Notes under the pieces: model-generated
Told to the model about the DNA's origin: nothing
The model's input: only the letters and a program-made list of their open reading frames with translations
Databases searched by the model: none
Position numbers and translations under genes: made by a program
Assembly: GCA_963781585.1 (NCBI GenBank)
Contig: CAWAGQ010000004.1
Span: 256,001-320,000 of the forward strand
Direction: 5' to 3'
DNA: 64,000 nt
From: an uncultured Gemmatimonadaceae bacterium
GTDB lineage: Bacteria; Gemmatimonadota; Gemmatimonadetes; Gemmatimonadales; Gemmatimonadaceae
Shown here: positions 1-64,000 of the stretch, piece by piece
How positions within the stretch are numbered: position 1 is the first letter of the stretch
How the letters are laid out: each line of letters begins with the position of its first letter

Positions 1-98
1 GGCGGACGATGTCGGGAAGAGCCAGGGGAGTAGGGAGGGGGAGGGACCGAGCGAAGAATCCGGCCACCGTCGATCCGCCGCGTTCGAGCGAGACCTAG

Positions 99-1427
<1,329 letters not shown>

Positions 1428-1520
1428 CCGCACGAATGGGGTCGCGCGACGCCCCGCGCCTGTGCGCCGGGGACTTTCTGCTGACGCGGCCGTGGTGCCC
1501 CCGACTCGCGTTCCCTCGTC

Positions 1521-1820
1521 ATGAAACGCTACGTCGTCTGGTCCGCAATCGCCCTGGCCGTGCTACTGGCGGTCCAGTGGGGAGAATACTCCACGCTCGA
1601 TCTCGTGCGGCAGCGCACGCGCTCGAACGAGCTCGAGCACGCGATCGACTCGCTCAAGCACGATGTGGATTCGCTGGCCCGGCTCAAGCAACGCATCCTC
1701 ACCGATCCGGCCACGCAGGAACGCATCGCGCGCGAGGATTTCGGGATGGTGCGTGGCGATCACGAGTTGTTGTATCGGTTCGCGGACCGCGATTCGGCCG
1801 CGCCCAAGTCACGACGCTGA
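1521..1820 (+). CDS. ftsB: Septum formation initiator, FtsB/DivIC family
   Basis: N-terminal TM, coiled coil, ERIAREDFGMV motif; conserved position after eno. Confidence 0.85.
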   Translation: MKRYVVWSAIALAVLLAVQWGEYSTLDLVRQRTRSNELEHAIDSLKHDVDSLARLKQRILTDPATQERIAREDFGMVRGDHELLYRFADRDSAAPKSRR

Positions 1821-1834
1821 CGTCGGTTGCGGTC

Positions 1835-1862
1835 TTGACTTGAACGCGTGGGCTTCTAGATT
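1835..1862 (+). promoter_or_regulatory. Putative sigma70 promoter of tRNA-fMet
   Basis: TTGACT (1835-1840), 16 nt, TAGATT (1857-1862), just upstream of the tRNA. Confidence 0.5.
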
Positions 1863-1874
1863 CACGGACACTGA

Positions 1875-1948
<74 letters not shown>

Positions 1949-1977
1949 CTGTCGCCAATCGACTGAGGCGATCTGTC

Positions 1978-2008
1978 AACGGGGCGCCCCTCCACGGGGC
2001 GCCCCGTT
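1978..2008. terminator. Hairpin between convergent tRNA and pilin gene
   Basis: AACGGGGCGCCCC-tccac-GGGGCGCCCCGTT, perfect 13 bp stem. Confidence 0.75.
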
Positions 2009-2020
2009 AGGCTTCAGGGC

Positions 2021-2494
2021 TCAATTCCCCTGCACACCCGCCAGGAAGAACGTCACCTTGTTTCCCTGGGCGAAAGGCACGAAACCCTTGCCCGCCATCG
2101 CGACGAGCCGTTGCGCGAGCAGCGGGTCGCTGCATGTGACCGAAAGCCCGATGATCTCCTGTTGCGCCGGATTGCCCGGCGTCCCCGAGCTGAGTCCCCA
2201 ATCCTCGTAGTCGTACTCGTAGTCCGGATGGGTGAACGGGAAGTTTGCGGGAAGCAGGTTCACGAGCTCGGCCGGAACAATCCCCGGCCCGGTCTCCGGC
2301 GGCCAGGCATTGTTTTCCGTGTACGCCGTGTACGTGGCAAGCCTGATGGTATGCACATCGCTGACGATTGCTCCGGCGATGGCCCGTCGCTTCATGTCGG
2401 TGTAGCGCGGTAGCGCGATACGGGCCAACAGACCGATGATGATCATGACGACCAGGAGCTCCACGATCGTGAATCCGCGTCGCGTCCGCATCAC
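2021..2494 (-). CDS. Type IV pilin / pseudopilin (prepilin-type N-terminal cleavage domain)
   Basis: RRG|FTIVELLVVMIIIGLLA class III signal with E5. Confidence 0.9.
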   Translation of the reverse strand: MMRTRRGFTIVELLVVMIIIGLLARIALPRYTDMKRRAIAGAIVSDVHTIRLATYTAYTENNAWPPETGPGIVPAELVNLLPANFPFTHPDYEYDYEDWGLSSGTPGNPAQQEIIGLSVTCSDPLLAQRLVAMAGKGFVPFAQGNKVTFFLAGVQGN

Positions 2495-2973
2495 GGGGCC
2501 CCCGAAAGGATCTGCAGCGACGGGCCGAGGAACTCGGCGTTGCGCATGTTCGACAAGTAGGAGATACGTTTGCCGTTGGCCTCAGTCGAGAGTTCGAAGG
2601 TGGTATCGGATCCGCGGACGTACGCGAGTCCCGTGCTGTCGACGAACGCCGCGGCCAGCGATCGCGGCAGCATTCCGTGCGAACGTCGGAATGACCGAAT
2701 GCGTTCGCCCGCCAGAAAGAGCGTCATGCGAGCGCCGGCGTCCACCTGGTCCGGCGAGACACCTGGCGCGGTCGGGCCGTAGAACGACGGCAGGATCCAG
2801 ACGGCGGCGCAGGCGACAAACGCCAGCACCCCGAGAACCTTCCGCGGTCGTTGCGTTCTCTCGACGGCCGACTTCTCGGCGAGTTCGAGTTTCTTCTCGT
2901 CGAAAAACTCGCCGACGAGCGCACGAACCGTGTCCTGTGACTGCGGCGAACCGGACGGCGGCGGCTGATTCAC
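2491..2973 (-). CDS. Hypothetical single-TM protein coupled to the pilin gene (start uncertain)
   Basis: TM VLGVLAFVACAAVWIL; pseudopilin-like RSFRRSHGMLPRSL; stop overlaps the pilin start. Confidence 0.65.
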   Translation of the reverse strand: MNQPPPSGSPQSQDTVRALVGEFFDEKKLELAEKSAVERTQRPRKVLGVLAFVACAAVWILPSFYGPTAPGVSPDQVDAGARMTLFLAGERIRSFRRSHGMLPRSLAAAFVDSTGLAYVRGSDTTFELSTEANGKRISYLSNMRNAEFLGPSLQILSGAP

Positions 2974-3293
2974 AGTTGATTGGGAGGACGCGTGTGCAGT
3001 GCACACGTCGTATGGAAATCGTGCGCAAACTCGACCTCAGGAGACTGCGCACCATGGGCCTTCGTCACGATCTGCGCCCGCGTATGCCGCTGCCCGAGCG
3101 AGAGTTAGACTTTAGACGGCTATAGTCTGGCGGGTTGTGGCGCCGGGGAGATTGGTAGTCCCACCGGGCTGCCACGAGGGGATCGCAGGCCCGCTCATGC
3201 CCTTGCCCGTCCTGCCTCGCGGCGGGCTCTCATGCCGAATGCGAAGACGCGGTTGGTATCGGAGGCTTCGCGCCGTTATCGTCAGACCGGACT

Positions 3294-3367
3294 GGCAGGG
3301 TAGCTCAGGTGGTTAGAGCACGGCACTCATAATGCCGGGGTCGTGGGTTCGAGTCCCACCCCTGCTA
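3294..3367 (+). tRNA. tRNA with CAT anticodon (probably elongator tRNA-Met; Ile2 not excluded); island integration target
   Basis: GGCAGGG/CCCTGCT acceptor stem, CGGCA-CTCATAA-TGCCG anticodon arm, GTGGG-TTCGAGT-CCCAC T arm. Confidence 0.95.
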
Positions 3368-4626
3368 TTCGGAAGCCGCGGGCCCGCACCGGGTTGGCGG
3401 CTTTCCTCGTTAGGTGCCCCGGTTTTCGGTACCACCGGTGGTACCTCAGCCGACCGCGTCGGGCGCTTCGGATCAAGCTCCGCGGCGATCCGTTCCCAGC
3501 GATCGCGCTCGTCGGAGCGTGGCGCGTACCGGCCATACACGGTGGCCACCATCTGCACGTTGGCGTGGCCCAGCTGGCGCGCGACGAGTTCGTAGGGCGT
3601 GCCGGCGCGGATCGCCCGGATGGCGTAGAAGTGCCGCGCGTCGTGCAGCCGATGGGGCGCAAGCTCGAGTGCCGTGAGCGTCTCGCGGTGGACGTCGCCG
3701 GCGTGCCATCGATCGATGCCACGGAAGAGTCGCTCTCCCGGCGTCAGCCGGCGGACGTGGGTCTCGAGGTACGGCCAGGCCCACTCGGCGACCCGGACGA
3801 CGCGATCGCGCGCGTGCGCCTTCGTGCCGCGGGCGCGCACCTCGCGTCGGCCGACGTCCACGTCGGCATCGCTGCAGCGGAGCGCCGCCGAGATCTCGAC
3901 ACCGGCGCCGTACAGCAGCGCGAAGAGCGCGCGGTACGGCTTCCGCGCGTGCTCGACAATGCGCACCACGTCCTGGTGCACGAGCTCCACGACCCGAGGC
4001 CGCCCGGGTGGCGGAGCCGCGACGTCGCGCGCGGGGTTCGTCGTCAAGACGCCGACCTGGACGAGGTAGCCGGCGAAGCTCTGCACGGCGGCCAGGTACT
4101 TCCGGCGCGTTGATCCGGTGATCGGGCGTGATGCAGGATCCGGCCGACGTCGGGATTTCGCACGCGTCGATGCCTTTCGCTTCTGCGGGAGCGTGCTTCG
4201 CTCGGCGAGCCAGCGCGCGATCGCCGGCGCCGTGAATTCTGCGCGCGGGAACACACCGCCCTCGGGCATCAGCGTGCGCAGATGCGCCAGGTAGTGCGTG
4301 CGCGTATCTGGCCGAATCCGGTCCATCAGCCACTCTTGCCAGCGCTCCACGTGCTCAGCCAGGTCAACCTCCTCGAGGCGACCGCGCAGACCCTCGAGAT
4401 CGTTCTCGCGGTACGCGTCGAAGAGCGCACCGAGCGAGAGCGTGCCGTCGACGACCGCGCCCAGGAGATCCCACTCGCGCCGGCCCTTCGGCCCCAGCAC
4501 CTCGAGCATGCGCTCCATTGCCATCGCAGTGGGTTTGTGCGTCGTGCCCGTGGAACGCTTCACCCAGCCATGCGGGGTCGGCACAGCCAGAAACCAGGTC
4601 GGACGGTCGGTGCGCTTGTACACCAT
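3313..4626 (-). CDS. Tyrosine recombinase / phage integrase whose 3' end crosses attL
   Basis: GTK, HRLHDARHFYA and LGHANVQMVATVY catalytic-box motifs; N-terminal KRSTGT arm-binding-like region. The box I Arg position reads GVEISAA, so it may be atypical. Confidence 0.92.
   Translation of the reverse strand: MVYKRTDRPTWFLAVPTPHGWVKRSTGTTHKPTAMAMERMLEVLGPKGRREWDLLGAVVDGTLSLGALFDAYRENDLEGLRGRLEEVDLAEHVERWQEWLMDRIRPDTRTHYLAHLRTLMPEGGVFPRAEFTAPAIARWLAERSTLPQKRKASTRAKSRRRPDPASRPITGSTRRKYLAAVQSFAGYLVQVGVLTTNPARDVAAPPPGRPRVVELVHQDVVRIVEHARKPYRALFALLYGAGVEISAALRCSDADVDVGRREVRARGTKAHARDRVVRVAEWAWPYLETHVRRLTPGERLFRGIDRWHAGDVHRETLTALELAPHRLHDARHFYAIRAIRAGTPYELVARQLGHANVQMVATVYGRYAPRSDERDRWERIAAELDPKRPTRSAEVPPVVPKTGAPNEESRQPGAGPRLPNSRGGTRTHDPGIMSAVL
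3325..3372 (+). repeat. attL core (48 bp)
   Basis: ACTCATAATGCCGGGGTCGTGGGTTCGAGTCCCACCCCTGCTATTCGG identical to 21093-21140. Confidence 0.97.
3373..3404 (+). terminator. Island-supplied hairpin downstream of the tRNA
   Basis: AAGCCGC-gGGCCC...GGGTTg-GCGGCTT followed by T. Confidence 0.55.
3428..3445. repeat. Candidate integrase arm-type site
   Basis: Palindrome GGTACCACCGGTGGTACC, matched with 1 mismatch at 20989-21006. Confidence 0.6.
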
Positions 4627-4629
4627 GCG

Positions 4630-4878
4630 TTAGGCGCTCCGTTGGACGGCGTTCCTCGTGTGCCAGCGCGCCATCCAGGCGCGCACGTCGCGGGGATCGT
4701 ATCGCACGAGCGGCTGGCCCTTGGTGCCGGTACCAGGGAGCAGCACCTTCGGGCAGCCGCTCTCCCGAAGATAACGAGTACTGACGCGGAGAAAGGCGGC
4801 GGCTTCCTTCTGCGTCCAGAGGCCTTCCGCCGGCGACGTCTCGGCGCCGCGGAGCGAGCGGTCGACGGCGACCGTCAC
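4630..4878 (-). CDS. Excisionase-like HTH DNA-binding protein
   Basis: LWTQKEAAAFLRVSTRYLR ... VRYDPRDVRAW; directly upstream of the integrase; GTGA overlap with the upstream ORF. Confidence 0.75.
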   Translation of the reverse strand: MTVAVDRSLRGAETSPAEGLWTQKEAAAFLRVSTRYLRESGCPKVLLPGTGTKGQPLVRYDPRDVRAWMARWHTRNAVQRSA

Positions 4879-5609
4879 GGCGCGGCCCCGCGTGTGCAGC
4901 TTATGGGGGCGCACCCCACCGGATAATTCCGGGTGCACCCCGACGGCTGGCCCGCCCCGAGGTAGGGCTCCGGTGGGCCGGGAGGGTTCGGGAGATGGAC
5001 TGCGTGCGGCGCCGGATCCGGCACCGCCGGGTGCGTCGCCAAGGGCGGCGATGGATCCGCGAGCCCGATCAAGGCAGCATGACACTGCTCGAGCACCGCT
5101 GCGCAGTCTTCGTAGAACGCGGTCCAGCGCTCGTGCCAAGCCGCATCCCCCAGGTACTCGCACGGCGGGCGATCGGATGCTGACTGGTATTCCGACTTCG
5201 TTATCGCCGCCATCCAGAACCGGTGGCACTCCGCATCCTCCAGCATTTGCGGCACCAGCGCCAATGCTCGCGCTGCGAGATCTCGGAGTGGAGCGCCGCC
5301 GACAGCAGCCGGCGCGATCGGGGCGGTGGCACTGGCGCTCACCTGACGAGGCCCCGCGGATGGAGGAGCGCGCCGCGCGTGAGGAGTCCCGAGCCGCCAA
5401 GGGCCGCCAGGCTCGGCCCCGGGGAGCTCCCGCGGCCCGGCGCCGATCGTGGATCGCCCCGCAGAACCCGAGCGAGCGGCGAGTGGTCCGCTCCTTAGGC
5501 GTGGCATGGGAACGCGCTGCTCGCGCCGCCTGGCCTTGAGCCGCCGGGGCGGTCCTCGGTGATCCGCCTCGAGGAAGGCTGGGGTGGACCCGCAGGCCGG
5601 CGCCCTCAT
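4875..5609 (-). CDS. Hypothetical protein (start at ATG 5609 or GTG 5342)
   Basis: ATGA-type overlaps at both ends; helical C-terminal half LRDLAARALALVPQMLEDAE... Confidence 0.45.
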   Translation of the reverse strand: MRAPACGSTPAFLEADHRGPPRRLKARRREQRVPMPRLRSGPLAARSGSAGRSTIGAGPRELPGAEPGGPWRLGTPHARRAPPSAGPRQVSASATAPIAPAAVGGAPLRDLAARALALVPQMLEDAECHRFWMAAITKSEYQSASDRPPCEYLGDAAWHERWTAFYEDCAAVLEQCHAALIGLADPSPPLATHPAVPDPAPHAVHLPNPPGPPEPYLGAGQPSGCTRNYPVGCAPISCTRGAAP

Positions 5610-6106
5610 GCGAGCGCCACCTCGTATTCCGGAGGTGGCGCGACCGGCTCGAACTGTTCCGATGGCGGAGGCGGACGGCGTCCCGCTGCGGCCCGCTGCA
5701 GCAGCTCCCGGCGCGCGGGGTGATCCCAATCCAAGGGCACCAGAACCCACGAGAGATGCCGGCGCGGATCCCGCCGGTACTGCTCTTCCAGATGCCATTG
5801 ACGTGCCGTCTCAATGTCGAGCGGACCGGAGGCGAGGCCCGGATTGTTCGCACGCGTCGCCACGTAGCAGATCGCCCAGGTCACGGCATCCGGAACGGGG
5901 TACTCCGCCCGAGTGCCGCGCCGCCGAACCGGCAGGCCCTTTCGCGCCCAGTTGCGCAGCGTCTGGTCGGTGACGCCGAACGTCTTGCACATCACGTCCT
6001 GGGAGAGGTGCGCGGGGCGCCGGGGCGAGCGCGCAATTGGCGCGTGCAGCGTTAGGCTCGCGAACGGACTCGGCCTGGGCTGGCGGCGCTGGCGAGGCGT
6101 GCTCAT
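5606..6106 (-). CDS. Terminase small subunit-like (lambda Nu1-type winged HTH) protein
   Basis: LSQDVMCKTFGVTDQTLRNWARKGLPVRRRGTRAEYPVPDAVTW parallels the Nu1 N-terminal pattern (A-xx-FG-x-S-x-RTIQNW-xx-GMPV...Y...W). Confidence 0.6.
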   Translation of the reverse strand: MSTPRQRRQPRPSPFASLTLHAPIARSPRRPAHLSQDVMCKTFGVTDQTLRNWARKGLPVRRRGTRAEYPVPDAVTWAICYVATRANNPGLASGPLDIETARQWHLEEQYRRDPRRHLSWVLVPLDWDHPARRELLQRAAAGRRPPPPSEQFEPVAPPPEYEVALA

Positions 6107-6227
6107 CTCACCGGTGCCCACAAACCAAAAGGGTGCGTGCGGGCCGCCGTACAGAAGCCGATTGGGGTTCTCGGTCCCCCGGTGAAGACCTTCCAGGGAG
6201 GACCCGCGGCCCCCTCGGGGGCCCCTC

Positions 6228-6873
6228 GTCCGCGGACAAGTCCGCGCATGGTCCGCGGACTCATCGGGGAACTCCGAGCGCGCCCGGACGCTCGCCGTCG
6301 CCGCGAACCGCGACCAGGGGGGCGCAGTCGCAGATGCCGAGCCCGGCGAGCATCGCGCAGCCGGCGTCGTGGTGCACGTCGACCTGGATGACTTGGCCGG
6401 GCCGCAGCTCCAGCGCCCGGAGTAGCTCCAACGCGATCGGCATGTAGGCCGGTAGCTTCATGCGCCCTCCGCCAATGCCAGACGCGTCGCCTCTGGCTCG
6501 CTGAGCAGCCCCGGATTCTCTCCTTCTAGCAGCCCGCCGGCTCCGTCGCGGAGTCCAGCGTCTTGCCGGACAGTCCGTAGTCCGGGTCTTAGAGACCCGG
6601 ATACGGACGAACTACTGTCCGAGCAGTCAGACGCCCGAATGTCCGCGAACCGTTCGCGAACGGTTCGCGAACCGATTTCGAGACCCAGCTGAGTGATACC
6701 GGAAGGGGTGGGGTACCATTTCCCATCCCTGTTCTCGGCAACGAGTTCCCGCTTGATGAGCTCAGCCTTGATGGCGTAGAATCTCGTCTTGCCGATGCCG
6801 GATCGGTTCAGCCACTCCGTGGGCTTCAACGCGCGCGCGGATTCGTGCAAAGCGGCCAAAACGGTTCGCGAAC
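6228..6873. repeat. GTYCGCGRAC palindromic iteron-like arrays (candidate origin)
   Basis: Copies at 6228, 6240 (degenerate), 6251, 6641, 6652, 6663 and 6864; 21 bp exact repeat at 6659-6679 and 6860-6880. Confidence 0.65.
6261..6461 (-). CDS. Small hypothetical protein with HHD-xx-C...CDC motif
   Basis: 66 aa; ATGA overlap with the helicase stop. Confidence 0.55.
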   Translation of the reverse strand: MKLPAYMPIALELLRALELRPGQVIQVDVHHDAGCAMLAGLGICDCAPLVAVRGDGERPGALGVPR

Positions 6874-7612
6874 CGATTTCTAATGTTCCGGCTCCCGTCG
6901 CACGCTCCACGACGACTGAATCGCCGCGGCTCACGAGCTCGAGCAGAAGCGGATCTCCGGGCTGGAAATCCCGTGCCTTCACCACGGCGAGCTTCACCGT
7001 TGATCGGCCCATCCGCTCGACCGACATCACCACGTCCGCGCGCCCGCGGAAGGCCGAGGAGCCTCGCTCTCGGCTCCCTTCCCAGCCCGCATGGTGGTTG
7101 ATCAGGGCCGCGCAGCCGAGGGCGAGCTGCAGCCGGCCGACGCCGTGCAGGAATTCCCCGAAGTGTTGTGCGGAGTTTTCATCGAAGCCCGGGGGCGCGG
7201 TGGCGGCGAGCGTATCGATGATCACCAGGGCCGGTCTGAAATGCGCGGCCTCGAGCGCGGCCAGGAGCTCTGCGATTCCTTCGGGGAGGTGGAAGGCCAC
7301 CGGCTCCCCGAGATAGCGCACGCGTTCCAGGTTGCAGCTCTCGTGCGCGCTAATCCACGCCTGGACGCGCGAGGGGATGCCGCCGAAGCCCTCGGCGATG
7401 ACGTACAGCACGGACGAGGGGCCCGCTATCGGGAGCCCGGCGAATGAGCGCCCAGTGGCGATGCTGTGGCCCATGCCGATCAGCAGGTGCGTCTTCCCGA
7501 CGCCCGACGCGCCGTACATGACATGTAGGCAGCCCTCGAATACGAAGCCCGGGAGCAGCGCCGGAATCGGCTTGGCGTCGGCAAGGAGCTCCTCGGCGGT
7601 AATCAGTTTCAT
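6458..7612 (-). CDS. AAA_25 / RepA-like (RecA-family) replicative helicase with C-terminal wHTH
   Basis: Walker A GASGVGKT, VLYVIAEG, Walker B VIIDTL, HHAG...RGSSAF motif. Confidence 0.85.
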   Translation of the reverse strand: MKLITAEELLADAKPIPALLPGFVFEGCLHVMYGASGVGKTHLLIGMGHSIATGRSFAGLPIAGPSSVLYVIAEGFGGIPSRVQAWISAHESCNLERVRYLGEPVAFHLPEGIAELLAALEAAHFRPALVIIDTLAATAPPGFDENSAQHFGEFLHGVGRLQLALGCAALINHHAGWEGSRERGSSAFRGRADVVMSVERMGRSTVKLAVVKARDFQPGDPLLLELVSRGDSVVVERATGAGTLEIGSRTVLAALHESARALKPTEWLNRSGIGKTRFYAIKAELIKRELVAENRDGKWYPTPSGITQLGLEIGSRTVRERFADIRASDCSDSSSSVSGSLRPGLRTVRQDAGLRDGAGGLLEGENPGLLSEPEATRLALAEGA

Positions 7613-7914
7613 CGCCCGCTCCTCAGCACGGGCCGAATCGAACTCGCGCGCCGCGAGCCGCCTGATGATTGGCGAGCTTCGCGTCGGGCCAGCTCTAGCT
7701 CGAGTGCGTTCAAGCCTCGCGTTAGGATGCCGAGGAGGACCGGGCCCCGGTGCGGCGCTGGCTTCCTCGCGACGTCGACGAGCCAGGCGCGCATGACCAG
7801 GCGCCGTCGCTCGAGCTCGGTGGTCGGGCCTGACGCGTAGGCCCGCAGGGCGGCTTCTCGTGCCGCGTCGTCGATCATGCCCGCACGCTCCACGTTGCCT
7901 TTCCCCGCACGCAA
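7609..7914 (-). CDS. Hypothetical protein
   Basis: In-operon ORF; stop overlaps the helicase ATG. Confidence 0.45.
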   Translation of the reverse strand: MRAGKGNVERAGMIDDAAREAALRAYASGPTTELERRRLVMRAWLVDVARKPAPHRGPVLLGILTRGLNALELELARREARQSSGGSRRASSIRPVLRSGR

Positions 7915-7924
7915 GGGGGCCGCC

Positions 7925-8167
7925 TCATTTCGCGGCTCTCTGCGCGAGCTCCGCCTTCGCGCGCTGGAGCGCCGCGATCAGCTCGTCGAGGCGGTGCGGC
8001 GGAACCGTGACGCCCTTGCGCGTGGGGTGCCATCCCCCGTCGGCGGCGCGGAAATACGTCCGCACGTCGACGAATTGGGCGTCCTTGTATCGCCCCACCT
8101 GAATCTGCAGCCGCTCGCCGTCGCGGCCCTTCGCGATGACGGCCAGAGGCGCCGCGGTGTCGCTCAT
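7925..8167 (-). CDS. PC4/YdbC-family ssDNA-binding protein
   Basis: GRYKDAQFVDVRTYF...WHPTRKGVTV signature. Confidence 0.85.
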   Translation of the reverse strand: MSDTAAPLAVIAKGRDGERLQIQVGRYKDAQFVDVRTYFRAADGGWHPTRKGVTVPPHRLDELIAALQRAKAELAQRAAK

Positions 8168-8493
8168 CGCGACCCCCCGACTCGATCGAGAGCGCGGCGC
8201 AGCTCCCGCAGTTCATTCGCGCGGAAGTTGAGGCCCCTCCTCGTCGGCAGCCACTTGCCATCGGTGGTCTTGAAGAACTGGCGAAACCCAATCTGACGGA
8301 CTCCCTTGAAAGTCCCGACCGTCAGCCAGATTTGGGTCGTCTCGTCGCGCGGGAAGCGCGCGAGGATGCGCAGCGGACTCGCGGGGGCAGGCGCGGGCAG
8401 ATTCCCTCGCGGGGGGCTGGCGCGCCGCGAGGCATCGTGTCTACTTTTCAAACGCTCAGGTTGCATGTTGACCAGAGTGGTTTGTGGATTCAT
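8164..8493 (-). CDS. Second PC4/YdbC-like protein
   Basis: GTFKGVRQIGFRQFF...GKWLPTRRGLNF...ELRELRRAL. Confidence 0.75.
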   Translation of the reverse strand: MNPQTTLVNMQPERLKSRHDASRRASPPRGNLPAPAPASPLRILARFPRDETTQIWLTVGTFKGVRQIGFRQFFKTTDGKWLPTRRGLNFRANELRELRRALDRVGGSR

Positions 8494-8539
8494 GTCGCGC
8501 GCCCCCGCGGATGCCATCGTCGGGGGCGCGGTGCTTTTT

Positions 8540-9313
8540 CTAGCCTTTAGCGCCCGTGACCATCGGCGCGTATCCGGGCGTGACGCGCGGCCCCGTCGGC
8601 GTACCCGGCTTCTCCGACGCCGATTTCTGCTCGCGGCGGACGACGCGACGCGGCGCCGCATCCGGACCGCCCGGGTTGCGCGTGCGGTGGTAGAAGGGCT
8701 GCGCCACCCCACCGCCTAAGCTCGGCGGCGATGTGAGATCCGGAATCAGCACGCTGTCGTCATACCTGAGCATTCGCTCATGGCCACGGATGATTTCGAC
8801 ATCCTCGCCTTCCAGCACATCGTCCAGCTCTGCGGCTCGGCCGGATTTCTTGACGGCATAGTACAGGCGGTCTTCCTCGCTTAACGCGGCCTTGTCGCTG
8901 GCGAGCGCAACGCCCACGGCACGCAGCATCATCTGGTGCTCGACGGCCGCCCGGTACCGGGCGGTCCGCATGGCGCGGTACGCTGCGATGTCGACGTCTT
9001 CAGTCGCCCTCTTCAGCTCGGCTTCGCTCGCCGCGAGTCGCTGCTCGGCTGCGCGCCGGCGGATTTCGAGGCGCCGGATCTCGTCGCCGAGGCTCCGAAT
9101 CTCGCTATCGCGGGCCGGCAGATGGAGGGGCACCTCCTGCTGCAGATCCGCCTGCAGCTGCTTCTCCGCTTGCGCGTGGCGCTCCTTCGCGGCGGCAAGC
9201 TCCGCGTCGATGTCCGCGAGCCGGTGTCGCGCCTTCTCGACGTCGGCAGCGGGGGTCTCGACGTCTGCTCTGCCGGCGTCGGCGTGCGCTCGTGCGGTGC
9301 GTGCTTGACTCAT
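8540..9313 (-). CDS. Coiled-coil hypothetical protein
   Basis: 257 aa; long heptad-rich A/E/R helices. Confidence 0.7.
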   Translation of the reverse strand: MSQARTARAHADAGRADVETPAADVEKARHRLADIDAELAAAKERHAQAEKQLQADLQQEVPLHLPARDSEIRSLGDEIRRLEIRRRAAEQRLAASEAELKRATEDVDIAAYRAMRTARYRAAVEHQMMLRAVGVALASDKAALSEEDRLYYAVKKSGRAAELDDVLEGEDVEIIRGHERMLRYDDSVLIPDLTSPPSLGGGVAQPFYHRTRNPGGPDAAPRRVVRREQKSASEKPGTPTGPRVTPGYAPMVTGAKG

Positions 9314-9354
9314 CTGTGGACCTATTGGCGGGAAGGAAAGTGAGAGCGCGCCGC

Positions 9355-9984
9355 CTAACGCGAGCCGAGCGCGCCGGTTCGTTCCGGGAAGAAGCTGGCG
9401 GCCCGGCGTTCGATCGGGTCAGGAGAGTCCGGCCGCGCGAAGCCCGGGTGCGCGAGGGCGTGGCTTTCCTCCACCAGCTGATCCTCCCGGCTCAGGCGAT
9501 CGCGTTCCGCCCGGAGATCCGCGGCCAGGATCCTCGGGCAGGTTCCGGCGCTCAGCGCTAGGTCAAAAAGCGGCCGGAGACGCGGATCGGGGAATTGGCG
9601 CGCGAGCGCCTCGAAGGCGGCGCGCCTGCGCGCTGCTTTCTCTGCTGCCGTCGGAGGGGCCGGCGCCGGCGCGGCGGCATGCATGGGGGGCACCGCTACC
9701 GCCACCGCTTCTGGCTTTGGGCGCGGCGCTGGCGCCGGCTTTGCCGACGGCACCTGGCACCGTGGGGTAGCCGATGACGGGGTGCGGAGCGCGAGCGCCA
9801 ATCGGGCTCGTGCGTGTGGTCCGTCATCACCCGCGTGCAGGAAGGCTTCGACGCGCCTGGCCATCGCGAAGACCTCGAGCGGGTCGCTGGCTAGACGCGC
9901 GCGCACGGCGGCGACGTCGATCTCCCGGACGAAAACCAGGCCTTCGTTCACCAGGGCGAGCGCGGAGCGAGCGTCCTCGATCAT
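9355..9984 (-). CDS. Hypothetical protein
   Basis: 209 aa; ATGA overlap with the upstream HTH gene; Pro/Ala linker. Confidence 0.55.
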   Translation of the reverse strand: MIEDARSALALVNEGLVFVREIDVAAVRARLASDPLEVFAMARRVEAFLHAGDDGPHARARLALALRTPSSATPRCQVPSAKPAPAPRPKPEAVAVAVPPMHAAAPAPAPPTAAEKAARRRAAFEALARQFPDPRLRPLFDLALSAGTCPRILAADLRAERDRLSREDQLVEESHALAHPGFARPDSPDPIERRAASFFPERTGALGSR

Positions 9985-10199
9985 CGGACGCCCCCCGCAC
10001 CTGCCATGGGCCGCAGATGCGAAAACGAGTCACTATCCCGGAGCGCATTGAGCACGGTGCGGCGGATGAAGTAGCGTTGTCCGACCGTTCCCTCAACGAT
10101 CACGCCCGCGACGTTGCCGAGCTGCATTTGTCGGAGGAGACGCTCGCGGCTCATCCGCAGCTCGAATGCGGCGCGACTGATGGGTACGAGATCATCCAT
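9981..10199 (-). CDS. Small HTH regulator (Cro/AlpA/Xis-like), first gene of the leftward operon
   Basis: LVPISRAAFELRMSRERLLRQMQLGNV; divergent from the XRE repressor; purine-rich RBS-like sequence upstream not clearly seen. Confidence 0.65.
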   Translation of the reverse strand: MDDLVPISRAAFELRMSRERLLRQMQLGNVAGVIVEGTVGQRYFIRRTVLNALRDSDSFSHLRPMAGAGGVR

Positions 10200-10291
10200 G
10201 GAGAGACCCCTTGACGGTTATGCGCGCGGCAATAGCTTTACGTGTGCAGCGTATACATCGCGTGCCATCAACGTAGACGAGAGCGTACACA

Positions 10292-10999
10292 ATGGCAAGG
10301 GGAGAACTTCTGGAAGACTCTTTGCGCGAACGCCTGGCGCAGCTGGTGAGAGCACGGTACCCGGACAGCGTCAACCGGGCTGCGCGTTCCATCGGCATTC
10401 CACAGCCGACACTGCACAGCATTCTTTCGGGAAGAACGGCCGAACCCCGGGTGCCCATCGTGCAGAAGATCGCTGCGCATTTCGGCGTCACGATCGATTG
10501 GTTGCTCACTGGCAGCGGCAATGCCGAAGCGCCCGAACACTCCGGACGGCCGACGCCACATTCCGAGCGAGCGCTGCAGGCCGTGGATCTGAATCCGCGC
10601 CTCCTCGGCCAATGGCTGAATTCCGTGCCAGGCGTACTCCACTCCGTCTTTCAGGTGATTGACCGAGAGCGTCTCATCGGAGACTATCCGAAGGGAACGA
10701 CGACGCAGGCCGTGGCCACGGTGAAGCGGCGCCAGGCGAATGAGTATCTCGATCGGTCCCTGGCCTTGGCCATCGAGGTTCTGATTCTGGAGCGCGGCCC
10801 GGAGCGCGCCCGTGAAGCACTGTCCCGCCCCGATGTGCTCGCGGCCCTCTCGCATTTGAGAGTCGATACGCCCGGGCCGACCGTCGAGGAAGTGGAGCAC
10901 TGGCGTAGCTATATCGATCAGGCCCCGAACTCGACCGGCGCGTCCGTAGGATCCCTTAGCCCGCGCCGCCGGAAGCACTCGCCGAAAAGAAAGCGTTAG
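10292..10999 (+). CDS. XRE-family HTH repressor (CI/Stl-like)
   Basis: SVNRAARSIGIPQPTLHSILSGRTAEPRVPIVQKIAAHFGVTIDWLLTG. Confidence 0.88.
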   Translation: MARGELLEDSLRERLAQLVRARYPDSVNRAARSIGIPQPTLHSILSGRTAEPRVPIVQKIAAHFGVTIDWLLTGSGNAEAPEHSGRPTPHSERALQAVDLNPRLLGQWLNSVPGVLHSVFQVIDRERLIGDYPKGTTTQAVATVKRRQANEYLDRSLALAIEVLILERGPERAREALSRPDVLAALSHLRVDTPGPTVEEVEHWRSYIDQAPNSTGASVGSLSPRRRKHSPKRKR

Positions 11000-11007
11000 G
11001 CGCACGC

Positions 11008-11370
11008 TCAGGGGGCGAGCCTCGGGCCCATCGGGTCGATGCGATCGAGGTGCTGCTCGAGCCACGCGATCGCGTCGAGCACGTCCTCGTACTCCCAGCT
11101 GCGGCCCTCACCCCACCAGGGCAGCGTGAGCTCCGCGATGACAACGCCGGTCGACGTCCGCGCCGCCAGGCGCGTGAGACCGCCGGCGGCCGGCAGCTGC
11201 ACCACGCCGCGCTCGCCTGGCCAGTCGCGCCCCTCGGGCTGATCCCCGGCGTCCGCCCGCTCGACGAGCGAGACCGTCCTCCGCCGATGCTTCACTCCCG
11301 CGTTGTTGCTGGGCAGGCTCTCGCCCATCCCATGATCCCCGCGCCTCCGGAAGCGGTTACTTCGCGGCAT
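11008..11370 (-). CDS. Hypothetical protein downstream of the ImmA-like gene
   Basis: Co-oriented ORF overlapping the ImmA-like stop. Confidence 0.4.
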   Translation of the reverse strand: MPRSNRFRRRGDHGMGESLPSNNAGVKHRRRTVSLVERADAGDQPEGRDWPGERGVVQLPAAGGLTRLAARTSTGVVIAELTLPWWGEGRSWEYEDVLDAIAWLEQHLDRIDPMGPRLAP

Positions 11371-11860
11371 GATCCGCCCCCGTTACATCGCGCCGCGTGG
11401 AGTCAACGGAGGCCGCGCCCGTGCCGCCGTGCTGCCCCGCCAGGAGGCGATCGACAAAGAGATCGGCTTCCACCTCGACTTGCGCATCGATCGTGGCACT
11501 GCGGGCCGGCGCGGCGTCGCCAACGTGGTTCAGCGCAATGTGCGCGAGCTCGTGGAGCACGGTGCGGACCAGGGCTGCTCCGCTGAGCTGCACGTGCACC
11601 AGGATCACGGCGACACCGCCGGCGGCGAAGACGAGCCCGGGTCGCGGGAGCGGCGCGCGGATCAGCACGATGCGTTCGCGCTCGAGCACCGCGATGAGGC
11701 TGGCGATGGTGATCTCACGGCGGAACTCCGGGTGCCGCTGGCGCCACGCTTCGACGGCCAGGCGCACGGTCAGCACGCGCGGCCGCAGCCGGCGCAGCGG
11801 CTCTCTGGGGAACGGGACGAGCGCCGACGTCGGCGCCGTGTACGGGACTGCGGTGGCCAT
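11357..11860 (-). CDS. ImmA/IrrE-family Zn metallopeptidase
   Basis: RTVLHELAHIAL ... EVEADLF (HExxH plus ExxA[DN]xF); GGAGG-like RBS. Confidence 0.82.
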   Translation of the reverse strand: MATAVPYTAPTSALVPFPREPLRRLRPRVLTVRLAVEAWRQRHPEFRREITIASLIAVLERERIVLIRAPLPRPGLVFAAGGVAVILVHVQLSGAALVRTVLHELAHIALNHVGDAAPARSATIDAQVEVEADLFVDRLLAGQHGGTGAASVDSTRRDVTGADHAAK

Positions 11861-11990
11861 GAGGATCCCCTCCGGACTGGTGGCGCCCGGAGGCCCGCCC
11901 GCGCTACCTTACGCGCGCAGGCCCTCGGGTCTGTGGGGAGCCAGTCGGAGATCCTTCCTGGGAGACACCGGCTGGCTCTTTCTATGCCGG

Positions 11991-12039
11991 AGATTATACG
12001 CAAAAGCGAATTGCGTCAATATGCAGCTTTGCGTATAGT
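11991..12039. promoter_or_regulatory. Overlapping divergent sigma70-like promoters with an inverted-repeat operator
   Basis: Plus strand TTGCGT(12011)-17-TATAGT(12034); minus strand TTGACG(12019)-17-TAATCT(11996); IR TATACGCAAA (11995-12004) / TTTGCGTATA (12028-12037). Confidence 0.65.
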
Positions 12040-12047
12040 GCAGTCCC

Positions 12048-12272
12048 GTGAGTCCGATCCGCCTCCGACTGCGCGAGCTCCGCGAAGCGAAGGGCCTCTC
12101 ACAACAGGCCCTGGGAGAGCGCGCCGGCGTCCGCCAGGCGACGATCTCGCAGCTCGAATCTGGACGCAAGCAGCGACTCGATTTCGGAATCCTCGAGCGT
12201 CTCGCCGACGCTCTCGGCGTGGAACCGGGCGAGCTCCTCGAGCGGGACGGGAAGCGGAAACGGGCTCGTTGA
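12048..12272 (+). CDS. XRE-family HTH transcriptional regulator
   Basis: RLRELREAKGLSQQALGERAGVRQATISQLESG...LADALGVEPGELL. Confidence 0.93.
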   Translation: MSPIRLRLRELREAKGLSQQALGERAGVRQATISQLESGRKQRLDFGILERLADALGVEPGELLERDGKRKRAR

Positions 12273-12275
12273 AAG

Positions 12276-13040
12276 ATGGCCGACATCAGTAGGGCCCTTG
12301 TTGAATCAGTCGCGCGTGGCCTGGACGTCGCGCACGAATTCCTGGATGGGGTCGAGGATCTCGGCGGACACATCGGGCTGATCCAAAAAGCCTTCAACGG
12401 TGTCCAGCAAGCACGTCTGAGGCGCTTTCTGCGCGCATTGGCTGCGCGGGAGCAGGAATTGACCGATGAAGAACGGGAGCAGCTCTACAAGCGACTCGAC
12501 ACGAGAGCTGGCAGGGAGCTCCTGGTTGACGCAGTCGACGCAGTCATCCGAACGAATTCGAAGCGCGCGGCCGCCGCTCTCGGACTCCTTATCGGGGATC
12601 CTTCCGGTGAGCGGTTCAATCCGAGCTTCCGGCGTAATGCGTGCGAGGCTCTGCGCGGACTCTCAGACGACCAGGTTGACCTTTTTCTCGCGTTGCTCCG
12701 AATAGCGCGCGAAGTACCGCAGCAATCTCAACGCACGATTCAGGGCGACGAATACGTAACGGACATTGGCATTTGGCACGCTGCGGCAAACGCCCAAGGG
12801 GTCAGCCTCCTCATTCAGCCCTTATACGCAAGACTCGGCCTAGACCCTTGGACTATCAGAAGTCGCACAAATCAGTTGATCACGCGCGGGCTCTTATTGC
12901 CGGACGTAGGGACGCGCGTGGACACCCAAGAATATCTGACTTTCGCATTCGGTGGCGAGTCCCTCCTGTTCGAGGATCTCTTCGTACGCGCTCGAGGCGC
13001 GATCGGTCCCGACGGAGATGACAGCGAACTCTCGAGGTGA
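12276..13040 (+). CDS. Hypothetical accessory protein (loosely Abi-alpha/DUF4393-like)
   Basis: 254 aa; lower GC; RLRRFL...LLVDAVDAVIRTNS...LRGLSDDQVDLF pattern. Confidence 0.65.
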   Translation: MADISRALVESVARGLDVAHEFLDGVEDLGGHIGLIQKAFNGVQQARLRRFLRALAAREQELTDEEREQLYKRLDTRAGRELLVDAVDAVIRTNSKRAAAALGLLIGDPSGERFNPSFRRNACEALRGLSDDQVDLFLALLRIAREVPQQSQRTIQGDEYVTDIGIWHAAANAQGVSLLIQPLYARLGLDPWTIRSRTNQLITRGLLLPDVGTRVDTQEYLTFAFGGESLLFEDLFVRARGAIGPDGDDSELSR

Positions 13041-13211
13041 TCGGACGAGGATTCGGACGCCTCCCGCTGCTCCAGATCTGGGACCGGCTGGACTGTATGG
13101 GGGGAAGGAGGAGAGGGGGGTCTGTACGCACAGGGAGCACTCCGGCCATCCCTCCACTGGCTCATCCCCAGGTTGCCAACGGCACTGCCACCACGTCACG
13201 TTACTTAGCGA

Positions 13212-14051
13212 ATGCCCGCACCACTTGTCGCCCCCGACTCCCTGCAGATCAGGCGCTCTGCATTTGCCCAGATCTACAGTCGACCTATTGAGATCCAGCG
13301 CGCCGAGGCTCTTGCGTTCTATGAGCTGATCACTCGAGACATCGGGCACTTTCCCGAGATGCTGAACCAGCCAACCGGGCTCGTGTTCAAGCGGCGCGCC
13401 GGCCAACACGTCTCGGAGGTACAGGTGAATCGCGTGAACATCGCCGGCCAACCACGTGGACCAGCGCCTGCGGCAACTCGGTTTCTATTTGCAGAGACGG
13501 GATCGACGCGCCCCGTCTCCGAGTTCAGCGCCGAAGTGGCTGCTGCGGTGGAGGCCTTCCGATCGAAGTGGCACAGCGTCGGCCGGGTCACGGTGACGGA
13601 GGTGTCCTTTCAAGCCACTGTCGCTGTGAACCACCCGGAGGGGTCAATGGGCTTCATCCGAGAGAGACTGGTCCCATCCGCAAACGACAAGGCACATCTC
13701 GGGCGCGATTTCCCAATCGCCCAAGTGAGGCTGACTGCTCCGCTCCAGCTCATCGCCGAGGGCGGACAGAGCGAGCCGCGTCATATACTCGACGATGCCG
13801 AAATCAGCCTGAGGTTGGAGCCCTTCGCCGAGGACCCCCGTTTCCTCTGGCTCGAATCCATTTATAAGTGGCCCCTTGTCCAGATGAGCCTGCAGGATGT
13901 GCCCATACCCGATGACGTTCGTTCAAGTCTCCCCCTCGGCCGCTCTCTGGAAGTCAATCAGAGCGAACGTGAAACGACTAGCTACATCACTGCGGGCTAC
14001 AACTATGTGAACAACAATGTCACCCCGTACCTCCAAGCGCTGGGTCGCTGA
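13212..14051 (+). CDS. Hypothetical accessory protein (possibly TIGR04255-like)
   Basis: 279 aa; lower GC; first of three co-oriented genes. Confidence 0.65.
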   Translation: MPAPLVAPDSLQIRRSAFAQIYSRPIEIQRAEALAFYELITRDIGHFPEMLNQPTGLVFKRRAGQHVSEVQVNRVNIAGQPRGPAPAATRFLFAETGSTRPVSEFSAEVAAAVEAFRSKWHSVGRVTVTEVSFQATVAVNHPEGSMGFIRERLVPSANDKAHLGRDFPIAQVRLTAPLQLIAEGGQSEPRHILDDAEISLRLEPFAEDPRFLWLESIYKWPLVQMSLQDVPIPDDVRSSLPLGRSLEVNQSERETTSYITAGYNYVNNNVTPYLQALGR

Positions 14052-14071
14052 TTCTCCGGGAGACGCTTCGA

Positions 14072-14368
14072 ATGTCAACCCTTACCAGTGCAAACCCGCT
14101 CGAGGTGTCCATGTCTGAATCTGGCGGGATGTTGCCAGTGCCGATCTTGGTCCTCGCCCTTTCGCTGCAGGGAGTCACGATCACCGACGCTCGGCCGCCG
14201 ATGGCGGTCGCACCCGCAGCCCTTCCAATCGGCGCGGCGACGCAGGGAGGCGATGCCCTGTCGTTTGCAGATGACGACCTCATGCCGGTCGGTCTCTCGA
14301 CCATGGAGCTGGCTGCCATGGCCCGCGGTCGTATGGGCGGAGACGCGAATCACATGCTCGACATCTGA
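14072..14368 (+). CDS. Small acidic hypothetical protein (antitoxin-like position)
   Basis: 98 aa (or shorter, from ATG 14111 after a GAGGTG RBS); lies between the 13212 and 14399 genes. Confidence 0.5.
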   Translation: MSTLTSANPLEVSMSESGGMLPVPILVLALSLQGVTITDARPPMAVAPAALPIGAATQGGDALSFADDDLMPVGLSTMELAAMARGRMGGDANHMLDI

Positions 14369-14382
14369 CCAACGGGAGGCCT

Positions 14383-14836
14383 GTCCCCCTGTTCGAAGAT
14401 GCCAGCGGTCCGCTCTCACAGGGGGACCTCTTTCTCGTCGGACTGGGACGAGGACCGCGCGACACGATTGGGTGCGGTCCTTGTCTTGAATCATTCGTGC
14501 GAGCTTGACAAATCCGCCGTGGACTTGGTCCTCGTCGCGCGCGTGATCCCTCGCATGGGAACGGACCCGGGACTATGGGGCGACATCCAGCGCGGTCGAG
14601 TGTGGCACGCCTTGCTCGCGGAGGGACTGATGCCGGAGGCTTGGATCAGTCTCCGGGAAATCCTTCCCATATCGAAAGCGGTGCTGATAGAACGGATTGC
14701 ACGCAGAAGGCTTACTCTTACAGAATCCGGTCGCCTCGCGCTGGCCGAGAAGGTGTTCCAGTGGCTCACTAGGAGCTTGCCGCCCGCCAAGCGCGGCCCA
14801 CAGCTCTCATTTCCTATCACCGATCCCCGGCCGTAG
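14383..14836 (+). pseudogene. Remote PemK/MazF-like toxin candidate with a 1-bp frameshift near 14432 (possibly an assembly error)
   Basis: PLFEDASGPLSQGDLF lies in one frame after GGGAGG; DWDED...VLVLNHSCELDK...VFQWLTR lies in the next frame. Confidence 0.5.
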
Positions 14837-14922
14837 TCCAACACGGGTAGCCGCCGCCGGTGCGATCTTCCGCTCCGCGACCGATGGGGTAGGTTCCGAA
14901 GCAGTCCCGTCATGGAGCGCCG

Positions 14923-15303
14923 GTGCCACGACCCTCGCTGAGGCCCACCTGGACCGAGCAGGCCCTCCGCCTGATCGGATGGGTCACGGTCATCGTGTCG
15001 ATCTTCGCGGGCATGGCATGGCTCGCGAATTCTGGCTCCGATCCCGCGGCCGCGGCATACGGCGTCGCTGCAATGCTCGTCGGGCTCTGCGCGGCGCCGG
15101 TGACGTTCGCGCTCGCGGAGATCCTCGAGCGATTGCGCCTCACTCAGGAGCGCGCGCTGCAGTCCGAGTGGGATCGCGAGCATCCGAGGTCCGAGACGCC
15201 GCCGCCGGCGACCAGGCGCGATAGAGAGCGGAGCAGGGAAGCACCGGTGCCGGCACCGGCACCTGCGCGTCAGCCAGATGCAGCCCCGCGGCGATTCCGC
15301 TGA
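14923..15303 (+). CDS. Two-TM membrane protein
   Basis: Hydrophobic segments LIGWVTVIVSIFAGMAWL and YGVAAMLVGLCAAPVTFAL. Confidence 0.65.
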   Translation: MPRPSLRPTWTEQALRLIGWVTVIVSIFAGMAWLANSGSDPAAAAYGVAAMLVGLCAAPVTFALAEILERLRLTQERALQSEWDREHPRSETPPPATRRDRERSREAPVPAPAPARQPDAAPRRFR

Positions 15304-15759
15304 GGCGACGTTAGGCATAGCATGTCGAGAACCGCTCCGGCGTTCCCAGGCTGTGGCCTGATCCCTCTTTGCCTCCCAAGGAGCTCAGGATGCCGGTGGC
15401 TTTGGGGGACCAGGCGAGTCCGGATGGCACTTTTTCCGCTTCTTCCCGGACCCGCACCCGCATCCGGCGCAACGGGTGGGCCCCGACACAAAGAGCGCTC
15501 CTGGCCGGCGAACGCGGTCCCGGGTCCGGCATCGGCGGCTTTACGATCTGCAGGACCTCGCCCGCGCGGCGACGTTCTGGGAGACGCGAATGCCCGGCGT
15601 GCCATCGGCGCTGCGTATCGACATTGAACGCCTGGTGCAGCTGACGGCGCCATCTCCTGGCCGCACGAGGGGGTGAGCTCTCCGCCGTCCCACGGCCCGT
15701 ACCATTGGCATTGCCCGAAAGTCGCCCGGGGCCGTCGGGGGACCCGGCGAGATCGGGCC

Positions 15760-16092
15760 TCAGGCGTGATCGTGCGAAGCCGGGGCGGGTGTCGGCGTCG
15801 CGGCGAGCGGTGAAGCTGCCGGCGCGGGGTCCCGGGAAAAATGAAGGCGGTACTCGCGGGTCCGGCGGTCTGGTGACGCCTGCGCCTCGAGGTAGCCGGC
15901 GCCGCTGAGGCGACGCAGCGCGACGCTCGCCGTGGACTCGCTCACCACGGCCAGGCGCGCGACGACGACGAGCTTCACGTGCCGGAACTCCACGAAGTCG
16001 AGCACGTCGCTGATCGCGAGGAGCACGCGCACATCCGCGGCCCGGAGCTCCGGCGCGCCGGCGGCCTGGGCGATCGCCGGAAAGAGCGTCAC
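15760..16092 (-). CDS. Winged-helix (MarR/RepL-like) DNA-binding protein
   Basis: ADVRVLLAI...VVARLAVVSESTASVALRRLSGAGYL...YRL; begins 1 nt after the TMP stop. Confidence 0.7.
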   Translation of the reverse strand: MTLFPAIAQAAGAPELRAADVRVLLAISDVLDFVEFRHVKLVVVARLAVVSESTASVALRRLSGAGYLEAQASPDRRTREYRLHFSRDPAPAASPLAATPTPAPASHDHA

Positions 16093-16093
16093 G

Positions 16094-19000
16094 TTAGGCC
16101 CTGGCTGTCATGCCCAGCGTGCGCAGATCATCATCGTTGATCTCTGCGATCGCCTTCCGGATCTGGCGCGCCAGCTCCTTCGAGACCTTGTCGGCAGCGC
16201 CGCGCGCGTCGGCTGGGACGCCATCGAAGCGCACGTTGAGCGTCGTCGTAATCTGGGGGGCGAAGACGGAGCCGCTGCGGCCGACGCTCATCGCGATCGC
16301 GGCCGTCGTCGTTGAGGGCAGCGCGGGCGGCTGGACCGGGCCGAGCGTGAGGCGTGGTAGGCCGATCGGCGCGAAGGCGGGTGCCGCGGGCAGGCCCGCG
16401 TCCTGCTTGGCGAATTCCACCAGCTGCCGCGTGAGGGCCACGAGCGTGCGCTGGTAGTCGAGGAGGCGATCCCCTTGGATGGCGGTGAGCTGCGGGGTGC
16501 CACTCAGGACTTCCGTGCCGGCGCCCGCCGCGGCAGTCACGCCCTGGCTGACCGCGCTCGGGATCGCGCGGATGGCGTCCAGGATCTGGAGGATCGCCTG
16601 CTGCGTCGTCTTGTCGGTGGTGCGTTCGCCGAGGGCTATGAGCTGCTGCTCCAAGGCGGCGCGCCCGCCAGCGGTCGTCACATCCGCTCCGGCCGTCACG
16701 GCCGCGAGCTCCGGCGTCACTTTGCCCAGGGCCTGGACCGTGCGCACCGCCTTCTCGATCGGGTCGGTGATGTTCTCGAGATGGAGCCCGAAGCTCAACG
16801 CATCCGCGGCACTCTGCAGACTATTCGCCGCCTCGGCGGCGGCAGTGTCGAGCGTGCCCAATGCGGCCACGAGCGCGTCGATCTGCTCGGTCGTCAACCC
16901 CTCGAGCTGGAAACCGCCCGCCCGCAGGTCATCGAAGAACCGACGGATTCGATCGTCGGCCTGCTGCACGCCGGCCGCCGTCGTGAGGTCGATGCCGTCG
17001 AAGAGATGCGCGAACGCCGGGAATGCTGCTTTGAACCCGTCGACCTTGGCGGCGAACTTCGCGATCGGATCGGTGATGTGATCAAACTCGATGGTGAGGT
17101 CCGATCGACTGAGGATACGCTGCGCCGCGTCGGCGGCCTCCTGGTCCGCCCGGTCCAACAGGCTGAGAATGAAGGTGATGCCGTCAGCGAATGGCTGCTC
17201 CGCCGCCGTGATGCCATCCTTCGCGATCTCCGCGTAGTCGGCGCGGAGGCGCTTGCGGAGTTCATCGCGCGCGGCCGGATCCAGCGGATTGAAGGAGCCC
17301 AAGCCCTCCGTGAGCGACGCGAATCCTTCGGGCAGTTTGAAGTTCGCCAAGGACTGCGTGATCTGATCGCTGACAGAGGTCCCGAGGACCTCAAAGCCGG
17401 TGCGGATATTGTTGAAGGCGTCGTTCACATGCGACGCCAGCTCATCGGCCGCAGCCGCGCCGGCATCGAAGCTGTCAGATAATCCCCCGATCGCCTGCAA
17501 CTGCGCCTTCTCGGCCTCCGTCAGGATGCCATCCGCGAGCATACCCTCGATGATCGGCTTGATCGATTTCCTGAATGCGTCGCGCGAGGAGAAGTCGATC
17601 TGCGCCGCGAGCTCCGGGAAGTCCTTCGTGAAGGCCTCGACGGCCTTCTTCGTCGCCTCGTCGACCGAGAGCACGCCGTACTTGACGCCCACCGCGAACA
17701 CGTCGAGCGAGCCGCTGAACGCATCGGCCGCGAGCTGCGCCGCATTCTCGAGGGAATGGATCCCGTCGATGATGTCTGAGATCGCCTGCAGGAATTCGTC
17801 TGGGGAAAGGTTGCCGAGCTGGCTCAGGTCCAGCTGGCCGATGTTGTCGACCAGGCCCGCGAGCCGCGTGATTGCTTCACTGCGCCCGGCCTGCGTCGTG
17901 AGGTCGAGCCCGGAGAGCGCCTGCTGGATCGCGCTCGAGCCGCCCGCGGCGGCGTCCGTCGCCGCGGCGATCGTCGCGGTCACCTTCTTGAGTTCCCCAT
18001 CCCATCCCGTGAAGGCCTCGGGCTGCGCCTTGATGTCGATGTCGAGGCGTTTGAGCGCCCCGCTCCAGCTCTTCAGGATCTGCTCGAGCTGGAAGGTCTT
18101 GATCGCGGCCTGCAGCGCCTTGAACTCCGACACCAGCGGCGGGTTGCTGAGCCCCACGCCGAAGCTCTGGGCCGCCTTCTTGAGGTCATCCAGGCCGATG
18201 CCGGCCGCATGCAGCGCGGCGAGCAGATCCGCGGACGTGGTGATCGGGCCTGTAACGAAGCGCCCCTGCCCGCCGCCTAACGTTCCGACGTCGAAGCGCG
18301 TCTGGGTGAGCGACAGGTCGCGGATTGCCGCGGTCTTCGCCGGCGTGGTGGTGAGCTGGATCGCTGCGACCAGCCCGTCGCGGAGATCGCGCAGCCGCTC
18401 GTTGTTCTCCTTCAGGATGCGGTCGTGCTCCACATCGGCCGGCGATTTCCCGAAGAGCCCACCGATCGTGCCGGCCAGGGCGATGCCGCCACCGAGGATC
18501 TGGCTCAGGCCGGGCAGCGCCGAGACGATCCCACCTCCGGTCGAGAAGAGCTGACTGAGTCCGCCGGCGCTCTTCGCCAGGCTGCTGATCTCGCGGAAGC
18601 CGTCGACGAGCTGCACGACGGATCCGAGGACCTTGGTGATCGCGTCGTCGGCGCCGAGTAGAGCGGACGCGATGCCGAAGGCGGCCTTCGCGGCGTCACC
18701 CAGATGCTGTCCCAGCGTGGCCGCCTGCTGGTTCCCTTCGAAGTAGGCGTCGACTTCGTCCTGCTTCGCCTTCGCGATGCGCTGGCCCAGGTCCGCGATC
18801 GCCGTCTCGAGGGTCAGCCGCTCCTTGTCGAATTCGGCGCCCTTGCCGGAGAGCGCCGCCAGGCGATCGGCCAGATCCGCCTGCTGACGCTGCAGCTCAG
18901 GGAGCTCGATGCCAATGTCTTTCGACTTCGCGATCGCCTTGTTCGCGTCCTCGATCGCCGCCGTCGTGTCGATCAGGCTCTGCTCAGCATCCTCGAGCTG

Positions 19001-20371
19001 CTGGCGTTGCTCGTCGGTGATGAAGGGATTGTCGGCCAGCTCCCGCTTCAAGTCGGCGAGCGCGAGCTGCATGTCATCGACGGCGGTGGTGGTGAGCGCC
19101 GCGCGCAGCTTCTCGAATTGCTCCGCCGCCTTGTCCGCGCTCAGCTGCGTGAGCTGCGTGCGCACACCGACCGATCGGGCCTCGATGTCCGCGAAGGCCT
19201 TCGTCGTCTCCGTGGTGGGCCGCTTGATGTCCTGGAAGCGCTGGCGAAGATCGCGCATCGCGCGGTCGTAGTCGTCGAGCGATACGTTGCCCTTGGCCGC
19301 GCGCTCGGCCAGGTCGTTGAACGCGTCGGAGAGTTCGCGCGTGGCCTTCGCGGTCGCTGCCTGCTGCTCGGCCAGCGCTTTTGGATCGGCGGCCGTGATC
19401 TTGATCGCCTGACGTTCCGGCCGCTGCTGCACCCCTGGCTGCTGCACGCGGGCGACGATGTCGGCGAACTCCTCCTGCAGCGGCCGCGCCTTGTCCTCGA
19501 GCTCCTGGAGCGCCTGCTGCAGGGCGCCGAGCACGAAGATATTCCGCTGCCGGATCGCCGTATCGATCTCCGCCTTCTTGGCCGCGATCTTCTGCTCGAG
19601 GAGATCGAGGCTGTCGTCGAACTGGTTGGCCGGCGTGCCCTGACGAATGATCTGCGCGCGCGCGGTGAGGCCGGTGACATCCCCGCGGTTCTGCAGCTCG
19701 TCGAGCGCGGCCTTGGCCTTCTGCTTCGTCTCTTCGATTTCGCGGCGCGCCCGCGTGAAGAATTCGAGAATGGCCTGTCCCGCGATGGCCACGGATCCGA
19801 CGATCACGCCGCCGGAGCCGAAGGCGAAGGCGAGACTGCTCACGGTGGTGAGCAGCGTGCGTGCGGCCTGGCCACCCACCTTCCCGGTGCGGCTCATGGT
19901 TTCCGCGGCGCTGGCGATCGCGATCGCGGCGCCGGCGTATCGATCCCGAGTCACACTGGCCGCCAGTCCCTGCGCCTTGAATCCCTCGACCGCAGCGAGG
20001 CCCGCCGTGCGTTGGGCGCCGAGCGCCGGCACCAACCCGGCCGTGGCGCGCTCGATTCCGGCCGTCGCACGCGCGGCCTGCGTCTCGATCCGGATCCGCT
20101 CATCGAGCGTGAGGTTCCCCGCCTGCAGCGCCTTCTGCAGCTGCCCCTCCGCGGCCACGAGCTGCTTGAGCGATTGGGCGCGGGTGCCCTCGAGCTCCGC
20201 GCCGGCCGACAGCCGCGTGATCCGGTTCGCGATCGCGTCGATACCGGCGGCCGATTGCTTGGCCGAGACCTCGATCGAGCGGAAGGCGGTGCTCGCCTTC
20301 GCGGAGAGCTGCTCCAGCGCGCGGCTATCGGCGACCACCTCGACCATGAGCTTCTGCGGGATAGTTGCCAT
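16094..20371 (-). CDS. Phage tail tape measure-like protein (1425 aa)
   Basis: N-terminal MATIPQKLMVEVVADS; Ala/Leu/Gln-rich helical repeats; two Gly-rich hydrophobic blocks; C-terminal VFAPQITTTLNVRFDG...ELARQIRKA typical of TMP ends. Confidence 0.75.
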   Translation of the reverse strand: MATIPQKLMVEVVADSRALEQLSAKASTAFRSIEVSAKQSAAGIDAIANRITRLSAGAELEGTRAQSLKQLVAAEGQLQKALQAGNLTLDERIRIETQAARATAGIERATAGLVPALGAQRTAGLAAVEGFKAQGLAASVTRDRYAGAAIAIASAAETMSRTGKVGGQAARTLLTTVSSLAFAFGSGGVIVGSVAIAGQAILEFFTRARREIEETKQKAKAALDELQNRGDVTGLTARAQIIRQGTPANQFDDSLDLLEQKIAAKKAEIDTAIRQRNIFVLGALQQALQELEDKARPLQEEFADIVARVQQPGVQQRPERQAIKITAADPKALAEQQAATAKATRELSDAFNDLAERAAKGNVSLDDYDRAMRDLRQRFQDIKRPTTETTKAFADIEARSVGVRTQLTQLSADKAAEQFEKLRAALTTTAVDDMQLALADLKRELADNPFITDEQRQQLEDAEQSLIDTTAAIEDANKAIAKSKDIGIELPELQRQQADLADRLAALSGKGAEFDKERLTLETAIADLGQRIAKAKQDEVDAYFEGNQQAATLGQHLGDAAKAAFGIASALLGADDAITKVLGSVVQLVDGFREISSLAKSAGGLSQLFSTGGGIVSALPGLSQILGGGIALAGTIGGLFGKSPADVEHDRILKENNERLRDLRDGLVAAIQLTTTPAKTAAIRDLSLTQTRFDVGTLGGGQGRFVTGPITTSADLLAALHAAGIGLDDLKKAAQSFGVGLSNPPLVSEFKALQAAIKTFQLEQILKSWSGALKRLDIDIKAQPEAFTGWDGELKKVTATIAAATDAAAGGSSAIQQALSGLDLTTQAGRSEAITRLAGLVDNIGQLDLSQLGNLSPDEFLQAISDIIDGIHSLENAAQLAADAFSGSLDVFAVGVKYGVLSVDEATKKAVEAFTKDFPELAAQIDFSSRDAFRKSIKPIIEGMLADGILTEAEKAQLQAIGGLSDSFDAGAAAADELASHVNDAFNNIRTGFEVLGTSVSDQITQSLANFKLPEGFASLTEGLGSFNPLDPAARDELRKRLRADYAEIAKDGITAAEQPFADGITFILSLLDRADQEAADAAQRILSRSDLTIEFDHITDPIAKFAAKVDGFKAAFPAFAHLFDGIDLTTAAGVQQADDRIRRFFDDLRAGGFQLEGLTTEQIDALVAALGTLDTAAAEAANSLQSAADALSFGLHLENITDPIEKAVRTVQALGKVTPELAAVTAGADVTTAGGRAALEQQLIALGERTTDKTTQQAILQILDAIRAIPSAVSQGVTAAAGAGTEVLSGTPQLTAIQGDRLLDYQRTLVALTRQLVEFAKQDAGLPAAPAFAPIGLPRLTLGPVQPPALPSTTTAAIAMSVGRSGSVFAPQITTTLNVRFDGVPADARGAADKVSKELARQIRKAIAEINDDDLRTLGMTARA

Positions 20372-20377
20372 CGCCGG

Positions 20378-20950
20378 TCACTCCAGCGGGAGAAGGGAGG
20401 ACTGCGCTCGATTGCCGAAGATCATCAGCAGTTTCAGATAGTCCTGGACCGCCTTGAATCGCTGGAGGGCCAGGAGCGCGGTCTCGGGCCCGATCATGGC
20501 GCCCTCGTGGAGCGCCTGGGTGGCGCGCTCAAGATCGCTGATCCCCTGGTGAATCACCCGAATGCTGGCGCCGATTACGCCCGCCAAGTCGACGAGTCGC
20601 GCCTCCTCGGCCGGCGTTCGCCCGGGCCTCGCCGCCAGCCGGCGATAGTGCTCGTTCTGTTCGAGCAGGCGCCCCCCCCCGAGCTGCGCCGAGAGCCGCA
20701 TGACCCCCTCATGCCCGAGGACGGCCCCGATGGTCTTGTCGAGTGATCGGAGCGCTGAGGCCCGCTCTGCGTCGTTGAGGGTCGCATCCTCGGGCGTCGC
20801 GGGGGCCGTGAAGACCTGCCGGATCCGGCCGAGCTCCGCGAGCATCTGATCGGCGAGCTGCTCGCGGTAGGCGAAGGCGGCCTCGGTGAACTCGCGCAGC
20901 AGCGCGGGCTCGATGCCCGGAAAGATCGGCGGCGTCCGCGGCGCGATCAT
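20378..20950 (-). CDS. Helical hypothetical protein directly upstream of the TMP (tail chaperone position)
   Basis: 190 aa; GAGG-type RBS not obvious; ends 6 nt before the TMP ATG. Confidence 0.65.
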   Translation of the reverse strand: MIAPRTPPIFPGIEPALLREFTEAAFAYREQLADQMLAELGRIRQVFTAPATPEDATLNDAERASALRSLDKTIGAVLGHEGVMRLSAQLGGGRLLEQNEHYRRLAARPGRTPAEEARLVDLAGVIGASIRVIHQGISDLERATQALHEGAMIGPETALLALQRFKAVQDYLKLLMIFGNRAQSSLLPLE

Positions 20951-20988
20951 CGACCCGCGGTCGCTCGACGTCCGAGGCGCGGCCACCT

Positions 20989-21006
20989 GGTACCACGGGT
21001 GGTACC
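20989..21006. repeat. Candidate integrase arm-type site
   Basis: GGTACCACGGGTGGTACC; TGGTACCAC tandem at 20988 and 21000. Confidence 0.6.
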
Positions 21007-21092
21007 ACAACTTGCGCTGCGCACTGCCGCATCACGCCGCGTCATTCCTCGTTTTCCCCCGGAGCGGCACTTTCCCCCTCGGGGTCGACGCG

Positions 21093-21140
21093 ACTCATAA
21101 TGCCGGGGTCGTGGGTTCGAGTCCCACCCCTGCTATTCGG
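21093..21140 (+). repeat. attR core (duplicated tRNA 3' half, 48 bp)
   Basis: Identical to 3325-3372. Confidence 0.97.
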
Positions 21141-21170
21141 GAGCCGCCATCCGGTGACGGATGGCGGCTC
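21141..21170 (+). terminator. Original host tRNA terminator hairpin
   Basis: GAGCCGCCATCCG-gtga-CGGATGGCGGCTC, perfect 13 bp stem. Confidence 0.7.
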
Positions 21171-21210
21171 CGTCCTTTCCGCCCACGTTAGGCAGCCGGA
21201 AGCGCACGCG

Positions 21211-21241
21211 AAAACCCCGCCTGGACTTGCCAGGCGGGGTT
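21211..21241 (-). terminator. Rho-independent terminator for the gnd-zwf-ppgK operon
   Basis: AACCCCGCCTGG-acttg-CCAGGCGGGGTT with AAAA at 21211 (U tail on the minus strand). Confidence 0.7.
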
Positions 21242-21456
21242 GGTCCTTCGTGCCCGGCGTGCGACGTCGCGGAGGCAGCCGCGGACGCCGGGGGAAAGAC
21301 CGCCGGGTCACGATGGACCGTGTGAGACCGCCGATCGACACCGGAAGATCGCAGACCTCCACCCGAGGGACGGGACCGGTGCCCGGGTCAGCGCTGTTCC
21401 TTCGACACCGCGATCGTCGCGCGGTTCCGTTCCGACCCCTTTGGCGGCTCCGGCAG

Positions 21457-22146
21457 TCACCGGTGCCGGCGAGCCCCTCGGCGCTGATGAAATAGCGGAG
21501 GCTTCCACACGCGCATGCCTCCCAGAAACGCGTTGGCATTTTCACCCCGGCGGGCATGCGGAGGCAGCCTCCGCAGTCGTCGCGCATTTCCCCCCCCGAT
21601 GACCACGTAGTCGGACACCAGCGCCTCGCGCAGCTTGGTCGCGACCCGATGCACGTGCGCCTCCCAGCGCTTCCTCCCCATCCGCTCCAGCCCGCGCTCG
21701 CCGAGGTAGTCCTCGTAGGTCTTGCCATTCTTGTATGGAAGATGCGCCAGCTCCAGAGCGTCGACGTGGCCATCGTGCACCGCGGCGATGCCGAGGCCCG
21801 TCCCAAGGCCGAGAAACAGCATGCGCCCTCCCCGATAGCTGCCGAGGGCCTGCATCGCCGCGTCGTTGAGAATGCGCACCGGCCTGCCGAACGCGCGCTC
21901 GAAGTCGAAGCGCACCCATCCCGTCCCGAGGTTGGCCGGATCCTGCAACGGGCGCCCATGTACTACCGGCCCGGGATAGCCGATGGTCACCACGTCGTAC
22001 TTCCAGTCTCCGGTTGCCTGTCTCACGTCGCGCACCATGTCGGCCGCTGTGTACCTGGGACCCGAATCGATTTTCACCGGGTTGCGGCGTCCGGTGGCGA
22101 GCACCTTGACGTGCGACCCCCCAACGTCGATGACCAGGACTCTCAT
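21457..22146 (-). CDS. ppgK: ROK-family (polyphosphate) glucokinase
   Basis: [25 protein letters not shown] and ELAH motifs. Confidence 0.85.
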
Positions 22147-23519
22147 CGCGGGTCGTTCCACCCGCCGACATCGGCAGTGAGGCGATCGGCTTCACCCGGT
22201 CCCCAGCTGTTCCGGTCGTACAGGATCGGTGGAGGCGACGCGGCCAGCAGCGGATCCACGATCGCCCACGCCGCTTCCACCGCGTCCTGCCTCGCGAACA
22301 GGGTCGCGTCACCTTCCATCGCATCGCCCAGCAGGCGCGCGTAGGCGTCCATCTCATCGGTCGATGGATGCCGCAGGAACGACAGCTCGAGTGCCTCCCC
22401 CGCCATCGCCTCACCGGGTCGCTTGCCGCTGGCGCCTAACGCGATTGCCACATCGGGGCCCAGCCGGAACCGGACGTAGTTTCCCATTACCGGTGCCGCT
22501 TCGTGGAACACCACCTGCGGCGGCTCGCGCAGTTCCACTAGGACTTCGGTGGCGGTGGTTGCGAGACTCTTCCCGGCACGCACGAAAAACGGCACCCCGG
22601 ACCAGCGCCAGGATTCCACACGGAGCTGCAACGCGGCATAGGTCGGCACGTTGGAGTCGGGGGCGACGCCGGGTTCATCCCGGTACCCCCGAAACTGCCC
22701 CAGGACCAGGTGCTCGGGCGAGATCGGTGGAATGCTGCGCAGAATCTTGGCCTGCTCGTCGCGGATCGCCTCGGTGTATGAACTGCTCGGTGGTTCCATG
22801 GACAGGAATCCGACCACCTGCAGCAGGTGGTTCTGGATCACATCGCGCACCACCCCCACCTCTTCGTAGAACTTGCCGCGCCCCTCCACGCCGAACCGCT
22901 CGGCCATGGTGATCTGCACGTTCTCCACATAATGCCGGTTCCAGATCGGCTCGAGGAAGGCGTTGGCGAAGCGGAAGTAGAGCAGGTTCTGCACCGCTTC
23001 CTTGCCGAGGTAGTGATCGATGCGAAAAACATCGTCCTCGGAAAACCGGCGGTGCAGGGCCGTATTCAGCTCGCGCGCCGAGGCGAGGTCGCGGCCGAAC
23101 GGCTTTTCGACCACCACCCGCGCTCCATCCGCGCAGCCCGCCGCGCACAACCCCTCGATGACGGTCTCGAACAGCGAGGGCGGGATGGCGAGGTAATGCA
23201 GGGGACGCTGCGCGGCGCCTAACGCTTCCCGGATTCGCTGGTAGGTGGCTGGGTCCCGATAGTTGCCCTGCACGTAGCGCAACGCACCCGCCAGCGTTCC
23301 GAAGGCCGGCTCCTTTACCCCGCCGCCGAACTCCGCGATGCTCGAACGGGCACGCTCCACGAGCTGCTCGCTCGTGAACGTCGAGCTGGCGACGCCGATC
23401 ACCGGAACGCTCAGCGCACCGCGCGCGGCCATCGACTGGAGCGCCGGGAAGATCTTCTTGTACGCCAGGTCGCCGGTGGCGCCGAAGAACACCAGCGCAT
23501 CGGAGCGCGCACGGCTCAT
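22143..23519 (-). CDS. zwf: Glucose-6-phosphate 1-dehydrogenase
   Basis: [32 protein letters not shown]. Confidence 0.98.
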
Positions 23520-24538
23520 GACGCGGGACGCTCGAGGTGACCGCCGAACGCGAACCGGAGCGCCGATAGCATCCGGTTCTGGAAATCGGCCTCGCCGCGC
23601 GACGAAAAGCGCTGGAACAGGGAGGCGGCCAGCACGTGCGCGGGAACCGACAGGTCGTTCGCGGCCGCGAGGGTCCAGCGCCCCTCTCCGGAGTCCGACA
23701 CGCGTCCGTCGAAGCGGTCCAGCGACGGATCCGCCGCCAGAGCCTGTGCCGAAAGGTCGAGCAGCCAGGAGGCCACCACACTGCCGCGCCGCCAGACTTC
23801 CGCGATCTCGGCGATGTCGAACTCGTATCGATAGAGGTCCGGATCGCGCAGCGGCGACGTCTCGGCGTCAGCCGGCCGCGGGTGGGCGCCTGCGCCGGCA
23901 TGGGCGAGGATGTTGAATCCCTCCGCGTAGGCCGCCATCAGTCCGTACTCAATGGCGTTGTGCACCATCTTCACGAAGTGGCCGGCGCCTGGGCCTCCGC
24001 AGTGCAGGTATCCCAGGTTGGCTGTGCCGCGCGCGGGCGGGCGCCCGGGAGTTTCCGGCGCCGCAGCCGCGCCCGGCGCCAGCGCCGCCAGAATCGGCTC
24101 CACTCGCCTCACCACCGTGCCATCTCCGCCAATCATGAGGCAGTAGCCGCGCTCCAGCCCCCACACTCCGCCGCTCACGCCACAGTCCAGGTAGTGAATG
24201 CCGCGGGCGCCGAGTCGCCTGGCGCGCTCGATGTCGTCGACAAAATGCGAATTCCCACCATCGACGACGATGTCGCCCTCGTCCAGATGCGACGCCAGCT
24301 CGTCCACCGCCGCGTCGACCGCCGCGGCTGGCACCATCATCCACACGAGCCGGGGACGGGAAAGCGCCTGGACGAACTTCTCGAGCGACGACGCGCCCAC
24401 GGCACCTTCGGACGCCAGTTTCCGGACAGACTCGGCGGCGCGGTCGTACACGACGCACTTGTGCCCCTGTCGCTGCAATCGCCGGACCATCGACGCCCCC
24501 ATGCGGCCGAGTCCGATCATCCCGAGCTCCATCTCCAC
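23516..24538 (-). CDS. gnd: Decarboxylating 6-phosphogluconate dehydrogenase (short type)
   Basis: [43 protein letters not shown]. Confidence 0.96.
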
Positions 24539-24748
24539 CTCCTGTCTTTCGGAACGCGCGCGCCACGGCTATCGCGACGACCTGCCACGCCGCCAGTCGA
24601 TTCCGCGAACCCACCCCGCGCGCCGTCCACTTCCCAATCGTTAGGTGTGCCCGACGCGCGAACCTCGCATCGACCCGGGTCGCGCCGTCTGCAGTTACCT
24701 TAATACAACGCGTGCCCCGCGGTGCGGGCCGCCCGACTCAGCAGCCTC

Positions 24749-25477
24749 ATGACCGAGCAGAACGCAGAGATCGTAGTAGCGGCGGCCCCGGTGCTGGCCG
24801 ACATCTTCGCCCGACGCTGCGCCTCCCTCGCCGCCGACGCCATCGCGGCGCGCGGTGCCTTCTCGCTCTTTCTGCCGGGTGGCTCCGTGGCGCGAGCTTT
24901 TCTGCCAGCGCTGGCGGCTGCCTCCGTGCCGTGGCGGAAGGTCGACATGTTCTGGATCGACGAGCGCGCCGTGGGCGCCAGCGATCCCGACTCCAACTTC
25001 GGGCTCGTGCGGCGACTGATCGGGGGTCGCGCCGCGATTGCGGACTCGCGCCTGCACCCCATGCATGGGGAGGCCGACGATCTCGACGCCGAAGCCGACG
25101 CGTATGCGCGGGAGCTCGAGGAGACGCTCGGCCGTCCTCCGCAGGCGGATCTCGTGCTGCTCGGCGTCGGCGAGGACGGGCACGTGTGCTCGCTCTTTCC
25201 CGGCGCGCCCGCGCTGCAGGAACGGACGCGCTGGGTTGTGGCGGTCACCGATGCCCCCAAGCCGCCGCCGCGCCGGCTAACGATCACCGTGCCGGTGCTG
25301 GAGGCTGCGCGCGCCGTCTGCGTCGCCGCCTTTGGAGGGGCCAAGGCCGGTCCCATCGCCGCTGCCATTCGCGGGCACTATCCGTCGTTGCCCCTGACGC
25401 GCGCCCTGCGCGGGGCGGGCGCAACGTGCGTGTTGCTCGACGATGAGGCGGCATCGGGGCTCGCAGCGCGGGCGTGA
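24749..25477 (+). CDS. pgl: 6-phosphogluconolactonase
   Basis: LPGGS, DER, SNF, LLGVGEDGHVCSLFP, PPRRLT. Confidence 0.93.
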   Translation: MTEQNAEIVVAAAPVLADIFARRCASLAADAIAARGAFSLFLPGGSVARAFLPALAAASVPWRKVDMFWIDERAVGASDPDSNFGLVRRLIGGRAAIADSRLHPMHGEADDLDAEADAYARELEETLGRPPQADLVLLGVGEDGHVCSLFPGAPALQERTRWVVAVTDAPKPPPRRLTITVPVLEAARAVCVAAFGGAKAGPIAAAIRGHYPSLPLTRALRGAGATCVLLDDEAASGLAARA

Positions 25478-25807
25478 TCCTGTAGCCACGTACATACCAC
25501 GGGCCGGTCTGGTTCGCGATCCAGAAGTCGCTGCCGGCGAATCGCTTCAGCCAGCCCGAGGGTCATCAACCGGGGCGGTCACGACGGGCGACCAGGGGAA
25601 TCCGCCTACGGCCCGCCGGAGCCGCAAGGGGCCAGCAATTCCCCCAAGTTGTCCCTCACCGCACCGTCGATCGGGAGACGGAAAGGACCGCTCGATCGTC
25701 AACCTTGCTGTCGCGACCCCCTTCCCATGCCGGGGGCGGCGGGTGTAAACATCTTCTCTCCACAAGCGGGCCCGTCGGTGGACGCCCCACCCCATTCCTC
25801 TCTCCGT

Positions 25808-26324
25808 ATGCCACAGCAGAATCGACACGCATCGAAGAACGGCGCGCCATCCGGCGACGTGGAGGCACCTGATCCGCGCGCCACGGCCGATCGTCTGTTT
25901 CGGACCGCGACCGAGTCGGTCCGTCAGCGAGAGCGGTACGCGCGTCTGGTGGAGAGCGGGGCGGACGAGCGGGAACAGGGCGCCGCACTCCGCGTCGCCT
26001 GCCTCTGCGACGAGATCCTGCTCGAAGAGTGTGCGCGCTTACGAGAAGCTGGCGGTCCTGAATGCAGCGCAACCGCGCGATCCGTGGTGGCACCACGCGA
26101 ATTCGCTGTGGCACGCCTGCCGGGAATACGAGCGCCGGCACCACAACTGTGAGGAGAGCGCGCGTCGGGTGAGCTCGCGCCGGGCGGAGAGGTTCGGCGA
26201 GCTGGCGCTCGAATTCGATCTGGAGGCTTCCGCGCTCCTGGCGTTGAAGCTCTCCCTGACAGGCTACCACAAGACCGCTCCCTACGCCGCATTGCCGGAG
26301 CGGCCGCCGACCTTCGTCGCCTAA
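25808..26324 (+). CDS. Conserved hypothetical helical protein split by a 1-bp frameshift near 26025
   Basis: Frame 1 ...LCDEILL joins the 26031 frame (VRAYEK...WHHANSLWHACREY...LEASALLAL) if one A is removed from CTCGAAG. Confidence 0.6.
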
Positions 26325-26658
26325 CGCGACGTCCGACGGTGGGCGTCCCGCGCCAGGCGTGGGGCCGTTCGACGCTCGTCAGTCGCCGCTCCGTCATCAC
26401 CCGCATCGCTCGGATGCGTGGGCTCGACCCTGTCGCTGGATCCCCGCCCGCGGGCGCTCGCTCCGCCGTCGGGGACCGGACGCGCGCCGGACGTCGTTTC
26501 GCAGCGTCCCCGGCCGGCTGACCCGTCACGGACTACGCTTCGGCTCGACCGGACAGCGCTGGCATGTTGCGCACCGTACGTACTCCTGTGGATCTTCGCG
26601 GTAGAGCGCGAAGCGCGCGAAATCGGCAGCGCGGCGAAACGAATCCGCGGAGCGGCGG

Positions 26659-28953
26659 TTGGACGCAATCTTCCGGTTCCTCTTCAAGTATCAGCCCGTT
26701 GTGTTCGAACGGGGGCACCTGGCGTTTGCCTGGCCACTCCCCCCACTCCTGTTGTCGCTCCTGGGAGCTGCCGCGATCGGCGTCGGAACCTGGCTCTACC
26801 TCCGACCGCGGTCGTCGCTTGCGCCGCGGGATCGGTGGAGCCTCGCGGCGTTGCGGGCCACCGCGCTCGCCGTGCTGGTGGTCTGTCTCGCCAGACCCAT
26901 TCTCGTAGTCTCCACGGCCATTCCGCAGCGAAACGTCGTCGGCGTGGTGATCGACGATTCGCGGAGCATGCGCATCCCCGATGTGCAGCAACTTCCGCGA
27001 GGCGACTACGCCTGGCACGAATTCGGAGGGCCTGACAGCGCGCTCTACAAGGCGCTGGCCAAGCGCTTTCAGGTTCGCTTCTTCCGCACCTCGGGAGCGG
27101 GAGGGCGTGCCGACGACCTCGCGGGTCTCGACTTCACCGGCGCCCGAACGCATCTCGCGACGGCGCTCCTCCGTGCCGAGGAAGAGCTGGCGGGAGCGCC
27201 GGTCGCGGGGATGATCCTGGTGTCCGACGGCGCCGACAACACCGCCACCATGCCCGGCGCGACGCCCATGCTCGAGCAGCTGCTGGGCCTCCGCGCGCGA
27301 CGGATCCCGGTGTACGCCATCGGCGTCGGCTCGCAGCGATTCGACAAGGACATAGAGGTGTCGCGCGTGGACGTGCCACGCACGGTGCTCCGGAACGCGT
27401 CACTGCTCCTGGACGCAGTCGTGACTCAGCGCGGCTACGCCGGCGCCAAGGTGCCCCTCATCGTCGAGGACTCCGGTCGCATTGTGGCGTCTCGCGAGAT
27501 TACCCTCCCGAAGGACGGCGAGGCCGCGGTGGTCAGCGTCCGGATCCCCACGAGCGAACGAGGGGCCCGGACACTGCGGGTTCGGGTGCCGAACCAGCCC
27601 AGCGAGCTGGTGCGCGAGAACAACGAGCGTTCCGCGCTCGTCGTGGTGCGTGATCGGCGGGAGAAGATCCTGTATGTCGAAGGCGAGCCCCGCCCAGAGC
27701 TGAAGTTCATCCGCCGCGCCATCGAGAACGACGAGAACCTCCAACTCGTCACGCTCCTCCGATCCGCGAAGGAGAAGTTCTATCGGATGAGCGTCGACGA
27801 CAGCCTGGAGCTGGCGACCGGTTTTCCCAAGACGCGCGAGGAGCTTTTCAGCTATCGCGGTGTGGTGTTGGGCAGTTTGGAGGCGAGCTTCTTCACGGTC
27901 GATCAGCTGCGGATGCTCTCTGATTTCGTGAGCGTGCGGGGGGGCGGCCTGTTGACCCTGGGTGGCCGGCGGGCCTACGCCGAGGGAGGCTACGCTGCGA
28001 GCGCGCTCTCTGATGCACTGCCCATCGAGCTTGGCGAGCCGGGGGAATACGCGGATTCGGGTGCCATGGAGGTGCAGGTGGTCCCCACGGCCGCGGGGGC
28101 CTCCCACCCGGCCACCCAGATCGCGTCGAGTGACTCGGCGACCGCGCGACAGTGGAAGGTGATGCCGCGGCTGACCATGGTGAACGAGATCGGGCGCCCC
28201 AAACCGGGCGCGACGGTTCTGCTGGAAGGGACGTCGGACAACGGGCGTCGAGAACCGGTATTGGCGTTTCAACGATACGGACGCGGGAAGGCGATCGCCT
28301 TTACGGCGCAGGACTCGTGGCTCTGGCAGATGCACGCCAGCATCGCGGTCGAGGACCAGTCGTTCGAGACGTTCTGGCGACAGGTGCTTCGCTGGTTGGT
28401 GAGCGACGTTCCGGACCGCGTCGATGTGCTTGCGGCAGACGGCGGCGCCGTGGACGAGGCGTCGCGGATACAGGTCATCGTCAGTGATTCCGCCTTCCTG
28501 CGCGCCAACGGTGCCTCGGTCCGCGCGGAAGTCGTGGCTCCGTCGGGCCAACGGTCGCAGCTGCCATTCGAATGGGCCACAGAGCGGGACGGTGAATACC
28601 GCGCGTCGCTCGTCCCGGCGGAGAATGGTGTGCATGAGGTGCGCGTTTCTGCCGTCCTTGGCAAGGACACGCTTCGCGCGGAACCGGCGTTCGTGCGCGT
28701 GGCCGAACCTACTGCGGAGTATTTCGGGGCACAGCTTCGACCGTCGCTGCTCCGCCAGATCGCGGACGAAACCGGTGGCAAGTACTACCCCGCGGCGGGG
28801 GCCTCACAGGTTGCCGAGGACATCGTATACAGCGCGAGCGGTGCGACCGTGGTGGAGCGCAAGGATCTCTGGGACATGCCGATCCTGTTCCTGGTACTCA
28901 TTGGAGTAGCCGCGTGTGAATGGCTGTATCGGCGTCGTCGGGGGATGGTGTAG
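26659..28953 (+). CDS. Membrane protein with VWA-like and glutamine-amidotransferase-like (DUF1355-type) domains
   Basis: N-terminal TMs, DDSRSM, SDGADN, GGGLLTLGG, YGRGK, C-terminal TM EWLYRRRRG. Confidence 0.85.
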   Translation: MDAIFRFLFKYQPVVFERGHLAFAWPLPPLLLSLLGAAAIGVGTWLYLRPRSSLAPRDRWSLAALRATALAVLVVCLARPILVVSTAIPQRNVVGVVIDDSRSMRIPDVQQLPRGDYAWHEFGGPDSALYKALAKRFQVRFFRTSGAGGRADDLAGLDFTGARTHLATALLRAEEELAGAPVAGMILVSDGADNTATMPGATPMLEQLLGLRARRIPVYAIGVGSQRFDKDIEVSRVDVPRTVLRNASLLLDAVVTQRGYAGAKVPLIVEDSGRIVASREITLPKDGEAAVVSVRIPTSERGARTLRVRVPNQPSELVRENNERSALVVVRDRREKILYVEGEPRPELKFIRRAIENDENLQLVTLLRSAKEKFYRMSVDDSLELATGFPKTREELFSYRGVVLGSLEASFFTVDQLRMLSDFVSVRGGGLLTLGGRRAYAEGGYAASALSDALPIELGEPGEYADSGAMEVQVVPTAAGASHPATQIASSDSATARQWKVMPRLTMVNEIGRPKPGATVLLEGTSDNGRREPVLAFQRYGRGKAIAFTAQDSWLWQMHASIAVEDQSFETFWRQVLRWLVSDVPDRVDVLAADGGAVDEASRIQVIVSDSAFLRANGASVRAEVVAPSGQRSQLPFEWATERDGEYRASLVPAENGVHEVRVSAVLGKDTLRAEPAFVRVAEPTAEYFGAQLRPSLLRQIADETGGKYYPAAGASQVAEDIVYSASGATVVERKDLWDMPILFLVLIGVAACEWLYRRRRGMV

Positions 28954-28955
28954 GA

Positions 28956-29991
28956 ATGATGCGGCGTGCAGGAAAACGGTGGTGCTCGGTCGCGTTCCCG
29001 TCGATAGCGTTGCTGTCAGGGGGGGGGCCCCGGGCCGTCGTGGCCCAGGCGCCGCCGCGCGTTTTCGTGCTCATCGTGACCGGGGCCAGCGGCGAGCCAC
29101 GCTTCGCGACGATGTTTCACGCGCAGGCGATGGCCCTGCGCGCAGCGGCGACCACCCGGCTGGGGGTTCCCGACTCGATGGTGACCTACCTCTCCGAGGA
29201 CCCCGGCCGCGATCCGCGCGCCATCAGCGGCCGCTCAACACGCGAGGGCGTCTCTCAGGCCATCGAGGCCATCGCGTCGCGCGCGCATCCCGGGGACGAC
29301 GTGCTGATCCTCCTGCTCGGTCACGGCAGCGCGCAGAACGACCAGTCCCGATTCAACTTGCCAGGGCCGGACTTGACGGCCGCTGACTTCTCCACCCTGC
29401 TCGGCCGCTTGTCGGCGCAACACCTCGCGTTCGTCGATGCCTCGAGCTCGAAGTGGTGACTTCATCAAGCGCGTCTCCGCCCCGGGACGGATTGTGGTGA
29501 CCGCTACCAAGACGGGGTTCGAGGGCAACGAAACGCTGTTCGGACAGCACTTCGTCGAAGCCTATGCGAAGGATGGCGCCGACACCGACAAGGATGGCCG
29601 CGTTTCCCTCCTCGAGGCATTTCTGTACGCGCGCCGCGAGGTGCAGCGCGAGTACGAGCAGTCGAACCGGCTGCAAACCGAGCACGCCATGCTCGATGAC
29701 GACGGAGACGGCGTGGGCCACGCCGACCCGGGGGACAAGGGCCCCGACGGGCTGTTGGCGCGTTCCTTCTTCCTCGCACCGGCTGGCGGCGTTGCCGCGG
29801 CGCTCGCAGGCGATCCACGGGCCACCGAGCTGTTGAACACGCAGCGGGTTCTGCAGTCCCATATCGATTCGTTGCGGCGCCTCCAGGCCACCATGAAGGA
29901 AGAGGACTATCACGCGGCACTCGATCCGCTGCTCCTGAAGCTGGCCGAAACGACTCAGGCGCTTCGCGCACTCGAGGCGAAGAAGCCGTGA
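28956..29991 (+). CDS. Secreted C13/caspase-fold-like protein, 1-bp frameshift near 29451
   Basis: LILLLGHGS; FVDASSS|SGDFI...IVVTAT; EF-hand-like DTDKDGRVSLLEAF; removing one A joins the two ORFs. Confidence 0.7.
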
Positions 29992-32636
29992 TGCTGCGCC
30001 TGCTACTCCGACTCGTACCCTGCGCCGTCGCCCTCGCGGTGGCGCCGGTGGCATGCGCACAGGAAACCCCCGGCGGTGTGCTGCGCGCGGCGCGTGAGGC
30101 GCTTGGCACCGGACACTACGCCGATGCGGTCACCGCGGCGCGGCGGGCGATGGCCGCGGATAGCGCCGACTCGGCGCCGGTCCGGACACTGGCCGCGGCG
30201 CTCGCCGCGACCGGCAAGTACAGCGAGGCGGAAGACGCCCTCCTCGCCTTCACGACGACGCATCCCCGCAACCCGGATGCCTGGAATGACCTCGGTGAAC
30301 TGCAGCGGACGCGTGGGCGGCTTGCCCAGGCCGAGGCTTCGTTCCGCCGGGCCATCACCGGGTCGGCGCGTGATTCGCTCACCGCCGTGCTGAATCTCGC
30401 CAGACTGCGGTTCGACCGCGGCGAGGTCGATGAGGCGATGCGCGAGTTCGACCGGTTCATCGACATCTACAACAACCGCCGGGCCCATCTCACCGCGAGC
30501 GAACTGGCTGCGGTGGCCGAAGCGTGCCGGTACCTCGGGCGCAACAACCCGGAGCTCTTCAAGGACGCATTGCGGGCATACGATGACGCCATCGCGGCCG
30601 ACTCCGCCGCGCTCGAACCGCGTGTGCGGCTGGCCGAACTTTTCCTGGAGAAGTATCAGCCGGGCGACGCCGAAGCGACCCTGGCGGCGGTGCTGAAGGC
30701 GAATCCGAACCACGCGGGCGCGCTGCTCGTCATGGCGCGCACCCGATACTTCAACGACGGGTCCGACGCCACCCGCTATCTGCAGCGCAGTCTGGAGGTC
30801 AACCCGGTATCGGCGGACGCCCGCGCCTTTTCGGCGCTCCTGCTCATCGATCTCGAGCGCTACGACGAGGCCGCGGAGGAGGCGCGACGCGGGCTGGCGG
30901 TCGATTCCACGGCTCCGGGCCCTTCGATCGCCCTCGCCGCCGCACTGTACTTGAAGGGAGATACAGCCGCGTTCCAGACCGTGATGGCAGAGGTGCACGC
31001 GCGTGAACCCCGATCAGCGGAGGCGGAGGCGACCCTGGCGGAGGTTGCGGCTCGCAACCGGTTGTATGCGGAGGCGGTGGACTTCGCCCGGGCCGCGGTG
31101 GCGCGCGACGGGAAGGCGGCCGGTGCGCTGGCCACGCTGGGAATTAACGCGCTTCGCCTGGGCGACATCCAACAGGCGCGCGACGACCTGGAGCGAGCCT
31201 TCGCGCTCGACCCGTACAACGTCTGGGCCAAGAACACGCTCGACATGCTCGACACGTTCAAGGACTACGCCGACGTGCATACGCCCCGGTTCGAGCTGGT
31301 GATCGAGAACAAGGACGCTCCGGTGATTTCGCTGTACGCCGAGGCGCTGGCCGAACAGGCGTACGATTCGCTCGCCGCGCGCTACCAGTTCCGTCCGGCC
31401 ACGCCGGTGCGTGTGGAGTTCTACCGCAGCCACGACGATTTCTCGGTGCGCACCGTGGGACTCGGCGGGCTGGGAGCGCTGGGTGTCACGTTCGGCCGTG
31501 TGGTGGCAATGGATTCTCCGGCCGCGCGCAAAGTCGGCGAGTTCAACTGGGGCTCCACACTCTGGCACGAGCTGGCCCATGTTTTCACGTTAGGCAGGAG
31601 CGCCAACCGGGTTCCCCGCTGGTTCGCCGAGGGGCTGTCGGTCTACGAGGAGCGTCGCGCGCGCCCGGCATGGGGGGAGGACGCGTCACCGCTCTTCTTC
31701 GCGGCGTACAAGGGTGGCCAGCTGCCGCGGGTGAGCCGGATGAACGACGGGTTCATGCGTCCCGCCTTCCCGGCCCAGGTGGTCCTCTCCTACTACCAGG
31801 CGTCGCTTGTCTGCCAGATGATCGAGGAGGAGCACGGCATCGGCGCCATTCGCGCCATGCTCGACGGGTATCGCAACGGCAGGACCACCGAGCAGTTGTT
31901 CCATGACGTGCTCCGCACCGATCCGGCGGCGTTCGACGACCACTTCGACAACTGGGTCGGCCAGCACTTCGGGCGGGAGCTGGCCAGCGTCAAGCCAATG
32001 GGCCCGCCTGCCCGCGGCGAAGCCGCCGCGCCGTTCACGGTCAGTGGCGACTTCACGGATGCCTTTCGCGAAGGCAATGACCAGCTCAAGGGCGGCCGCG
32101 TAGATGAAGCCATCGCGAGTCTCCGGCGGGCGAAGCAGATGATCCCGGAGTACGCGGACGAGAACGGACCCTACGGGCTGCTGGCGCGCGCGTTCCTCGG
32201 CCGCGGCGACGAGAAGAGCGCGGCCCGGGAGCTCACCGAGCTCACCGCGATCAATGAAGAAGCCTACCAGTCCAACGTGAAACTGGCCGACCTGCTCGAA
32301 GGGCAAGGCGACCTGCGTGGCGCCGCGGCCGCGCTGGACCGGACGGTCTGGATCAACCCGTTCGACCCCGCGATTCATCAGCGGCTGGCGACGCTGGCCG
32401 AGCGGATCCCGGACCGCACCCTCGTGGTGCGGGAGCGGCGCGCGATTCTTGCTCTGGATCCGGTCGACCGGGTCGACGCGCTGTATCAGCTCGCCTTGGC
32501 GTATTCAGAGGCCGGCGACACGGCATCGGCGCGCCGCGAGGTGCTGCGAGCGCTCGAGCTGGCCCCCAATTTCGAGAAGGCGCAGCAACTCCTGCTCAAG
32601 TTGCAGGGTACCGGCGGAAACGGAGGGACGCGATGA
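29988..32636 (+). CDS. TPR-repeat protein with a peptidase MA-like (HExxH) domain
   Basis: Signal peptide, many TPRs, LWHELAHVF...PRWFAEGL. Confidence 0.88.
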   Translation: MMLRLLLRLVPCAVALAVAPVACAQETPGGVLRAAREALGTGHYADAVTAARRAMAADSADSAPVRTLAAALAATGKYSEAEDALLAFTTTHPRNPDAWNDLGELQRTRGRLAQAEASFRRAITGSARDSLTAVLNLARLRFDRGEVDEAMREFDRFIDIYNNRRAHLTASELAAVAEACRYLGRNNPELFKDALRAYDDAIAADSAALEPRVRLAELFLEKYQPGDAEATLAAVLKANPNHAGALLVMARTRYFNDGSDATRYLQRSLEVNPVSADARAFSALLLIDLERYDEAAEEARRGLAVDSTAPGPSIALAAALYLKGDTAAFQTVMAEVHAREPRSAEAEATLAEVAARNRLYAEAVDFARAAVARDGKAAGALATLGINALRLGDIQQARDDLERAFALDPYNVWAKNTLDMLDTFKDYADVHTPRFELVIENKDAPVISLYAEALAEQAYDSLAARYQFRPATPVRVEFYRSHDDFSVRTVGLGGLGALGVTFGRVVAMDSPAARKVGEFNWGSTLWHELAHVFTLGRSANRVPRWFAEGLSVYEERRARPAWGEDASPLFFAAYKGGQLPRVSRMNDGFMRPAFPAQVVLSYYQASLVCQMIEEEHGIGAIRAMLDGYRNGRTTEQLFHDVLRTDPAAFDDHFDNWVGQHFGRELASVKPMGPPARGEAAAPFTVSGDFTDAFREGNDQLKGGRVDEAIASLRRAKQMIPEYADENGPYGLLARAFLGRGDEKSAARELTELTAINEEAYQSNVKLADLLEGQGDLRGAAAALDRTVWINPFDPAIHQRLATLAERIPDRTLVVRERRAILALDPVDRVDALYQLALAYSEAGDTASARREVLRALELAPNFEKAQQLLLKLQGTGGNGGTR

Positions 32637-33436
32637 GGAAACGCGTGGTCGGCACCGTGGCGGCCGGTGCGGTGGTGGCCGCCGTGTCGGCGTTCTCGTC
32701 GTCCCGGCCGGCGGACGCACGCTACTGCTTTGTGCAGCGGGACGACGTGTCGGCGATCGAGAACGGACCGTACGACGGGCGATTCACGTTCTTCCGCGTG
32801 CGATTCGATCCGCTCTCCGGCGGACAGCGATACGGGCGGCGCTTCGACAAGAAATGGGACCACGACACCCCCCGCGCCGAGCGCCACTTCATGAAGATCC
32901 TCGAGGAGATCACGTCCCTCCGTCCCCAGATGGATTGTGGAGCCATCTACGCCTTCGGCGATTCCGAGAGTTACAGGTATCCACTGGCCTACGTGTCCGA
33001 ACCCGGGTTCTGGACGATGAACGAACAGGAGTTGCAGGGAATTCGCGACTACGTGCACAAGGGCGGGTTCATCATCTTCGATGACTTCCAGGGCCCGCAT
33101 TGGAGCAACTTCGAGTTCATGTGGCGGCAGGCCTTCCCCGACCTGGACATTGTGCGGCTCGACGCGACGCATCCGATCTACGACGCGTTCTATCATATCG
33201 GAACGCTCGAGGGGTTCCGCGCTCCGCCCAACAGCAACTATGGGCCGGTGGCGTCGGAATTCTACGGTGCCTACGAGGAGAACGATCCGAAAAAGCGGCT
33301 CGTCATGGTGGCCAACTACAACAACGATCTGGGTGACTATATGGAGTGGTCGGATCAGGGTTGGCTCCCGATCGCGCTGTCGAACGAAGCGTACAAGCTG
33401 ATGGTGAACTACGTTGTGTACTCCATGACGCACTGA
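32633..33436 (+). CDS. DUF4159 domain protein
   Basis: YDGRFTFFR, YPLAYVSEPG, GGFIIFDDF, HPIY, NNDLGD. Confidence 0.82.
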   Translation: MRKRVVGTVAAGAVVAAVSAFSSSRPADARYCFVQRDDVSAIENGPYDGRFTFFRVRFDPLSGGQRYGRRFDKKWDHDTPRAERHFMKILEEITSLRPQMDCGAIYAFGDSESYRYPLAYVSEPGFWTMNEQELQGIRDYVHKGGFIIFDDFQGPHWSNFEFMWRQAFPDLDIVRLDATHPIYDAFYHIGTLEGFRAPPNSNYGPVASEFYGAYEENDPKKRLVMVANYNNDLGDYMEWSDQGWLPIALSNEAYKLMVNYVVYSMTH

Positions 33437-33467
33437 CGTTAAGCCCGACCTGACTCACGGCGGATTC

Positions 33468-34310
33468 ATGCGGAGACGTCGCTCCTTTCATCCCTCGCTC
33501 CCGCCTGCACGGCGCATCCTGTCGGCGGTAGCCGTGCTGGCGTGCCTGGCCGCGGCAGCCCGGGCACAGCGTTTCAGGTTCGGCGGGTCGCCCGTGGAGC
33601 CGGAGGTGCACAACGTACCGTATGATGGCCGATTCACCTTCGCGCGGCTGAAGTTCACCACCGGCGCCGGGGGCTACTACTACCGCGGGCTGCCGGCGTG
33701 GGCGCACGGCTACGGCTATGGCACGCCCGGCGATGTGGAGGTCGCCGGCCGGAACCTGGTGAGCATCCTGCAGGAACTCACCACCGTCGGGCCGCGCCTG
33801 AACGGCAACAACGTCTTCGCCGTGGACGACCCCGAGTTGTGCAAGTACCCGGTCGCGTACCTGGCAGAAGCCGACTACTGGGTGATGTCGGACGCGGAGG
33901 CCGTCTCCCTTCGAGCGTATCTGCAGAAGGGCGGATTCCTCATCTTCGACGACTTCCGTGATGATGGGCGCGACGGCTTCCAGGGGTGGGCGAACTTCGA
34001 GGCGAACATGCGTCGTGTGATTCCCGACGGGCGCTTCATCGACCTCGACCCGTCGTCGCCGATCTTCCATGCGTTCTACGATATCGACTCCTTCGACATC
34101 ATCCCGCAGTACTACGATGCCGGGAAACCCGTCCTGCGCGGCCTGTTCGAGGACAACGATCCGAACAAGCGCATGATCGCGATGATCAACTTCAACACCG
34201 ACGTGTCGAATTTCTGGGAATACTCGGGCGAAGGGTTCCTGCCGATCGAGCTCTCGAACGAGGCGTACAAGCTGGGCGTGAACTACATCGTGTACGGACT
34301 GACTCACTGA
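33468..34310 (+). CDS. DUF4159 domain protein (paralog)
   Basis: YDGRFTFAR, GGFLIFDDF, NEAYKLGVNYIVYGLTH. Confidence 0.82.
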   Translation: MRRRRSFHPSLPPARRILSAVAVLACLAAAARAQRFRFGGSPVEPEVHNVPYDGRFTFARLKFTTGAGGYYYRGLPAWAHGYGYGTPGDVEVAGRNLVSILQELTTVGPRLNGNNVFAVDDPELCKYPVAYLAEADYWVMSDAEAVSLRAYLQKGGFLIFDDFRDDGRDGFQGWANFEANMRRVIPDGRFIDLDPSSPIFHAFYDIDSFDIIPQYYDAGKPVLRGLFEDNDPNKRMIAMINFNTDVSNFWEYSGEGFLPIELSNEAYKLGVNYIVYGLTH

Positions 34311-34322
34311 GTGGGGAGGAGC

Positions 34323-35360
34323 GTGGCTACCAACCTTCAGGAACAGGTGGCGCTCGAGGCGCCGGACGACATCTCGCTGGCCGATCGGCTCCGGACTGGT
34401 CGCGACCAGATCATCAGCGAGTTGAAGAAGCTCATCGTCGGGCAGGAGTCGGTGATCGAGCAGTCCCTGATCGGGCTGTTCGCCGGCGGGAACTGCCTTA
34501 TCGTCGGCGTCCCGGGACTCGCGAAAACGCTCCTTATCCACACCATCGCACAGGTGCTGGATCTCAAGTTCGCGCGCATCCAGTTCACCCCCGACCTGAT
34601 GCCGTCGGACATCACCGGCACCGACATCATTCAGGAGGACGCCCAGACCGGACGCCGCTCCATGACGTTCGTCCCGGGGCCGATCTTCGCGAATATCGTG
34701 CTCGCCGACGAGATCAATCGGACGCCGCCCAAGACCCAGTCCGCGCTGCTGGAAGCCATGCAGGAACATCGGGTGACGGTCCAGGGTCGCACCTACACGC
34801 TCGAGGAACCGTTCTTCGTATTCGCCACCCAGAACCCGATCGAACTGGAAGGCACGTATCCGCTGCCCGAGGCCCAGCTCGACCGGTTCATGTTCCAGAT
34901 CATCATCGATTACTTGCCGGAAGACGAAGAGCTCGATGTCGTGCGGTCGACGACCGCCATCCAGAACTACCGCTTCCAGCACGCTGTCACCGGGGCGGAC
35001 ATCGTGGCGTTTCAGCAACTGGTCCGGCGCGTGCCGATCGCGGAACCGGTTGCCCGCTACGCGGTCCACATTGCCCGGGCCAGCCGCCCGGTGTCTCCCA
35101 CCGCACCCGATTTCATCCGGAAGTGGGTGGCGTACGGTGCCTCGGTGCGGGCGGCGCAGTACCTCGTGCTGGGCGGCAAGGCGCGCGCCCTGATGCACGG
35201 TCGCTATCACGTGAGTTTCGACGATATCCGCGCCTTGGCGCATCCCGTCCTCCGCCATCGACTGCTCACCAACTTCCATGCGCAGTCGGAACGTGTCTCG
35301 ACCGACCAGATCGTTGACCAGCTGCTCGAGGCCGTGCCGACTCCGAAGTCGGGCCTCTGA
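34323..35360 (+). CDS. moxR: MoxR-family AAA+ ATPase
   Basis: GVPGLAKT, RIQFTPDLMPSDITG, DEINRTPPKTQSALLEAM, TYPLPEAQLDRF. Confidence 0.96.
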   Translation: MATNLQEQVALEAPDDISLADRLRTGRDQIISELKKLIVGQESVIEQSLIGLFAGGNCLIVGVPGLAKTLLIHTIAQVLDLKFARIQFTPDLMPSDITGTDIIQEDAQTGRRSMTFVPGPIFANIVLADEINRTPPKTQSALLEAMQEHRVTVQGRTYTLEEPFFVFATQNPIELEGTYPLPEAQLDRFMFQIIIDYLPEDEELDVVRSTTAIQNYRFQHAVTGADIVAFQQLVRRVPIAEPVARYAVHIARASRPVSPTAPDFIRKWVAYGASVRAAQYLVLGGKARALMHGRYHVSFDDIRALAHPVLRHRLLTNFHAQSERVSTDQIVDQLLEAVPTPKSGL

Positions 35361-35395
35361 GTCCGCACCTCACCGCGCGATCCCGCAAGATCCAG

Positions 35396-36358
35396 ATGGC
35401 AGACGACGCCGGCCGCTCCAGCGACTACGCACGCACCGTCGACGCGCACCGCGACGAGATCGGTGTGCCCGGCACGCGGTTCGTCGATCCCCGCGTGCTG
35501 GCGCGCATCGGTAACCTCGAACTGGTGGCACGCGTGGTCGTGGAGGGATTCATCTCGGGACTCCATCGGTCGCCGCACCTCGGCTTCTCCACCGATTTCG
35601 CGGAGCATCGGCCGTACATGCCCGGCGACGACATTCGCCACATGGACTGGAAGCTGTTCGCCCGGACCGATCGCTTCTACCTGAAGGAGTTCGAGGCCGA
35701 TACCAACACGAATTTCCTGATCATCATGGACGTGTCGCGCTCGATGGGCTACGGCACCACCGGGCTCACCAAGCTGGAATACGCGAAGTACGTGGCAGCC
35801 TGTCTGGCGTACTTTTCCCACCACCAGCGCGACCGCGTGGGGTTCGCGTCGATCGATCGCGACATCGTCGAGTACGTGCCACCGTCGGCCAAGCACTTCT
35901 ATCAGGTGCTCCACGCCATCGACCGTGCCGAGGTGCGGGGCGAAGGCGCCATCGGGCTCCCCCTCCACAAGATCTCCGAGAGTCAGCGGCGGCGGAGCAT
36001 GCTGGTGCTGCTCTCGGATCTCTACGAGTCACCGGAGAAGATCCGCGATGCGGTCGGTCCGCTGCGCGACGCCGGCCACGATGTCGTCGTGATGCACGTT
36101 CTCGATCCGGCCGAACTCAACTTCCCATTCGATTCGGCGGCCACCTTCGAGGACCTGGAGAGCCGGGAACGCCTGCCGGTGGTCCCGGCACGGCTCCGGA
36201 GCCGGTACACCGAACTGGTGCGCGAGCACCTCGAGACGCTCGAACGCCTGCTCGGTGAGGGACGCGTCGACTACGTGCTGGTCGATTCGTCCAAGCCGGT
36301 GGACGCTCTGCTGTTCGAATACCTCGTCAGGCGCGAGCGGCTGCGCACGGTGCGCTGA
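35396..36358 (+). CDS. DUF58 (VWA-like) protein
   Basis: GLHRSPHLGFSTDFAEHRPYMPGDDIRHMDWK, DVSRSM. Confidence 0.93.
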   Translation: MADDAGRSSDYARTVDAHRDEIGVPGTRFVDPRVLARIGNLELVARVVVEGFISGLHRSPHLGFSTDFAEHRPYMPGDDIRHMDWKLFARTDRFYLKEFEADTNTNFLIIMDVSRSMGYGTTGLTKLEYAKYVAACLAYFSHHQRDRVGFASIDRDIVEYVPPSAKHFYQVLHAIDRAEVRGEGAIGLPLHKISESQRRRSMLVLLSDLYESPEKIRDAVGPLRDAGHDVVVMHVLDPAELNFPFDSAATFEDLESRERLPVVPARLRSRYTELVREHLETLERLLGEGRVDYVLVDSSKPVDALLFEYLVRRERLRTVR

Positions 36359-38454
36359 TGGGTTTCTCGTTCCTCACCCCGCTGTTCGCGATCGGCGCCG
36401 CCGCCATCGCCGTGCCCATCCTTGTGCACCTGGTGCACAAGGAGCGCAAGGAAGCCACGCCCTTTCCCTCGCTGATGTTCCTGCGGCGCACGCCGTATCA
36501 GCACTCGCGGCGCCAGCGCATCCGCGACTGGTGGCTGTTTGCCCTGCGTGCGCTCGCCGTCCTGCTGCTGGTGGCGGCCTTCTCCCGCCCGGTTTTCAGT
36601 CGCGTCTCGGCCGCCGCGCCGACGCAGGCCGGCGGCCGGGAGGTCGTGCTGCTGGTGGATCAGTCGCTCAGCATGCGCTACCCCGACAGATGGACCCGGG
36701 CCACCGATGCCGCGCACCGGGTGATCGACGGCCTCGGCGTGCGTGACCGGGCCACCATCATCCTGTTCGACGACGCCGCGCATGCCGTCAACGAAGCCAC
36801 GGGAGACCATGCCGTGCTCCGCGCGGCCATCGACTCGGCGCGTCCCACCGACGGGTCCACCCGATACGCGCCGGCGCTGACGCTCGCCAGGCGCATCGTG
36901 GCCGGGTCGCGGCTGCCGAAACGCGAGGTGATGGTCGTCAGCGACTTCCAGCGCTCGGGATGGGACCTGACCGAAGAGGCACGTCTCCCCACGGGCACCG
37001 AAATCGAGACCACCGATGTGGCCCAGGGTGAAGTGCACGACCGCGCCGTGCGGTCCGTGGAGCTCCGGCGGGAAACGTCGGGACGCACCGAACGCATTGC
37101 GGTCAGCGTCCGCGTCTCCAATGCCGGACCGGCGGCGCACGGTGTCGAGGCTCGGCTGGAGGTCGGAGGTCGCACCGTACAGACCTCGCGGTTCGATGTG
37201 GCCGCCGACGCCGGTGGCCTGGTCACTTTTTCGCCGGTGCCCGTGCCCCAGACCCCGCAGCGCGCTGCGGTGCGTCTTGCCCCGGATGTCCTGAAGGATG
37301 ACGACGGCTTTTCGTTCATCCTCGAACGGGCGCCGAGCGTGGGAGTGCTGGTGGTTCAGCCCGCTCAGGCCCCCGCCGACCGCGTCCTCTACCTCCAGCG
37401 CGCCCTCGAGATCGGCGACCGGCCGTCGTTCGATCTCAGCGTCCGAACTGTGACGCAACTGACGCCAAATGACTTTACGGGGAAGAAGGTCGTGATTCTC
37501 AACGACGCCGGCTTCCCGTCGGGCGAGGCCGCGCGACGCCTCGAACGATTCGTACGTGGTGGCGGAGGGCTCATTGTGGCACTTGGCGAGATGTCCGGGC
37601 CACGGTCCTGGCCGGCGGGTGCCCAGAACCTGTTGCCGGCGCCGGTCACCGATCCGATCGATCGCCTGGGCGAAAGGGGCGCCATTCTCGGGTTCATCGA
37701 CCGCAGCCACCCGGCCCTGGCGTTGTTCAGCGCGTCGCGCAGCGGCGATCTCTCGGCCGCGCGGTTTTTCCGCTACCGGCCCATTCCTACCGACAGTGGT
37801 GTGTTGGCGCGCTTCGATGACGGGTCGGCCGCGCTCGCGGAGCGACAGGTCGGTCGCGGCCGCGTACTCGTGTGGGCGTCATCGTTCGATGCGCTCTGGA
37901 ACGACCTGCCAAGGCAGCCGGTGTTTCTGCCCTTCGTGCACCAGCTGGTTCAGTACGGCGCCGGCTACCGGGCGCAGCGCAGTGGTTACGAAGTGGGCGA
38001 TGCGGTGGATCTTTCAGTCGCCGGTTCGGACGCCGCCGTGACGGATACCAGTGTCCACGCCATCCTGAACGAGGCCTTCGTGGCCGTCGCACCGTCAGGT
38101 GCCCGCCTCCGCATCGGAGGCGAAGGGAACCCGAGCGCGCTGCTTCCGCGCGAGGCTGGCATCTATGAGGTGCGACGCGAGGGAGCGCCGGGCGAGTTGC
38201 CGCGCCTCGTCGCGGTCAACCTGGCCTCCCGGGAACTGGAGTTTGCCCGGTTCGACCCGACGCGCCTAACGAACGCGGTCGCGCCGGCACCGGGGGCGAC
38301 AACGAGCGCGGCCCAGACTACCGCCCCAGACCCTGCCGCCCGCGAACGCCAACAGTCGCTTTGGTGGTATCTTTTGCTTATCGTCACCTGTCTGCTCGTT
38401 GGCGAGTCCATACTCGCCGACCGCATTTCACGCCGCCGGCCGGCCGTCAGTTAG
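36358..38454 (+). CDS. BatA N-terminal and VWA domain membrane protein
   Basis: FLTPLF...PILVHL...FPSLMFL; DQSLSM; SDFQ; C-terminal TM. Confidence 0.88.
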   Translation: MGFSFLTPLFAIGAAAIAVPILVHLVHKERKEATPFPSLMFLRRTPYQHSRRQRIRDWWLFALRALAVLLLVAAFSRPVFSRVSAAAPTQAGGREVVLLVDQSLSMRYPDRWTRATDAAHRVIDGLGVRDRATIILFDDAAHAVNEATGDHAVLRAAIDSARPTDGSTRYAPALTLARRIVAGSRLPKREVMVVSDFQRSGWDLTEEARLPTGTEIETTDVAQGEVHDRAVRSVELRRETSGRTERIAVSVRVSNAGPAAHGVEARLEVGGRTVQTSRFDVAADAGGLVTFSPVPVPQTPQRAAVRLAPDVLKDDDGFSFILERAPSVGVLVVQPAQAPADRVLYLQRALEIGDRPSFDLSVRTVTQLTPNDFTGKKVVILNDAGFPSGEAARRLERFVRGGGGLIVALGEMSGPRSWPAGAQNLLPAPVTDPIDRLGERGAILGFIDRSHPALALFSASRSGDLSAARFFRYRPIPTDSGVLARFDDGSAALAERQVGRGRVLVWASSFDALWNDLPRQPVFLPFVHQLVQYGAGYRAQRSGYEVGDAVDLSVAGSDAAVTDTSVHAILNEAFVAVAPSGARLRIGGEGNPSALLPREAGIYEVRREGAPGELPRLVAVNLASRELEFARFDPTRLTNAVAPAPGATTSAAQTTAPDPAARERQQSLWWYLLLIVTCLLVGESILADRISRRRPAVS

Positions 38455-38465
38455 GAGCAGCGACC

Positions 38466-41400
38466 ATGGCGAGTTACGTCGAACGCACCGTTGCGACCGA
38501 TCGCGTCGCTCACGTCGTCCAGCTCCTTCGCCGACGCTGGCGGCTCCGCCATGCCCTGGTGGGCTTGAGCTTCGTGGCGGGCATTTCCATTGCCGCCCTG
38601 TTCATTGCGGCCATGATCATGCAGCGCGCGGGATTCAGCGTCGGCAGCATCACCGGCGCGCGCGTTGTCGTAGCCATGATCGTGCTGGCCGTCGGACTTC
38701 GCTGGGTCGCCTTCCCCCTGCTGCGTCGGGTGCCCGACAAACGCGTGGCGCTGTACGCGGAAGAGAGGTTGCCCGCGTTGGATGGCGCGCTCATCAGCGC
38801 GGTGGAGGCGGGTGCCCCTGAGGCCCCCGAAGAGCTACGTACCGGCGGACTGCTGGCTGGTCTGATACAGGACGCGATCCGACGCCTTCGCCCCCATCGC
38901 GACGGCGCGACAGTGGAAGAGGATGCAATCCGACGGGCGGGCTTTGCCTTTTCCGGCATCGTGGCAATTGGCGTTGCCCTGTTCGTCCTGGGACCGGCCT
39001 ATGTCCGCCATGGCGTTTCCCTCATCGCCACGCCGTGGCGCAGTGCCGCAGCGGGCGCGCCGTATGCCATCGCCGTGGCTCCCGGGAATGCCAACGTCCC
39101 GAAGGGCGCCGATCAGCAGATCTCGGCCGAGTTGCGTGGCTTCAGCAGCGAGATGGTTGAGCTGGTGACGCGGCGTGGTGCGACCGCGGACTGGGAACGG
39201 ATTCCGATGGGGGCGGCCGGTGACTCGGTGCGCTTCACGGCGCGGCTGTTCGATGTTGCCACCGATGTCGAGTACTTCGTCGAATCCAACGGGGTACGCT
39301 CGGGCGTCTTCCGGCTCACCGTGAAGAACCTGCCGGCGGTGCGGCGCGTGGATCTCGACCTGCGATACCCGACCTATACCGGACTCGCGCCGGAGCACAT
39401 CGACGACAGTGGAGACATCGCCGCGCTCGTTGGTACACGGGTGCGGGTGAGTGTGCGCAGCACCCTCCCCGTACGAGGGGGGGGGCTGGTGGTCGAGGGC
39501 GACGCCGCCTTCCCACTACAGCGCACCGACGACAGCACGCTGGTCGGCGAGCTCGTGGTCAAGCGCGACGGCTTTTATCGCATCGAACTGGAGGCGCCTG
39601 ACGGGACCAAGGTTGCCGGGTCGGTCGATTACGTCATCGACGCCATCGCAGATCAACCGCCCACAGTGCGGATCAGCAAACCGGGACGCGACATCCGGCC
39701 GACCAATGTGGAGGAGGTGTTCGTCGAGGTGCAGGCCACGGATGACTACGGCGTGGGAAAGGTGGAAATGGTCTACTCAGTGAACGGTGGCGAGGAGAAG
39801 TCGCTGGTGCTCAACGACAGCAGCGCGGCTTCTTCGAAGGATGTCGTCGCCGGCCATACGTTCTTTCTGGAGGAGCTATCCCTGCAGGCGGGCGACGTGG
39901 TTTCATACTACGCCCGCGCCCGCGATGCCAATACCGCCAACGCCGGTAAGGCGGCGACGAGCGACATCTACTTCATGACCGTCCGACCGTTCGGTCGAGA
40001 CTATCGTCAGAATCAGCAGGGTGGTGGGGGTGGTGGTGGCGGCGGCGAGAATCCGGGTGCGCTCACGCAGCAACAGCGGAACATCGTCGCGGCCACCTTC
40101 AAGACGGAACGGGATCGTCCAACCACACCGGCCACCGAATTCAAGGAAGATGTCACGACCATCCTTCTCTCGGAGGGGAAGCTGCGTGGGCAGGTGGAGC
40201 AATTGGCCACGCGGATGAATCGACCGGTCGTGCAGCAGGCCGACACGGGATTCCGCGTCATATACCAGTACCTCTCGAAGGCGGCCGAAGAGATGAAGGC
40301 GGCCGAGGAAGATCTCGGCAAGCGGGACACCAAGGAAGCCCTCTCGCCCGAACAGCGGGCGCTCCAGAACCTGGAGCGCGCGGAAGCCGTCTACCGCGAC
40401 GTGCAAGTGAGCATGGGCGGCGGCGGTGGCGGTGGTGGCGGCGGGAGTCAGGCCAACGCAGAGGATCTCGCGAATCTGTTCGAGCTGGAAACGGACAAGC
40501 TCCGGAATCAGTACGAGCAGGTGCAGCGCGATCAGCAGCAGAGTGCCAATGCCGAGGTGGATGCCACGCTTGAACGCCTGAAGCAGCTCGCGGCGCGCCA
40601 GCAGCAGGAGAACGAACGCGCGCGCCAACGAGCGCAGAACATGGCCCAGGGAGGAAGCGGAGGCGGTGGCGGTCAGCGACAGCTGGCCGACGAAACGGAA
40701 AACATGGCGCGTCAGCTGGAACGCCTTGCCCGCGAGCAGCAGTCTCAGGAACTGGCGGAGAGCGCGCGCCGGTTGCAGGAAGCAGCCAACGAGATGCGGC
40801 GTTCGGCCTCCTCGCAGAGTTCGCAGGCTGGCGCATCGGGCGCGTCGGCCCTGGATCGACTCGAGAACGCGCGGCGCCTGCTGGAGGAGGGGCGTACCTC
40901 CGCCCGGACCGCGGGGGTCAAGGATGCGGCGCGTCGCGCCGCGGACCTGGCGCGACAGGAACGCGACGTGGCCGAAGGCGTGAAGGACCTGCCTGCAGCT
41001 GGGGCGAATCGCGCCGAGCGCGAACAGCGGCTCGATCAGCGCAAGGAGCAGATGGCGAACGATGTGCAGCAGCTCCAGAACGATCTCGATCAGATGGGTC
41101 GCGAAACGCGACGAGATCAGCCGGAGACGTCGCGCCAACTTCAGGACGCCGCGGCCCGAATGCGCGACGGCCGTCTGCGCGACCGCATTCAGTACTCGAG
41201 GGGTGTCATGCGGCAGGGTTCTCCCGACTACGTTCGCACGTTCGAGGGACAGATCCAGGAGGACCTCGACTCTCTGAGTGCCCGTCTGGCGCAAGCGGCC
41301 AGCGGCGCCGGCACGAACGCCCAGCGGAACGCCGACGCCACCCTCAACCATGCCCGCGATCTCGTTCGCGGCCTGGCTTCGATCGATGATCGGATGCGCG

Positions 41401-42169
41401 CACGCGAATCAGGCACGGCCGCAGGACGCCAACCTGGGGATCAACGACTCGCGCCTGACACGCTGGCACGCCAAGGCGACAGGGCCAGCAGGGTCAGGGC
41501 CAGCAGGGTCAGGGCCAGCAGGGTCAGGGCCAACAGGGTCAGGGCCAGCAGGGTCAGGGCCAACAGGGTCAGGGCCAACAGGGTCAGGGCCAACAGGGTC
41601 AGGGCCAGCAGGGTCAGGGACAACAGGGTCAGGGCCAGCAGGGTCAGGGGCGGGGTCAAGGACAGGGTCAGGGCCAGCAGGGGGGACAGGCCCAGGGCGG
41701 AGGTGGAGGTGGTCAGCGATCCGGCCAGGGCAGTCCCTCAGCGACCGGGTCGAGGACGGGGCGGCCGGGAACGCCCGGAGGGTCTGGTGGGGGAGTTGCA
41801 GCGGGTCCCTATAGCGCCGAGGACGTTCGCCAGTTCTCGCGGGAGTTGCAGAATCAACGGCAGGCCGCTGAAGCGTTGCGGCGCGACCTGCAGCGCGAGG
41901 GACGCGATGTTTCCGACCTCAACCGCCTCATCGAGGGGTTGCGACAGCTGGAATCGCAGAAAGCCTTCAATGACCCGGAGGGGTTGGAGCACTTGAGGTC
42001 CGCCGTGGTGGAGGGGTTCAAGGAGTTCGAATTCGGCCTGCGCCGGCAACTGGCCGGAGCCGACAAGGACCGACCGGTTCTCGGCGGGAGCGAGGATGTA
42101 CCGCAGGGCTATCGCGACATGGTTAACGAGTACTTCAAGTCGCTCTCGAAGCGTCCGCCCAAGCCGTGA
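38466..42169 (+). CDS. DUF4175-like large membrane/coiled-coil protein, 1-bp frameshift near 41479
   Basis: TMs, Ig-like region, DDYG motif, Q-rich coils; the shifted frame gives (QGQQG)n and the conserved VPQGYRDMVNEYFKSL end. Confidence 0.8.
41480..41644 (+). repeat. 15-bp tandem repeat x11 (CAGGGCCARCAGGGT) encoding QGQQG
   Basis: 11 consecutive units counted directly. Confidence 0.93.
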
Positions 42170-42293
42170 GTACGCTGCGCCTTCCTCTGCGGTGTCACCG
42201 CTGCCAGAGGAGGTGTAGCTTGTGGCCGATGGCCACGCTCGCTCACGATTCGGCGGGAAGTGGTCGGGGTTGGTGCTTCACCGAGGAGGATCC

Positions 42294-42830
42294 ATGACCG
42301 CTGCAGCTCAGGACGTGCGGACCCAGCGTCCCACCGGCGACGAGTACGCGCCGTATTTCGACCGCTACATCGCGAAAGTGAACCCTGGCGACGTGGTGCG
42401 GCAGCTCGAGGCACAAAGCTCAGCGACCATCGAGCTCCTCCGGTCCATCCCCGAAGAACGGGGGGGACATCGATATGCGGACGGGAAATGGAGCATCCGG
42501 GAGGTAGTGGGCCACATCTGCGATAGCGAACGGGTGTTCGTCTACCGCGCCATGCGGTTTGCCAGGGGCGATGACACACCGCTGGCCGGCTTTGACGAAA
42601 ACGCGTTCGTTGCGAATTCTCGCCTCGACACCCGTACCCTGGCGAGCCTGATCGCCGAGTTCGACGCCGTGCGCATGGCGTCGGTGGCGTTCTTCGACAG
42701 CCTGGACGCCGGTGAGTGGATGAGGCGTGGGCTGGCGAATGACCGCGAGATGTCAGTGCGCGCTCTCGCCTGGACGACGGCTGGACATGAGCTGCATCAC
42801 CGGGAGATTCTGCGCACGCGGTATCTGTAG
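42294..42830 (+). CDS. DinB-family protein
   Basis: YADGKWSIREVVGHICDSERVF...AGHELHH; GAGGAGG RBS. Confidence 0.88.
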   Translation: MTAAAQDVRTQRPTGDEYAPYFDRYIAKVNPGDVVRQLEAQSSATIELLRSIPEERGGHRYADGKWSIREVVGHICDSERVFVYRAMRFARGDDTPLAGFDENAFVANSRLDTRTLASLIAEFDAVRMASVAFFDSLDAGEWMRRGLANDREMSVRALAWTTAGHELHHREILRTRYL

Positions 42831-42881
42831 CAGGTGGCGGCGACGCTGGCCGCGCACGTTCGGCGGCCTCAATTTCCTGCG

Positions 42882-43901
42882 ATGACATCACGCATGGACG
42901 AGCCCGCGACGCAGGCCCCGCCCCGCACACCTGACGAAGACGAGCGGGACCTCGGCTTTGGCGCGGTCGTGTCGCGCGCGAGCCGCATGCGCCTGCTGAA
43001 CCGCGATGGGACGTTCAACGTCCAGCGCCGCGGGCTCTCGTGGTTCGGCTCGCTCAGTGCCTTCCACTGGCTCCTCGCGATGTCGTGGAGCCGGTTCTTC
43101 GTTGTGGTGGCGACATTCTATCTCGCGTCGAACGCGGCATTCGCCGGGTTGTACGCCGCCTGCGGACCTCTCGCGATCGTCGCCCCTGTCGGCGAAGGGC
43201 CCATGAGCCTGTACGCCCGAGCCTTCTTCTTCAGTGTTCAGACTCTGGCGACCATCGGATACGGTCACATTCATCCCGTGGGCATGACGGCGAATGTACT
43301 GGTGACCATCGAGAGCCTTTTCGGGCTGATGGGGTTCGCCCTCGTCACCGGAATTCTGTTTGCGCGCTTCTCGCGGCCCACGGCACGGATTCTGTTCTCG
43401 GAACGAGCGGTCGTCGCTCCACACGCGGGAGGGGCCGCGCTGATGTTCCGGATCGTGAATGGGCGACGCACGGAGCTGATCGAAGTGGACGTCCGTGTCG
43501 TCATGTCGCGATTCGAGACGTTCAACGGAAACAGGCGCCGCCAGTATCATCGGATCCATCTGGAGCGGAACGACGTGGTGTTCTTCCCGCTGGGTCTCAC
43601 CCTGGTCCATCCCATCGACGAGAAGAGTCCCTTGTTTGGTGTTTCGCCGAGCGAACTCGATGACAGCGAAGCGGAGTTTCTCGTTCTGATCCGCGCTATC
43701 GACGAGGGCATGTCGCAGACCGTGCACGCCCGGACCTCGTATCGTGCTCACGAGATCACGTGGGGAGCGAAGTTCGTCAGTCTGTTCGACCAGCCCGACG
43801 ATGGCCGCCTGGTGGCCATCGATGTCGAGAAGCTCCACTTGGTGGAGAGCGCTCCCATCCCGTCTTTCGCGGCGCCGCCGTCGACGCCGCCGGCGACCTG
43901 A
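42882..43901 (+). CDS. Inward-rectifier potassium channel (KirBac family)
   Basis: FFFSVQTLATIGYG filter, FARFSRP, LMFRIVN, HPIDEKSPL. Confidence 0.92.
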   Translation: MTSRMDEPATQAPPRTPDEDERDLGFGAVVSRASRMRLLNRDGTFNVQRRGLSWFGSLSAFHWLLAMSWSRFFVVVATFYLASNAAFAGLYAACGPLAIVAPVGEGPMSLYARAFFFSVQTLATIGYGHIHPVGMTANVLVTIESLFGLMGFALVTGILFARFSRPTARILFSERAVVAPHAGGAALMFRIVNGRRTELIEVDVRVVMSRFETFNGNRRRQYHRIHLERNDVVFFPLGLTLVHPIDEKSPLFGVSPSELDDSEAEFLVLIRAIDEGMSQTVHARTSYRAHEITWGAKFVSLFDQPDDGRLVAIDVEKLHLVESAPIPSFAAPPSTPPAT

Positions 43902-44081
43902 CGCGCCGCGGCGAGTCGACCTCGGGTGGACAACGGCCTGATTAACGAATGGCGGACGGCCAGGTGCCAAGTACGGGTTCGGTCCCCGAATGTGCGTGGC
44001 GGATCGACCGTCGGGCGCCAACCCGCTCACTAGATTTGCCGGGACGAAGCCGTTCTGTCTCACCCTCCCATCAAGCCAGGA

Positions 44082-44606
44082 ATGACCGACCCGCGCTACC
44101 CGATCGGCCAGTTCGTACCTCCTGAGGCCTTCACCAGGGAATGGCGTCAGGGTGCGATCGAGACGATCGCGCAAACGCCCGCCCGACTTCGCGGTGCCAT
44201 CGCCGGACTGAATGCGGTTCAACTCGGCACACCCTATCGCGACGGAGGTTGGACGGTGCGGCAGGTGGTTCACCATGTGCCGGATAGTCACGTGAACGCA
44301 TACGTCCGTCTCAAGCTGGCGCTTACCGAGGACACGCCCACGATCAGGCCCTATGCGGAGTCGCTGTGGGCCGGACTTGCGGATTCCGCAACCGTTCCAG
44401 TGGAGACCTCCCTCACGCTCCTCGACGCGCTGCACACACGATGGGTGGCGTTGTTGCGCGAGATGACAGTGGCGGATTTCGAGCGACAGTACCAGCATCC
44501 GGAAACGGGTCGTCACTCGCTCAACTACCTGCTGGCGCTGTACGCGTGGCACGGTCCGCACCATACGGCGCACATCACGCAGCTGCGAAGGACGCGGGGA
44601 TGGTGA
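44082..44606 (+). CDS. YfiT/BstA-like DinB-superfamily thiol transferase
   Basis: RYPIG, PYRDGGWTVRQVVHHVPDSH, YAWHGPHHTAHI. Confidence 0.9.
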   Translation: MTDPRYPIGQFVPPEAFTREWRQGAIETIAQTPARLRGAIAGLNAVQLGTPYRDGGWTVRQVVHHVPDSHVNAYVRLKLALTEDTPTIRPYAESLWAGLADSATVPVETSLTLLDALHTRWVALLREMTVADFERQYQHPETGRHSLNYLLALYAWHGPHHTAHITQLRRTRGW

Positions 44607-44951
44607 GTTCAGCGGACACGTCCTTGACGGCTCGTCGGTCAGAGTGGGCCCGCATCCTGTGCTCCGACATCTGGTGCGTGGATGCGAGGCGGCGAGCGAC
44701 CTCCAGCGCATCCCGGGGAACGAGAGTTGGTTCGCATTACCTCGTCCGGACCGATCCAGACCACGCCGGCGCGGAGGCGACGTCATCTGCTCGGGACAGG
44801 GCAGTGTCCGGCAAAGTGGACGAAAAGAGGATGTTGGGGCAAAGATGCCTATGATGGCGGGTGGCCCGGGGCATGCACTTCGCACAGATTGGTAACGGGG
44901 CAATTGGCCGCCCTCTCTCCGACGCAGTTCATCATGAGGTCAGGAGGAAGC

Positions 44952-45596
44952 ATGCGGGTAACAGCCTGGCGTGCAACCGCTCCACTGTTGATCGCTGCCG
45001 TGATCTCCTGCGGTCGCGATGGGACGAGCGCGAAGGCAAAGCCGGGAGACGACCTCCGTCGCGATCTCGCGGCCGCGTCGGCGGCCAGTGTACAGCTGGC
45101 GACCGACGCGCAGAGCTACCAGGCCACGCGGGTCGTCTCCGATCTCGAGCAGTCGGAGAGAGCCGTTCCGGTGACGCGCGCACCTGTTCCGCGGCCGGTG
45201 GTGCAGAGACACACGGATGTCGCCCCCCAAGAGGAAAAGGCGCCCGATCCGAGTCCCCAGGTCGCGGTCGACGCCCCGACGGCGCCCGAGCCGCAGCAGC
45301 CTCAAGTGGCCACCAACGACGCGCCTACAGTTCCGACGGTAGCACCTCGTCCGTCTCCCGTGCCGGTGGAGTATCCCGCATCTTCTGGCCGACAAGGCGA
45401 AGGCGGGGGTGCTGACGGGAGAACGGGCCCAGGTTCAGGTATCGGAGGGATCATCGGCGTGATCATTCGCGGTGGGGGAATCGGGGGCGACGATCATTGC
45501 GTGCCGAATACGCGCGGTCGTCCTGGGTGGCCCGCGCTCCCGCACCCGAATCCGATTCCGAGGCGAGGAGGACGGATAATCCGCCCGCGCCGGTAA
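44952..45596 (+). CDS. Pro-rich hypothetical lipoprotein
   Basis: AGGAGG RBS; lipobox VISC; DDLRRDLAAA; GVIIRGGGIGGDDHC. Confidence 0.7.
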   Translation: MRVTAWRATAPLLIAAVISCGRDGTSAKAKPGDDLRRDLAAASAASVQLATDAQSYQATRVVSDLEQSERAVPVTRAPVPRPVVQRHTDVAPQEEKAPDPSPQVAVDAPTAPEPQQPQVATNDAPTVPTVAPRPSPVPVEYPASSGRQGEGGGADGRTGPGSGIGGIIGVIIRGGGIGGDDHCVPNTRGRPGWPALPHPNPIPRRGGRIIRPRR

Positions 45597-45631
45597 GCTC
45601 AAACGATCGAGGCGCATCGGCAGCGCGCACG

Positions 45632-45660
45632 AAGGGCCGGTTCTTGACGAACCGGCCCTT
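45632..45660. terminator. Hairpin between convergent genes
   Basis: AAGGGCCGGTTC-ttgac-GAACCGGCCCTT. Confidence 0.75.
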
Positions 45661-45686
45661 GGTTTGTCCGCCCTGGTCGTTCCACG

Positions 45687-46088
45687 TCAGATGGGAGGGC
45701 GGGATCCGATTATCTGAATCCTGGTCGGAAACGTGACGGAGGGCGGAATCGTCAACTCGACCTCGTCTCCCGGTGAGACCACGATCTTGTCGGAAATCGG
45801 TTCCACGCGCGAGCCGATCGGATCGGCGAGGAACTGGAGCGATGTCGCACCAAACACGTACTGCGCCGGGATGACCAACCTGGTCCTGGTCTCGCTCCTC
45901 GCGGTGCCCAGTCGAATGCGCTGGCCGCCGTATAACAGGTAGATGTTGTGCTCGAGCCAGTTCTGGTTGTTCACCACCAGAGTAGTTACCTCCTGACCCT
46001 CGGGGTTCCGGTACCTGTTCGACGCGCAGGCGGCGAGGGAAGCGCCCAGTGCGGCCAGTCCAAGTACCCGGCCTGTAAGTCTGCGCAT
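45687..46088 (-). CDS. Hypothetical lipoprotein
   Basis: Lipobox LAAC; beta-rich domain VNNQNWLEHNIY...RIRLG. Confidence 0.8.
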   Translation of the reverse strand: MRRLTGRVLGLAALGASLAACASNRYRNPEGQEVTTLVVNNQNWLEHNIYLLYGGQRIRLGTARSETRTRLVIPAQYVFGATSLQFLADPIGSRVEPISDKIVVSPGDEVELTIPPSVTFPTRIQIIGSRPPI

Positions 46089-46348
46089 GAATTCTCCTGA
46101 AGAGGGAATCGTCTCTCCCCCGAGTGACTACCGAAATCCCCGGGCCTTGTTCCTGCCACGCAGCCAACCCAAGGCGCGCAGTCACATTGTGTAGCGTACG
46201 CAAGCGCTGAGCAATTGAACAGCCCTGCCTGCGTCCGCAGCCGCAATTCTGCGCCGGAACGCCTCGGCTGGCATTCGCCTCGCGCACCTCGCATCTTGCG
46301 CCACCCTGGTCGAGAGTAACAGGCGATACCCGAGCCCTGGAGACAGTC

Positions 46349-46783
46349 GTGCTGACGAAGGAACATCCGGATCATCATGATGCGGAGCTCGTGCTGCGGC
46401 TCTACGATTTGCGGCGCGAGCCAACCATGCGGGAGTCGCGCTCCGCGGTGCACACGAAGTACTGGCCGAAGAATGCTGACGAGGCTGTGGCGGTTCTCGA
46501 GTCCGGCCATCCCATCAATGCCGCCTTTCGCCAGGTCGTCACGTACTGGGAGATGGTCTACGGCATGGCCAAGTGGGGAATCATTCATCCGGATTTCATG
46601 ATCGAGAGTTCGAGTGAGGGACTCCTGGTCTTCGCCAAGGCCGAGCCACATCTCGACCGCATTCGCCAGTCGCACCCGACGTATTTCACCAACACCGAGT
46701 GGGTGGTCGAGCACAGCGCCGTTGCCCTCAAGGCCCTGGAACGCTACAGGGTTCGTGTGAAGCGTGCGCTGGAGTCGAAGTGA
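46349..46783 (+). CDS. Conserved hypothetical protein (DUF4760-like)
   Basis: DAELVLRLYDLRREPTMRESR...YWEMVY pattern. Confidence 0.75.
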   Translation: MLTKEHPDHHDAELVLRLYDLRREPTMRESRSAVHTKYWPKNADEAVAVLESGHPINAAFRQVVTYWEMVYGMAKWGIIHPDFMIESSSEGLLVFAKAEPHLDRIRQSHPTYFTNTEWVVEHSAVALKALERYRVRVKRALESK

Positions 46784-46856
46784 GCAGGACAGCGCCGTGG
46801 CAGCAGTCGGCTCAGGAGCCGGATGCAACACGTTCCCGCCGGCGTGGCGTGTGAGG

Positions 46857-47765
46857 GTGGCGGTGTCAGCGCAGACAGCTTCCCGCGTCAGGAGTTTGCG
46901 CGCGGTTCTGGCGGGCACGATTGACTATGCGGGACTGTTCCCACCGGGGTCGTTGCCGATGGAGCAGGCGGTGCGCGAGTATGTGCGCTCGGCAGCCGGT
47001 GATGACGCGTGGGCACTGGGGCGCTTCGTTGTGCCGGCGCATCGGCTCGACGAGTTGCAACGCCACATCGCGGCTGGCGCTCCACGAATACCTCTGAGCG
47101 TTCTGGTCGGCCCGGACGTCGCGGACGACGTCGCACGCGTGGTGGTACATCGCGAACGGTTCGGTGCGCGCGCCCCCGTCGACTGTATGGAAGCGCGCGC
47201 CGCTACCGTCGACGAGGTGCACGGTCTCGGCGGACTACTGCCGTCCGACACGGATCGATTCATCGAGGTATCACCGGTCCAGGAGATCGATGCGCTGCTG
47301 GCCGCCGTGCGCGGAATCAGTGCCGGGGCGAAAATCAGAATGGGTGGTATCGTCGACGGCGCGTTCCCGGCCCCGGGCGAGGTCCTGCGATTTCTGCGCG
47401 GCTGCCGGTCGCACGGCCTTCGGTTCAAGGCGACGGCGGGGCTGCATCATCCAGTGCGGGGAGAATTCCGCCTTACCTATGCGGCAGACAGCCCGTACGG
47501 GACCATGTTCGGATATCTCAACCTGATTCTCGCCGGAGCATTCCTCTGGTCCGGTGCATCGGACACGATCGTACTTGGCGTGCTGACGGAGCGATCTGCG
47601 AGCGCATTCAGTTTCTCGGATGCGCGCGTGTCGTGGCGGAAGGTCGACCTGTCGGTGGAGGCGATCGAGTCGGCGCGCCACGAATTCGTGGCCAGCATAG
47701 GCTCCTGCTCGTTCCGGGAGCCACTGGAGGAAGGGAAAGGACTCCTGTCGGCGCAGCGGGAATGA
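46857..47765 (+). CDS. Conserved hypothetical protein upstream of fahA
   Basis: IDYAGLFPP, AKIRMGG, FKATAGLHHP, IGSCSFREP motifs; ATGA overlap with fahA. Confidence 0.8.
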   Translation: MAVSAQTASRVRSLRAVLAGTIDYAGLFPPGSLPMEQAVREYVRSAAGDDAWALGRFVVPAHRLDELQRHIAAGAPRIPLSVLVGPDVADDVARVVVHRERFGARAPVDCMEARAATVDEVHGLGGLLPSDTDRFIEVSPVQEIDALLAAVRGISAGAKIRMGGIVDGAFPAPGEVLRFLRGCRSHGLRFKATAGLHHPVRGEFRLTYAADSPYGTMFGYLNLILAGAFLWSGASDTIVLGVLTERSASAFSFSDARVSWRKVDLSVEAIESARHEFVASIGSCSFREPLEEGKGLLSAQRE

Positions 47766-49078
47766 ACGACACGCATCGTCCTGACCTGGCATCGTGGGTC
47801 GACGCCGCGCATGACGACGGCACCGACTTTCCACTCCAGAACCTGCCGCTCGGCGTGTTCAGACCTCGCGGTGCGGGGGAACCCTGGCGCGTCGGGACGG
47901 CTATCGGAGATGCGGTCTTCGACGTTGCCGCGGCCGCGCGCAATGGCCTGCTGGTTGGCGACGCCGCTCGTGCCGGTGCGCGGTGCGCTGCCGACTCCCT
48001 GAATGGCGTGATGGCGCTGGGCCCGGCTGCCTGGCGCGCCCTGCGCTCGCAATTGAGTCTATTGCTTCGTGGTGACACACCCGAGGGGGCGCGCGCCAGG
48101 CGGTTGAAGGGCGCCCTCCTGCACGCCCGCGCGGACATCGAGCTGTCGCTACCCGCCGCCGCAGGGGACTACACCGACTTCTACGCCTCCGTGCACCATG
48201 CCACGAACGTGGGGCGCATGCTGCGACCGGACAATCCGCTTCTGCCGAACTACAAGTGGGTGCCGATCGGATATCACGGCCGATCCTCGTCGCTCGTCCT
48301 GAGCGGGACATCGGTGCGCCGACCATGGGGACAGATCAATCCTGACGGCAACGACCCCGTGTTTGCGCCGAGCGCCCGACTCGACTACGAAGCGGAGATC
48401 GGATTCTTCGTTGGCGATGGCAACACGCTCGGCCACCCGATTCCGGTGGAGCGTGCCGACGAGCACATCTTCGGGGCGTGCATCGTGAACGACTGGTCAG
48501 CCCGCGACATTCAGGCGTGGGAATACCAGCCTTTGGGGCCGTTCCTCGCGAAGAGCTTCGCGACCTCCATTTCACCCTGGGTGGTCACGACCGAAGCACT
48601 CGAGCCCTTTCGCGTTGGTGTGGCGGCGCGCGAGCCGGGAGATCCGCAACCGCTCCCCTATCTTTCGTGGCCAGATCTCACCGTCCGGGGAGCGATCGCG
48701 GTCCAGATCGAGGTGTTCCTCAGCACGGCGCGCATGCGCGAACTGCAACTCGCCCCAGTGCGCCTTTCCAGCGGCAATCTGGCCGACATGTACTGGACTC
48801 CCGGCCAGCTCGTAGCGCACCATACCAGTAACGGATGCAATCTGCGGGCGGGCGACCTGATCGCGAGCGGAACCGTGTCGGGGCCAGATCGAGACTCGCG
48901 CGGTTGCCTGCTCGAACTGACCTGGCGCGGCACTGAACCGCTGCGGCTTCCGTCGGGTGAGGAGCGCAGGTTTCTCGAGGACGGCGATGAAGTGGTCATG
49001 CGCGCCTGGTGCGAACGCGAGGGGGCCGTGCGGATTGGCTTTGGGGACTGCACGGGTTCGATCTTGCCGGCCGCGTGA
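47762..49078 (+). CDS. fahA: Fumarylacetoacetase
   Basis: FPLQNLPLGVF, DYTDFYAS..HATNVG, GYHGRSSS, NDWSARDIQAWEYQPLGPF. Confidence 0.96.
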   Translation: MNDTHRPDLASWVDAAHDDGTDFPLQNLPLGVFRPRGAGEPWRVGTAIGDAVFDVAAAARNGLLVGDAARAGARCAADSLNGVMALGPAAWRALRSQLSLLLRGDTPEGARARRLKGALLHARADIELSLPAAAGDYTDFYASVHHATNVGRMLRPDNPLLPNYKWVPIGYHGRSSSLVLSGTSVRRPWGQINPDGNDPVFAPSARLDYEAEIGFFVGDGNTLGHPIPVERADEHIFGACIVNDWSARDIQAWEYQPLGPFLAKSFATSISPWVVTTEALEPFRVGVAAREPGDPQPLPYLSWPDLTVRGAIAVQIEVFLSTARMRELQLAPVRLSSGNLADMYWTPGQLVAHHTSNGCNLRAGDLIASGTVSGPDRDSRGCLLELTWRGTEPLRLPSGEERRFLEDGDEVVMRAWCEREGAVRIGFGDCTGSILPAA

Positions 49079-49165
49079 GGGCTCCGCAGCGGGCTCAAGG
49101 GGCGGGCGCTTCAGCGACGCAGTGGTGTCGCGGCATAGAATCTCATTCTGAGGAGGGAATCGGGC

Positions 49166-49540
49166 ATGCAACTCGTGGAGACGGGCAGGGCGCCGGCGCC
49201 CGGTGGCCACTACTCGCAGGCCGTCGTTCACAACGGATTCGTGTTCGTCGCCGGGCAGCTTCCCATTGAGCCCGGTGCTCAGGCACCTCGTCCGGGCTCG
49301 ATCAGGGAGCAGACGGTGCAGGCGCTGCGAAACGTGCAGGCGATCCTCGAGGCGGCAGGGAGCGGCCTCGATCGCGTCGTGCAGATGACGATCTACGTGT
49401 CGGACATGTCGCTCTGGAGCGAGGTGAACGCGGCCTACGCGGACATCATGGGAGCGCATCGTCCGGCACGCGCGGTCGTGCCGGTCAAGGACCTTCACTA
49501 CGGCTACCAGCTCGAGGTGCAGGTGATCGCGGCGGTTTAG
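49166..49540 (+). CDS. ridA: RidA/YjgF/UK114 family deaminase
   Basis: GHYSQA, AGQLP, PARAVV. Confidence 0.9.
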   Translation: MQLVETGRAPAPGGHYSQAVVHNGFVFVAGQLPIEPGAQAPRPGSIREQTVQALRNVQAILEAAGSGLDRVVQMTIYVSDMSLWSEVNAAYADIMGAHRPARAVVPVKDLHYGYQLEVQVIAAV

Positions 49541-49571
49541 CCCAGAGACCGACAGACCGGTCGAGGCCGCG

Positions 49572-50810
<1,239 letters not shown>

Positions 50811-50963
50811 GAGATGAGGGGCGGAGGATAGGGAACGAAGAACGGGACGCGGGCGTCCCACTCGGATGGGGCGAACGTTGGAATCAAGGGTGGTGAACGG
50901 CCATCAGGGAATACGCGACAGCCGAAATCGACAAGCCGGGGCCGCGGGTCCGCTGATGTCCTG

Positions 50964-52136
50964 TCAGCTCTCGACCTCGAACACACCCGCGGCGCCCATT
51001 CCGCCGCCCACGCACATGGTAACCAGCCCGAAACCGCCGCCGCGGCGACCGAGCTCGTGGACCAGCTGAGTCGCGAGCTTGGTGCCCGTGGCGCCTAACG
51101 GGTGCCCGAGAGCGATGGCCCCTCCGTTTACGTTCAGAATCTCGTCGCGGAACCCGAGCTCCCGCTGCACGGCGAGGGCCTGCGCGGCAAACGCCTCATT
51201 GAACTCGATCAGGCGGATCTCGTCCAGTGCGCGGCCGGCGCGCGCCAGGGCCTTCGGTACAGCGCGAATCGGGCCGACGCCCATGATGTCGGGCGCCACC
51301 CCGGCCACCGCGTAGCCGGCGAAGCGGGCCAGTACCGGCGCGCTCAGGGCCCGCGCGCGCTCGGCGCTCATCATCACCACCGCGGCGGATCCGTCGGAGT
51401 AGGGGCTCGAATTTCCGGCCGTGACCGTGCCATCGACCTTGAACGCCGGCGGCAGCTTCGCCAGCCGCTCCAGACTGGTGTCGCTGCGCACGTTTTCGTC
51501 GCGCACAAAGAACCCCTGCTCGACCTCCTGGCGCGGTCCCTGCCACCGTACCCGTTCCACCGGCACGGGCACGATCTGGTCCGCGAATGCATCACCAGCC
51601 AGCGCGCGCGCGGCCTTCTCATGGCTCGCCAGCGCGTAGGCATCCTGATCGGCGCGGCTTACCTTCCACCGCGCGGCGACACGCTCGGCGGTGAACCCCA
51701 TGGCGATCATGTCTTCCGTCATGTCGGCGTGCAACCGCGGGTGAAAGCCCGACATGGGCACCTGACTCATCATCTCCACGCCGCCGGTGAGCACGACATC
51801 GGCCATCCCCGTCATGATGGCCTGCGCGCCCATGGCGATTGTCTGCAAGCCTGACGAGCAGAAGCGATTGACGGTGCAGGCGGGGACTTCAACGGGCAGC
51901 CGGGCGCGCAGCACGGCCAGACGCGCGACGTTCAGACCCTGGGACGCCTCCGGCATGGCGCAGCCCCACAGTACGTCATCGATCTCCCGCGGGTCCACAT
52001 TCGCACGCTTGATGGCCTCCTGCATCACGAGTGCAGAGAGGTCGATGGGATGCACCGCGGCAAGGGCGCCGTCCTTCTTCCCACGCCCAACCGCCGTGCG
52101 AACGGCGCTGACGATCACCGCGTCCCGCATGGTCAC
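50964..52136 (-). CDS. fadA: Acetyl-CoA C-acyltransferase (thiolase)
   Basis: [33 protein letters not shown]. Confidence 0.95.
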
Positions 52137-52160
52137 CTGTCTCGCGGCCTCCGTGCCACT

Positions 52161-54461
52161 CTAGTTCCGCAGCGGTTTGCCCGTGCGCAGCATGTGCGCG
52201 ATCCGGTCCTGGGTGGCCTGCGTGCCGAGCAGGGCCAGGAATGCCTCGCGCTCGAGGTCCAACATGTCCTGTTCGCTCACGTCGCGTGCCGGACCGTCGC
52301 CGGCACTCAGCACCCACGCCACCTTGTTCCCGATCAGGACGTCGTGGTCGCTGATCCGGCCGGCTTCCCGCATCGCCCACACGGCATACTTGAGGTTTCC
52401 GAACGCCTCACGGCCCAGCGCGCGCATGGTCCGTGGTCCCGGAGGCGTGTAGTCCGTGGCGAGATCGAGCACCCGGGCTTTGGCATCGCTCAAAAGGCGA
52501 TCGCGATTCATCGACACGCGATCTCCGTCGCGAAGGAACCCGAGGCGACGTGCATCCAGCGCGCTCGTGCTGGTGGTGGCCATGCTGATGAGGCGAAACG
52601 CCCGCTTCACGGCTTCGAACCGGTCGGCCTCCTCATATGGAGCCAGTTGGCGCGTGAATCGAAAGAGCAGTTCCTTGCAACCCCCGCCGGAGGGAAGAAG
52701 CCCGACGCCAGCCTCCACGAAGCCGAGATAGAGTTCCGCGTGCGCCTGCAAGCGCGCGGCGTGCAGCGCGAACTCGGCTCCGCCGCCAAGCGTGAGTCCG
52801 AACGGCGCGACCACCACGGGGAAGGGCACGCGGCGCAAGCTCATGACGGCGTTCTGGAACTCCCGGACGGCCACTTCCAGCGCACCCCAGGTTCCTTCCT
52901 GCGCGAGCGAAAGCAGCTCGCCGAGATCAGCTCCGGCAGAGAACGTCCGCGGATCCTGGTTCCCGATCACCAAGCCGGTCCTGCCGTTCTGATCGACGAT
53001 GTCGAGTGCGCGCTTCAGCATGTCCAGGGTTCCGTGCCCCAGCGTGTTCAGCTTGCCGTGGAACTCCAGCAGCACGGCACCATCGCCCACGTCCAGTACC
53101 GAGGCGTCGTCGTTCCTTGCCAGGGCGCCGAGTCTCGTCTTGACCAGGGAGAGGTCGAGCTGACCCGGGATCGGTTCGATCGGCGCGTACTCGCCGGCGA
53201 ACGAGAGCTGTCGCGGCCCGCTCCCCAGCGTGCGATAGAAGTTTTCGCGTGCGGTGGAGAGCAATGGCGGCACCGCGCCTGGCGCGAGGGCAGAGCGCAG
53301 GTAGTCCAGTCCCATGGCGTCGAAGACGCGATAGGGCCCGATCTCCCATCCGTAGCCCCATTCCATGGCGCGGTCGACGGACGCGATATCGTGGGCCAGG
53401 GCCGGCGTCTGCTCGAGCGTGTACCGGGCGACGGCGAGCAGCATGTCGCGGAGAAAGCTCCCGTGGCGCCCGTCAGCCGTCGCGAGCGCCTGCAGCCGGC
53501 GCTCGAGGGGTTGCTGTCGAAGCTGGCTGAGATCGGGCAGGTCCGGAGCCGGAACGTCCCGGTACTCCCCGGTCTTCCAGTCCAGCGTGAGGATTCGCTT
53601 TCCGTCCCTGCGGTAGAAGCCCGCCCCGCTCTTCTCGCCCAGATGCCCCTGCCTGACGAGTTGCTGCACCCATTCGGGCAGCGCGAAGTCCTCGCCAGTG
53701 GCCCGCGACAGCTCTTCGGTGACCAGCACCAGCACATCAAGCCCGGAGATATCGCCGGTTCGAAAGGTGGCGGATCGGGGCCGCCCGATGAGTGGCCCGG
53801 TGAGGGCGTCGACCTCCGCAATGCCCAACTCGTACTGCTCCATGAGGCGAATGGTGGCCACCAGGCCGAACAGTCCGAGGCGGTTCGCGATGAACCCGGG
53901 AACATCCTTCGCAATCACCACCCCCTTGCCCAGTGTGCGCTCGGCGAAGGCACGGATCTCGCTCACGGACTCGGGATTTGTTTCCTCGCCCGGGATAATC
54001 TCGAGCAGATGCAGATACCGCGCGGGATTGAAGAAGTGTGTACCCAGGAACCGGCCGCGGAACGCCGCGCCAAGTCCTCTGGCCAGTGAGGCGATGGGGA
54101 TCCCGGAGGTGTTCGACGACACGATCGCGGTGGGCTTCACCACGCCCTCGAGGCGCTCGAACAGGCGACGCTTCGGTTCGGGCTGTTCGATGATCGCTTC
54201 GATGATCCAGTCGCAGCCGGCGAGCAGGTCGAAGTCGTCCTCGATGTTGCCAATGGTGATTCGTGAGGCGCGCTGGGGATCCATGAAGGGTGACATCCGC
54301 GAGGCGATCGCGCGCTGGACGGCGTTTCGCGCGCGCGCATTCCGGTCGGGATCAGCCGGAACGTCGAGCAGCACGACCGGCAGTCCGGCGGACGCGGCCA
54401 GTGCCGCGATGCCGGTGCCCATGGCACCGGCTCCGATCACTCCCATCCTGGCTATCCGCAT
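52161..54461 (-). CDS. 3-hydroxyacyl-CoA dehydrogenase / enoyl-CoA hydratase fusion (FadN-type)
   Basis: GAGAMG, SNTSG, HFFNPARY; C-terminal crotonase FSAGADL, LGGGAE; GKPLRN end. Confidence 0.93.
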   Translation of the reverse strand: MRIARMGVIGAGAMGTGIAALAASAGLPVVLLDVPADPDRNARARNAVQRAIASRMSPFMDPQRASRITIGNIEDDFDLLAGCDWIIEAIIEQPEPKRRLFERLEGVVKPTAIVSSNTSGIPIASLARGLGAAFRGRFLGTHFFNPARYLHLLEIIPGEETNPESVSEIRAFAERTLGKGVVIAKDVPGFIANRLGLFGLVATIRLMEQYELGIAEVDALTGPLIGRPRSATFRTGDISGLDVLVLVTEELSRATGEDFALPEWVQQLVRQGHLGEKSGAGFYRRDGKRILTLDWKTGEYRDVPAPDLPDLSQLRQQPLERRLQALATADGRHGSFLRDMLLAVARYTLEQTPALAHDIASVDRAMEWGYGWEIGPYRVFDAMGLDYLRSALAPGAVPPLLSTARENFYRTLGSGPRQLSFAGEYAPIEPIPGQLDLSLVKTRLGALARNDDASVLDVGDGAVLLEFHGKLNTLGHGTLDMLKRALDIVDQNGRTGLVIGNQDPRTFSAGADLGELLSLAQEGTWGALEVAVREFQNAVMSLRRVPFPVVVAPFGLTLGGGAEFALHAARLQAHAELYLGFVEAGVGLLPSGGGCKELLFRFTRQLAPYEEADRFEAVKRAFRLISMATTSTSALDARRLGFLRDGDRVSMNRDRLLSDAKARVLDLATDYTPPGPRTMRALGREAFGNLKYAVWAMREAGRISDHDVLIGNKVAWVLSAGDGPARDVSEQDMLDLEREAFLALLGTQATQDRIAHMLRTGKPLRN

Positions 54462-54595
54462 CGGCGTCCTCGTGTCGGGTGTCGCGCGTGCGGGGAAGAT
54501 CGACGGCGTTGTTCGTCGCGACAAGGGACCACGCGTCCGCAGACCCGAGAACAGAACCTCTTCCAGTCGCATACTGCACTTGCTAGCCTCCGGGC

Positions 54596-57199
54596 ATGGT
54601 CCTGTCCGCATTGCTCGTCACATGGGTCAGCGGTGTCACGTCACCGGCAGCTCGGCTACCGGACGACTCGCTCATGGCGCCCGGTGTGTCGCACGCGCTG
54701 GCGGAGCGGCGTGCTACGCGAATCCGCAGCGTGCGATACGCTCTGACGCTGGATGTGACGCGCCCCGACACAGCTGTGGGACGGGTGACCATTCGCTTCA
54801 ATCTCAGGGGGCCAGGGGACGTCATCCTCGACTTCCGCGGGCCATTGCTGAGGCAGGCACTCGTCAACGGTGTCGCGCAACCGTCGCTGACCTTCAACGG
54901 TCAGCACGTCCGAATTCCGGGAGCGCTACTCACTAACGGCCCCAACCGCATCGACTTCGAGTTCTCGGCGCTGATTGCCGCGGCTGGCGCGAGCATCATT
55001 CGTGTGCGCGACCCATCCGATGGAGCGACGTATCTCTACACGCTTCTCGTCCCGAGCGATGCCGAGCAGCTTTTCCCGTGCTTCGACCAGCCTGACCTGA
55101 AGGCGCGGATTGCTCTCACCCTGACCACGCCGCTGGGTTGGCGCGCAGTGGCGAACGGCGTCGTTACGCGAGCCGACTCGTCATCGCGCGGCACCACCTA
55201 TGTGTTCCGTGAGTCGGAGCCGATCAGCACCTACCTCATTGCGTTCGCAGCCGGTCCATGGGCGGCTCTCACCGCCACCAACACAGCGCGTCCGATCACG
55301 CTCTACGTTCGCAGGTCGCGTGCGCGCGAGGTGGATGTCGACTCGATCATCCACGATGCGGATCGCGCGGTGTCATGGCTGTCGCGGTACTTCGCCTACC
55401 GTTATCCGTTCCAGAAGCTCGACATCCTGCTGGCGCCCGCTTTTCCGTTCGGAGGCATGGAACACCCTGGCGCCATCTTCTTCAGCGAGGAGCGATTCAT
55501 CTTCCGAGAGCCGCCAACGCTTACGCAGCGGCTCGGTCGTACCGCCACGGTTTACCATGAAGTGGCGCATCAGTGGTTCGGCGACCTGGTGACCATGCGA
55601 TGGTTCGACGACCTCTGGCTCAAGGAGGGTTTCGCGACCTACATGGCTGCGAAGATGCAGGCCTCGCTCGACTCCAGCGCCGGGGCCTGGGAGTCATTCT
55701 ATCTGCGGAACAAGCCGGCGGCCTACGCGGTCGATGTGAGCGGCGGCACGACGGCAATCTGGCAACCTCTCGACAATCTCGATCAGGCAAAGAGCAACTA
55801 CGGCGCCATCGTCTACAACAAGGCACCGGGTGTCCTGAAGCAGCTCAACTTCCTTGTCGGCGAGTCCGCCTTCCAACGCGGCCTCCAGCAATTCGTGCAC
55901 GCGCACGCGTTCGCCAACGCCACCTGGCGCGATCTGCTCGACGCCATCGCGGGCGTCCGTGGAAACCCGCTGCGCAACTGGGGCGAGGACTACATCACAA
56001 GAGCCGGGATGCCGGTGCTGGAGCAACGTCTGGAGACCAGTGACGGGCGGGTGACTCGGCTCGCCATCGTCCAGCATCCGGCGCAACTCGCGGTATCCGG
56101 CGCGCGGCCCTGGCCTATCCGCACCGAGCTGGTGCTCGCTTCGCCCGATGGGGTTCTGACTCGACTGCCATTGACCATCACTTCCGACACGACGCTGGTG
56201 AGCGCGGCCGTCGGCTTGCCCGCTCCGGCATGGATGTTCGCCAACGCCGATGACAACGCATACGCGCTGGTCCTGCTCGACTCCGTGAGCGTGAGCTGGC
56301 TCGAACACTCGCTGGGCCGGGTTCAGGTCGCCTTCGACCGCGCGATGCTGTGGGGAGCGCTCTGGGATCAGGTGCGGGAGGCGTCCCTCAGTCCGCGGCG
56401 GTTCATTCGCCTGGCGGTCCGCGAGCTGCCGCATGAACCCGACGAACAGATTCTGGCGAGTGAACTCAATCACCTGACGCGCGCGGTGACGGCGTACATC
56501 GATGGCGCGACCCGCGACACGCTGCTTCCGGACGTGGAGCGAATGCTTCTCGTCGGCGCGTCGGACTCGACAAGGTCGTATGGCGTGCGGCGATCGGAGC
56601 TGGCCGCGCTGATTCGGGTAGCGGCGAGCCGCACGATGGTCGATACCCTCGACGCGCTGCTGGACCGGGACCGGTTGGCGGGACTGCCCTTGGGTCCGTC
56701 GACGCGATGGTCCATCGTCACCCGGCTGGTAGCGCTTGGAGCGCCTTCGGCGGCGCGCCGTTTGGTGGACGAAGCGCGGCGCGATTCGTCCGCCGAGGGA
56801 GCGCGCCGGAAATTCGTGGCCGCTGCCGCGGCCCCACGCGCTGCGGTCAAGGCAGACTACTTCGCGCGCTACTTCGCTGACAGTACGCTCAACGAGGATT
56901 GGGCGACTGCCAGTCTCGATGCGTTCAACGCCGTGGAGTCGAGAGACATCACCGCGCCCTTCCTGCGCCCGGCACTCGATTCGCTGCCGTGGATACAGCG
57001 CAACCGCCGCATCTTCTTTCTGGGATCCTGGATCAATGGGTTCCTGGGCGGGCAGCTCGACGAGGCGGCGTTAGGCATCGTACAGCGCTTTCTCGGCGAG
57101 CGCGCAGACCTGCCTGACGATCTGCGGTTGAAGGTGCTGCAGGCGGCGGACGAACTGGAGCGCACGGTGCGCATACGGCGTCGGTTTTCCAATGAGTGA
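54596..57199 (+). CDS. pepN: M1-family aminopeptidase N
   Basis: FPCFDQPDLKA, GGMEHPG, HEVAHQWFGDLVTMRWFDDLWLKEG. Confidence 0.93.
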   Translation: MVLSALLVTWVSGVTSPAARLPDDSLMAPGVSHALAERRATRIRSVRYALTLDVTRPDTAVGRVTIRFNLRGPGDVILDFRGPLLRQALVNGVAQPSLTFNGQHVRIPGALLTNGPNRIDFEFSALIAAAGASIIRVRDPSDGATYLYTLLVPSDAEQLFPCFDQPDLKARIALTLTTPLGWRAVANGVVTRADSSSRGTTYVFRESEPISTYLIAFAAGPWAALTATNTARPITLYVRRSRAREVDVDSIIHDADRAVSWLSRYFAYRYPFQKLDILLAPAFPFGGMEHPGAIFFSEERFIFREPPTLTQRLGRTATVYHEVAHQWFGDLVTMRWFDDLWLKEGFATYMAAKMQASLDSSAGAWESFYLRNKPAAYAVDVSGGTTAIWQPLDNLDQAKSNYGAIVYNKAPGVLKQLNFLVGESAFQRGLQQFVHAHAFANATWRDLLDAIAGVRGNPLRNWGEDYITRAGMPVLEQRLETSDGRVTRLAIVQHPAQLAVSGARPWPIRTELVLASPDGVLTRLPLTITSDTTLVSAAVGLPAPAWMFANADDNAYALVLLDSVSVSWLEHSLGRVQVAFDRAMLWGALWDQVREASLSPRRFIRLAVRELPHEPDEQILASELNHLTRAVTAYIDGATRDTLLPDVERMLLVGASDSTRSYGVRRSELAALIRVAASRTMVDTLDALLDRDRLAGLPLGPSTRWSIVTRLVALGAPSAARRLVDEARRDSSAEGARRKFVAAAAAPRAAVKADYFARYFADSTLNEDWATASLDAFNAVESRDITAPFLRPALDSLPWIQRNRRIFFLGSWINGFLGGQLDEAALGIVQRFLGERADLPDDLRLKVLQAADELERTVRIRRRFSNE

Positions 57200-57756
57200 C
57201 TCGCCGCTCCCCGCCTAGGATGCAATCCCGCTTCGTTTCGATGAGGGACCCGTCCTCCCCTGGAGTCGGACAGCTGCCTGGCACTCCGTGGGATGCAGGT
57301 TACCCGCGACCTGTTGCGCGAGGACGCCAGTCAGGTGCTGGAGATGTATCGTTGCCGCTGCGGCATCATCGAGAACGGGTGGACAGCCCGGGTCCCGTGC
57401 TGGCATGAGGGAAGTCAAATGTCCAGTCGCATGACCATTGCAGTATGAAGGTCGTGACCCCGGTCACGCAATTGGGGTTAAGTTTCTGTCACCAGGAGCC
57501 GCTTTCAGTAGTTGGGGCGGGTCATTCAGAAGCCCCGCCCCACGTCCACGCACCTCGGTTCTCCATTCCCAACAGGACGGTAAGGGTGACGCGCTTCCAT
57601 CGCACTGTGGCGAAAGAGCTTTGCCACTCGGGAGGTTACTGGCCCCGGGCGTCCCGGAGTCGCGTCATGAGCCGTTGTCTATCGACGCTGTCTTGTGCGC
57701 ATGCAGTTTCCGTCTGATTATTAAGGCCGATCAAGCCCCTCCAACCCGCTACCTTG

Positions 57757-59025
57757 ATGCTCTACGTCGAATCTCCGCTCGACGCATATCGCAGCGATCT
57801 GGCGCGAAATGCGAATCGCGAGGATTTCGGAGGCGCCGATACGGTCTGGCTGCTTACCGCACACTGCCTCTCGAGAATCATCCGCACCGGCGTCGAAGAC
57901 CGTGGCGTGAGCGCTGCGCAATCCGCGTCGGCGCTGCGCGATCTCCTCGGTTCGGATCCGGACGGTTGCCAGCTTCCGGAGCCGGAGCGGCGGGATCTCT
58001 CGCAGGTCGTCGACGGCCTCACGGCGTTGACTGACCGCGATTCGGCCGATGCGGTCGCGCGGGGCGTGCGCGGAATGACCAGTCGCATGTCGGATGCAGG
58101 CGCGGTTTCCATGGCCTACACGACGCTGGCCAGCACACGCGAACTGGTGGGGTTGGCGAGTGATCGCGAGCGAGGACTTCTGGCCGCCGACCAGGCGCGG
58201 GTTGCGCGCCTGCTGGGCGACCTCGACACGTCGGAGGAACTGTACCAGGCCTGCTCCGACATCGCAGAGCGGTCGGTCGACTTCGCCCTCCTCTCGCGCG
58301 CCTGTCTCGGTCGTGGCGTGATCAATCGAGTGCGGGGCAACTATCCCCGGGCACGCGTCTTCTTCGAGCGCGGACTCGAGCTCGGCGAGACGGCGCATGC
58401 CAGCGAACTGGTGATGCTGGCACACCAGGGCCTGACCATCTGCTTCGCGATCGGTCATGACTTCGATCGTGCGCTGAAGCACGCCTGGGCCACCTATCTG
58501 TGTTCGGAGGGCGATCGGGCCCTGGAGGGGGAGGCCCTCGGCAACCTCTCGCAACTCTGCCTGGATGCGGGCTTCCCGCGCGCCGCGCTGCAGGGATTCG
58601 CCGCCGTACTTGATCGAACCGAAGTGCTTCGCGTGCGTTTGAGCATGCTGGGCGGCGCCGCGGTTGCAGCGGCACGATGCGACAAGTCGGATGTCGTGGA
58701 GCGCGTTGCTGCTGAGGCCGAGCGGCACGTGTTGCGATCAGCGCTCGCCTACGAGAATGCCCAGACCCTGTTTCACCTCGCCACGGCGTACGGCGTCATC
58801 GGCAATGCGGAGCGCGCGTCGGCCTATCTCACGCGTGCACGGCGGCTCGCGAAGGTCAGGGGCTTTTTCGAACTGCTGCACGCGTGTGAAAACGCCAAGC
58901 TCTCGCGGGCGACCGTTGAAGCCATTGCGCCGCACACGCTGTCTGAGGCCTCGCGGGAGGTCGTGGCGTCCCTCGCCGGAATGGACGCAGGCGACACCGC
59001 CGGGGTGCTCGCGCTGCGGAGTTAG
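57757..59025 (+). CDS. TPR-like all-helical protein
   Basis: Repeats such as LGRGVINRVRGNYPRARVFFERGL and ALGNLSQLCLDAGFPRAA; no signal peptide. Confidence 0.8.
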   Translation: MLYVESPLDAYRSDLARNANREDFGGADTVWLLTAHCLSRIIRTGVEDRGVSAAQSASALRDLLGSDPDGCQLPEPERRDLSQVVDGLTALTDRDSADAVARGVRGMTSRMSDAGAVSMAYTTLASTRELVGLASDRERGLLAADQARVARLLGDLDTSEELYQACSDIAERSVDFALLSRACLGRGVINRVRGNYPRARVFFERGLELGETAHASELVMLAHQGLTICFAIGHDFDRALKHAWATYLCSEGDRALEGEALGNLSQLCLDAGFPRAALQGFAAVLDRTEVLRVRLSMLGGAAVAAARCDKSDVVERVAAEAERHVLRSALAYENAQTLFHLATAYGVIGNAERASAYLTRARRLAKVRGFFELLHACENAKLSRATVEAIAPHTLSEASREVVASLAGMDAGDTAGVLALRS

Positions 59026-59044
59026 ACGGCGTTCAGGCGCCGCG

Positions 59045-59073
59045 GGGCCGGGGTGCGACGTCAACCCCGGCCC
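59045..59073. terminator. Hairpin between the convergent TPR and peptide genes
   Basis: GGGCCGGGGT...ACCCCGGCCC. Confidence 0.55.
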
Positions 59074-59102
59074 GACGAAAGCGCGGCGAGTGCTACTCTG
59101 GG

Positions 59103-59309
59103 TCAGCGCTGAGTGGAATCGGAGTCGCTGCGAGCGTTCGGGTTGATATAGTCGGCGTTCGGATTGATATAATCCTTGCTCGCGCACACGCCGGCACCCG
59201 GGATCTTGGCGCTGCGGCAGACCTGGGCGGACGGCGAAGTGGGCATCGAGCAGGCGGCAATGATGGCGGTCGTGGCGACGAATACTGCCAGGCGGATCGT
59301 GCTACGCAT
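59103..59309 (-). CDS. Small lipoprotein/propeptide with a tandem DYINPNA repeat
   Basis: GGAG RBS; signal peptide ending IIAAC; the two repeat copies differ only at synonymous positions. Confidence 0.75.
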   Translation of the reverse strand: MRSTIRLAVFVATTAIIAACSMPTSPSAQVCRSAKIPGAGVCASKDYINPNADYINPNARSDSDSTQR

Positions 59310-59426
59310 GAGAGGTCTCCAAGGGAAGTGTGAGGGTCGCCATAGTTTGCACGCGGTACGTGCGGACTACCGACACGCTATGTGCAGTTGTGATACATGG
59401 CGTAACATTTTTGGCGGAAAGCGGAC

Positions 59427-60224
59427 GTGATCGTCGGCGCTCTCGTTTGGGAACAGACAGCCCGCACGCGATTGCGCGAGTCGCTCCGGAGTCCCATCAC
59501 GGTTCGCTTCTGCGACCGCCAGACAGAGCTCCTGGCCCTGGTCGAGCATGGCCTCGCCAGCGTGGCGGTGGTCGACATCCGTGATCGGGACGGCGAGTCC
59601 ACGCTCCCGGTTGTGCGCCGACTTCGGGACGACTTCCCGTCGGTGCCCGTGGTGCTGTACTGTGCCCTGGCGCCGGACGCGTCGCGCGATGTGCTCGACT
59701 TTGCGCGGTCGGGAGTCAGCGATCTCGTATTCCGCGGGGTCGATGATCTTCGCGTCACCCTGCGGGCAGCCGTTCAGGCGGCGCTGGACCACAGCTCGAC
59801 CAAGCAGATGCTGCTTGACCTGGAGCCGGTCGTTCCTCCGAACGTGCTTCCCATGCTCCGATTCTGCATCGAAAACGGCAGGCGCAACCTGGGAGTGGAG
59901 GAGGTCGCGTCGGCGCTCGGCGTGCACCGCAAGACGCTCCTGGACCGACTGAATGCCGTTGGTTATCCCTCACCCACCGCCATCATTGCCTGGGGGCGCT
60001 TGCTGGTTGCGGCGAGGCTGCTCGAGGATCCGGGACGCGCTGTGGACGAGGTCGCTCTGCTGCTCGATTTCCCATCCGGCACGTCGCTCCGGAACATGAT
60101 GAAGCGGTACACGGGCCTGGTCTGCGGCGAGGTTCGTCAGAACGGCGGGGTTCACTGCGTTTTCCACGCGTTCAAGCGCGCCGTCACTGCGGCCACTGCC
60201 GGGCATCCTCCGGGCGAGGTCTGA
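59427..60224 (+). CDS. AraC-type HTH regulator with a receiver-like N-terminal domain
   Basis: VAVVDIRD...PSVPVVLY; VEEVASALGVHRKTL; VDEVALLLDFPSGTSLRNMMKRYTG. Confidence 0.85.
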   Translation: MIVGALVWEQTARTRLRESLRSPITVRFCDRQTELLALVEHGLASVAVVDIRDRDGESTLPVVRRLRDDFPSVPVVLYCALAPDASRDVLDFARSGVSDLVFRGVDDLRVTLRAAVQAALDHSSTKQMLLDLEPVVPPNVLPMLRFCIENGRRNLGVEEVASALGVHRKTLLDRLNAVGYPSPTAIIAWGRLLVAARLLEDPGRAVDEVALLLDFPSGTSLRNMMKRYTGLVCGEVRQNGGVHCVFHAFKRAVTAATAGHPPGEV

Positions 60225-60251
60225 CCGGCACGCGCTACCGGGTGCGCGCGA

Positions 60252-61052
60252 TCATAGCCGTCGCAGGAAACTCTCGGGGTCGTTGAGGAAGGCGCGCGTG
60301 AGCGCCACGTGCTCGAGGTCCTGATACGGCACTTCGCGAACCGGAATCTCGTCGAAGGTCAGCACACGGGCGCCGGGGAACGCGAGCAGTATCGGGGAAT
60401 GCGACGCGATGATGAACTGGCTGTGCTGCGCGACCATGTCCTTGATCATGGCGATGAGTCCGAGCTGGCTCTGCGGAGAGAGGGGCGCTTCGGGTTCGTC
60501 GAGCAGATAGAGCCCTCCCGGCACGAACCGGCTCTGGAACAGCCGGAAAAAGCTCTGACCGTGCGAGTTCTCGTCCAGATTCACGCCGTAGCGATTCTCC
60601 AGCCCGGCGAGCGACGCTCCCACTGGCCCCCTCGCCAATCCCCGGGCCATTGGTGAACGGTCCCGGTACTCGTCATCGATCTCCTCGAGGCGGCGCGTCA
60701 GGTCCTCGCGCAGCCGGGAGAGCGACTTGGCGAATCCGAAGAAGTCCTCGGCGCGCAGGAAGAAGCCGCGGTGGGTGCGCCGGTTCCAGACGAGCTGAAG
60801 CGCCGCCGCCAGACGCCGCTGATGGGCAAGCGTCTCGTCGGTCGTCGCCGATGTGCTGCCGACGGTGGGCAGGCCGCAGGCGGCCGCGAGCCCCTCCAGC
60901 AACGTCGACTTCCCGGACCCGTTCTCGCCGACAAGGAAGGTCACCGGAGTGCTGAGCGACGTCTCCCCAAGGGACTGGATTGCCGGGACGGTGAACGGGA
61001 ATCCGAAGGGGTCGGCCGGGCGGCGCAGCGAGAACGAGCGCAGGTGAATCAC
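60252..61052 (-). CDS. Predicted ABC-type/AAA ATPase
   Basis: GENGSGKS, SHGQSF, LLDEPEAPLSP, SHSPILL. Confidence 0.9.
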   Translation of the reverse strand: MIHLRSFSLRRPADPFGFPFTVPAIQSLGETSLSTPVTFLVGENGSGKSTLLEGLAAACGLPTVGSTSATTDETLAHQRRLAAALQLVWNRRTHRGFFLRAEDFFGFAKSLSRLREDLTRRLEEIDDEYRDRSPMARGLARGPVGASLAGLENRYGVNLDENSHGQSFFRLFQSRFVPGGLYLLDEPEAPLSPQSQLGLIAMIKDMVAQHSQFIIASHSPILLAFPGARVLTFDEIPVREVPYQDLEHVALTRAFLNDPESFLRRL

Positions 61053-61173
61053 CCGTTACTCCACTTCCGCCGCCTGCGTGAGCGGCGCCATCTTGAAACG
61101 CGGCCCGTCATCGCGTCCGGAGGACGAGTCCACACCAACCCGGAGGCGGATCCATGGCAGCGAAATGTACTGA

Positions 61174-62349
61174 ATGCTGACGTTGCTGCTCGTGGGACAG
61201 GCGATAGCGCTGGTCGTGGTGTTGGCGCGCCTCGTGCCGGGTGCTCGCCGTCGACCACCAGTCACACCGGCAAGCACTCCTGGTGCTGACGCAGCCGTCA
61301 GCGTGATCATCCCCACCCTGAACGAGGCGGCTCGCATTGAGCCGTGCCTGCGTTCGCTTCGCAACCAGAACGCTCCGCTGGCGGAGATCATCGTTGTCGA
61401 CAGCGACTCCACGGACGGCACGGAGGGCGTCCTTCGGGCTGCGGCGGCGGAAGATCCCCGGCTGCGCGTGGTCCGGGACCCTCCGCTACCGCGCGGCTGG
61501 ATAGGAAAGGTCTGGGCGCTGCAGCATGGGCTATCGCTGGCGCGCGGTGATTGGATACTAGGCGTCGATGCCGACGTCGAGGCCGACCCCGGGATGGTTG
61601 CCGCTGTGGTGCAGGCGGCATGTTCGGGAGGTCTGGACATGGTGTCGTTCTCGCCCCGTTTCGCCGGACAGAGCGCGGGGGAGCGCCTGGTCCACCCTGG
61701 GCTGCTGGCGACCCTCGTGTACCGGTTCGGCGCACCGTCGGCCGACCCCGCGCCAAGTCGGTTACTTGCCAACGGACAGTGTTTCCTCGCGCGGCGCTCT
61801 GTCCTGCTGCGTCATGGCGGGTACGAGTCGGCGAGGGGTTCGTTCGCAGACGACGTTATGCTCGCGCGGTACTACGCCAGTCGCGGAGCGCGGGTTGGTT
61901 TCCTCGACGGATCTCGGCTTTTTCGCGTTCGTGCATATCGCTCGCTGCGGGAAATGTGGCGCGAGTGGGGAAGATCGATTGATCTCAGCGATGCGACCAC
62001 GCGAGCCCGCCAGTGGGTGGACATTCTTCTGCTCACGCTGGTGCAGGGCGTTCCTCCGATATTGCTGATCGTGGCGGCGACGGGATGGTGGAATGCCTCA
62101 GGGAACGTCTCTCGGGCCCTGGTGATACTGAACTCCATTCTGCTGCTGCTGCGCATCGGGCTCCTGTTCGCTCTCGCGCCCTCATACGAGAAGAGAGGAA
62201 CGATGTTCTGGTTGTCACCGCTGGCAGATCCCCTGGCGGTCGTGCGCGTGGTTCTGTCGACGGTTCGGCGCCCGAGGCGTTGGCGCGGGCGGCAATACCA
62301 GCCGCAGCCGTCCGAGTGGAGGCATTTCGCAGGATGGTCGCATGAGTAG
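61174..62349 (+). CDS. Glycosyltransferase family 2 (carotenoid/hopanoid GT-like)
   Basis: IIPTLNE, DSDSTDGT, GWIGKVWAL, DAD, NGQC; C-terminal TMs, WRGR. Confidence 0.88.
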   Translation: MLTLLLVGQAIALVVVLARLVPGARRRPPVTPASTPGADAAVSVIIPTLNEAARIEPCLRSLRNQNAPLAEIIVVDSDSTDGTEGVLRAAAAEDPRLRVVRDPPLPRGWIGKVWALQHGLSLARGDWILGVDADVEADPGMVAAVVQAACSGGLDMVSFSPRFAGQSAGERLVHPGLLATLVYRFGAPSADPAPSRLLANGQCFLARRSVLLRHGGYESARGSFADDVMLARYYASRGARVGFLDGSRLFRVRAYRSLREMWREWGRSIDLSDATTRARQWVDILLLTLVQGVPPILLIVAATGWWNASGNVSRALVILNSILLLLRIGLLFALAPSYEKRGTMFWLSPLADPLAVVRVVLSTVRRPRRWRGRQYQPQPSEWRHFAGWSHE

Positions 62350-62599
62350 CAGACGCCGAACCCCGAAACCGATCCGCGATCCGTCCCCGCCTGGTTCCCT
62401 GTCCGACCCGGTGGACGAGGCGTCTCAGGAGAGCTTTCCCGCCAGCGACCCTCCCAGTTGGAGTCCGCTACACGCCGGCGAGCCGAGGGAGGCGGCGCGG
62501 CCCTCGGCTCCGACGGGGCCCAAGGGCGCCGCCGACCCGCTGACCGCGAGGCACGCGGCGCAACGGCGGTCTGACACCTGGCGGCCACAATCTTCGTAG
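62342..62599 (+). CDS. Small conserved hypothetical protein
   Basis: DPVDEASQESFPASDPPSW motif. Confidence 0.7.
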   Translation: MSSRRRTPKPIRDPSPPGSLSDPVDEASQESFPASDPPSWSPLHAGEPREAARPSAPTGPKGAADPLTARHAAQRRSDTWRPQSS

Positions 62600-62607
62600 G
62601 TCACGTC

Positions 62608-63321
62608 GTGCAAATCTCCAGCATCCCGCCCGCCGCCCCGGCCCAGCAGCAGTCGGGCACGCCTTCGGCCGTGTCTCTCCCCGCGGAAGCGGGTGGAGCG
62701 CAGGTCGTGCAAGTGCCACACAGCGCCCAGGAGCTGCAAGCGCTTCGCGCCCGACGAGAGGAGCTTTCCACTCAGCTCATTTCGGCGAACGGGCGGCGGG
62801 AAGGGCTGGCGCGCGAACTGCGCAGCGCGATGAACGGAGCCGATCGCACGGGAATCGAGCAGCGCATGACGCAGCTCGATCAGCGCATCATGCATCTCGA
62901 GGCCGACATCGCCGAGAATGGGCGTGCGCTGGCGGCGACACCGGCGGGCCTGATCGCGACCGTGGATGTGCCCCACCGGATTCTCGGAATGACCGAGCAA
63001 TTCGCGGCGCCGCTTGCCGGGCTGTTCACGGTTGTCGTCCTGATGCCGCTTGCCATCGCGGCGGCGCGTCTGATGTGGCGGCGAGCAAGGTCGCCTCAAC
63101 CGTCGAGAGAGTCACCGGAGTTGATCTCGCGACTGGACCGCATGGAGCAGGCGGTGGACGCCATAGCGGTGGAAGTCGAGCGCATCTCGGAAGGGCAACG
63201 CTTCACTACCAGGCTCCTCACCGAAGGTCAGGCGATGCCGGCGCTCGGTTCGTCTCGGGTGGCAGAACGAGTTCCGGTGCGCGCTCTGGACCCAATGCGG
63301 TTGGCTGGCGAGGAGACATAG
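62608..63321 (+). CDS. Hypothetical coiled-coil membrane protein
   Basis: One TM; RLDRMEQAVDAIAVEVERISEGQRFTTRLL motif. Confidence 0.78.
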   Translation: MQISSIPPAAPAQQQSGTPSAVSLPAEAGGAQVVQVPHSAQELQALRARREELSTQLISANGRREGLARELRSAMNGADRTGIEQRMTQLDQRIMHLEADIAENGRALAATPAGLIATVDVPHRILGMTEQFAAPLAGLFTVVVLMPLAIAAARLMWRRARSPQPSRESPELISRLDRMEQAVDAIAVEVERISEGQRFTTRLLTEGQAMPALGSSRVAERVPVRALDPMRLAGEET

Positions 63322-63473
63322 CGACTGGGAATCGCGGACGTTGTCATGCGGGGCGCTCCGTCCGTGGTCCAATCCGGATTGAAGCTGGGCGAGACGGCCT
63401 ATTCCGCCGTCGCCGCGACAGGCAGATTCGGGTCATGCCTCTGTGCCTCCGGGAGGATCAGGCTCGAGCGGCG

Positions 63474-64000
63474 ATGGGCCGCGGCGGCGGCTCCTCCTGG
63501 CCCCGACTTCTCGTCCTGGCTTCGTGTGCATGTCAGATCGTGGTGGCCGCGTCAGCCGCGGGGCAGGATCCGCTCACCGGGACGATTCGCGGCGTGGTAC
63601 GAGACTCCCTGGGCGAACCGGTAGTCGGAGCCGGCATCTCTTTGCAACCCGGAGGACGGCAGGCCTGGGCAGACACCGCGGGGCGGTTCACGATGGGCGG
63701 TGTGCCGGTGGGCGCATACAAGGTGCGCGTGCGACGGGTGGGATTCCGGCCCGAGGAGACGCCCGTGGACGTGACGGCCGGCGACGTGACCCGGGTGGAA
63801 TTCGCCCTCATCCGCGTGCCGCCCACGCTCGACACGGTCGTGGTACGCGGAGAGCGGCAGTGCTCCCGATACACTTACGCCGGTTTTCTCTGTCGTCAGG
63901 CGGACCATCGCGGATTCACGATGACCGCGGCGGAGATCGAGGCGAAGGAGCCGGTTTTTGTCGCGGACATCTTCTACGGTCGCCCCGAGTTTCGCATCGT
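63474..64000 (+). CDS. Secreted carboxypeptidase-regulatory-like domain protein (partial, runs off the window)
   Basis: Read manually: signal peptide, then TGTIRGVVRDSLGEPVVGA...GRFTMGGVPVGAYKVRVRRVGFRP...LDTVVV. Confidence 0.75.
   Translation, partial: MGRGGGSSWPRLLVLASCACQIVVAASAAGQDPLTGTIRGVVRDSLGEPVVGAGISLQPGGRQAWADTAGRFTMGGVPVGAYKVRVRRVGFRPEETPVDVTAGDVTRVEFALIRVPPTLDTVVVRGERQCSRYTYAGFLCRQADHRGFTMTAAEIEAKEPVFVADIFYGRPEFRI

Follow-up and report, generated by a model that had tools for sequence, protein, structure and literature searches.

What kind of mobile element carries an intact tape measure gene and no other recognizable virion gene? The question is raised by a 17.8-kb mobile island (3325-21140) inserted at a tRNA-Met of a probable Gemmatimonadota (probable Gemmatimonadaceae) bacterium. 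We analyzed it within a window of 64,000 nucleotides, the whole stretch of DNA under study. A preliminary description of the locus, made from the sequence, had proposed a tail-remodeling phage satellite.

Boundaries and gene content of the island

The two att copies of the island are identical at 57 of 60 positions and share an exact core of 48 nt (3325-3372 and 21093-21140). Both copies are intact, as had been described. attL coincides with the 3′ part of the tRNA-Met gene, and the integrase gene spans the att core, its final ~19 codons extending onto the strand complementary to this tRNA. In its size, its att sites and its integrase, the island agrees with PICI-type elements, which span 10-20 kb. 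Its GC content is ~0.70 outside the cargo region, and the assembly carrying it is 93.5% complete in 17 contigs.

Twenty ORFs of the island were searched against Pfam and PHROGs and 14 of these against NCBIfam, whereas the PADLOC set comprised 18 ORFs, two of which were not among the 20 (all at E ≤ 0.01). As shown in Table 1, the searches bore out the integrase and the helicase of the preliminary description. Related integrases (44-66% identity) were found at tRNA-linked islands of relatives. The Xis-like protein held as well: its profile matches are weak, yet it shows 65-71% identity to the integrase-neighbor ORF in three genomes (G521, G544, and G440). The proposed repressor/Cro-like pair stood for its cI-like half, which is 34-35% identical to the cI of two related elements described below (G543 and G666), whereas the 72-aa partner matched no family and gave no more than a weak match (E 2e-4) to the cro-position gene of G666. 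The TerS-like call gained no firm support. The protein has a winged HTH weakly resembling small terminases, with lambda Nu1-type small-terminase DNA-binding domains (PDB 7lw0, 1j9i, and 6hn7) at E 0.02-0.04 and RppC (6hlk) at E 0.49, but its phrog_57 match is limited to the winged-HTH part (profile positions 13-92 of 199).

No primase domain was detected in the AAA_25 helicase with Pfam or PHROGs, and palindromic repeats, CGGTTCGCGAACCG, lie inside its gene at 6646-6681 and 6858-6880. The first PC4-like protein is 45% identical to its counterpart in another tape measure element (G637). The stretch lacking a clear coding frame does not resemble the 386-aa gene that G440 has at this position, and the four cargo ORFs matched no family in Pfam, PHROGs, NCBIfam, or PADLOC.

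In agreement with the preliminary description, none of the four profile libraries gave a match to capsid, portal, TerL, tail-tube, lysis, or conjugation families among the island ORFs. Likewise, neither these libraries nor tblastn with proteins of related phages revealed any capsid, portal, or TerL remnant that the unannotated ORFs might have represented. The island thus shows neither the several structural or lysis remnants nor the damaged end of a defective prophage. Nor did a helper phage come to light in the same genome: PF10145 and seven further Pfam families (three for TerL and two each for portal and capsid), eight in all, gave no match.

Table 1. Features of the island and its integration site (positions in the window)
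Feature	Position	Strand	Evidence or remark
Second tRNA-Met	1875-1949		
tRNA-Met (CAT), integration target	3293..3368	+	ARAGORN; Rfam RF00005, 68.7 bits
attL	3320..3379	.	Exact core 3325-3372; 57/60 identity to 21088-21147
Tyrosine integrase	3313..4626	-	PF00589 E 3e-9; phrog_1 E 6e-32
Xis/AlpA-like HTH	about 4630..4920	-	Start codon uncertain; weak matches, HTH_17 E 1.4e-3, phrog_66 E 1e-4
~690 bp without clear coding frame, possible cis site	4921..5605	.	Frame-wise GC3 flat
Nu1-type winged-HTH protein ("TerS-like," weak)	5606..6121	-	phrog_57 E 5e-7; MerR E 5e-4
AAA_25 (RepA/primase-helicase type) replicative helicase	6458..7612	-	PF13481 E 1.6e-25; phrog_906 E 5.5e-27
101-aa ORF	7609..7914	-	Counterpart in G440 island, 46-49% identity
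PC4-like ssDNA-binding protein	7925..8167	-	PF02229 E 5e-12
Second PC4-like protein	8164..8712	-	PF02229 E 7e-8; N-terminal extent uncertain
Coiled-coil ORF, 257 aa	8540..9313	-	No family at curated level
209-aa ORF	9355..9984	-	No family match
Cro-position ORF, 72 aa, divergent from cI-like gene	9981..10199	-	E 2e-4 to G666 cro-position ORF
cI-like repressor	10292..10999	+	HTH_3 E 3.5e-7; phrog_3037 E 3e-11
ImmA/IrrE-like metalloprotease (HEXXH motif), weak	11357..11860	-	PF06114 E 6e-3; phrog_87 E 2.4e-3; capP E 7.5e-3
XRE/CapH-like regulator, first gene of low-GC cargo	12048..12272	+	HTH_3 E 4e-17; PADLOC capH E 1.8e-12
Cargo, four orphan ORFs (254, 279, 145, and 126 aa)	12276..15303	+	GC ~0.61
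Winged-helix protein, 110 aa	15760..16092	-	MarR_2/HTH_27 E 2-3e-3; Atlas HTH_36/MarR-like 0.95-0.96
Intact homologue of tail tape measure proteins (1425 aa)	16094..20371	-	
Helical orphan ORF, chaperone position	20378..21010	-	Start at ATG 20950 (190 aa) or at TTG 21010 (210 aa)
attR	21088..21147	.	Exact core 21093-21140

Identity of the 1425-aa protein

The 1425-aa ORF appears to be coding over its 4.3 kb (GC1/2/3 of 0.69/0.47/0.88), and the other same-strand frames across it contain only short ORFs of 64-179 aa. Its product is a long, Ala/Leu-rich helical protein (17.6% Ala and 10.9% Leu) with Gly-rich hydrophobic segments at residues 173-206 and 615-633. Direct searches yielded no match to tape measure protein (TMP) profiles (PF10145, PHROG TMP families, and NCBIfam), only weak coiled-coil matches (SMC, E 4e-5). 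Residues 399-873 (33% identity, E 6e-52) and 1031-1354 align to P0004, and P0004 itself matches TMP profiles (PF10145, E 3e-10; phrog_167, E 1e-18); the N-terminal block of the island protein could not be aligned to the PF10145 region in P0004. Furthermore, residues 144-1353 are 33% identical to the TMP-slot protein of L015, an IMG/VR provirus of 49.2 kb, whose TMP-slot gene comes after TerL, portal, protease, and MCP and is flanked by a chaperone-position gene and Dit. Homologues likewise occupy this slot, ahead of Dit and the tip proteins, in the complete morphogenesis modules of L016, G010, G103, G588, G646, and G659; those of G588, G010, G103, and G646 belong to prophages. Judging from these alignments, the TMP-like ORF noticed earlier is a true tape measure homologue, its identity being established via homologues rather than by a direct profile.

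Upstream of the TMP, 7 nt from its start, lies the helical orphan ORF. It matched no family and has no homologue besides itself, nor is it similar to the 290- to 314-aa chaperone-position family (G543, G588, G103, and G140), and no overlapping frame reaching the TMP start, as in a programmed-frameshift chaperone pair, was found. On the other side, the 110-aa winged-helix gene abuts the TMP stop, and the two genes are therefore probably cotranscribed. This protein is 31% identical over 109 aa (pairwise E 9e-10) to an L015 ORF located between TerL and the gpW-like adaptor.

Recurrence in relatives

The TMP family of the island is present in 10 of the 401 genomes of the family sample. In half of these 10 (G000, the island studied here, G543, G666, G637, and G639), the TMP lies in a small element with integrase, regulation, and replication genes and without head genes; these elements were retrieved with the TMP as the query, so its retention is partly built into the sample, and the G666 and G637 contigs end near the TMP, beyond which further tail genes could lie. 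Pairs of att sites delimit three of the five, at tRNA-Met, tRNA-Pro (G543, 16.8 kb, 46-bp exact att), and tRNA-Gln (G639, 18.9 kb, 62-nt att). The G666 element is syntenic with that of G543 and has an intact TMP of 1307 aa. In G637, a primase-helicase and PC4 occupy one strand and a cI-like gene, a 78-aa ORF, and the TMP the other. The elements differ in att site and in replication module (AAA_25, DnaB, or primase-helicase). The exact combination of integrase, AAA_25 helicase, TerS-like gene, and TMP at tRNA-Met was not found elsewhere, but the theme of a small integrative element with the TMP as its only virion gene recurs, on different backbones, in four further genomes of Gemmatimonadaceae type. 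The tail-remodeling satellite idea thus stood as regards remnants, TMP similarity, and recurrence of the theme; what did not hold is conservation of the exact gene set.

In G543, the chaperone-position gene and the TMP share 55% identity with their counterparts in provirus L015. Beyond this pair, the integrases match weakly (27-29%), a minor-tail fragment of G543 matches at 27%, and the two have nothing else in common, a pattern that points to pick-up of the gene pair as a module. Three frames are needed to read the G543 TMP, suggestive of decay or an assembly error, and the phrog_1924 minor-tail gene of this element, on the opposite strand, is split into 194-aa and 77-aa pieces. G440, of the same genus, has an island at the same tRNA-Met with related int, xis, and XRE genes and without a TMP; therefore, the TMP is accessory, not core, to this backbone. 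In place of the TMP, the G440 island has what we take, from NPPF and DECH-type motifs, to be type I restriction-modification genes.

What kind of element is it?

We tentatively favor the reading of the island as an excision-competent, helper-dependent satellite of PICI/P4-like layout, with a full-length siphophage-type TMP as its sole virion gene. Derepression of the cI/cro switch, possibly via the ImmA-like protease, would turn on the leftward operon (cro-like gene, two PC4 genes, helicase, Nu1-type HTH, xis, and int), and the island would excise at the 48-nt att core and then replicate. In the circular form, the int transcript would cross attP into the upstream orphan ORF, the TMP, and the winged-helix gene. 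The island TMP could then take the place of the helper TMP in tails built on the tip, tube, and terminator proteins of the helper. Tail length follows a rule of ~0.15 nm per TMP residue; the chimeric tails, which 1425 residues would make about 210 nm long, would be joined to helper capsids containing island DNA. The att pair, the integrase, xis, the intact 4.3-kb TMP and its homology to phage TMPs, the failure to find any other structural gene or remnant, the recurrence, the gene pair that G543 shares with L015, and the precedent of PLEs and EPIPs support this reading. Counted against it are the search with eight Pfam families that revealed no helper in the 93.5%-complete assembly, a TerS assignment based on the winged HTH only, the upstream orphan ORF, the three-frame G543 TMP, the contig ends near the TMP in G666 and G637, the retrieval of the small elements by means of the TMP, and the TMP-less G440 island.

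Alternatively, the island might be a decayed prophage, stripped by internal deletions of the genes for head, neck, tube, baseplate, and lysis, with the integrase, the early genes, and, by chance, a now functionless TMP left behind. The decayed G543 element, with its three-frame TMP and split minor-tail gene, would fit, as would the 690-bp stretch without coding signal, the orphan ORF beside attR, and the genome-wide search with eight Pfam families that detected no helper; moreover, long ORFs stay open longer in high-GC genomes. However, the TMP has remained open over 1425 codons versus 64-179 aa in the other same-strand frames, and it is tightly packed, with a 7-nt gap upstream and stop/start abutment downstream. 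Both att copies are intact, four libraries and tblastn with related phages revealed zero remnants of the ~15-20 other structural genes, and at least three backbones with differing att sites have kept the TMP but no head genes. We thus consider decay unlikely.

The TMP could also be defense cargo of an integrative P4/PICI-like defense island. It would then act as a decoy against related invading siphophages, poisoning their tail assembly or genome ejection, and would protect the host rather than serve transfer of the island. In keeping with this, the TMP sits at the variable end of the island, the G440 island has apparent type I restriction-modification genes (judged by motifs), and a CapH/CapP-like regulator pair precedes the orphan cargo. 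In G637, the TMP shares a strand with the cI-like repressor that it follows, an arrangement that would suit a gene expressed while the element is resident. Tail assembly is among the known targets of defense (PMC11364771; Rta in PMC12987554). On the other hand, a colinear, full-length protein of 1425 aa seems more than a decoy requires, and a literature search on phage satellites and tape measures turned up no TMP decoy defense. In the one tested case, that of the Vibrio PLEs, the TMP becomes part of the particles of the satellite itself (PMC12987554). A role in host defense likewise appears unlikely to us.

Comparison with known systems

PICI-type elements are 10-20 kb in size, carry att sites, an integrase, their own replication module (an origin with a primase, a helicase, or both), and a packaging-redirection gene (terS, ppi, rpp, or cpm), and are induced and packaged by a helper; P4-like elements feature psu, sid, delta, and a P4-alpha-type primase. 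The island resembles PICIs, cf-PICIs, and P4-like elements in size, tRNA-linked att, integrase, divergent regulator pair, Xis/AlpA-like HTH, own helicase, and a possible small-terminase-like HTH, but here the integrase ends the early operon and the TMP is the only structural gene. No cpm, ppi, rpp, sid, psu, delta, P4-alpha-type primase, or capsid gene was detected among the 20 island ORFs with Pfam, PHROG, and NCBIfam. Over as many as 1305 aligned positions, the island protein is colinear, at 25-33% identity, with TMPs of complete Gemmatimonadota-type siphophages and proviruses (L015, L016, G588, G010, G103, and G646), and it has the N-terminal hydrophobic block (residues 141-226) in common with them. 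Their genes follow a full head module and are bordered by the chaperone-position gene and Dit, whereas the island copy lies between attR and the winged-helix gene.

A satellite with its own tape measure, which the preliminary description had taken as new, is already in print: the strategy was first shown in other bacteria in 2025-26 (PMC12987554 and PMC12822802). EPIPs of Mycolicibacterium aichiense, described in a 2025 preprint (PMC12822802), are satellites with a TMP and tails longer than those of their helper. They share with the island the presence of a TMP in their gene content. EPIPs are ~11 kb and carry a serine integrase, TerS, a head-to-tail adaptor and stopper, a scaffold, and a major capsid gene (PMC12822802), whereas the island has 17.8 kb, a tyrosine integrase, and no head or connector family match in Pfam or PHROGs. 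Putative tmp genes are also listed for some cf-PICIs in the legend to Extended Data Fig. 10 of PMC12987554.

The PLEs of Vibrio cholerae (PLE11 and PLE4) are satellites of ICP1 that encode their own TMP, which ends up in PLE virions, as stated in the Nature 2026 report (PMC12987554); the TMP replacement proposed above is the mechanism demonstrated there. Like the island on the satellite reading, PLEs are small, integrated, helper-dependent elements with a TMP and without tail tube, sheath, or fiber genes. Unlike the island, the PLEs described there have a chaperone and a baseplate hub (BhuB), a contractile-tailed lytic helper, and a Vibrio host. Of this gene set, the island has the TMP only, with no hub or chaperone family match in Pfam or PHROGs; it is set apart by its siphophage-type TMP, its orphan upstream ORF, and its Gemmatimonadota-like host. 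If the satellite reading is true, the island most likely brings its own tail ruler to a borrowed helper phage, in a probable Gemmatimonadota host.

Structure and gene content of the island

The window corresponds to G000:C4:256001-320000. The 3′ part of the second of two tRNA-Met genes recurs 17.8 kb downstream, and these two copies constitute the att repeats of the island. As revealed by repeat comparison, 57 of 60 positions are identical (3320-3379 versus 21088-21147), including an exact core of 48 nt (3325-3372 and 21093-21140), so that the borders named in the preliminary description, 3325 and 21140, were recovered exactly. To the right of attR lie what we take, from their translations, to be ordinary chromosomal genes, encoding a ROK-type kinase, glucose-6-phosphate dehydrogenase, and 6-phosphogluconate dehydrogenase. 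The GC content of the island is ~0.70, with a dip to 0.61 at 12-14.5 kb. The integrase frame crosses the att core into the tRNA complement (3313-3372; copy at 21042-21140), such that its last ~19 residues come from tRNA-derived sequence, and the same residues are encoded again at attR (21042-21140).

Island ORFs were chosen by codon-position GC. Twenty were searched against Pfam and PHROGs and 14 of those against NCBIfam, and the PADLOC search covered 18 ORFs (16 of the 20 plus two more). None of the ORFs matched a capsid, portal, TerL, tube, baseplate, lysis, or conjugation family in these four collections, which agrees with the absence of capsid, portal, TerL, tube, lysis, and conjugation genes reported earlier from the sequence. 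The unassigned space is small, and the largest gap (690 bp, 4921-5605) lacks a coding signal. The gene previously described as TerS-like kept that likeness in part: its winged HTH matches phrog_57, but the match is confined to the DNA-binding part of the protein. Its PDB matches are small-terminase DNA-binding domains (E 0.02-0.04), and its match to the TerS region of the G010 prophage is borderline (E 0.009).

The ImmA-like protease and the XRE regulator, a divergent pair within 11357-15303, resemble the CapP/CapH regulators of defence operons. The low-GC (0.61) block of four orphan ORFs behind this pair is possibly a damage-induced cargo system of a new kind. A palindromic 14-nt motif, CGGTTCGCGAACCG, forms two clusters 200 bp apart (6646-6681 and 6858-6880) in the 3′-terminal third of the helicase gene and there encodes the repeated peptide LEIGSRTV; the clusters are a candidate origin or iteron site. 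Promoter and terminator scans of the island, which carry no calibration for this phylum, gave background-level signals only.

The gene for the 1425-aa tape measure homologue (TMP) is tightly flanked, with 7 nt to the upstream ORF (o210), and its stop codon abuts the start of the winged-helix gene. A word-indexed protein search with o210 returned o210 alone, and its best score in the Atlas was 0.88, to unnamed clusters, which provides a lead only. A frameshift partner for a chaperone was sought in o210, and the overlapping frames stop short of the TMP start. Within o210, nine consecutive G residues (~20670-20678) form a possible slippery or error-prone site, and no frame from there extends to the TMP start.

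Features of the island and of related loci (window coordinates unless a contig or locus is named)
Feature	Location	Strand	Assignment or remark
tRNA-Met, first copy	1875-1949
tRNA-Met, second copy	3293-3368
Tyrosine integrase	3313-4626	-	secure
Xis-like HTH	~4630-4920	-	weak
Nu1-type winged HTH, "TerS-like"	5606-6121	-	weak; phrog_57 E 5e-7, DNA-binding part only
AAA_25 helicase	6458-7612	-	secure
PC4-like proteins, two	7925-8167 and 8164-8712	-	secure
Early-operon ORFs of 101, 257, 209, and 72 aa		-	no family match
cI-like repressor	10292-10999	+	secure
ImmA-like protease	11357-11860	-	weak; capP E 7.5e-3
XRE/CapH-like regulator	12048-12272	+	secure; capH E 1.8e-12
Cargo ORFs, four	12276-15303	+	no family match
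Winged-helix protein, 110 aa	15760-16092	-	weak
TMP, 1425 aa	16094-20371	-	tape measure homologue
ORF adjoining attR (o210)	20378-21010	-	no family match
G543 element	G543:C1 182,585-199,347		46-bp exact repeat of tRNA-Pro 3′ end
G666 element	G666:C30		syntenic with G543; TMP intact, 1307 aa
G637 element	G637:C125, 13-kb contig		1098-aa TMP homologue
G639 element	G639:C19 6,571-25,526		62-nt repeat (96.8%) at tRNA-Gln
P0002	9.8-kb contig		closest TMP homologue, with P0003
P0003	18.9-kb contig		closest TMP homologue, with P0002
Pre-TMP gene pair	L046 8591-11028
Pre-TMP gene pair	L013 1338-3811
Pre-TMP gene pair	L011 15004-17383
Pre-TMP gene pair	L056 3382-5690

Relationship of the 1425-aa ORF to siphophage tape measure proteins

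TMP gave no direct match to the tape measure profiles of Pfam, PHROGs, and NCBIfam and no tblastn match among 50,697 phage records, and a profile of its family produced chance-level matches only against PDB sequences. A word-indexed protein search with TMP retrieved three relatives, including P0004, which is encoded on a 28.5-kb IMG/VR contig (L016). The first 300-370 residues of P0004 correspond to PF10145 and phrog_167, and its remaining two thirds align to TMP residues 399-873 (33% identity, E 6e-52) and 1031-1354. The 49.2-kb IMG/VR provirus L015 encodes a 1388-aa homologue that aligns to TMP residues 144-1353 with 33% identity (E 3e-129). At both loci, the TerL, portal, protease, and major head genes come before the homologue, and a Dit-like gene follows immediately after it. 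The same TMP-slot position was found in prophages of G010, G103, G588, G646, and G659, with the contexts in G646 and G659 classed by BLAST against genes annotated in other loci. The island protein is rich in Ala and Leu and contains two Gly-rich hydrophobic segments (173-206 and 615-633). Based on the homology to P0004 and the L015 protein, the homologues in the TMP slot, and the Ala/Leu-rich composition with its hydrophobic segments, we conclude that the 1425-aa ORF truly belongs to a family of siphophage TMPs. Its resemblance to a tape measure protein, noted previously, is thereby traced to P0004 (PF10145, phrog_167) and to the TMP-slot proteins of L015 and L016.

When the N-terminal block of TMP was compared with P0004 by hhalign, no link to the PF10145 region of the latter was found, and the N-terminal third is, as judged from these alignments, a module other than PF10145. 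Among 1.84 billion proteins, the block recovered 309 representatives at E ≤ 1e-3, with 182 at E ≤ 1e-10. By length, these proteins (P0006-P0152 among them) group at ~450-600 aa and at ~800-1400 aa, and the shorter class, exemplified by the 516-aa gene of G639, may represent a separate kind of protein. Scans of genome and metagenome contigs with TMP alignment A2 yielded no relative. The genome-contig scan with a TMP-block alignment (G543, G666, G639, and provirus L015) yielded two loci only, L061 and L062, which are labelled as belonging to an uncultured Gemmatimonadaceae bacterium and to a Gemmatimonadetes bacterium, respectively.

In complete phages, a conserved, unannotated gene pair (~480-490 aa and ~290-314 aa) precedes TMP. 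The pair probably encodes the tail tube and a chaperone; it matched no PHROG tail-tube or chaperone family, and its sole match was a weak and partial one to phrog_1082 (E 9.5e-5, G140 copy).

TMP-bearing small elements in the family

TMP matches at E ≤ 1e-8 were obtained in 10 of the 401 genomes of the family sample, and all ten contexts were inspected. Weak TMP matches were noted as well in G392, G061, G161, and G270. Of the ten contexts, half are phage or tail modules (G010, G140, G588, G646, and G659). The other five are small elements without head genes (G000, which is the present genome, G543, G666, G637, and G639); they were found through the TMP search, two of the contigs stop near TMP, and the G543 copy looks damaged. 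A search of related genomes for islands combining integrase, helicase, TerS, and TMP at tRNA-Met had been suggested; this exact gene set is not conserved, but TMP-bearing small elements do recur.

Gene calls in the relatives are heuristic (codon-position GC). The G543 element carries, in order, minor-tail fragments, a 202-aa ORF, TMP (with homology spread over three frames), a 291-aa gene at the chaperone position, an 82-aa ORF, a DnaB helicase, and a replication initiator, followed on the other strand by cI-like, XRE, FRG-domain, DUF2335, and integrase genes. On one side of the G666 element are the integrase, cargo, XRE, and cI genes, and then come cro-like, xis-like, and DnaB genes and an 83-aa-like ORF leading to TMP, 197 nt beyond which the contig ends. 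The cI and XRE proteins of both elements are 33-39% identical to those of the island. In the G637 element, one strand encodes a primase-helicase and a PC4 protein 45% identical to the island's PC4, and the other a cI-like protein, a 78-aa ORF, and the TMP homologue, with an XRE gene further on. In the G639 element, the loosest of the five examples, a 516-aa protein contains the TMP N-terminal block; an integrase, two xis-like genes, an HNH endonuclease, a 150-aa ORF, and an unrelated 1458-aa ORF accompany it.

G543 and provirus L015 share 55% identity in TMP and in the chaperone-position gene; elsewhere in L015, the matches are limited to a weak one to the integrase (27-29%) and one of 27% to the G543 minor-tail fragment. 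Since the sharing is confined largely to the chaperone-position and TMP genes, either a tail module moved between phage and element, or the element is phage-derived with all else replaced.

We also compared the island with elements sharing its integrase or attachment site. At the nucleotide level, beyond short matches, the integrase and small TMP/XRE pieces alone are conserved across 300 family genomes; two of the genomes in this comparison, G157 and G585, are marked as unpublished, and none of our conclusions draws on them. Islands with integrases 48-66% identical, two of which have an Xis-like ORF (69-71%), have nothing further in common within the 20 kb examined. The same tRNA-Met in G440, a genome of the same genus, is occupied by a 27-kb island (L058-L060, G440:C25:245,650-274,430) that shares the integrase (44% identity), xis (65%), 101-aa ORF (46-49%), and XRE (45%). 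It carries a primase-like 542-aa gene and what are presumably type I restriction-modification genes, recognized by motifs alone, and lacks TMP. Beyond the G440 island lies a further att copy, together with a fragment of an integrase gene, which points to tandem occupancy.

Remnants of phage genes and search for a helper

When every protein called in the related phage loci was compared with the whole genome by tblastn, TMP was the only match within the island, so that no remnants of capsid, portal, or TerL genes came to light there, as the preliminary description had held. When island proteins were compared with the related phages, two matched in addition to TMP, the TerS-like ORF and the 110-aa winged-helix gene. 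The latter resembles a small gene that lies, in L015 (31% identity, E 9e-10 pairwise) and in G010, between TerL and the gpW-like adaptor.

The assembly (93.5% complete, 7.2% contamination, 17 contigs) was then searched for a helper. It contains no match to TerL (PF03354, PF03237, and PF05876), portal (PF04860 and PF05136), capsid (PF05065 and PF03864), or TMP (PF10145) families, which suggests that any helper would come from outside. Outside the island, related-phage proteins gave phage-like tblastn matches only near C4:646-659 kb, to DnaB-like and S49 protease-like genes. The stretch around them (G000:C4:646,000-663,000), whose S49 protease-like gene shares 42% identity with a phage prohead protease and whose XRE gene is 70% identical to that of the island at the nucleotide level, may be a further mobile element.

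Possible functions of the island TMP

The integrity of the element and the identity of its TMP are established, and we infer all later steps of the mechanism from the Vibrio PLEs. On that model, the satellite-encoded TMP would be built into the satellite's own virions. After excision, transcription of the leftward early operon, which ends in xis-int, would in the circular form cross attP and run on into o210, TMP, and the winged-helix gene, and this layout of the map suggests that TMP expression could be coupled to excision.

We tentatively propose, as a possible rather than a probable reading, that Gemmatimonadaceae harbour satellites with a tail ruler as their sole structural input, in which integrative backbones of at least three unrelated kinds (AAA_25, DnaB, and primase-helicase, at tRNA-Met, tRNA-Pro, and tRNA-Gln) each captured TMP from lambda-like siphophages, in one case together with the chaperone-position gene, and that TMP substitution is a general, convergent strategy for non-contractile tails. 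TMP would then set the tail length or the ejection specificity of hijacked virions, which would perhaps also resist TMP-targeting defences. Descent of the island from a prophage by decay is unlikely in our estimate; the damaged look of the G543 copy speaks for it and is to be weighed with the tblastn comparison, in which TMP alone was found in the island. We give still less weight to a role of TMP as a decoy or in defence, to which its accessory position, its place after the repressor gene in G637, and the restriction-modification-like cargo of the G440 island nevertheless point. The satellite and decoy readings are compatible with each other. For annotation, an "orphan" TMP gene beside an integrase should not be put down to prophage debris by default.

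Comparison with known satellites

In the older view, satellites remodel capsids and take over tails unchanged. To our knowledge, almost no phage biology has been described for Gemmatimonadota, a soil phylum. According to work from 2025-26 on Vibrio PLEs and mycobacterial EPIPs, satellites are able to bring their own tape measure (PMC12987554, PMC12822802). From escape mutants, microscopy, western blots, and mass spectrometry, the authors of the PLE study arrived at a model in which tails are chimeric and PLE virions selectively incorporate the TMPs that PLEs encode; putative tmp genes are also mentioned there for PLE-like elements and for some cf-PICIs (PMC12987554). In Mycolicibacterium, EPIP satellites carry a TMP gene, and their tails exceed those of the helper in length (PMC12822802). 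Thus, the idea of a satellite with its own tape measure is already published, and new here are the lineage, a siphophage-type TMP as the sole virion gene, and its recurrence on several backbones. If the island works like the PLEs, the strategy would reach siphophage tails, an element without other virion genes, and the Gemmatimonadota, and these loci would offer concrete cases in which to examine how a foreign TMP comes to be preferred to that of the helper.

Follow-up and report, generated by a model that had tools for sequence, protein, structure and literature searches.

The window, the whole stretch of 64,000 nucleotides analyzed from an uncultured Gemmatimonadaceae bacterium, contains an integrated element at a tRNA-Met gene (Table 1). 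The tRNA gene is intact at attL, where the element provides its 3' part, and the displaced 3' fragment lies at attR, where ARAGORN called no tRNA over the core. The direct repeat 3320-3379/21088-21147 showed mismatches solely at positions 3323, 3324, and 3373, which delimits the exact 48-bp block listed in Table 1. This block begins at 3325, in the anticodon loop, and the anticodon CAT occupies 3328-3330. An exact 48-bp repeat matching the 3' part of a tRNA gene beside an integrase gene is not a product of chance. With a full tRNA gene and a directly oriented, displaced 3' fragment on either side of an integrase gene, the element is a member of the Islander-type tRNA-gene islands and does not differ from them in kind; an anticodon-centered attP class is described for these islands in the available part of PMC4383910, and the opening of the identity block at the anticodon loop corresponds to Islander class A. 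The host flank beyond attR was 89% identical to a genome of the same genus.

Table 1 Features of the element and its att sites in the window
Feature	Coordinates	Strand	Source or remark
tRNA-Met(CAT), integration target, intact at attL	3293..3368	+	ARAGORN
attL core, exact 48-bp identity block from the anticodon loop to beyond the tRNA 3' end	3325..3372		repeat search (family D1)
attR core, displaced tRNA 3' fragment without the 5' half	21093..21140		repeat search
Integrated element body, ~17.7 kb	3373..21092		
Tyrosine integrase ORF, 437 aa in the integrated state	3313..4626	-	ORF list, PF00589, phrog_1
Codons 386-418, variable predicted-disordered tail over the attP P' arm	3373..3471	-	pLDDT
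Integrated-state codons Ala-Val-Leu-stop, from the tRNA 5' half	3313..3324	-	
Predicted circular-state codons RVDPEGESAAPGENEE and TGA stop (21042-21044)	21042..21092	-	read at the attR side
GGTACC-N6-GGTACC pair, candidate arm-type site (P' arm), translated VPPVVP	3428..3445		
GGTACC-N6-GGTACC pair, candidate arm-type site (P arm), 86 nt off the core	20989..21006		
Hairpin right after the reconstituted tRNA, element-supplied, crossed by the integrase ORF	3371..3405	+	fold -27.4 kcal/mol, z -2.9
Native hairpin on the host side, following the displaced tRNA fragment	21140..21171	+	fold -33.4 kcal/mol, z -5.7

The cargo of the element comprises the integrase, a MerR-like HTH protein, an AAA_25 helicase-like protein, a PC4-like protein, an HTH_3 repressor-like protein, an M78-like peptidase, and a helical protein of 1425 aa. 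The MerR-like protein, encoded at 5606-6121, is a candidate excision factor. The sole HTH_3 repressor-like ORF (10292-10999) lies about 7 kb from attL and 10 kb from attR. For the 1425-aa protein, no family was found in NCBIfam, PHROGs, or Pfam; Atlas gave weak leads to tape measure proteins (0.90-0.91). No promoter or terminator was called by consensus scanning in the vicinity of either att site, and both post-tRNA hairpins, which likewise received no terminator call, were seen by folding only. The motif GGTACC-N6-GGTACC had two matches in the 64 kb, compared to 0.10 expected by chance, and both adjoin the core. The P arms of the window and of loci L091 and L015 align gap-free, with the stop codon and the arm repeats sharing columns.

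The integrase matched PF00589 over residues 216-365 with 37.3 bits (cut-off 27.1), and its match to the phrog_1 integrase (E 5.9e-32) extended to residue 389. In a 32-sequence alignment, K269, R331, H332, H354, and Y364 were invariant and R222 nearly so; catalytic roles were assigned to the individual residues by reading motifs. AlphaFold2 predicted a folded protein up to helix 371-384 and a pLDDT below 50 over residues 395-437, and the predicted strands 11-17 and 20-25, followed by a helix, would fit an arm-binding domain. According to this model, the folded integrase ends at about residue 385 and is followed by a predicted-disordered tail of about 50 residues, which in both the alignment and the model follows the last helix after the catalytic Tyr. 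The tail is read over the P' arm with its two GGTACC repeats, the post-tRNA hairpin, and 16 core codons. Its GC3 was 0.57, compared to 0.80 in the body of the integrase gene, and its residues were not conserved beyond what DNA motifs and the tRNA dictate; the recurring peptide motifs GTxxGT and VPPVVP are accounted for by DNA-level motifs.

The integrase ORF crosses the 48-bp core and stops within the antisense of the tRNA-Met gene. In the integrated state, the protein has 437 aa and ends in ...THDPGIMSAVL; its stop codon TAA is the reverse complement of TTA at 3313-3315 in the D-arm region of the tRNA, residues 421-437 are antisense of the tRNA, and Met433 is the reverse complement of the CAT anticodon. 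In the predicted circular form, ...GIMS would be followed by RVDPEGESAAPGENEE, a Pro/Ser-rich acidic end from the P arm, which gives 434 + 16 = 450 aa. This tail was taken from the contiguous attR side, and the circle, its transcript and the isoforms are in silico constructs; a search for sequencing runs covering 3200-13000 of the window returned none. The last five residues read MSAVL in the prophage and GENEE in the predicted circle, and on integration the catalytic domain stays whole, with 434 of the 450 codons kept together. The first-pass annotation had placed the att core within the integrase ORF and proposed that integration exchanges the C-terminus, with lengths of 437 aa integrated and 450 aa circular. 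Reading from the attL and attR sides led to the same core position, the same exchange (AVL for 16 acidic residues), and the same lengths.

The tRNA can be read antisense in three frames. The first of these terminates at the tRNA 3' end and a second in the anticodon loop inside the core; the integrase frame is the sole one passing the crossover point and the sole one with a state-dependent end. In the prophage, the circular-state codons belong to ORF 21042-21959, which looks non-coding (GC1/2/3 of 0.57/0.76/0.73). The host genome, with 66-68% G+C, contains long spurious ORFs, and this one also spans the core.

Homologues were picked and scored on integrase residues 1-380 only, which avoided bias from the tail. 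Among the 86 homologues with at least 54% identity, 61 ended in ..IMSAVL, 10 passed the core into another tail, 4 ended otherwise and had a complete catalytic domain (P0035, P0067, P0071, and P0072), and 11 were cut or frameshifted upstream. The tail could be judged in 75, of which 71 run through the core in the same frame; the homologues are kin rather than independent cases, and read-through falls into two blocks of the tree. Proteins with another tail include P0005, on a contig of 16,947 bases, as well as P0008, P0010, P0023, P0034, P0037, and P0103. A stop before att in close homologues, which the first-pass annotation had named as evidence against its reading, was thus not what was found at this level of identity. 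Such stops were present in the distant relatives (45-53% identity), 23 of 33 of which end near WERIAAxQD, and at loci L010, L035, L036, L039, L040, and L041 the stop before att occurred at the same tRNA. Since relatives of this kind work at the same tRNA with a pre-att stop, the tail is dispensable for the enzyme family as such. Species-representative genomes with read-through were found at L011 (same genus, 44-47% identity), L029, L033, and L038.

At the DNA level, the other two tail frames of 16 read-through loci hold 13 and 31 stops in 524 codons, so that only about one in four neutral tails of 33 codons would be open; zero stops in the integrase frame of these loci is a consequence of how the loci were chosen. 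Within the selected read-through loci, the tail length ranged from 30 to 123 nt and was in frame throughout. The search pattern for the metagenome loci was derived from the tRNA-coded tail and is biased to read-through; these loci serve as DNA examples and not for counts. A single-protein search of genome contigs yielded one true relative, and a core search of viral contigs yielded six loci, mostly already in the sample. Because the frame is retained among the close homologues, whose tails vary in length and sequence, the open frame across att is, as judged from the predicted reading frames, not due to chance. The comparison shows that the predicted tail is kept open, in the state-dependent frame, over a large clade of Gemmatimonadota integrases.

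Among 14 circle-type or tandem-type tails, 8 had exactly 16 residues and a net charge of -2 to -5, and the end was acidic in 10, which extends to relatives the acidic circular-form end noted in the first-pass annotation. The tails of L060, P0046, and P0094 are non-acidic, that of L060, a relative on a phage contig, being a short basic circle-type tail. The tail in the window has a net charge of -5, a value attained by 0.2-0.3% of the 16-codon stretches without a stop across all six frames of the window. Differences among three elements in the 16 circle-specific codons were even across codon positions, and conservation of the P arm runs beyond the stop codon; both the constant length and the composition, which is purine-rich and so acidic, could therefore reflect the P arm as DNA. 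In L091, a full tRNA lies 5 kb further on, so its tail comes from a tandem or remnant arrangement and was rejected as a true circle tail; at least some of the cases with another tail, L091 included, stem from tandem arrays and not from circles. No similarity was found between the L091 ORF 1454-2029 (+), which follows the core, and the window ORF 20378-21010.

The Myxococcus phage Mx8 has the nearest layout. The conversion of intP into intX on integration was reportedly described by Tojo et al. in 1996 and by Magrini et al. in 1999. The first-pass annotation had named Mx8 int as a precedent, and rightly so according to the available excerpts of PMC4383910 and PMC6070905, in which attP lies within the int coding sequence and integration produces a gene with a new 3' end and a still active enzyme; the effect of the swap reviewed in the accessible part of PMC6070905 is on integrase specificity, not stability. 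The two systems share a tyrosine integrase, attP inside int, and an enzyme whose catalytic part is kept on integration, a likeness of layout. In the window, in contrast, the swap is tiny, 3 versus 16 residues at the end of a predicted-disordered tail, the tRNA antisense encodes that part of the tail which both forms share, and the layout is common to a whole clade of Gemmatimonadota integrases targeting tRNA-Met.

Integration-dependent immunity of the mycobacteriophage BPs and its relatives is said to have been described by Broussard et al. in 2013. In BPs, attP is inside the repressor gene, and the viral form with a C-terminal ssrA-like degron is unstable, whereas the prophage form is stable (excerpts of PMC4557955, Villanueva et al. 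2015); the BPs integrase also bears a C-terminal proteolysis signal (same excerpts). In both cases, attP lies within a gene and the DNA state sets the C-terminus, but the crossed gene is the repressor in BPs and the integrase here, with the repressor-like ORF 10292-10999 far from att. The mycobacteriophage precedent of the first-pass annotation thus applies to an att site in a gene acting as a state switch but not to its polarity, which is opposite in BPs and acts on the repressor (PMC4557955, in part). Immunity of the BPs type was rejected, as attP is outside the repressor-like ORF, the circle form ends in GENEE, and the host tag ends in LALAA.

The integrases of SSV-type archaeal viruses have the recombination site inside the integrase ORF (parts of PMC7253208 and PMC4383910). 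Their gene is split in two, whereas here only the extreme end changes; a self-splitting integrase of this type was rejected, as integration leaves the catalytic domain whole and 434 of 450 codons joined. In ICEKp1, the DNA state of the element alters integrase output by promoter switching (excerpts of PMC13023037). That switch is transcriptional, with a promoter brought by circularization, whereas here int keeps its promoter side within the element, integrated or circular, and it is the protein C-terminus that changes. No description of the layout in Gemmatimonadota or in tRNA-Met-targeting integrases was found in the literature searched, which was of limited coverage.

We consider it probable that an integrative element of roughly 17.7 kb sits in the window at the tRNA-Met anticodon loop, with the attP core inside the 3' end of int in the manner of Mx8 IntP/IntX, a translated and selected tail, and two state-reporting isoforms. 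That the tail is translated and under selection is what we infer, and from this it would follow that the element makes two integrase isoforms that report the DNA state. Integration would place the core in tRNA-Met, and the integrase would then end in AVL from the tRNA 5' half; after excision to the circle, it would end in the 16-residue acidic Pro/Ser-rich peptide from the P arm. The two C-termini would report the DNA state and adjust integrase level or activity. Most likely, the isoform difference tunes the level or activity of the integrase between circle and prophage, in one direction or the other.

Other explanations differ in what they make of the tail. A true integrase ending near ...AAELDP, with the remainder an untranslated chance extension, could be imagined in GC-rich DNA, since long spurious ORFs occur at 66-68% G+C, among them 21042-21959, which crosses the core as well; this very improbable explanation was rejected, as it is contradicted by frame retention in 71 of 75 close homologues with tails varied in length and sequence and by the stops in the other frames of the same DNA. 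Possible, if doubtful, is a neutral swap, in which the tail is translated, the ORF overprints the cis-acting attP, and selection acts only for continued translation through the arm, for example because a linker is needed or because ribosomes have to stay on an mRNA whose end is antisense to an abundant tRNA; the final residues would then be of no consequence. The low GC3, the absence of residue conservation, the derivation of GTxxGT and VPPVVP from DNA-level motifs, and the existence of short-tailed relatives are consistent with such a swap, but it leaves unexplained the use of the state-dependent frame of three in 71 of 75 and the recurrent 16-residue acidic end.

The first-pass annotation had proposed a degradation tag (-AVL) on the prophage form and a stable circular form. 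Put specifically, the nonpolar end -MSAVL, carried by a disordered tail, would be recognized as a degron by a cytoplasmic AAA+ protease and -GENEE would protect, so that the prophage integrase would be short-lived and the circle form stable. We regard this as plausible but unlikely. According to work attributed to the Sauer laboratory, nonpolar C-terminal residues reportedly destabilize and charged ones stabilize reporter proteins in Escherichia coli. Tsp/Prc is periplasmic, and Tsp, one of the proteases suggested in the first-pass annotation, was rejected because it is for this reason unlikely to act on a cytoplasmic integrase. The proposal is favored by the predicted disorder of the tail, which would suit protease engagement, by the ends MSAVL and GENEE with acidic ends in 10 of 14 circle-type or tandem-type tails, by a conserved frame that is the very one making the end state-dependent, and by the C-terminal proteolysis signal of the BPs integrase (PMC4557955, in part). 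However, AVL is set by the tRNA and could not be shaped by selection, the host tmRNA (SsrA) tag LALAA resembles it only in being nonpolar, acidity may be a by-product of the purine-rich P-arm strand, L060, P0046, and P0094 have non-acidic tails, and the polarity in BPs is reversed, with the viral form degraded (PMC4557955, in part). Quite unlikely is the wider form of this idea, a recombination-written C-terminal stability code conserved in a Gemmatimonadota-wide integrase family, in which the 16-residue acidic cap would hide the end of the disordered tail and give a long-lived circle integrase favoring integration, and AVL from the tRNA 5' half would cause clearance that locks the prophage, so that the half-life of the protein would record the DNA state with no regulator. 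Instead of stability, the ends could alter recombination activity, site preference or directionality as in Mx8, for example through an acidic tail modulating arm binding or protomer contacts, and to this we also assign a low probability. The tail comes after the last helix following the catalytic Tyr, and in lambda Int and Cre the position after this helix regulates cleavage in trans; on the other hand, the tail is long and predicted to be disordered, makes no modeled contact, and differs in only 3 versus 16 residues.

The state-dependent integrase end is a layout already known from Mx8, here in a clade of integrases of soil bacteria. For annotation, this means that gene prediction regularly gives integrases of the clade a final 17 residues encoded antisense to tRNA-Met, and that island finders need to permit an integrase ORF overlapping the tRNA fragment. 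The conserved attP geometry, made up of the core, 16 codons with their stop, and arm repeats lying about 86 and 56 nt away from the core, is a requirement for an integrase tool in Gemmatimonadota. If the two isoforms of the preferred explanation differ in stability or activity, they would provide a very simple feedback from the DNA state to the recombinase dose, and this feedback would be common to many elements of an abundant, little-studied soil phylum.

The tyrosine integrase of the integrated element carries a Phage_integrase domain at residues 216 to 365 and a PHROG integrase match up to residue 389. Its catalytic Lys, His-x-x-Arg, His, and Tyr364 were invariant among 32 homologues, and the named matches of the family fall in Gemmatimonadaceae. 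The frame spans the entire core and stops at a TAA (reverse complement of 3313–3315) in the tRNA D-arm region. Residues 421 to 437 (SRGGTRTHDPGIMSAVL) are antisense to the tRNA, and the ATG of Met433 corresponds to the CAT anticodon (3328–3330) of the target tRNA-Met read on the opposite strand. Read from the attR side, the frame goes on with RVDPEGESAAPGENEE to a TGA at 21042–21044, giving a predicted circle form of 450 aa. The first-pass annotation had proposed that the ORF reads through att and that integration exchanges the integrase C terminus; its coordinates and both peptide ends proved correct for the ORF, the repeat, and the attR frame, and the sequence confirms the exchange, with the circle form predicted. 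In the prophage, the 16 circle-specific codons belong to an ORF with a noncoding codon-position GC pattern, which overlaps a ROK-family gene in a different frame.

Coordinates of the integrase, its tRNA target, and other features of the window
Feature	Position	Strand	Remark
tRNA-Met(CAT), upstream	1875–1949	+	ARAGORN
Prepilin-type N-methylation-motif protein	2021–2494	−	
tRNA-Met(CAT), target	3293–3368	+	ARAGORN
Integrase ORF	3313–4626	−	437 aa
attL core	3325–3372		48 bp exact repeat
Hairpin, element-supplied	3371–3405		−27.4 kcal/mol (folding); directly 3' of tRNA
GGTACC-N6-GGTACC, candidate arm-type site	3428–3445		56 nt right of core
AAA_25 helicase-like gene	6458–7612	−	
21-nt repeat, three copies	6648–6679 and 6860–6880		3' part of the AAA_25 helicase-like gene
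1425-aa helix-rich protein	16094–20371	−	right end of element
GGTACC-N6-GGTACC, candidate arm-type site	20989–21006		86 nt left of core, other arm
ORF with the circle-specific codons	21042–21959		
attR core	21093–21140		48 bp exact repeat, without tRNA 5' half
Hairpin, native, remaining at attR	21140–21171		−33.4 kcal/mol (folding)
ROK-family gene	21457–22161		ROK match E 4.9e-4, under Pfam cut-off

The window sits on contig C4 of a 5.7-Mb genome in 17 contigs. The direct repeat (3320–3379 and 21088–21147) has mismatches at three positions only, which delimit the exact block; this starts at the anticodon loop and ends four bases beyond the tRNA 3' end. No tRNA 5' half was present at the right copy, by ARAGORN and by its sequence. 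The two core copies lie ~17.7 kb apart with the integrase at the left end, directed towards the tRNA, an arrangement that classically marks the insertion of an island into the anticodon loop of a tRNA gene. The second tRNA-Met(CAT) gene lies 1.3 kb upstream of the target and looks initiator-like in its anticodon stem (GGG/CCC, judged by eye); the prepilin-type protein and one more ORF occupy the interval between the two tRNAs (2021–3006). Genes for a capsid, portal, or terminase were not recognized in the element, which may be a satellite, a remnant, or something else. The 1425-aa protein matched no family in Pfam, PHROG, or NCBIfam and gave weak Atlas leads to phage tape measure proteins (0.90–0.91). 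The 21-nt repeats share the palindrome-like AACGGTTCGCGAACC as their basis and may represent iterons or an origin.

At a genome G+C content of 66 to 68%, long spurious ORFs are common, and the open frame alone is therefore little evidence. Because the tail coded by the tRNA supplies shared words, which biased an initial protein search, homologues were picked and scored on residues 1 to 380 only, and their C termini were then classified. Among 86 homologues at ≥54% identity, 61 end in IMSAVL, 10 cross the core in the same frame into a different tail, four have a complete catalytic domain and a different ending (P0035, P0067, P0071, and P0072), four end within the catalytic domain, probably at cut contigs, and seven carry a frameshift or truncation upstream. 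The expectation that close homologues lack a stop before att held at this identity, the core being crossed by 71 of the 75 judgeable proteins, but failed at 45 to 53% identity, where 23/33 stop soon after the conserved WERIAAxQD helix (5/33 end in IMSAVL, 1/33 ends in the core, and 4/33 are broken). When residues 1 to 385 were searched exhaustively against 50%-identity cluster representatives, nine of the 150 best showed tRNA-Met read-through, and a few more showed read-through of a tRNA in another frame or of another tRNA; more distant representatives mostly stop early, in agreement with the count on residues 1 to 380.

Among loci adjoining tRNA-Met in species-representative genomes, read-through was found in the window, L011, L029, L033, and L038, and a stop 57 to 270 nt ahead of the tRNA in L010, L035, L036, L039, L040, L041, and L059, or ~24 nt ahead in L055; L013, L017, and L019 were broken or scarred. 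In a tree of 206 catalytic domains, read-through fell into two blocks, one large and one small, and required 12 parsimony changes; kin in this tree are not independent, but the tails vary greatly in both sequence and length. For 16 read-through loci available as DNA, 30 to 123 nt separate residue 385 from the tRNA-coded part, and the other two frames of the tail contain 13 and 31 stops in 524 codons, zero stops in the integrase frame being a product of locus selection. A neutral tail of ~33 codons would be open about one time in four, before counting frameshifts. One tRNA antisense frame stops at the tRNA 3' end (3365–3367) and one in the anticodon loop within the core (3327–3329); the integrase frame alone extends past the crossover point, and the family thus keeps the sole frame with a DNA-state-dependent C terminus, with rare exceptions ending in TPAL (P0186, P0235, and L085/L086). 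The read-through is a conserved family trait and no accident.

Other branches of the family (P0125, P0127, P0219, and L034) have frames running through other tRNAs in antisense (...GAGGLEPPT... and ...GVGIEPTT...), and att-crossing ORFs recur with other targets. In the distant relatives L063, an IMG/VR contig, and P0179, a tRNA-Met fragment is read in sense orientation (...THNAGVAGSSPAPAT...), the integrase being oriented oppositely relative to it.

The left flank and tRNA are nearly identical in a same-genus genome (L011), and the host flank right of attR shares 89% identity with it. There, at G001:C25 (~245.6–303.5 kb; L011 and L153), the same tRNA-Met locus holds a ~57-kb tandem array, beyond which the conserved host flank resumes. 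The array contains three or more additional core copies (near 272.6, 274.4, and 245.7 kb) as well as a remnant of an integrase at 272.6 kb, and the locus is thus a hot spot with tandem elements. At L013 (1370–1530; G018:C3), two short tRNA 3'-end fragments, which look like scars of earlier insertions, lie between the integrase and the full tRNA-Met; the integrase frame passes through both and stops at the tRNA 3' end.

AlphaFold2 with a 32-sequence alignment gave a confident fold up to helix 371–384 and pLDDT <50 for residues 395 to 437, and the tail is predicted to be a disordered extension. Its DNA doubles as attP. GGTACC-N6-GGTACC occurs twice in the 64-kb window, compared to 0.10 expected, and relatives carry repeat pairs of their own, spaced by 12 nt, in the same place and at the same distances from the core, translated as recurring GTxxGT, GAxxGA, CTxxCT, YHxxYH, or VPxxVP motifs. 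The two copies of each pair co-vary from element to element, as expected of arm-type integrase sites and not of a protein motif, and these pairs are candidate sites. Codon-position GC in the tail (0.67/0.51/0.57) differs from the gene body (0.73/0.50/0.80); the tail is thus unusual for coding sequence, which would be expected of a stretch overprinting cis-acting DNA. Neither of the hairpins beside the two core copies was called a terminator by the consensus scan.

Fourteen tails following a core without the tRNA 5' half were compared, namely, the window's own, ten proteins (P0005, P0008, P0010, P0023, P0034, P0037, P0041, P0046, P0094, and P0103), and three loci (L015, L060, and L091, whose tail is shared by L092 and L093); L015, from the unpublished genome G008, supplies a single tail to this set and a single arm to the three aligned below, and none of the counts rests on it alone. 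Exactly 16 residues with a net charge of −2 to −5 were found in eight tails, with ends including DDEE, DDAE, DPEA, DNAE, ESEA, EKAE, and ENEE. P0010 and P0034 have longer tails with acidic ends too, and four (P0046, P0094, L060, and P0041) are nonacidic, short or long. The charge of the window's circle tail, −5, is reached by 0.2 to 0.3% of stop-free 16-codon stretches in the six frames of the window. A full tRNA-Met 5 kb past the L091 core rules out its tail as a circle form; this integrase reads into another element or remnant, and the proteins with other tails thus come variously from circles, phage genomes, and tandem arrays. Alignment of the window's P arm with those of L091 and L015 required no gaps and placed the stop codon, the conserved block around and past it, and the arm repeats in the same columns; differences among the three in the 16 circle-specific codons were spread evenly over codon positions. 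The fixed length and the composition of this end are conserved, its residues are not, a pattern that fits a disordered peptide under compositional constraint and a purine-rich P-arm DNA element alike.

With the attP core within int and the tail kept open in a conserved, state-dependent frame, two integrase isoforms are predicted, one per DNA state. The tail is very probably translated; a function for the isoform difference is more tentative, its chances falling slightly short of even. The first-pass annotation had the nonpolar prophage end and the acidic circle end set integrase stability. This minority reading agrees with the predicted disorder and with the contrast of MSAVL to GENEE, SDDEE, or similar ends, but the tRNA itself fixes AVL, LALAA is the end of the host SsrA tag, and Tsp, one of the proteases named, is periplasmic. 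It competes with a neutral swap, in which all that would matter is that translation carries on across the arm, and with an exchanged end that, by analogy with myxophage Mx8, would alter integrase activity or specificity. Transcription convergent with that of the tRNA gene, putatively a feature of the prophage but not of the circle, would also be state dependent without any protein difference.

The layout is of a kind already known from Mx8, and the Gemmatimonadota integrase adds another case. Tojo et al. 1996 and Magrini et al. 1999, by their titles, reportedly described a structural change at the IntP C terminus. The new 3' end in Mx8 modified integrase specificity without inactivation, according to the excerpted text of PMC6070905. 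In mycobacteriophage BPs, it is the repressor gene that contains attP, and an ssrA-like tag directs degradation of the viral form (excerpt of PMC4557955), a related idea in which the crossed gene differs and the polarity is opposite to that proposed for the integrase ends. Archaeal SSV-type integrases are split by integration (excerpt of PMC7253208), whereas the catalytic domain remains whole here. No description of an att-inside-int layout for Gemmatimonadota or for tRNA-Met-targeting integrases was found in the literature searched. For this family, the conserved acidic circle-specific end provides a clear, testable hypothesis.
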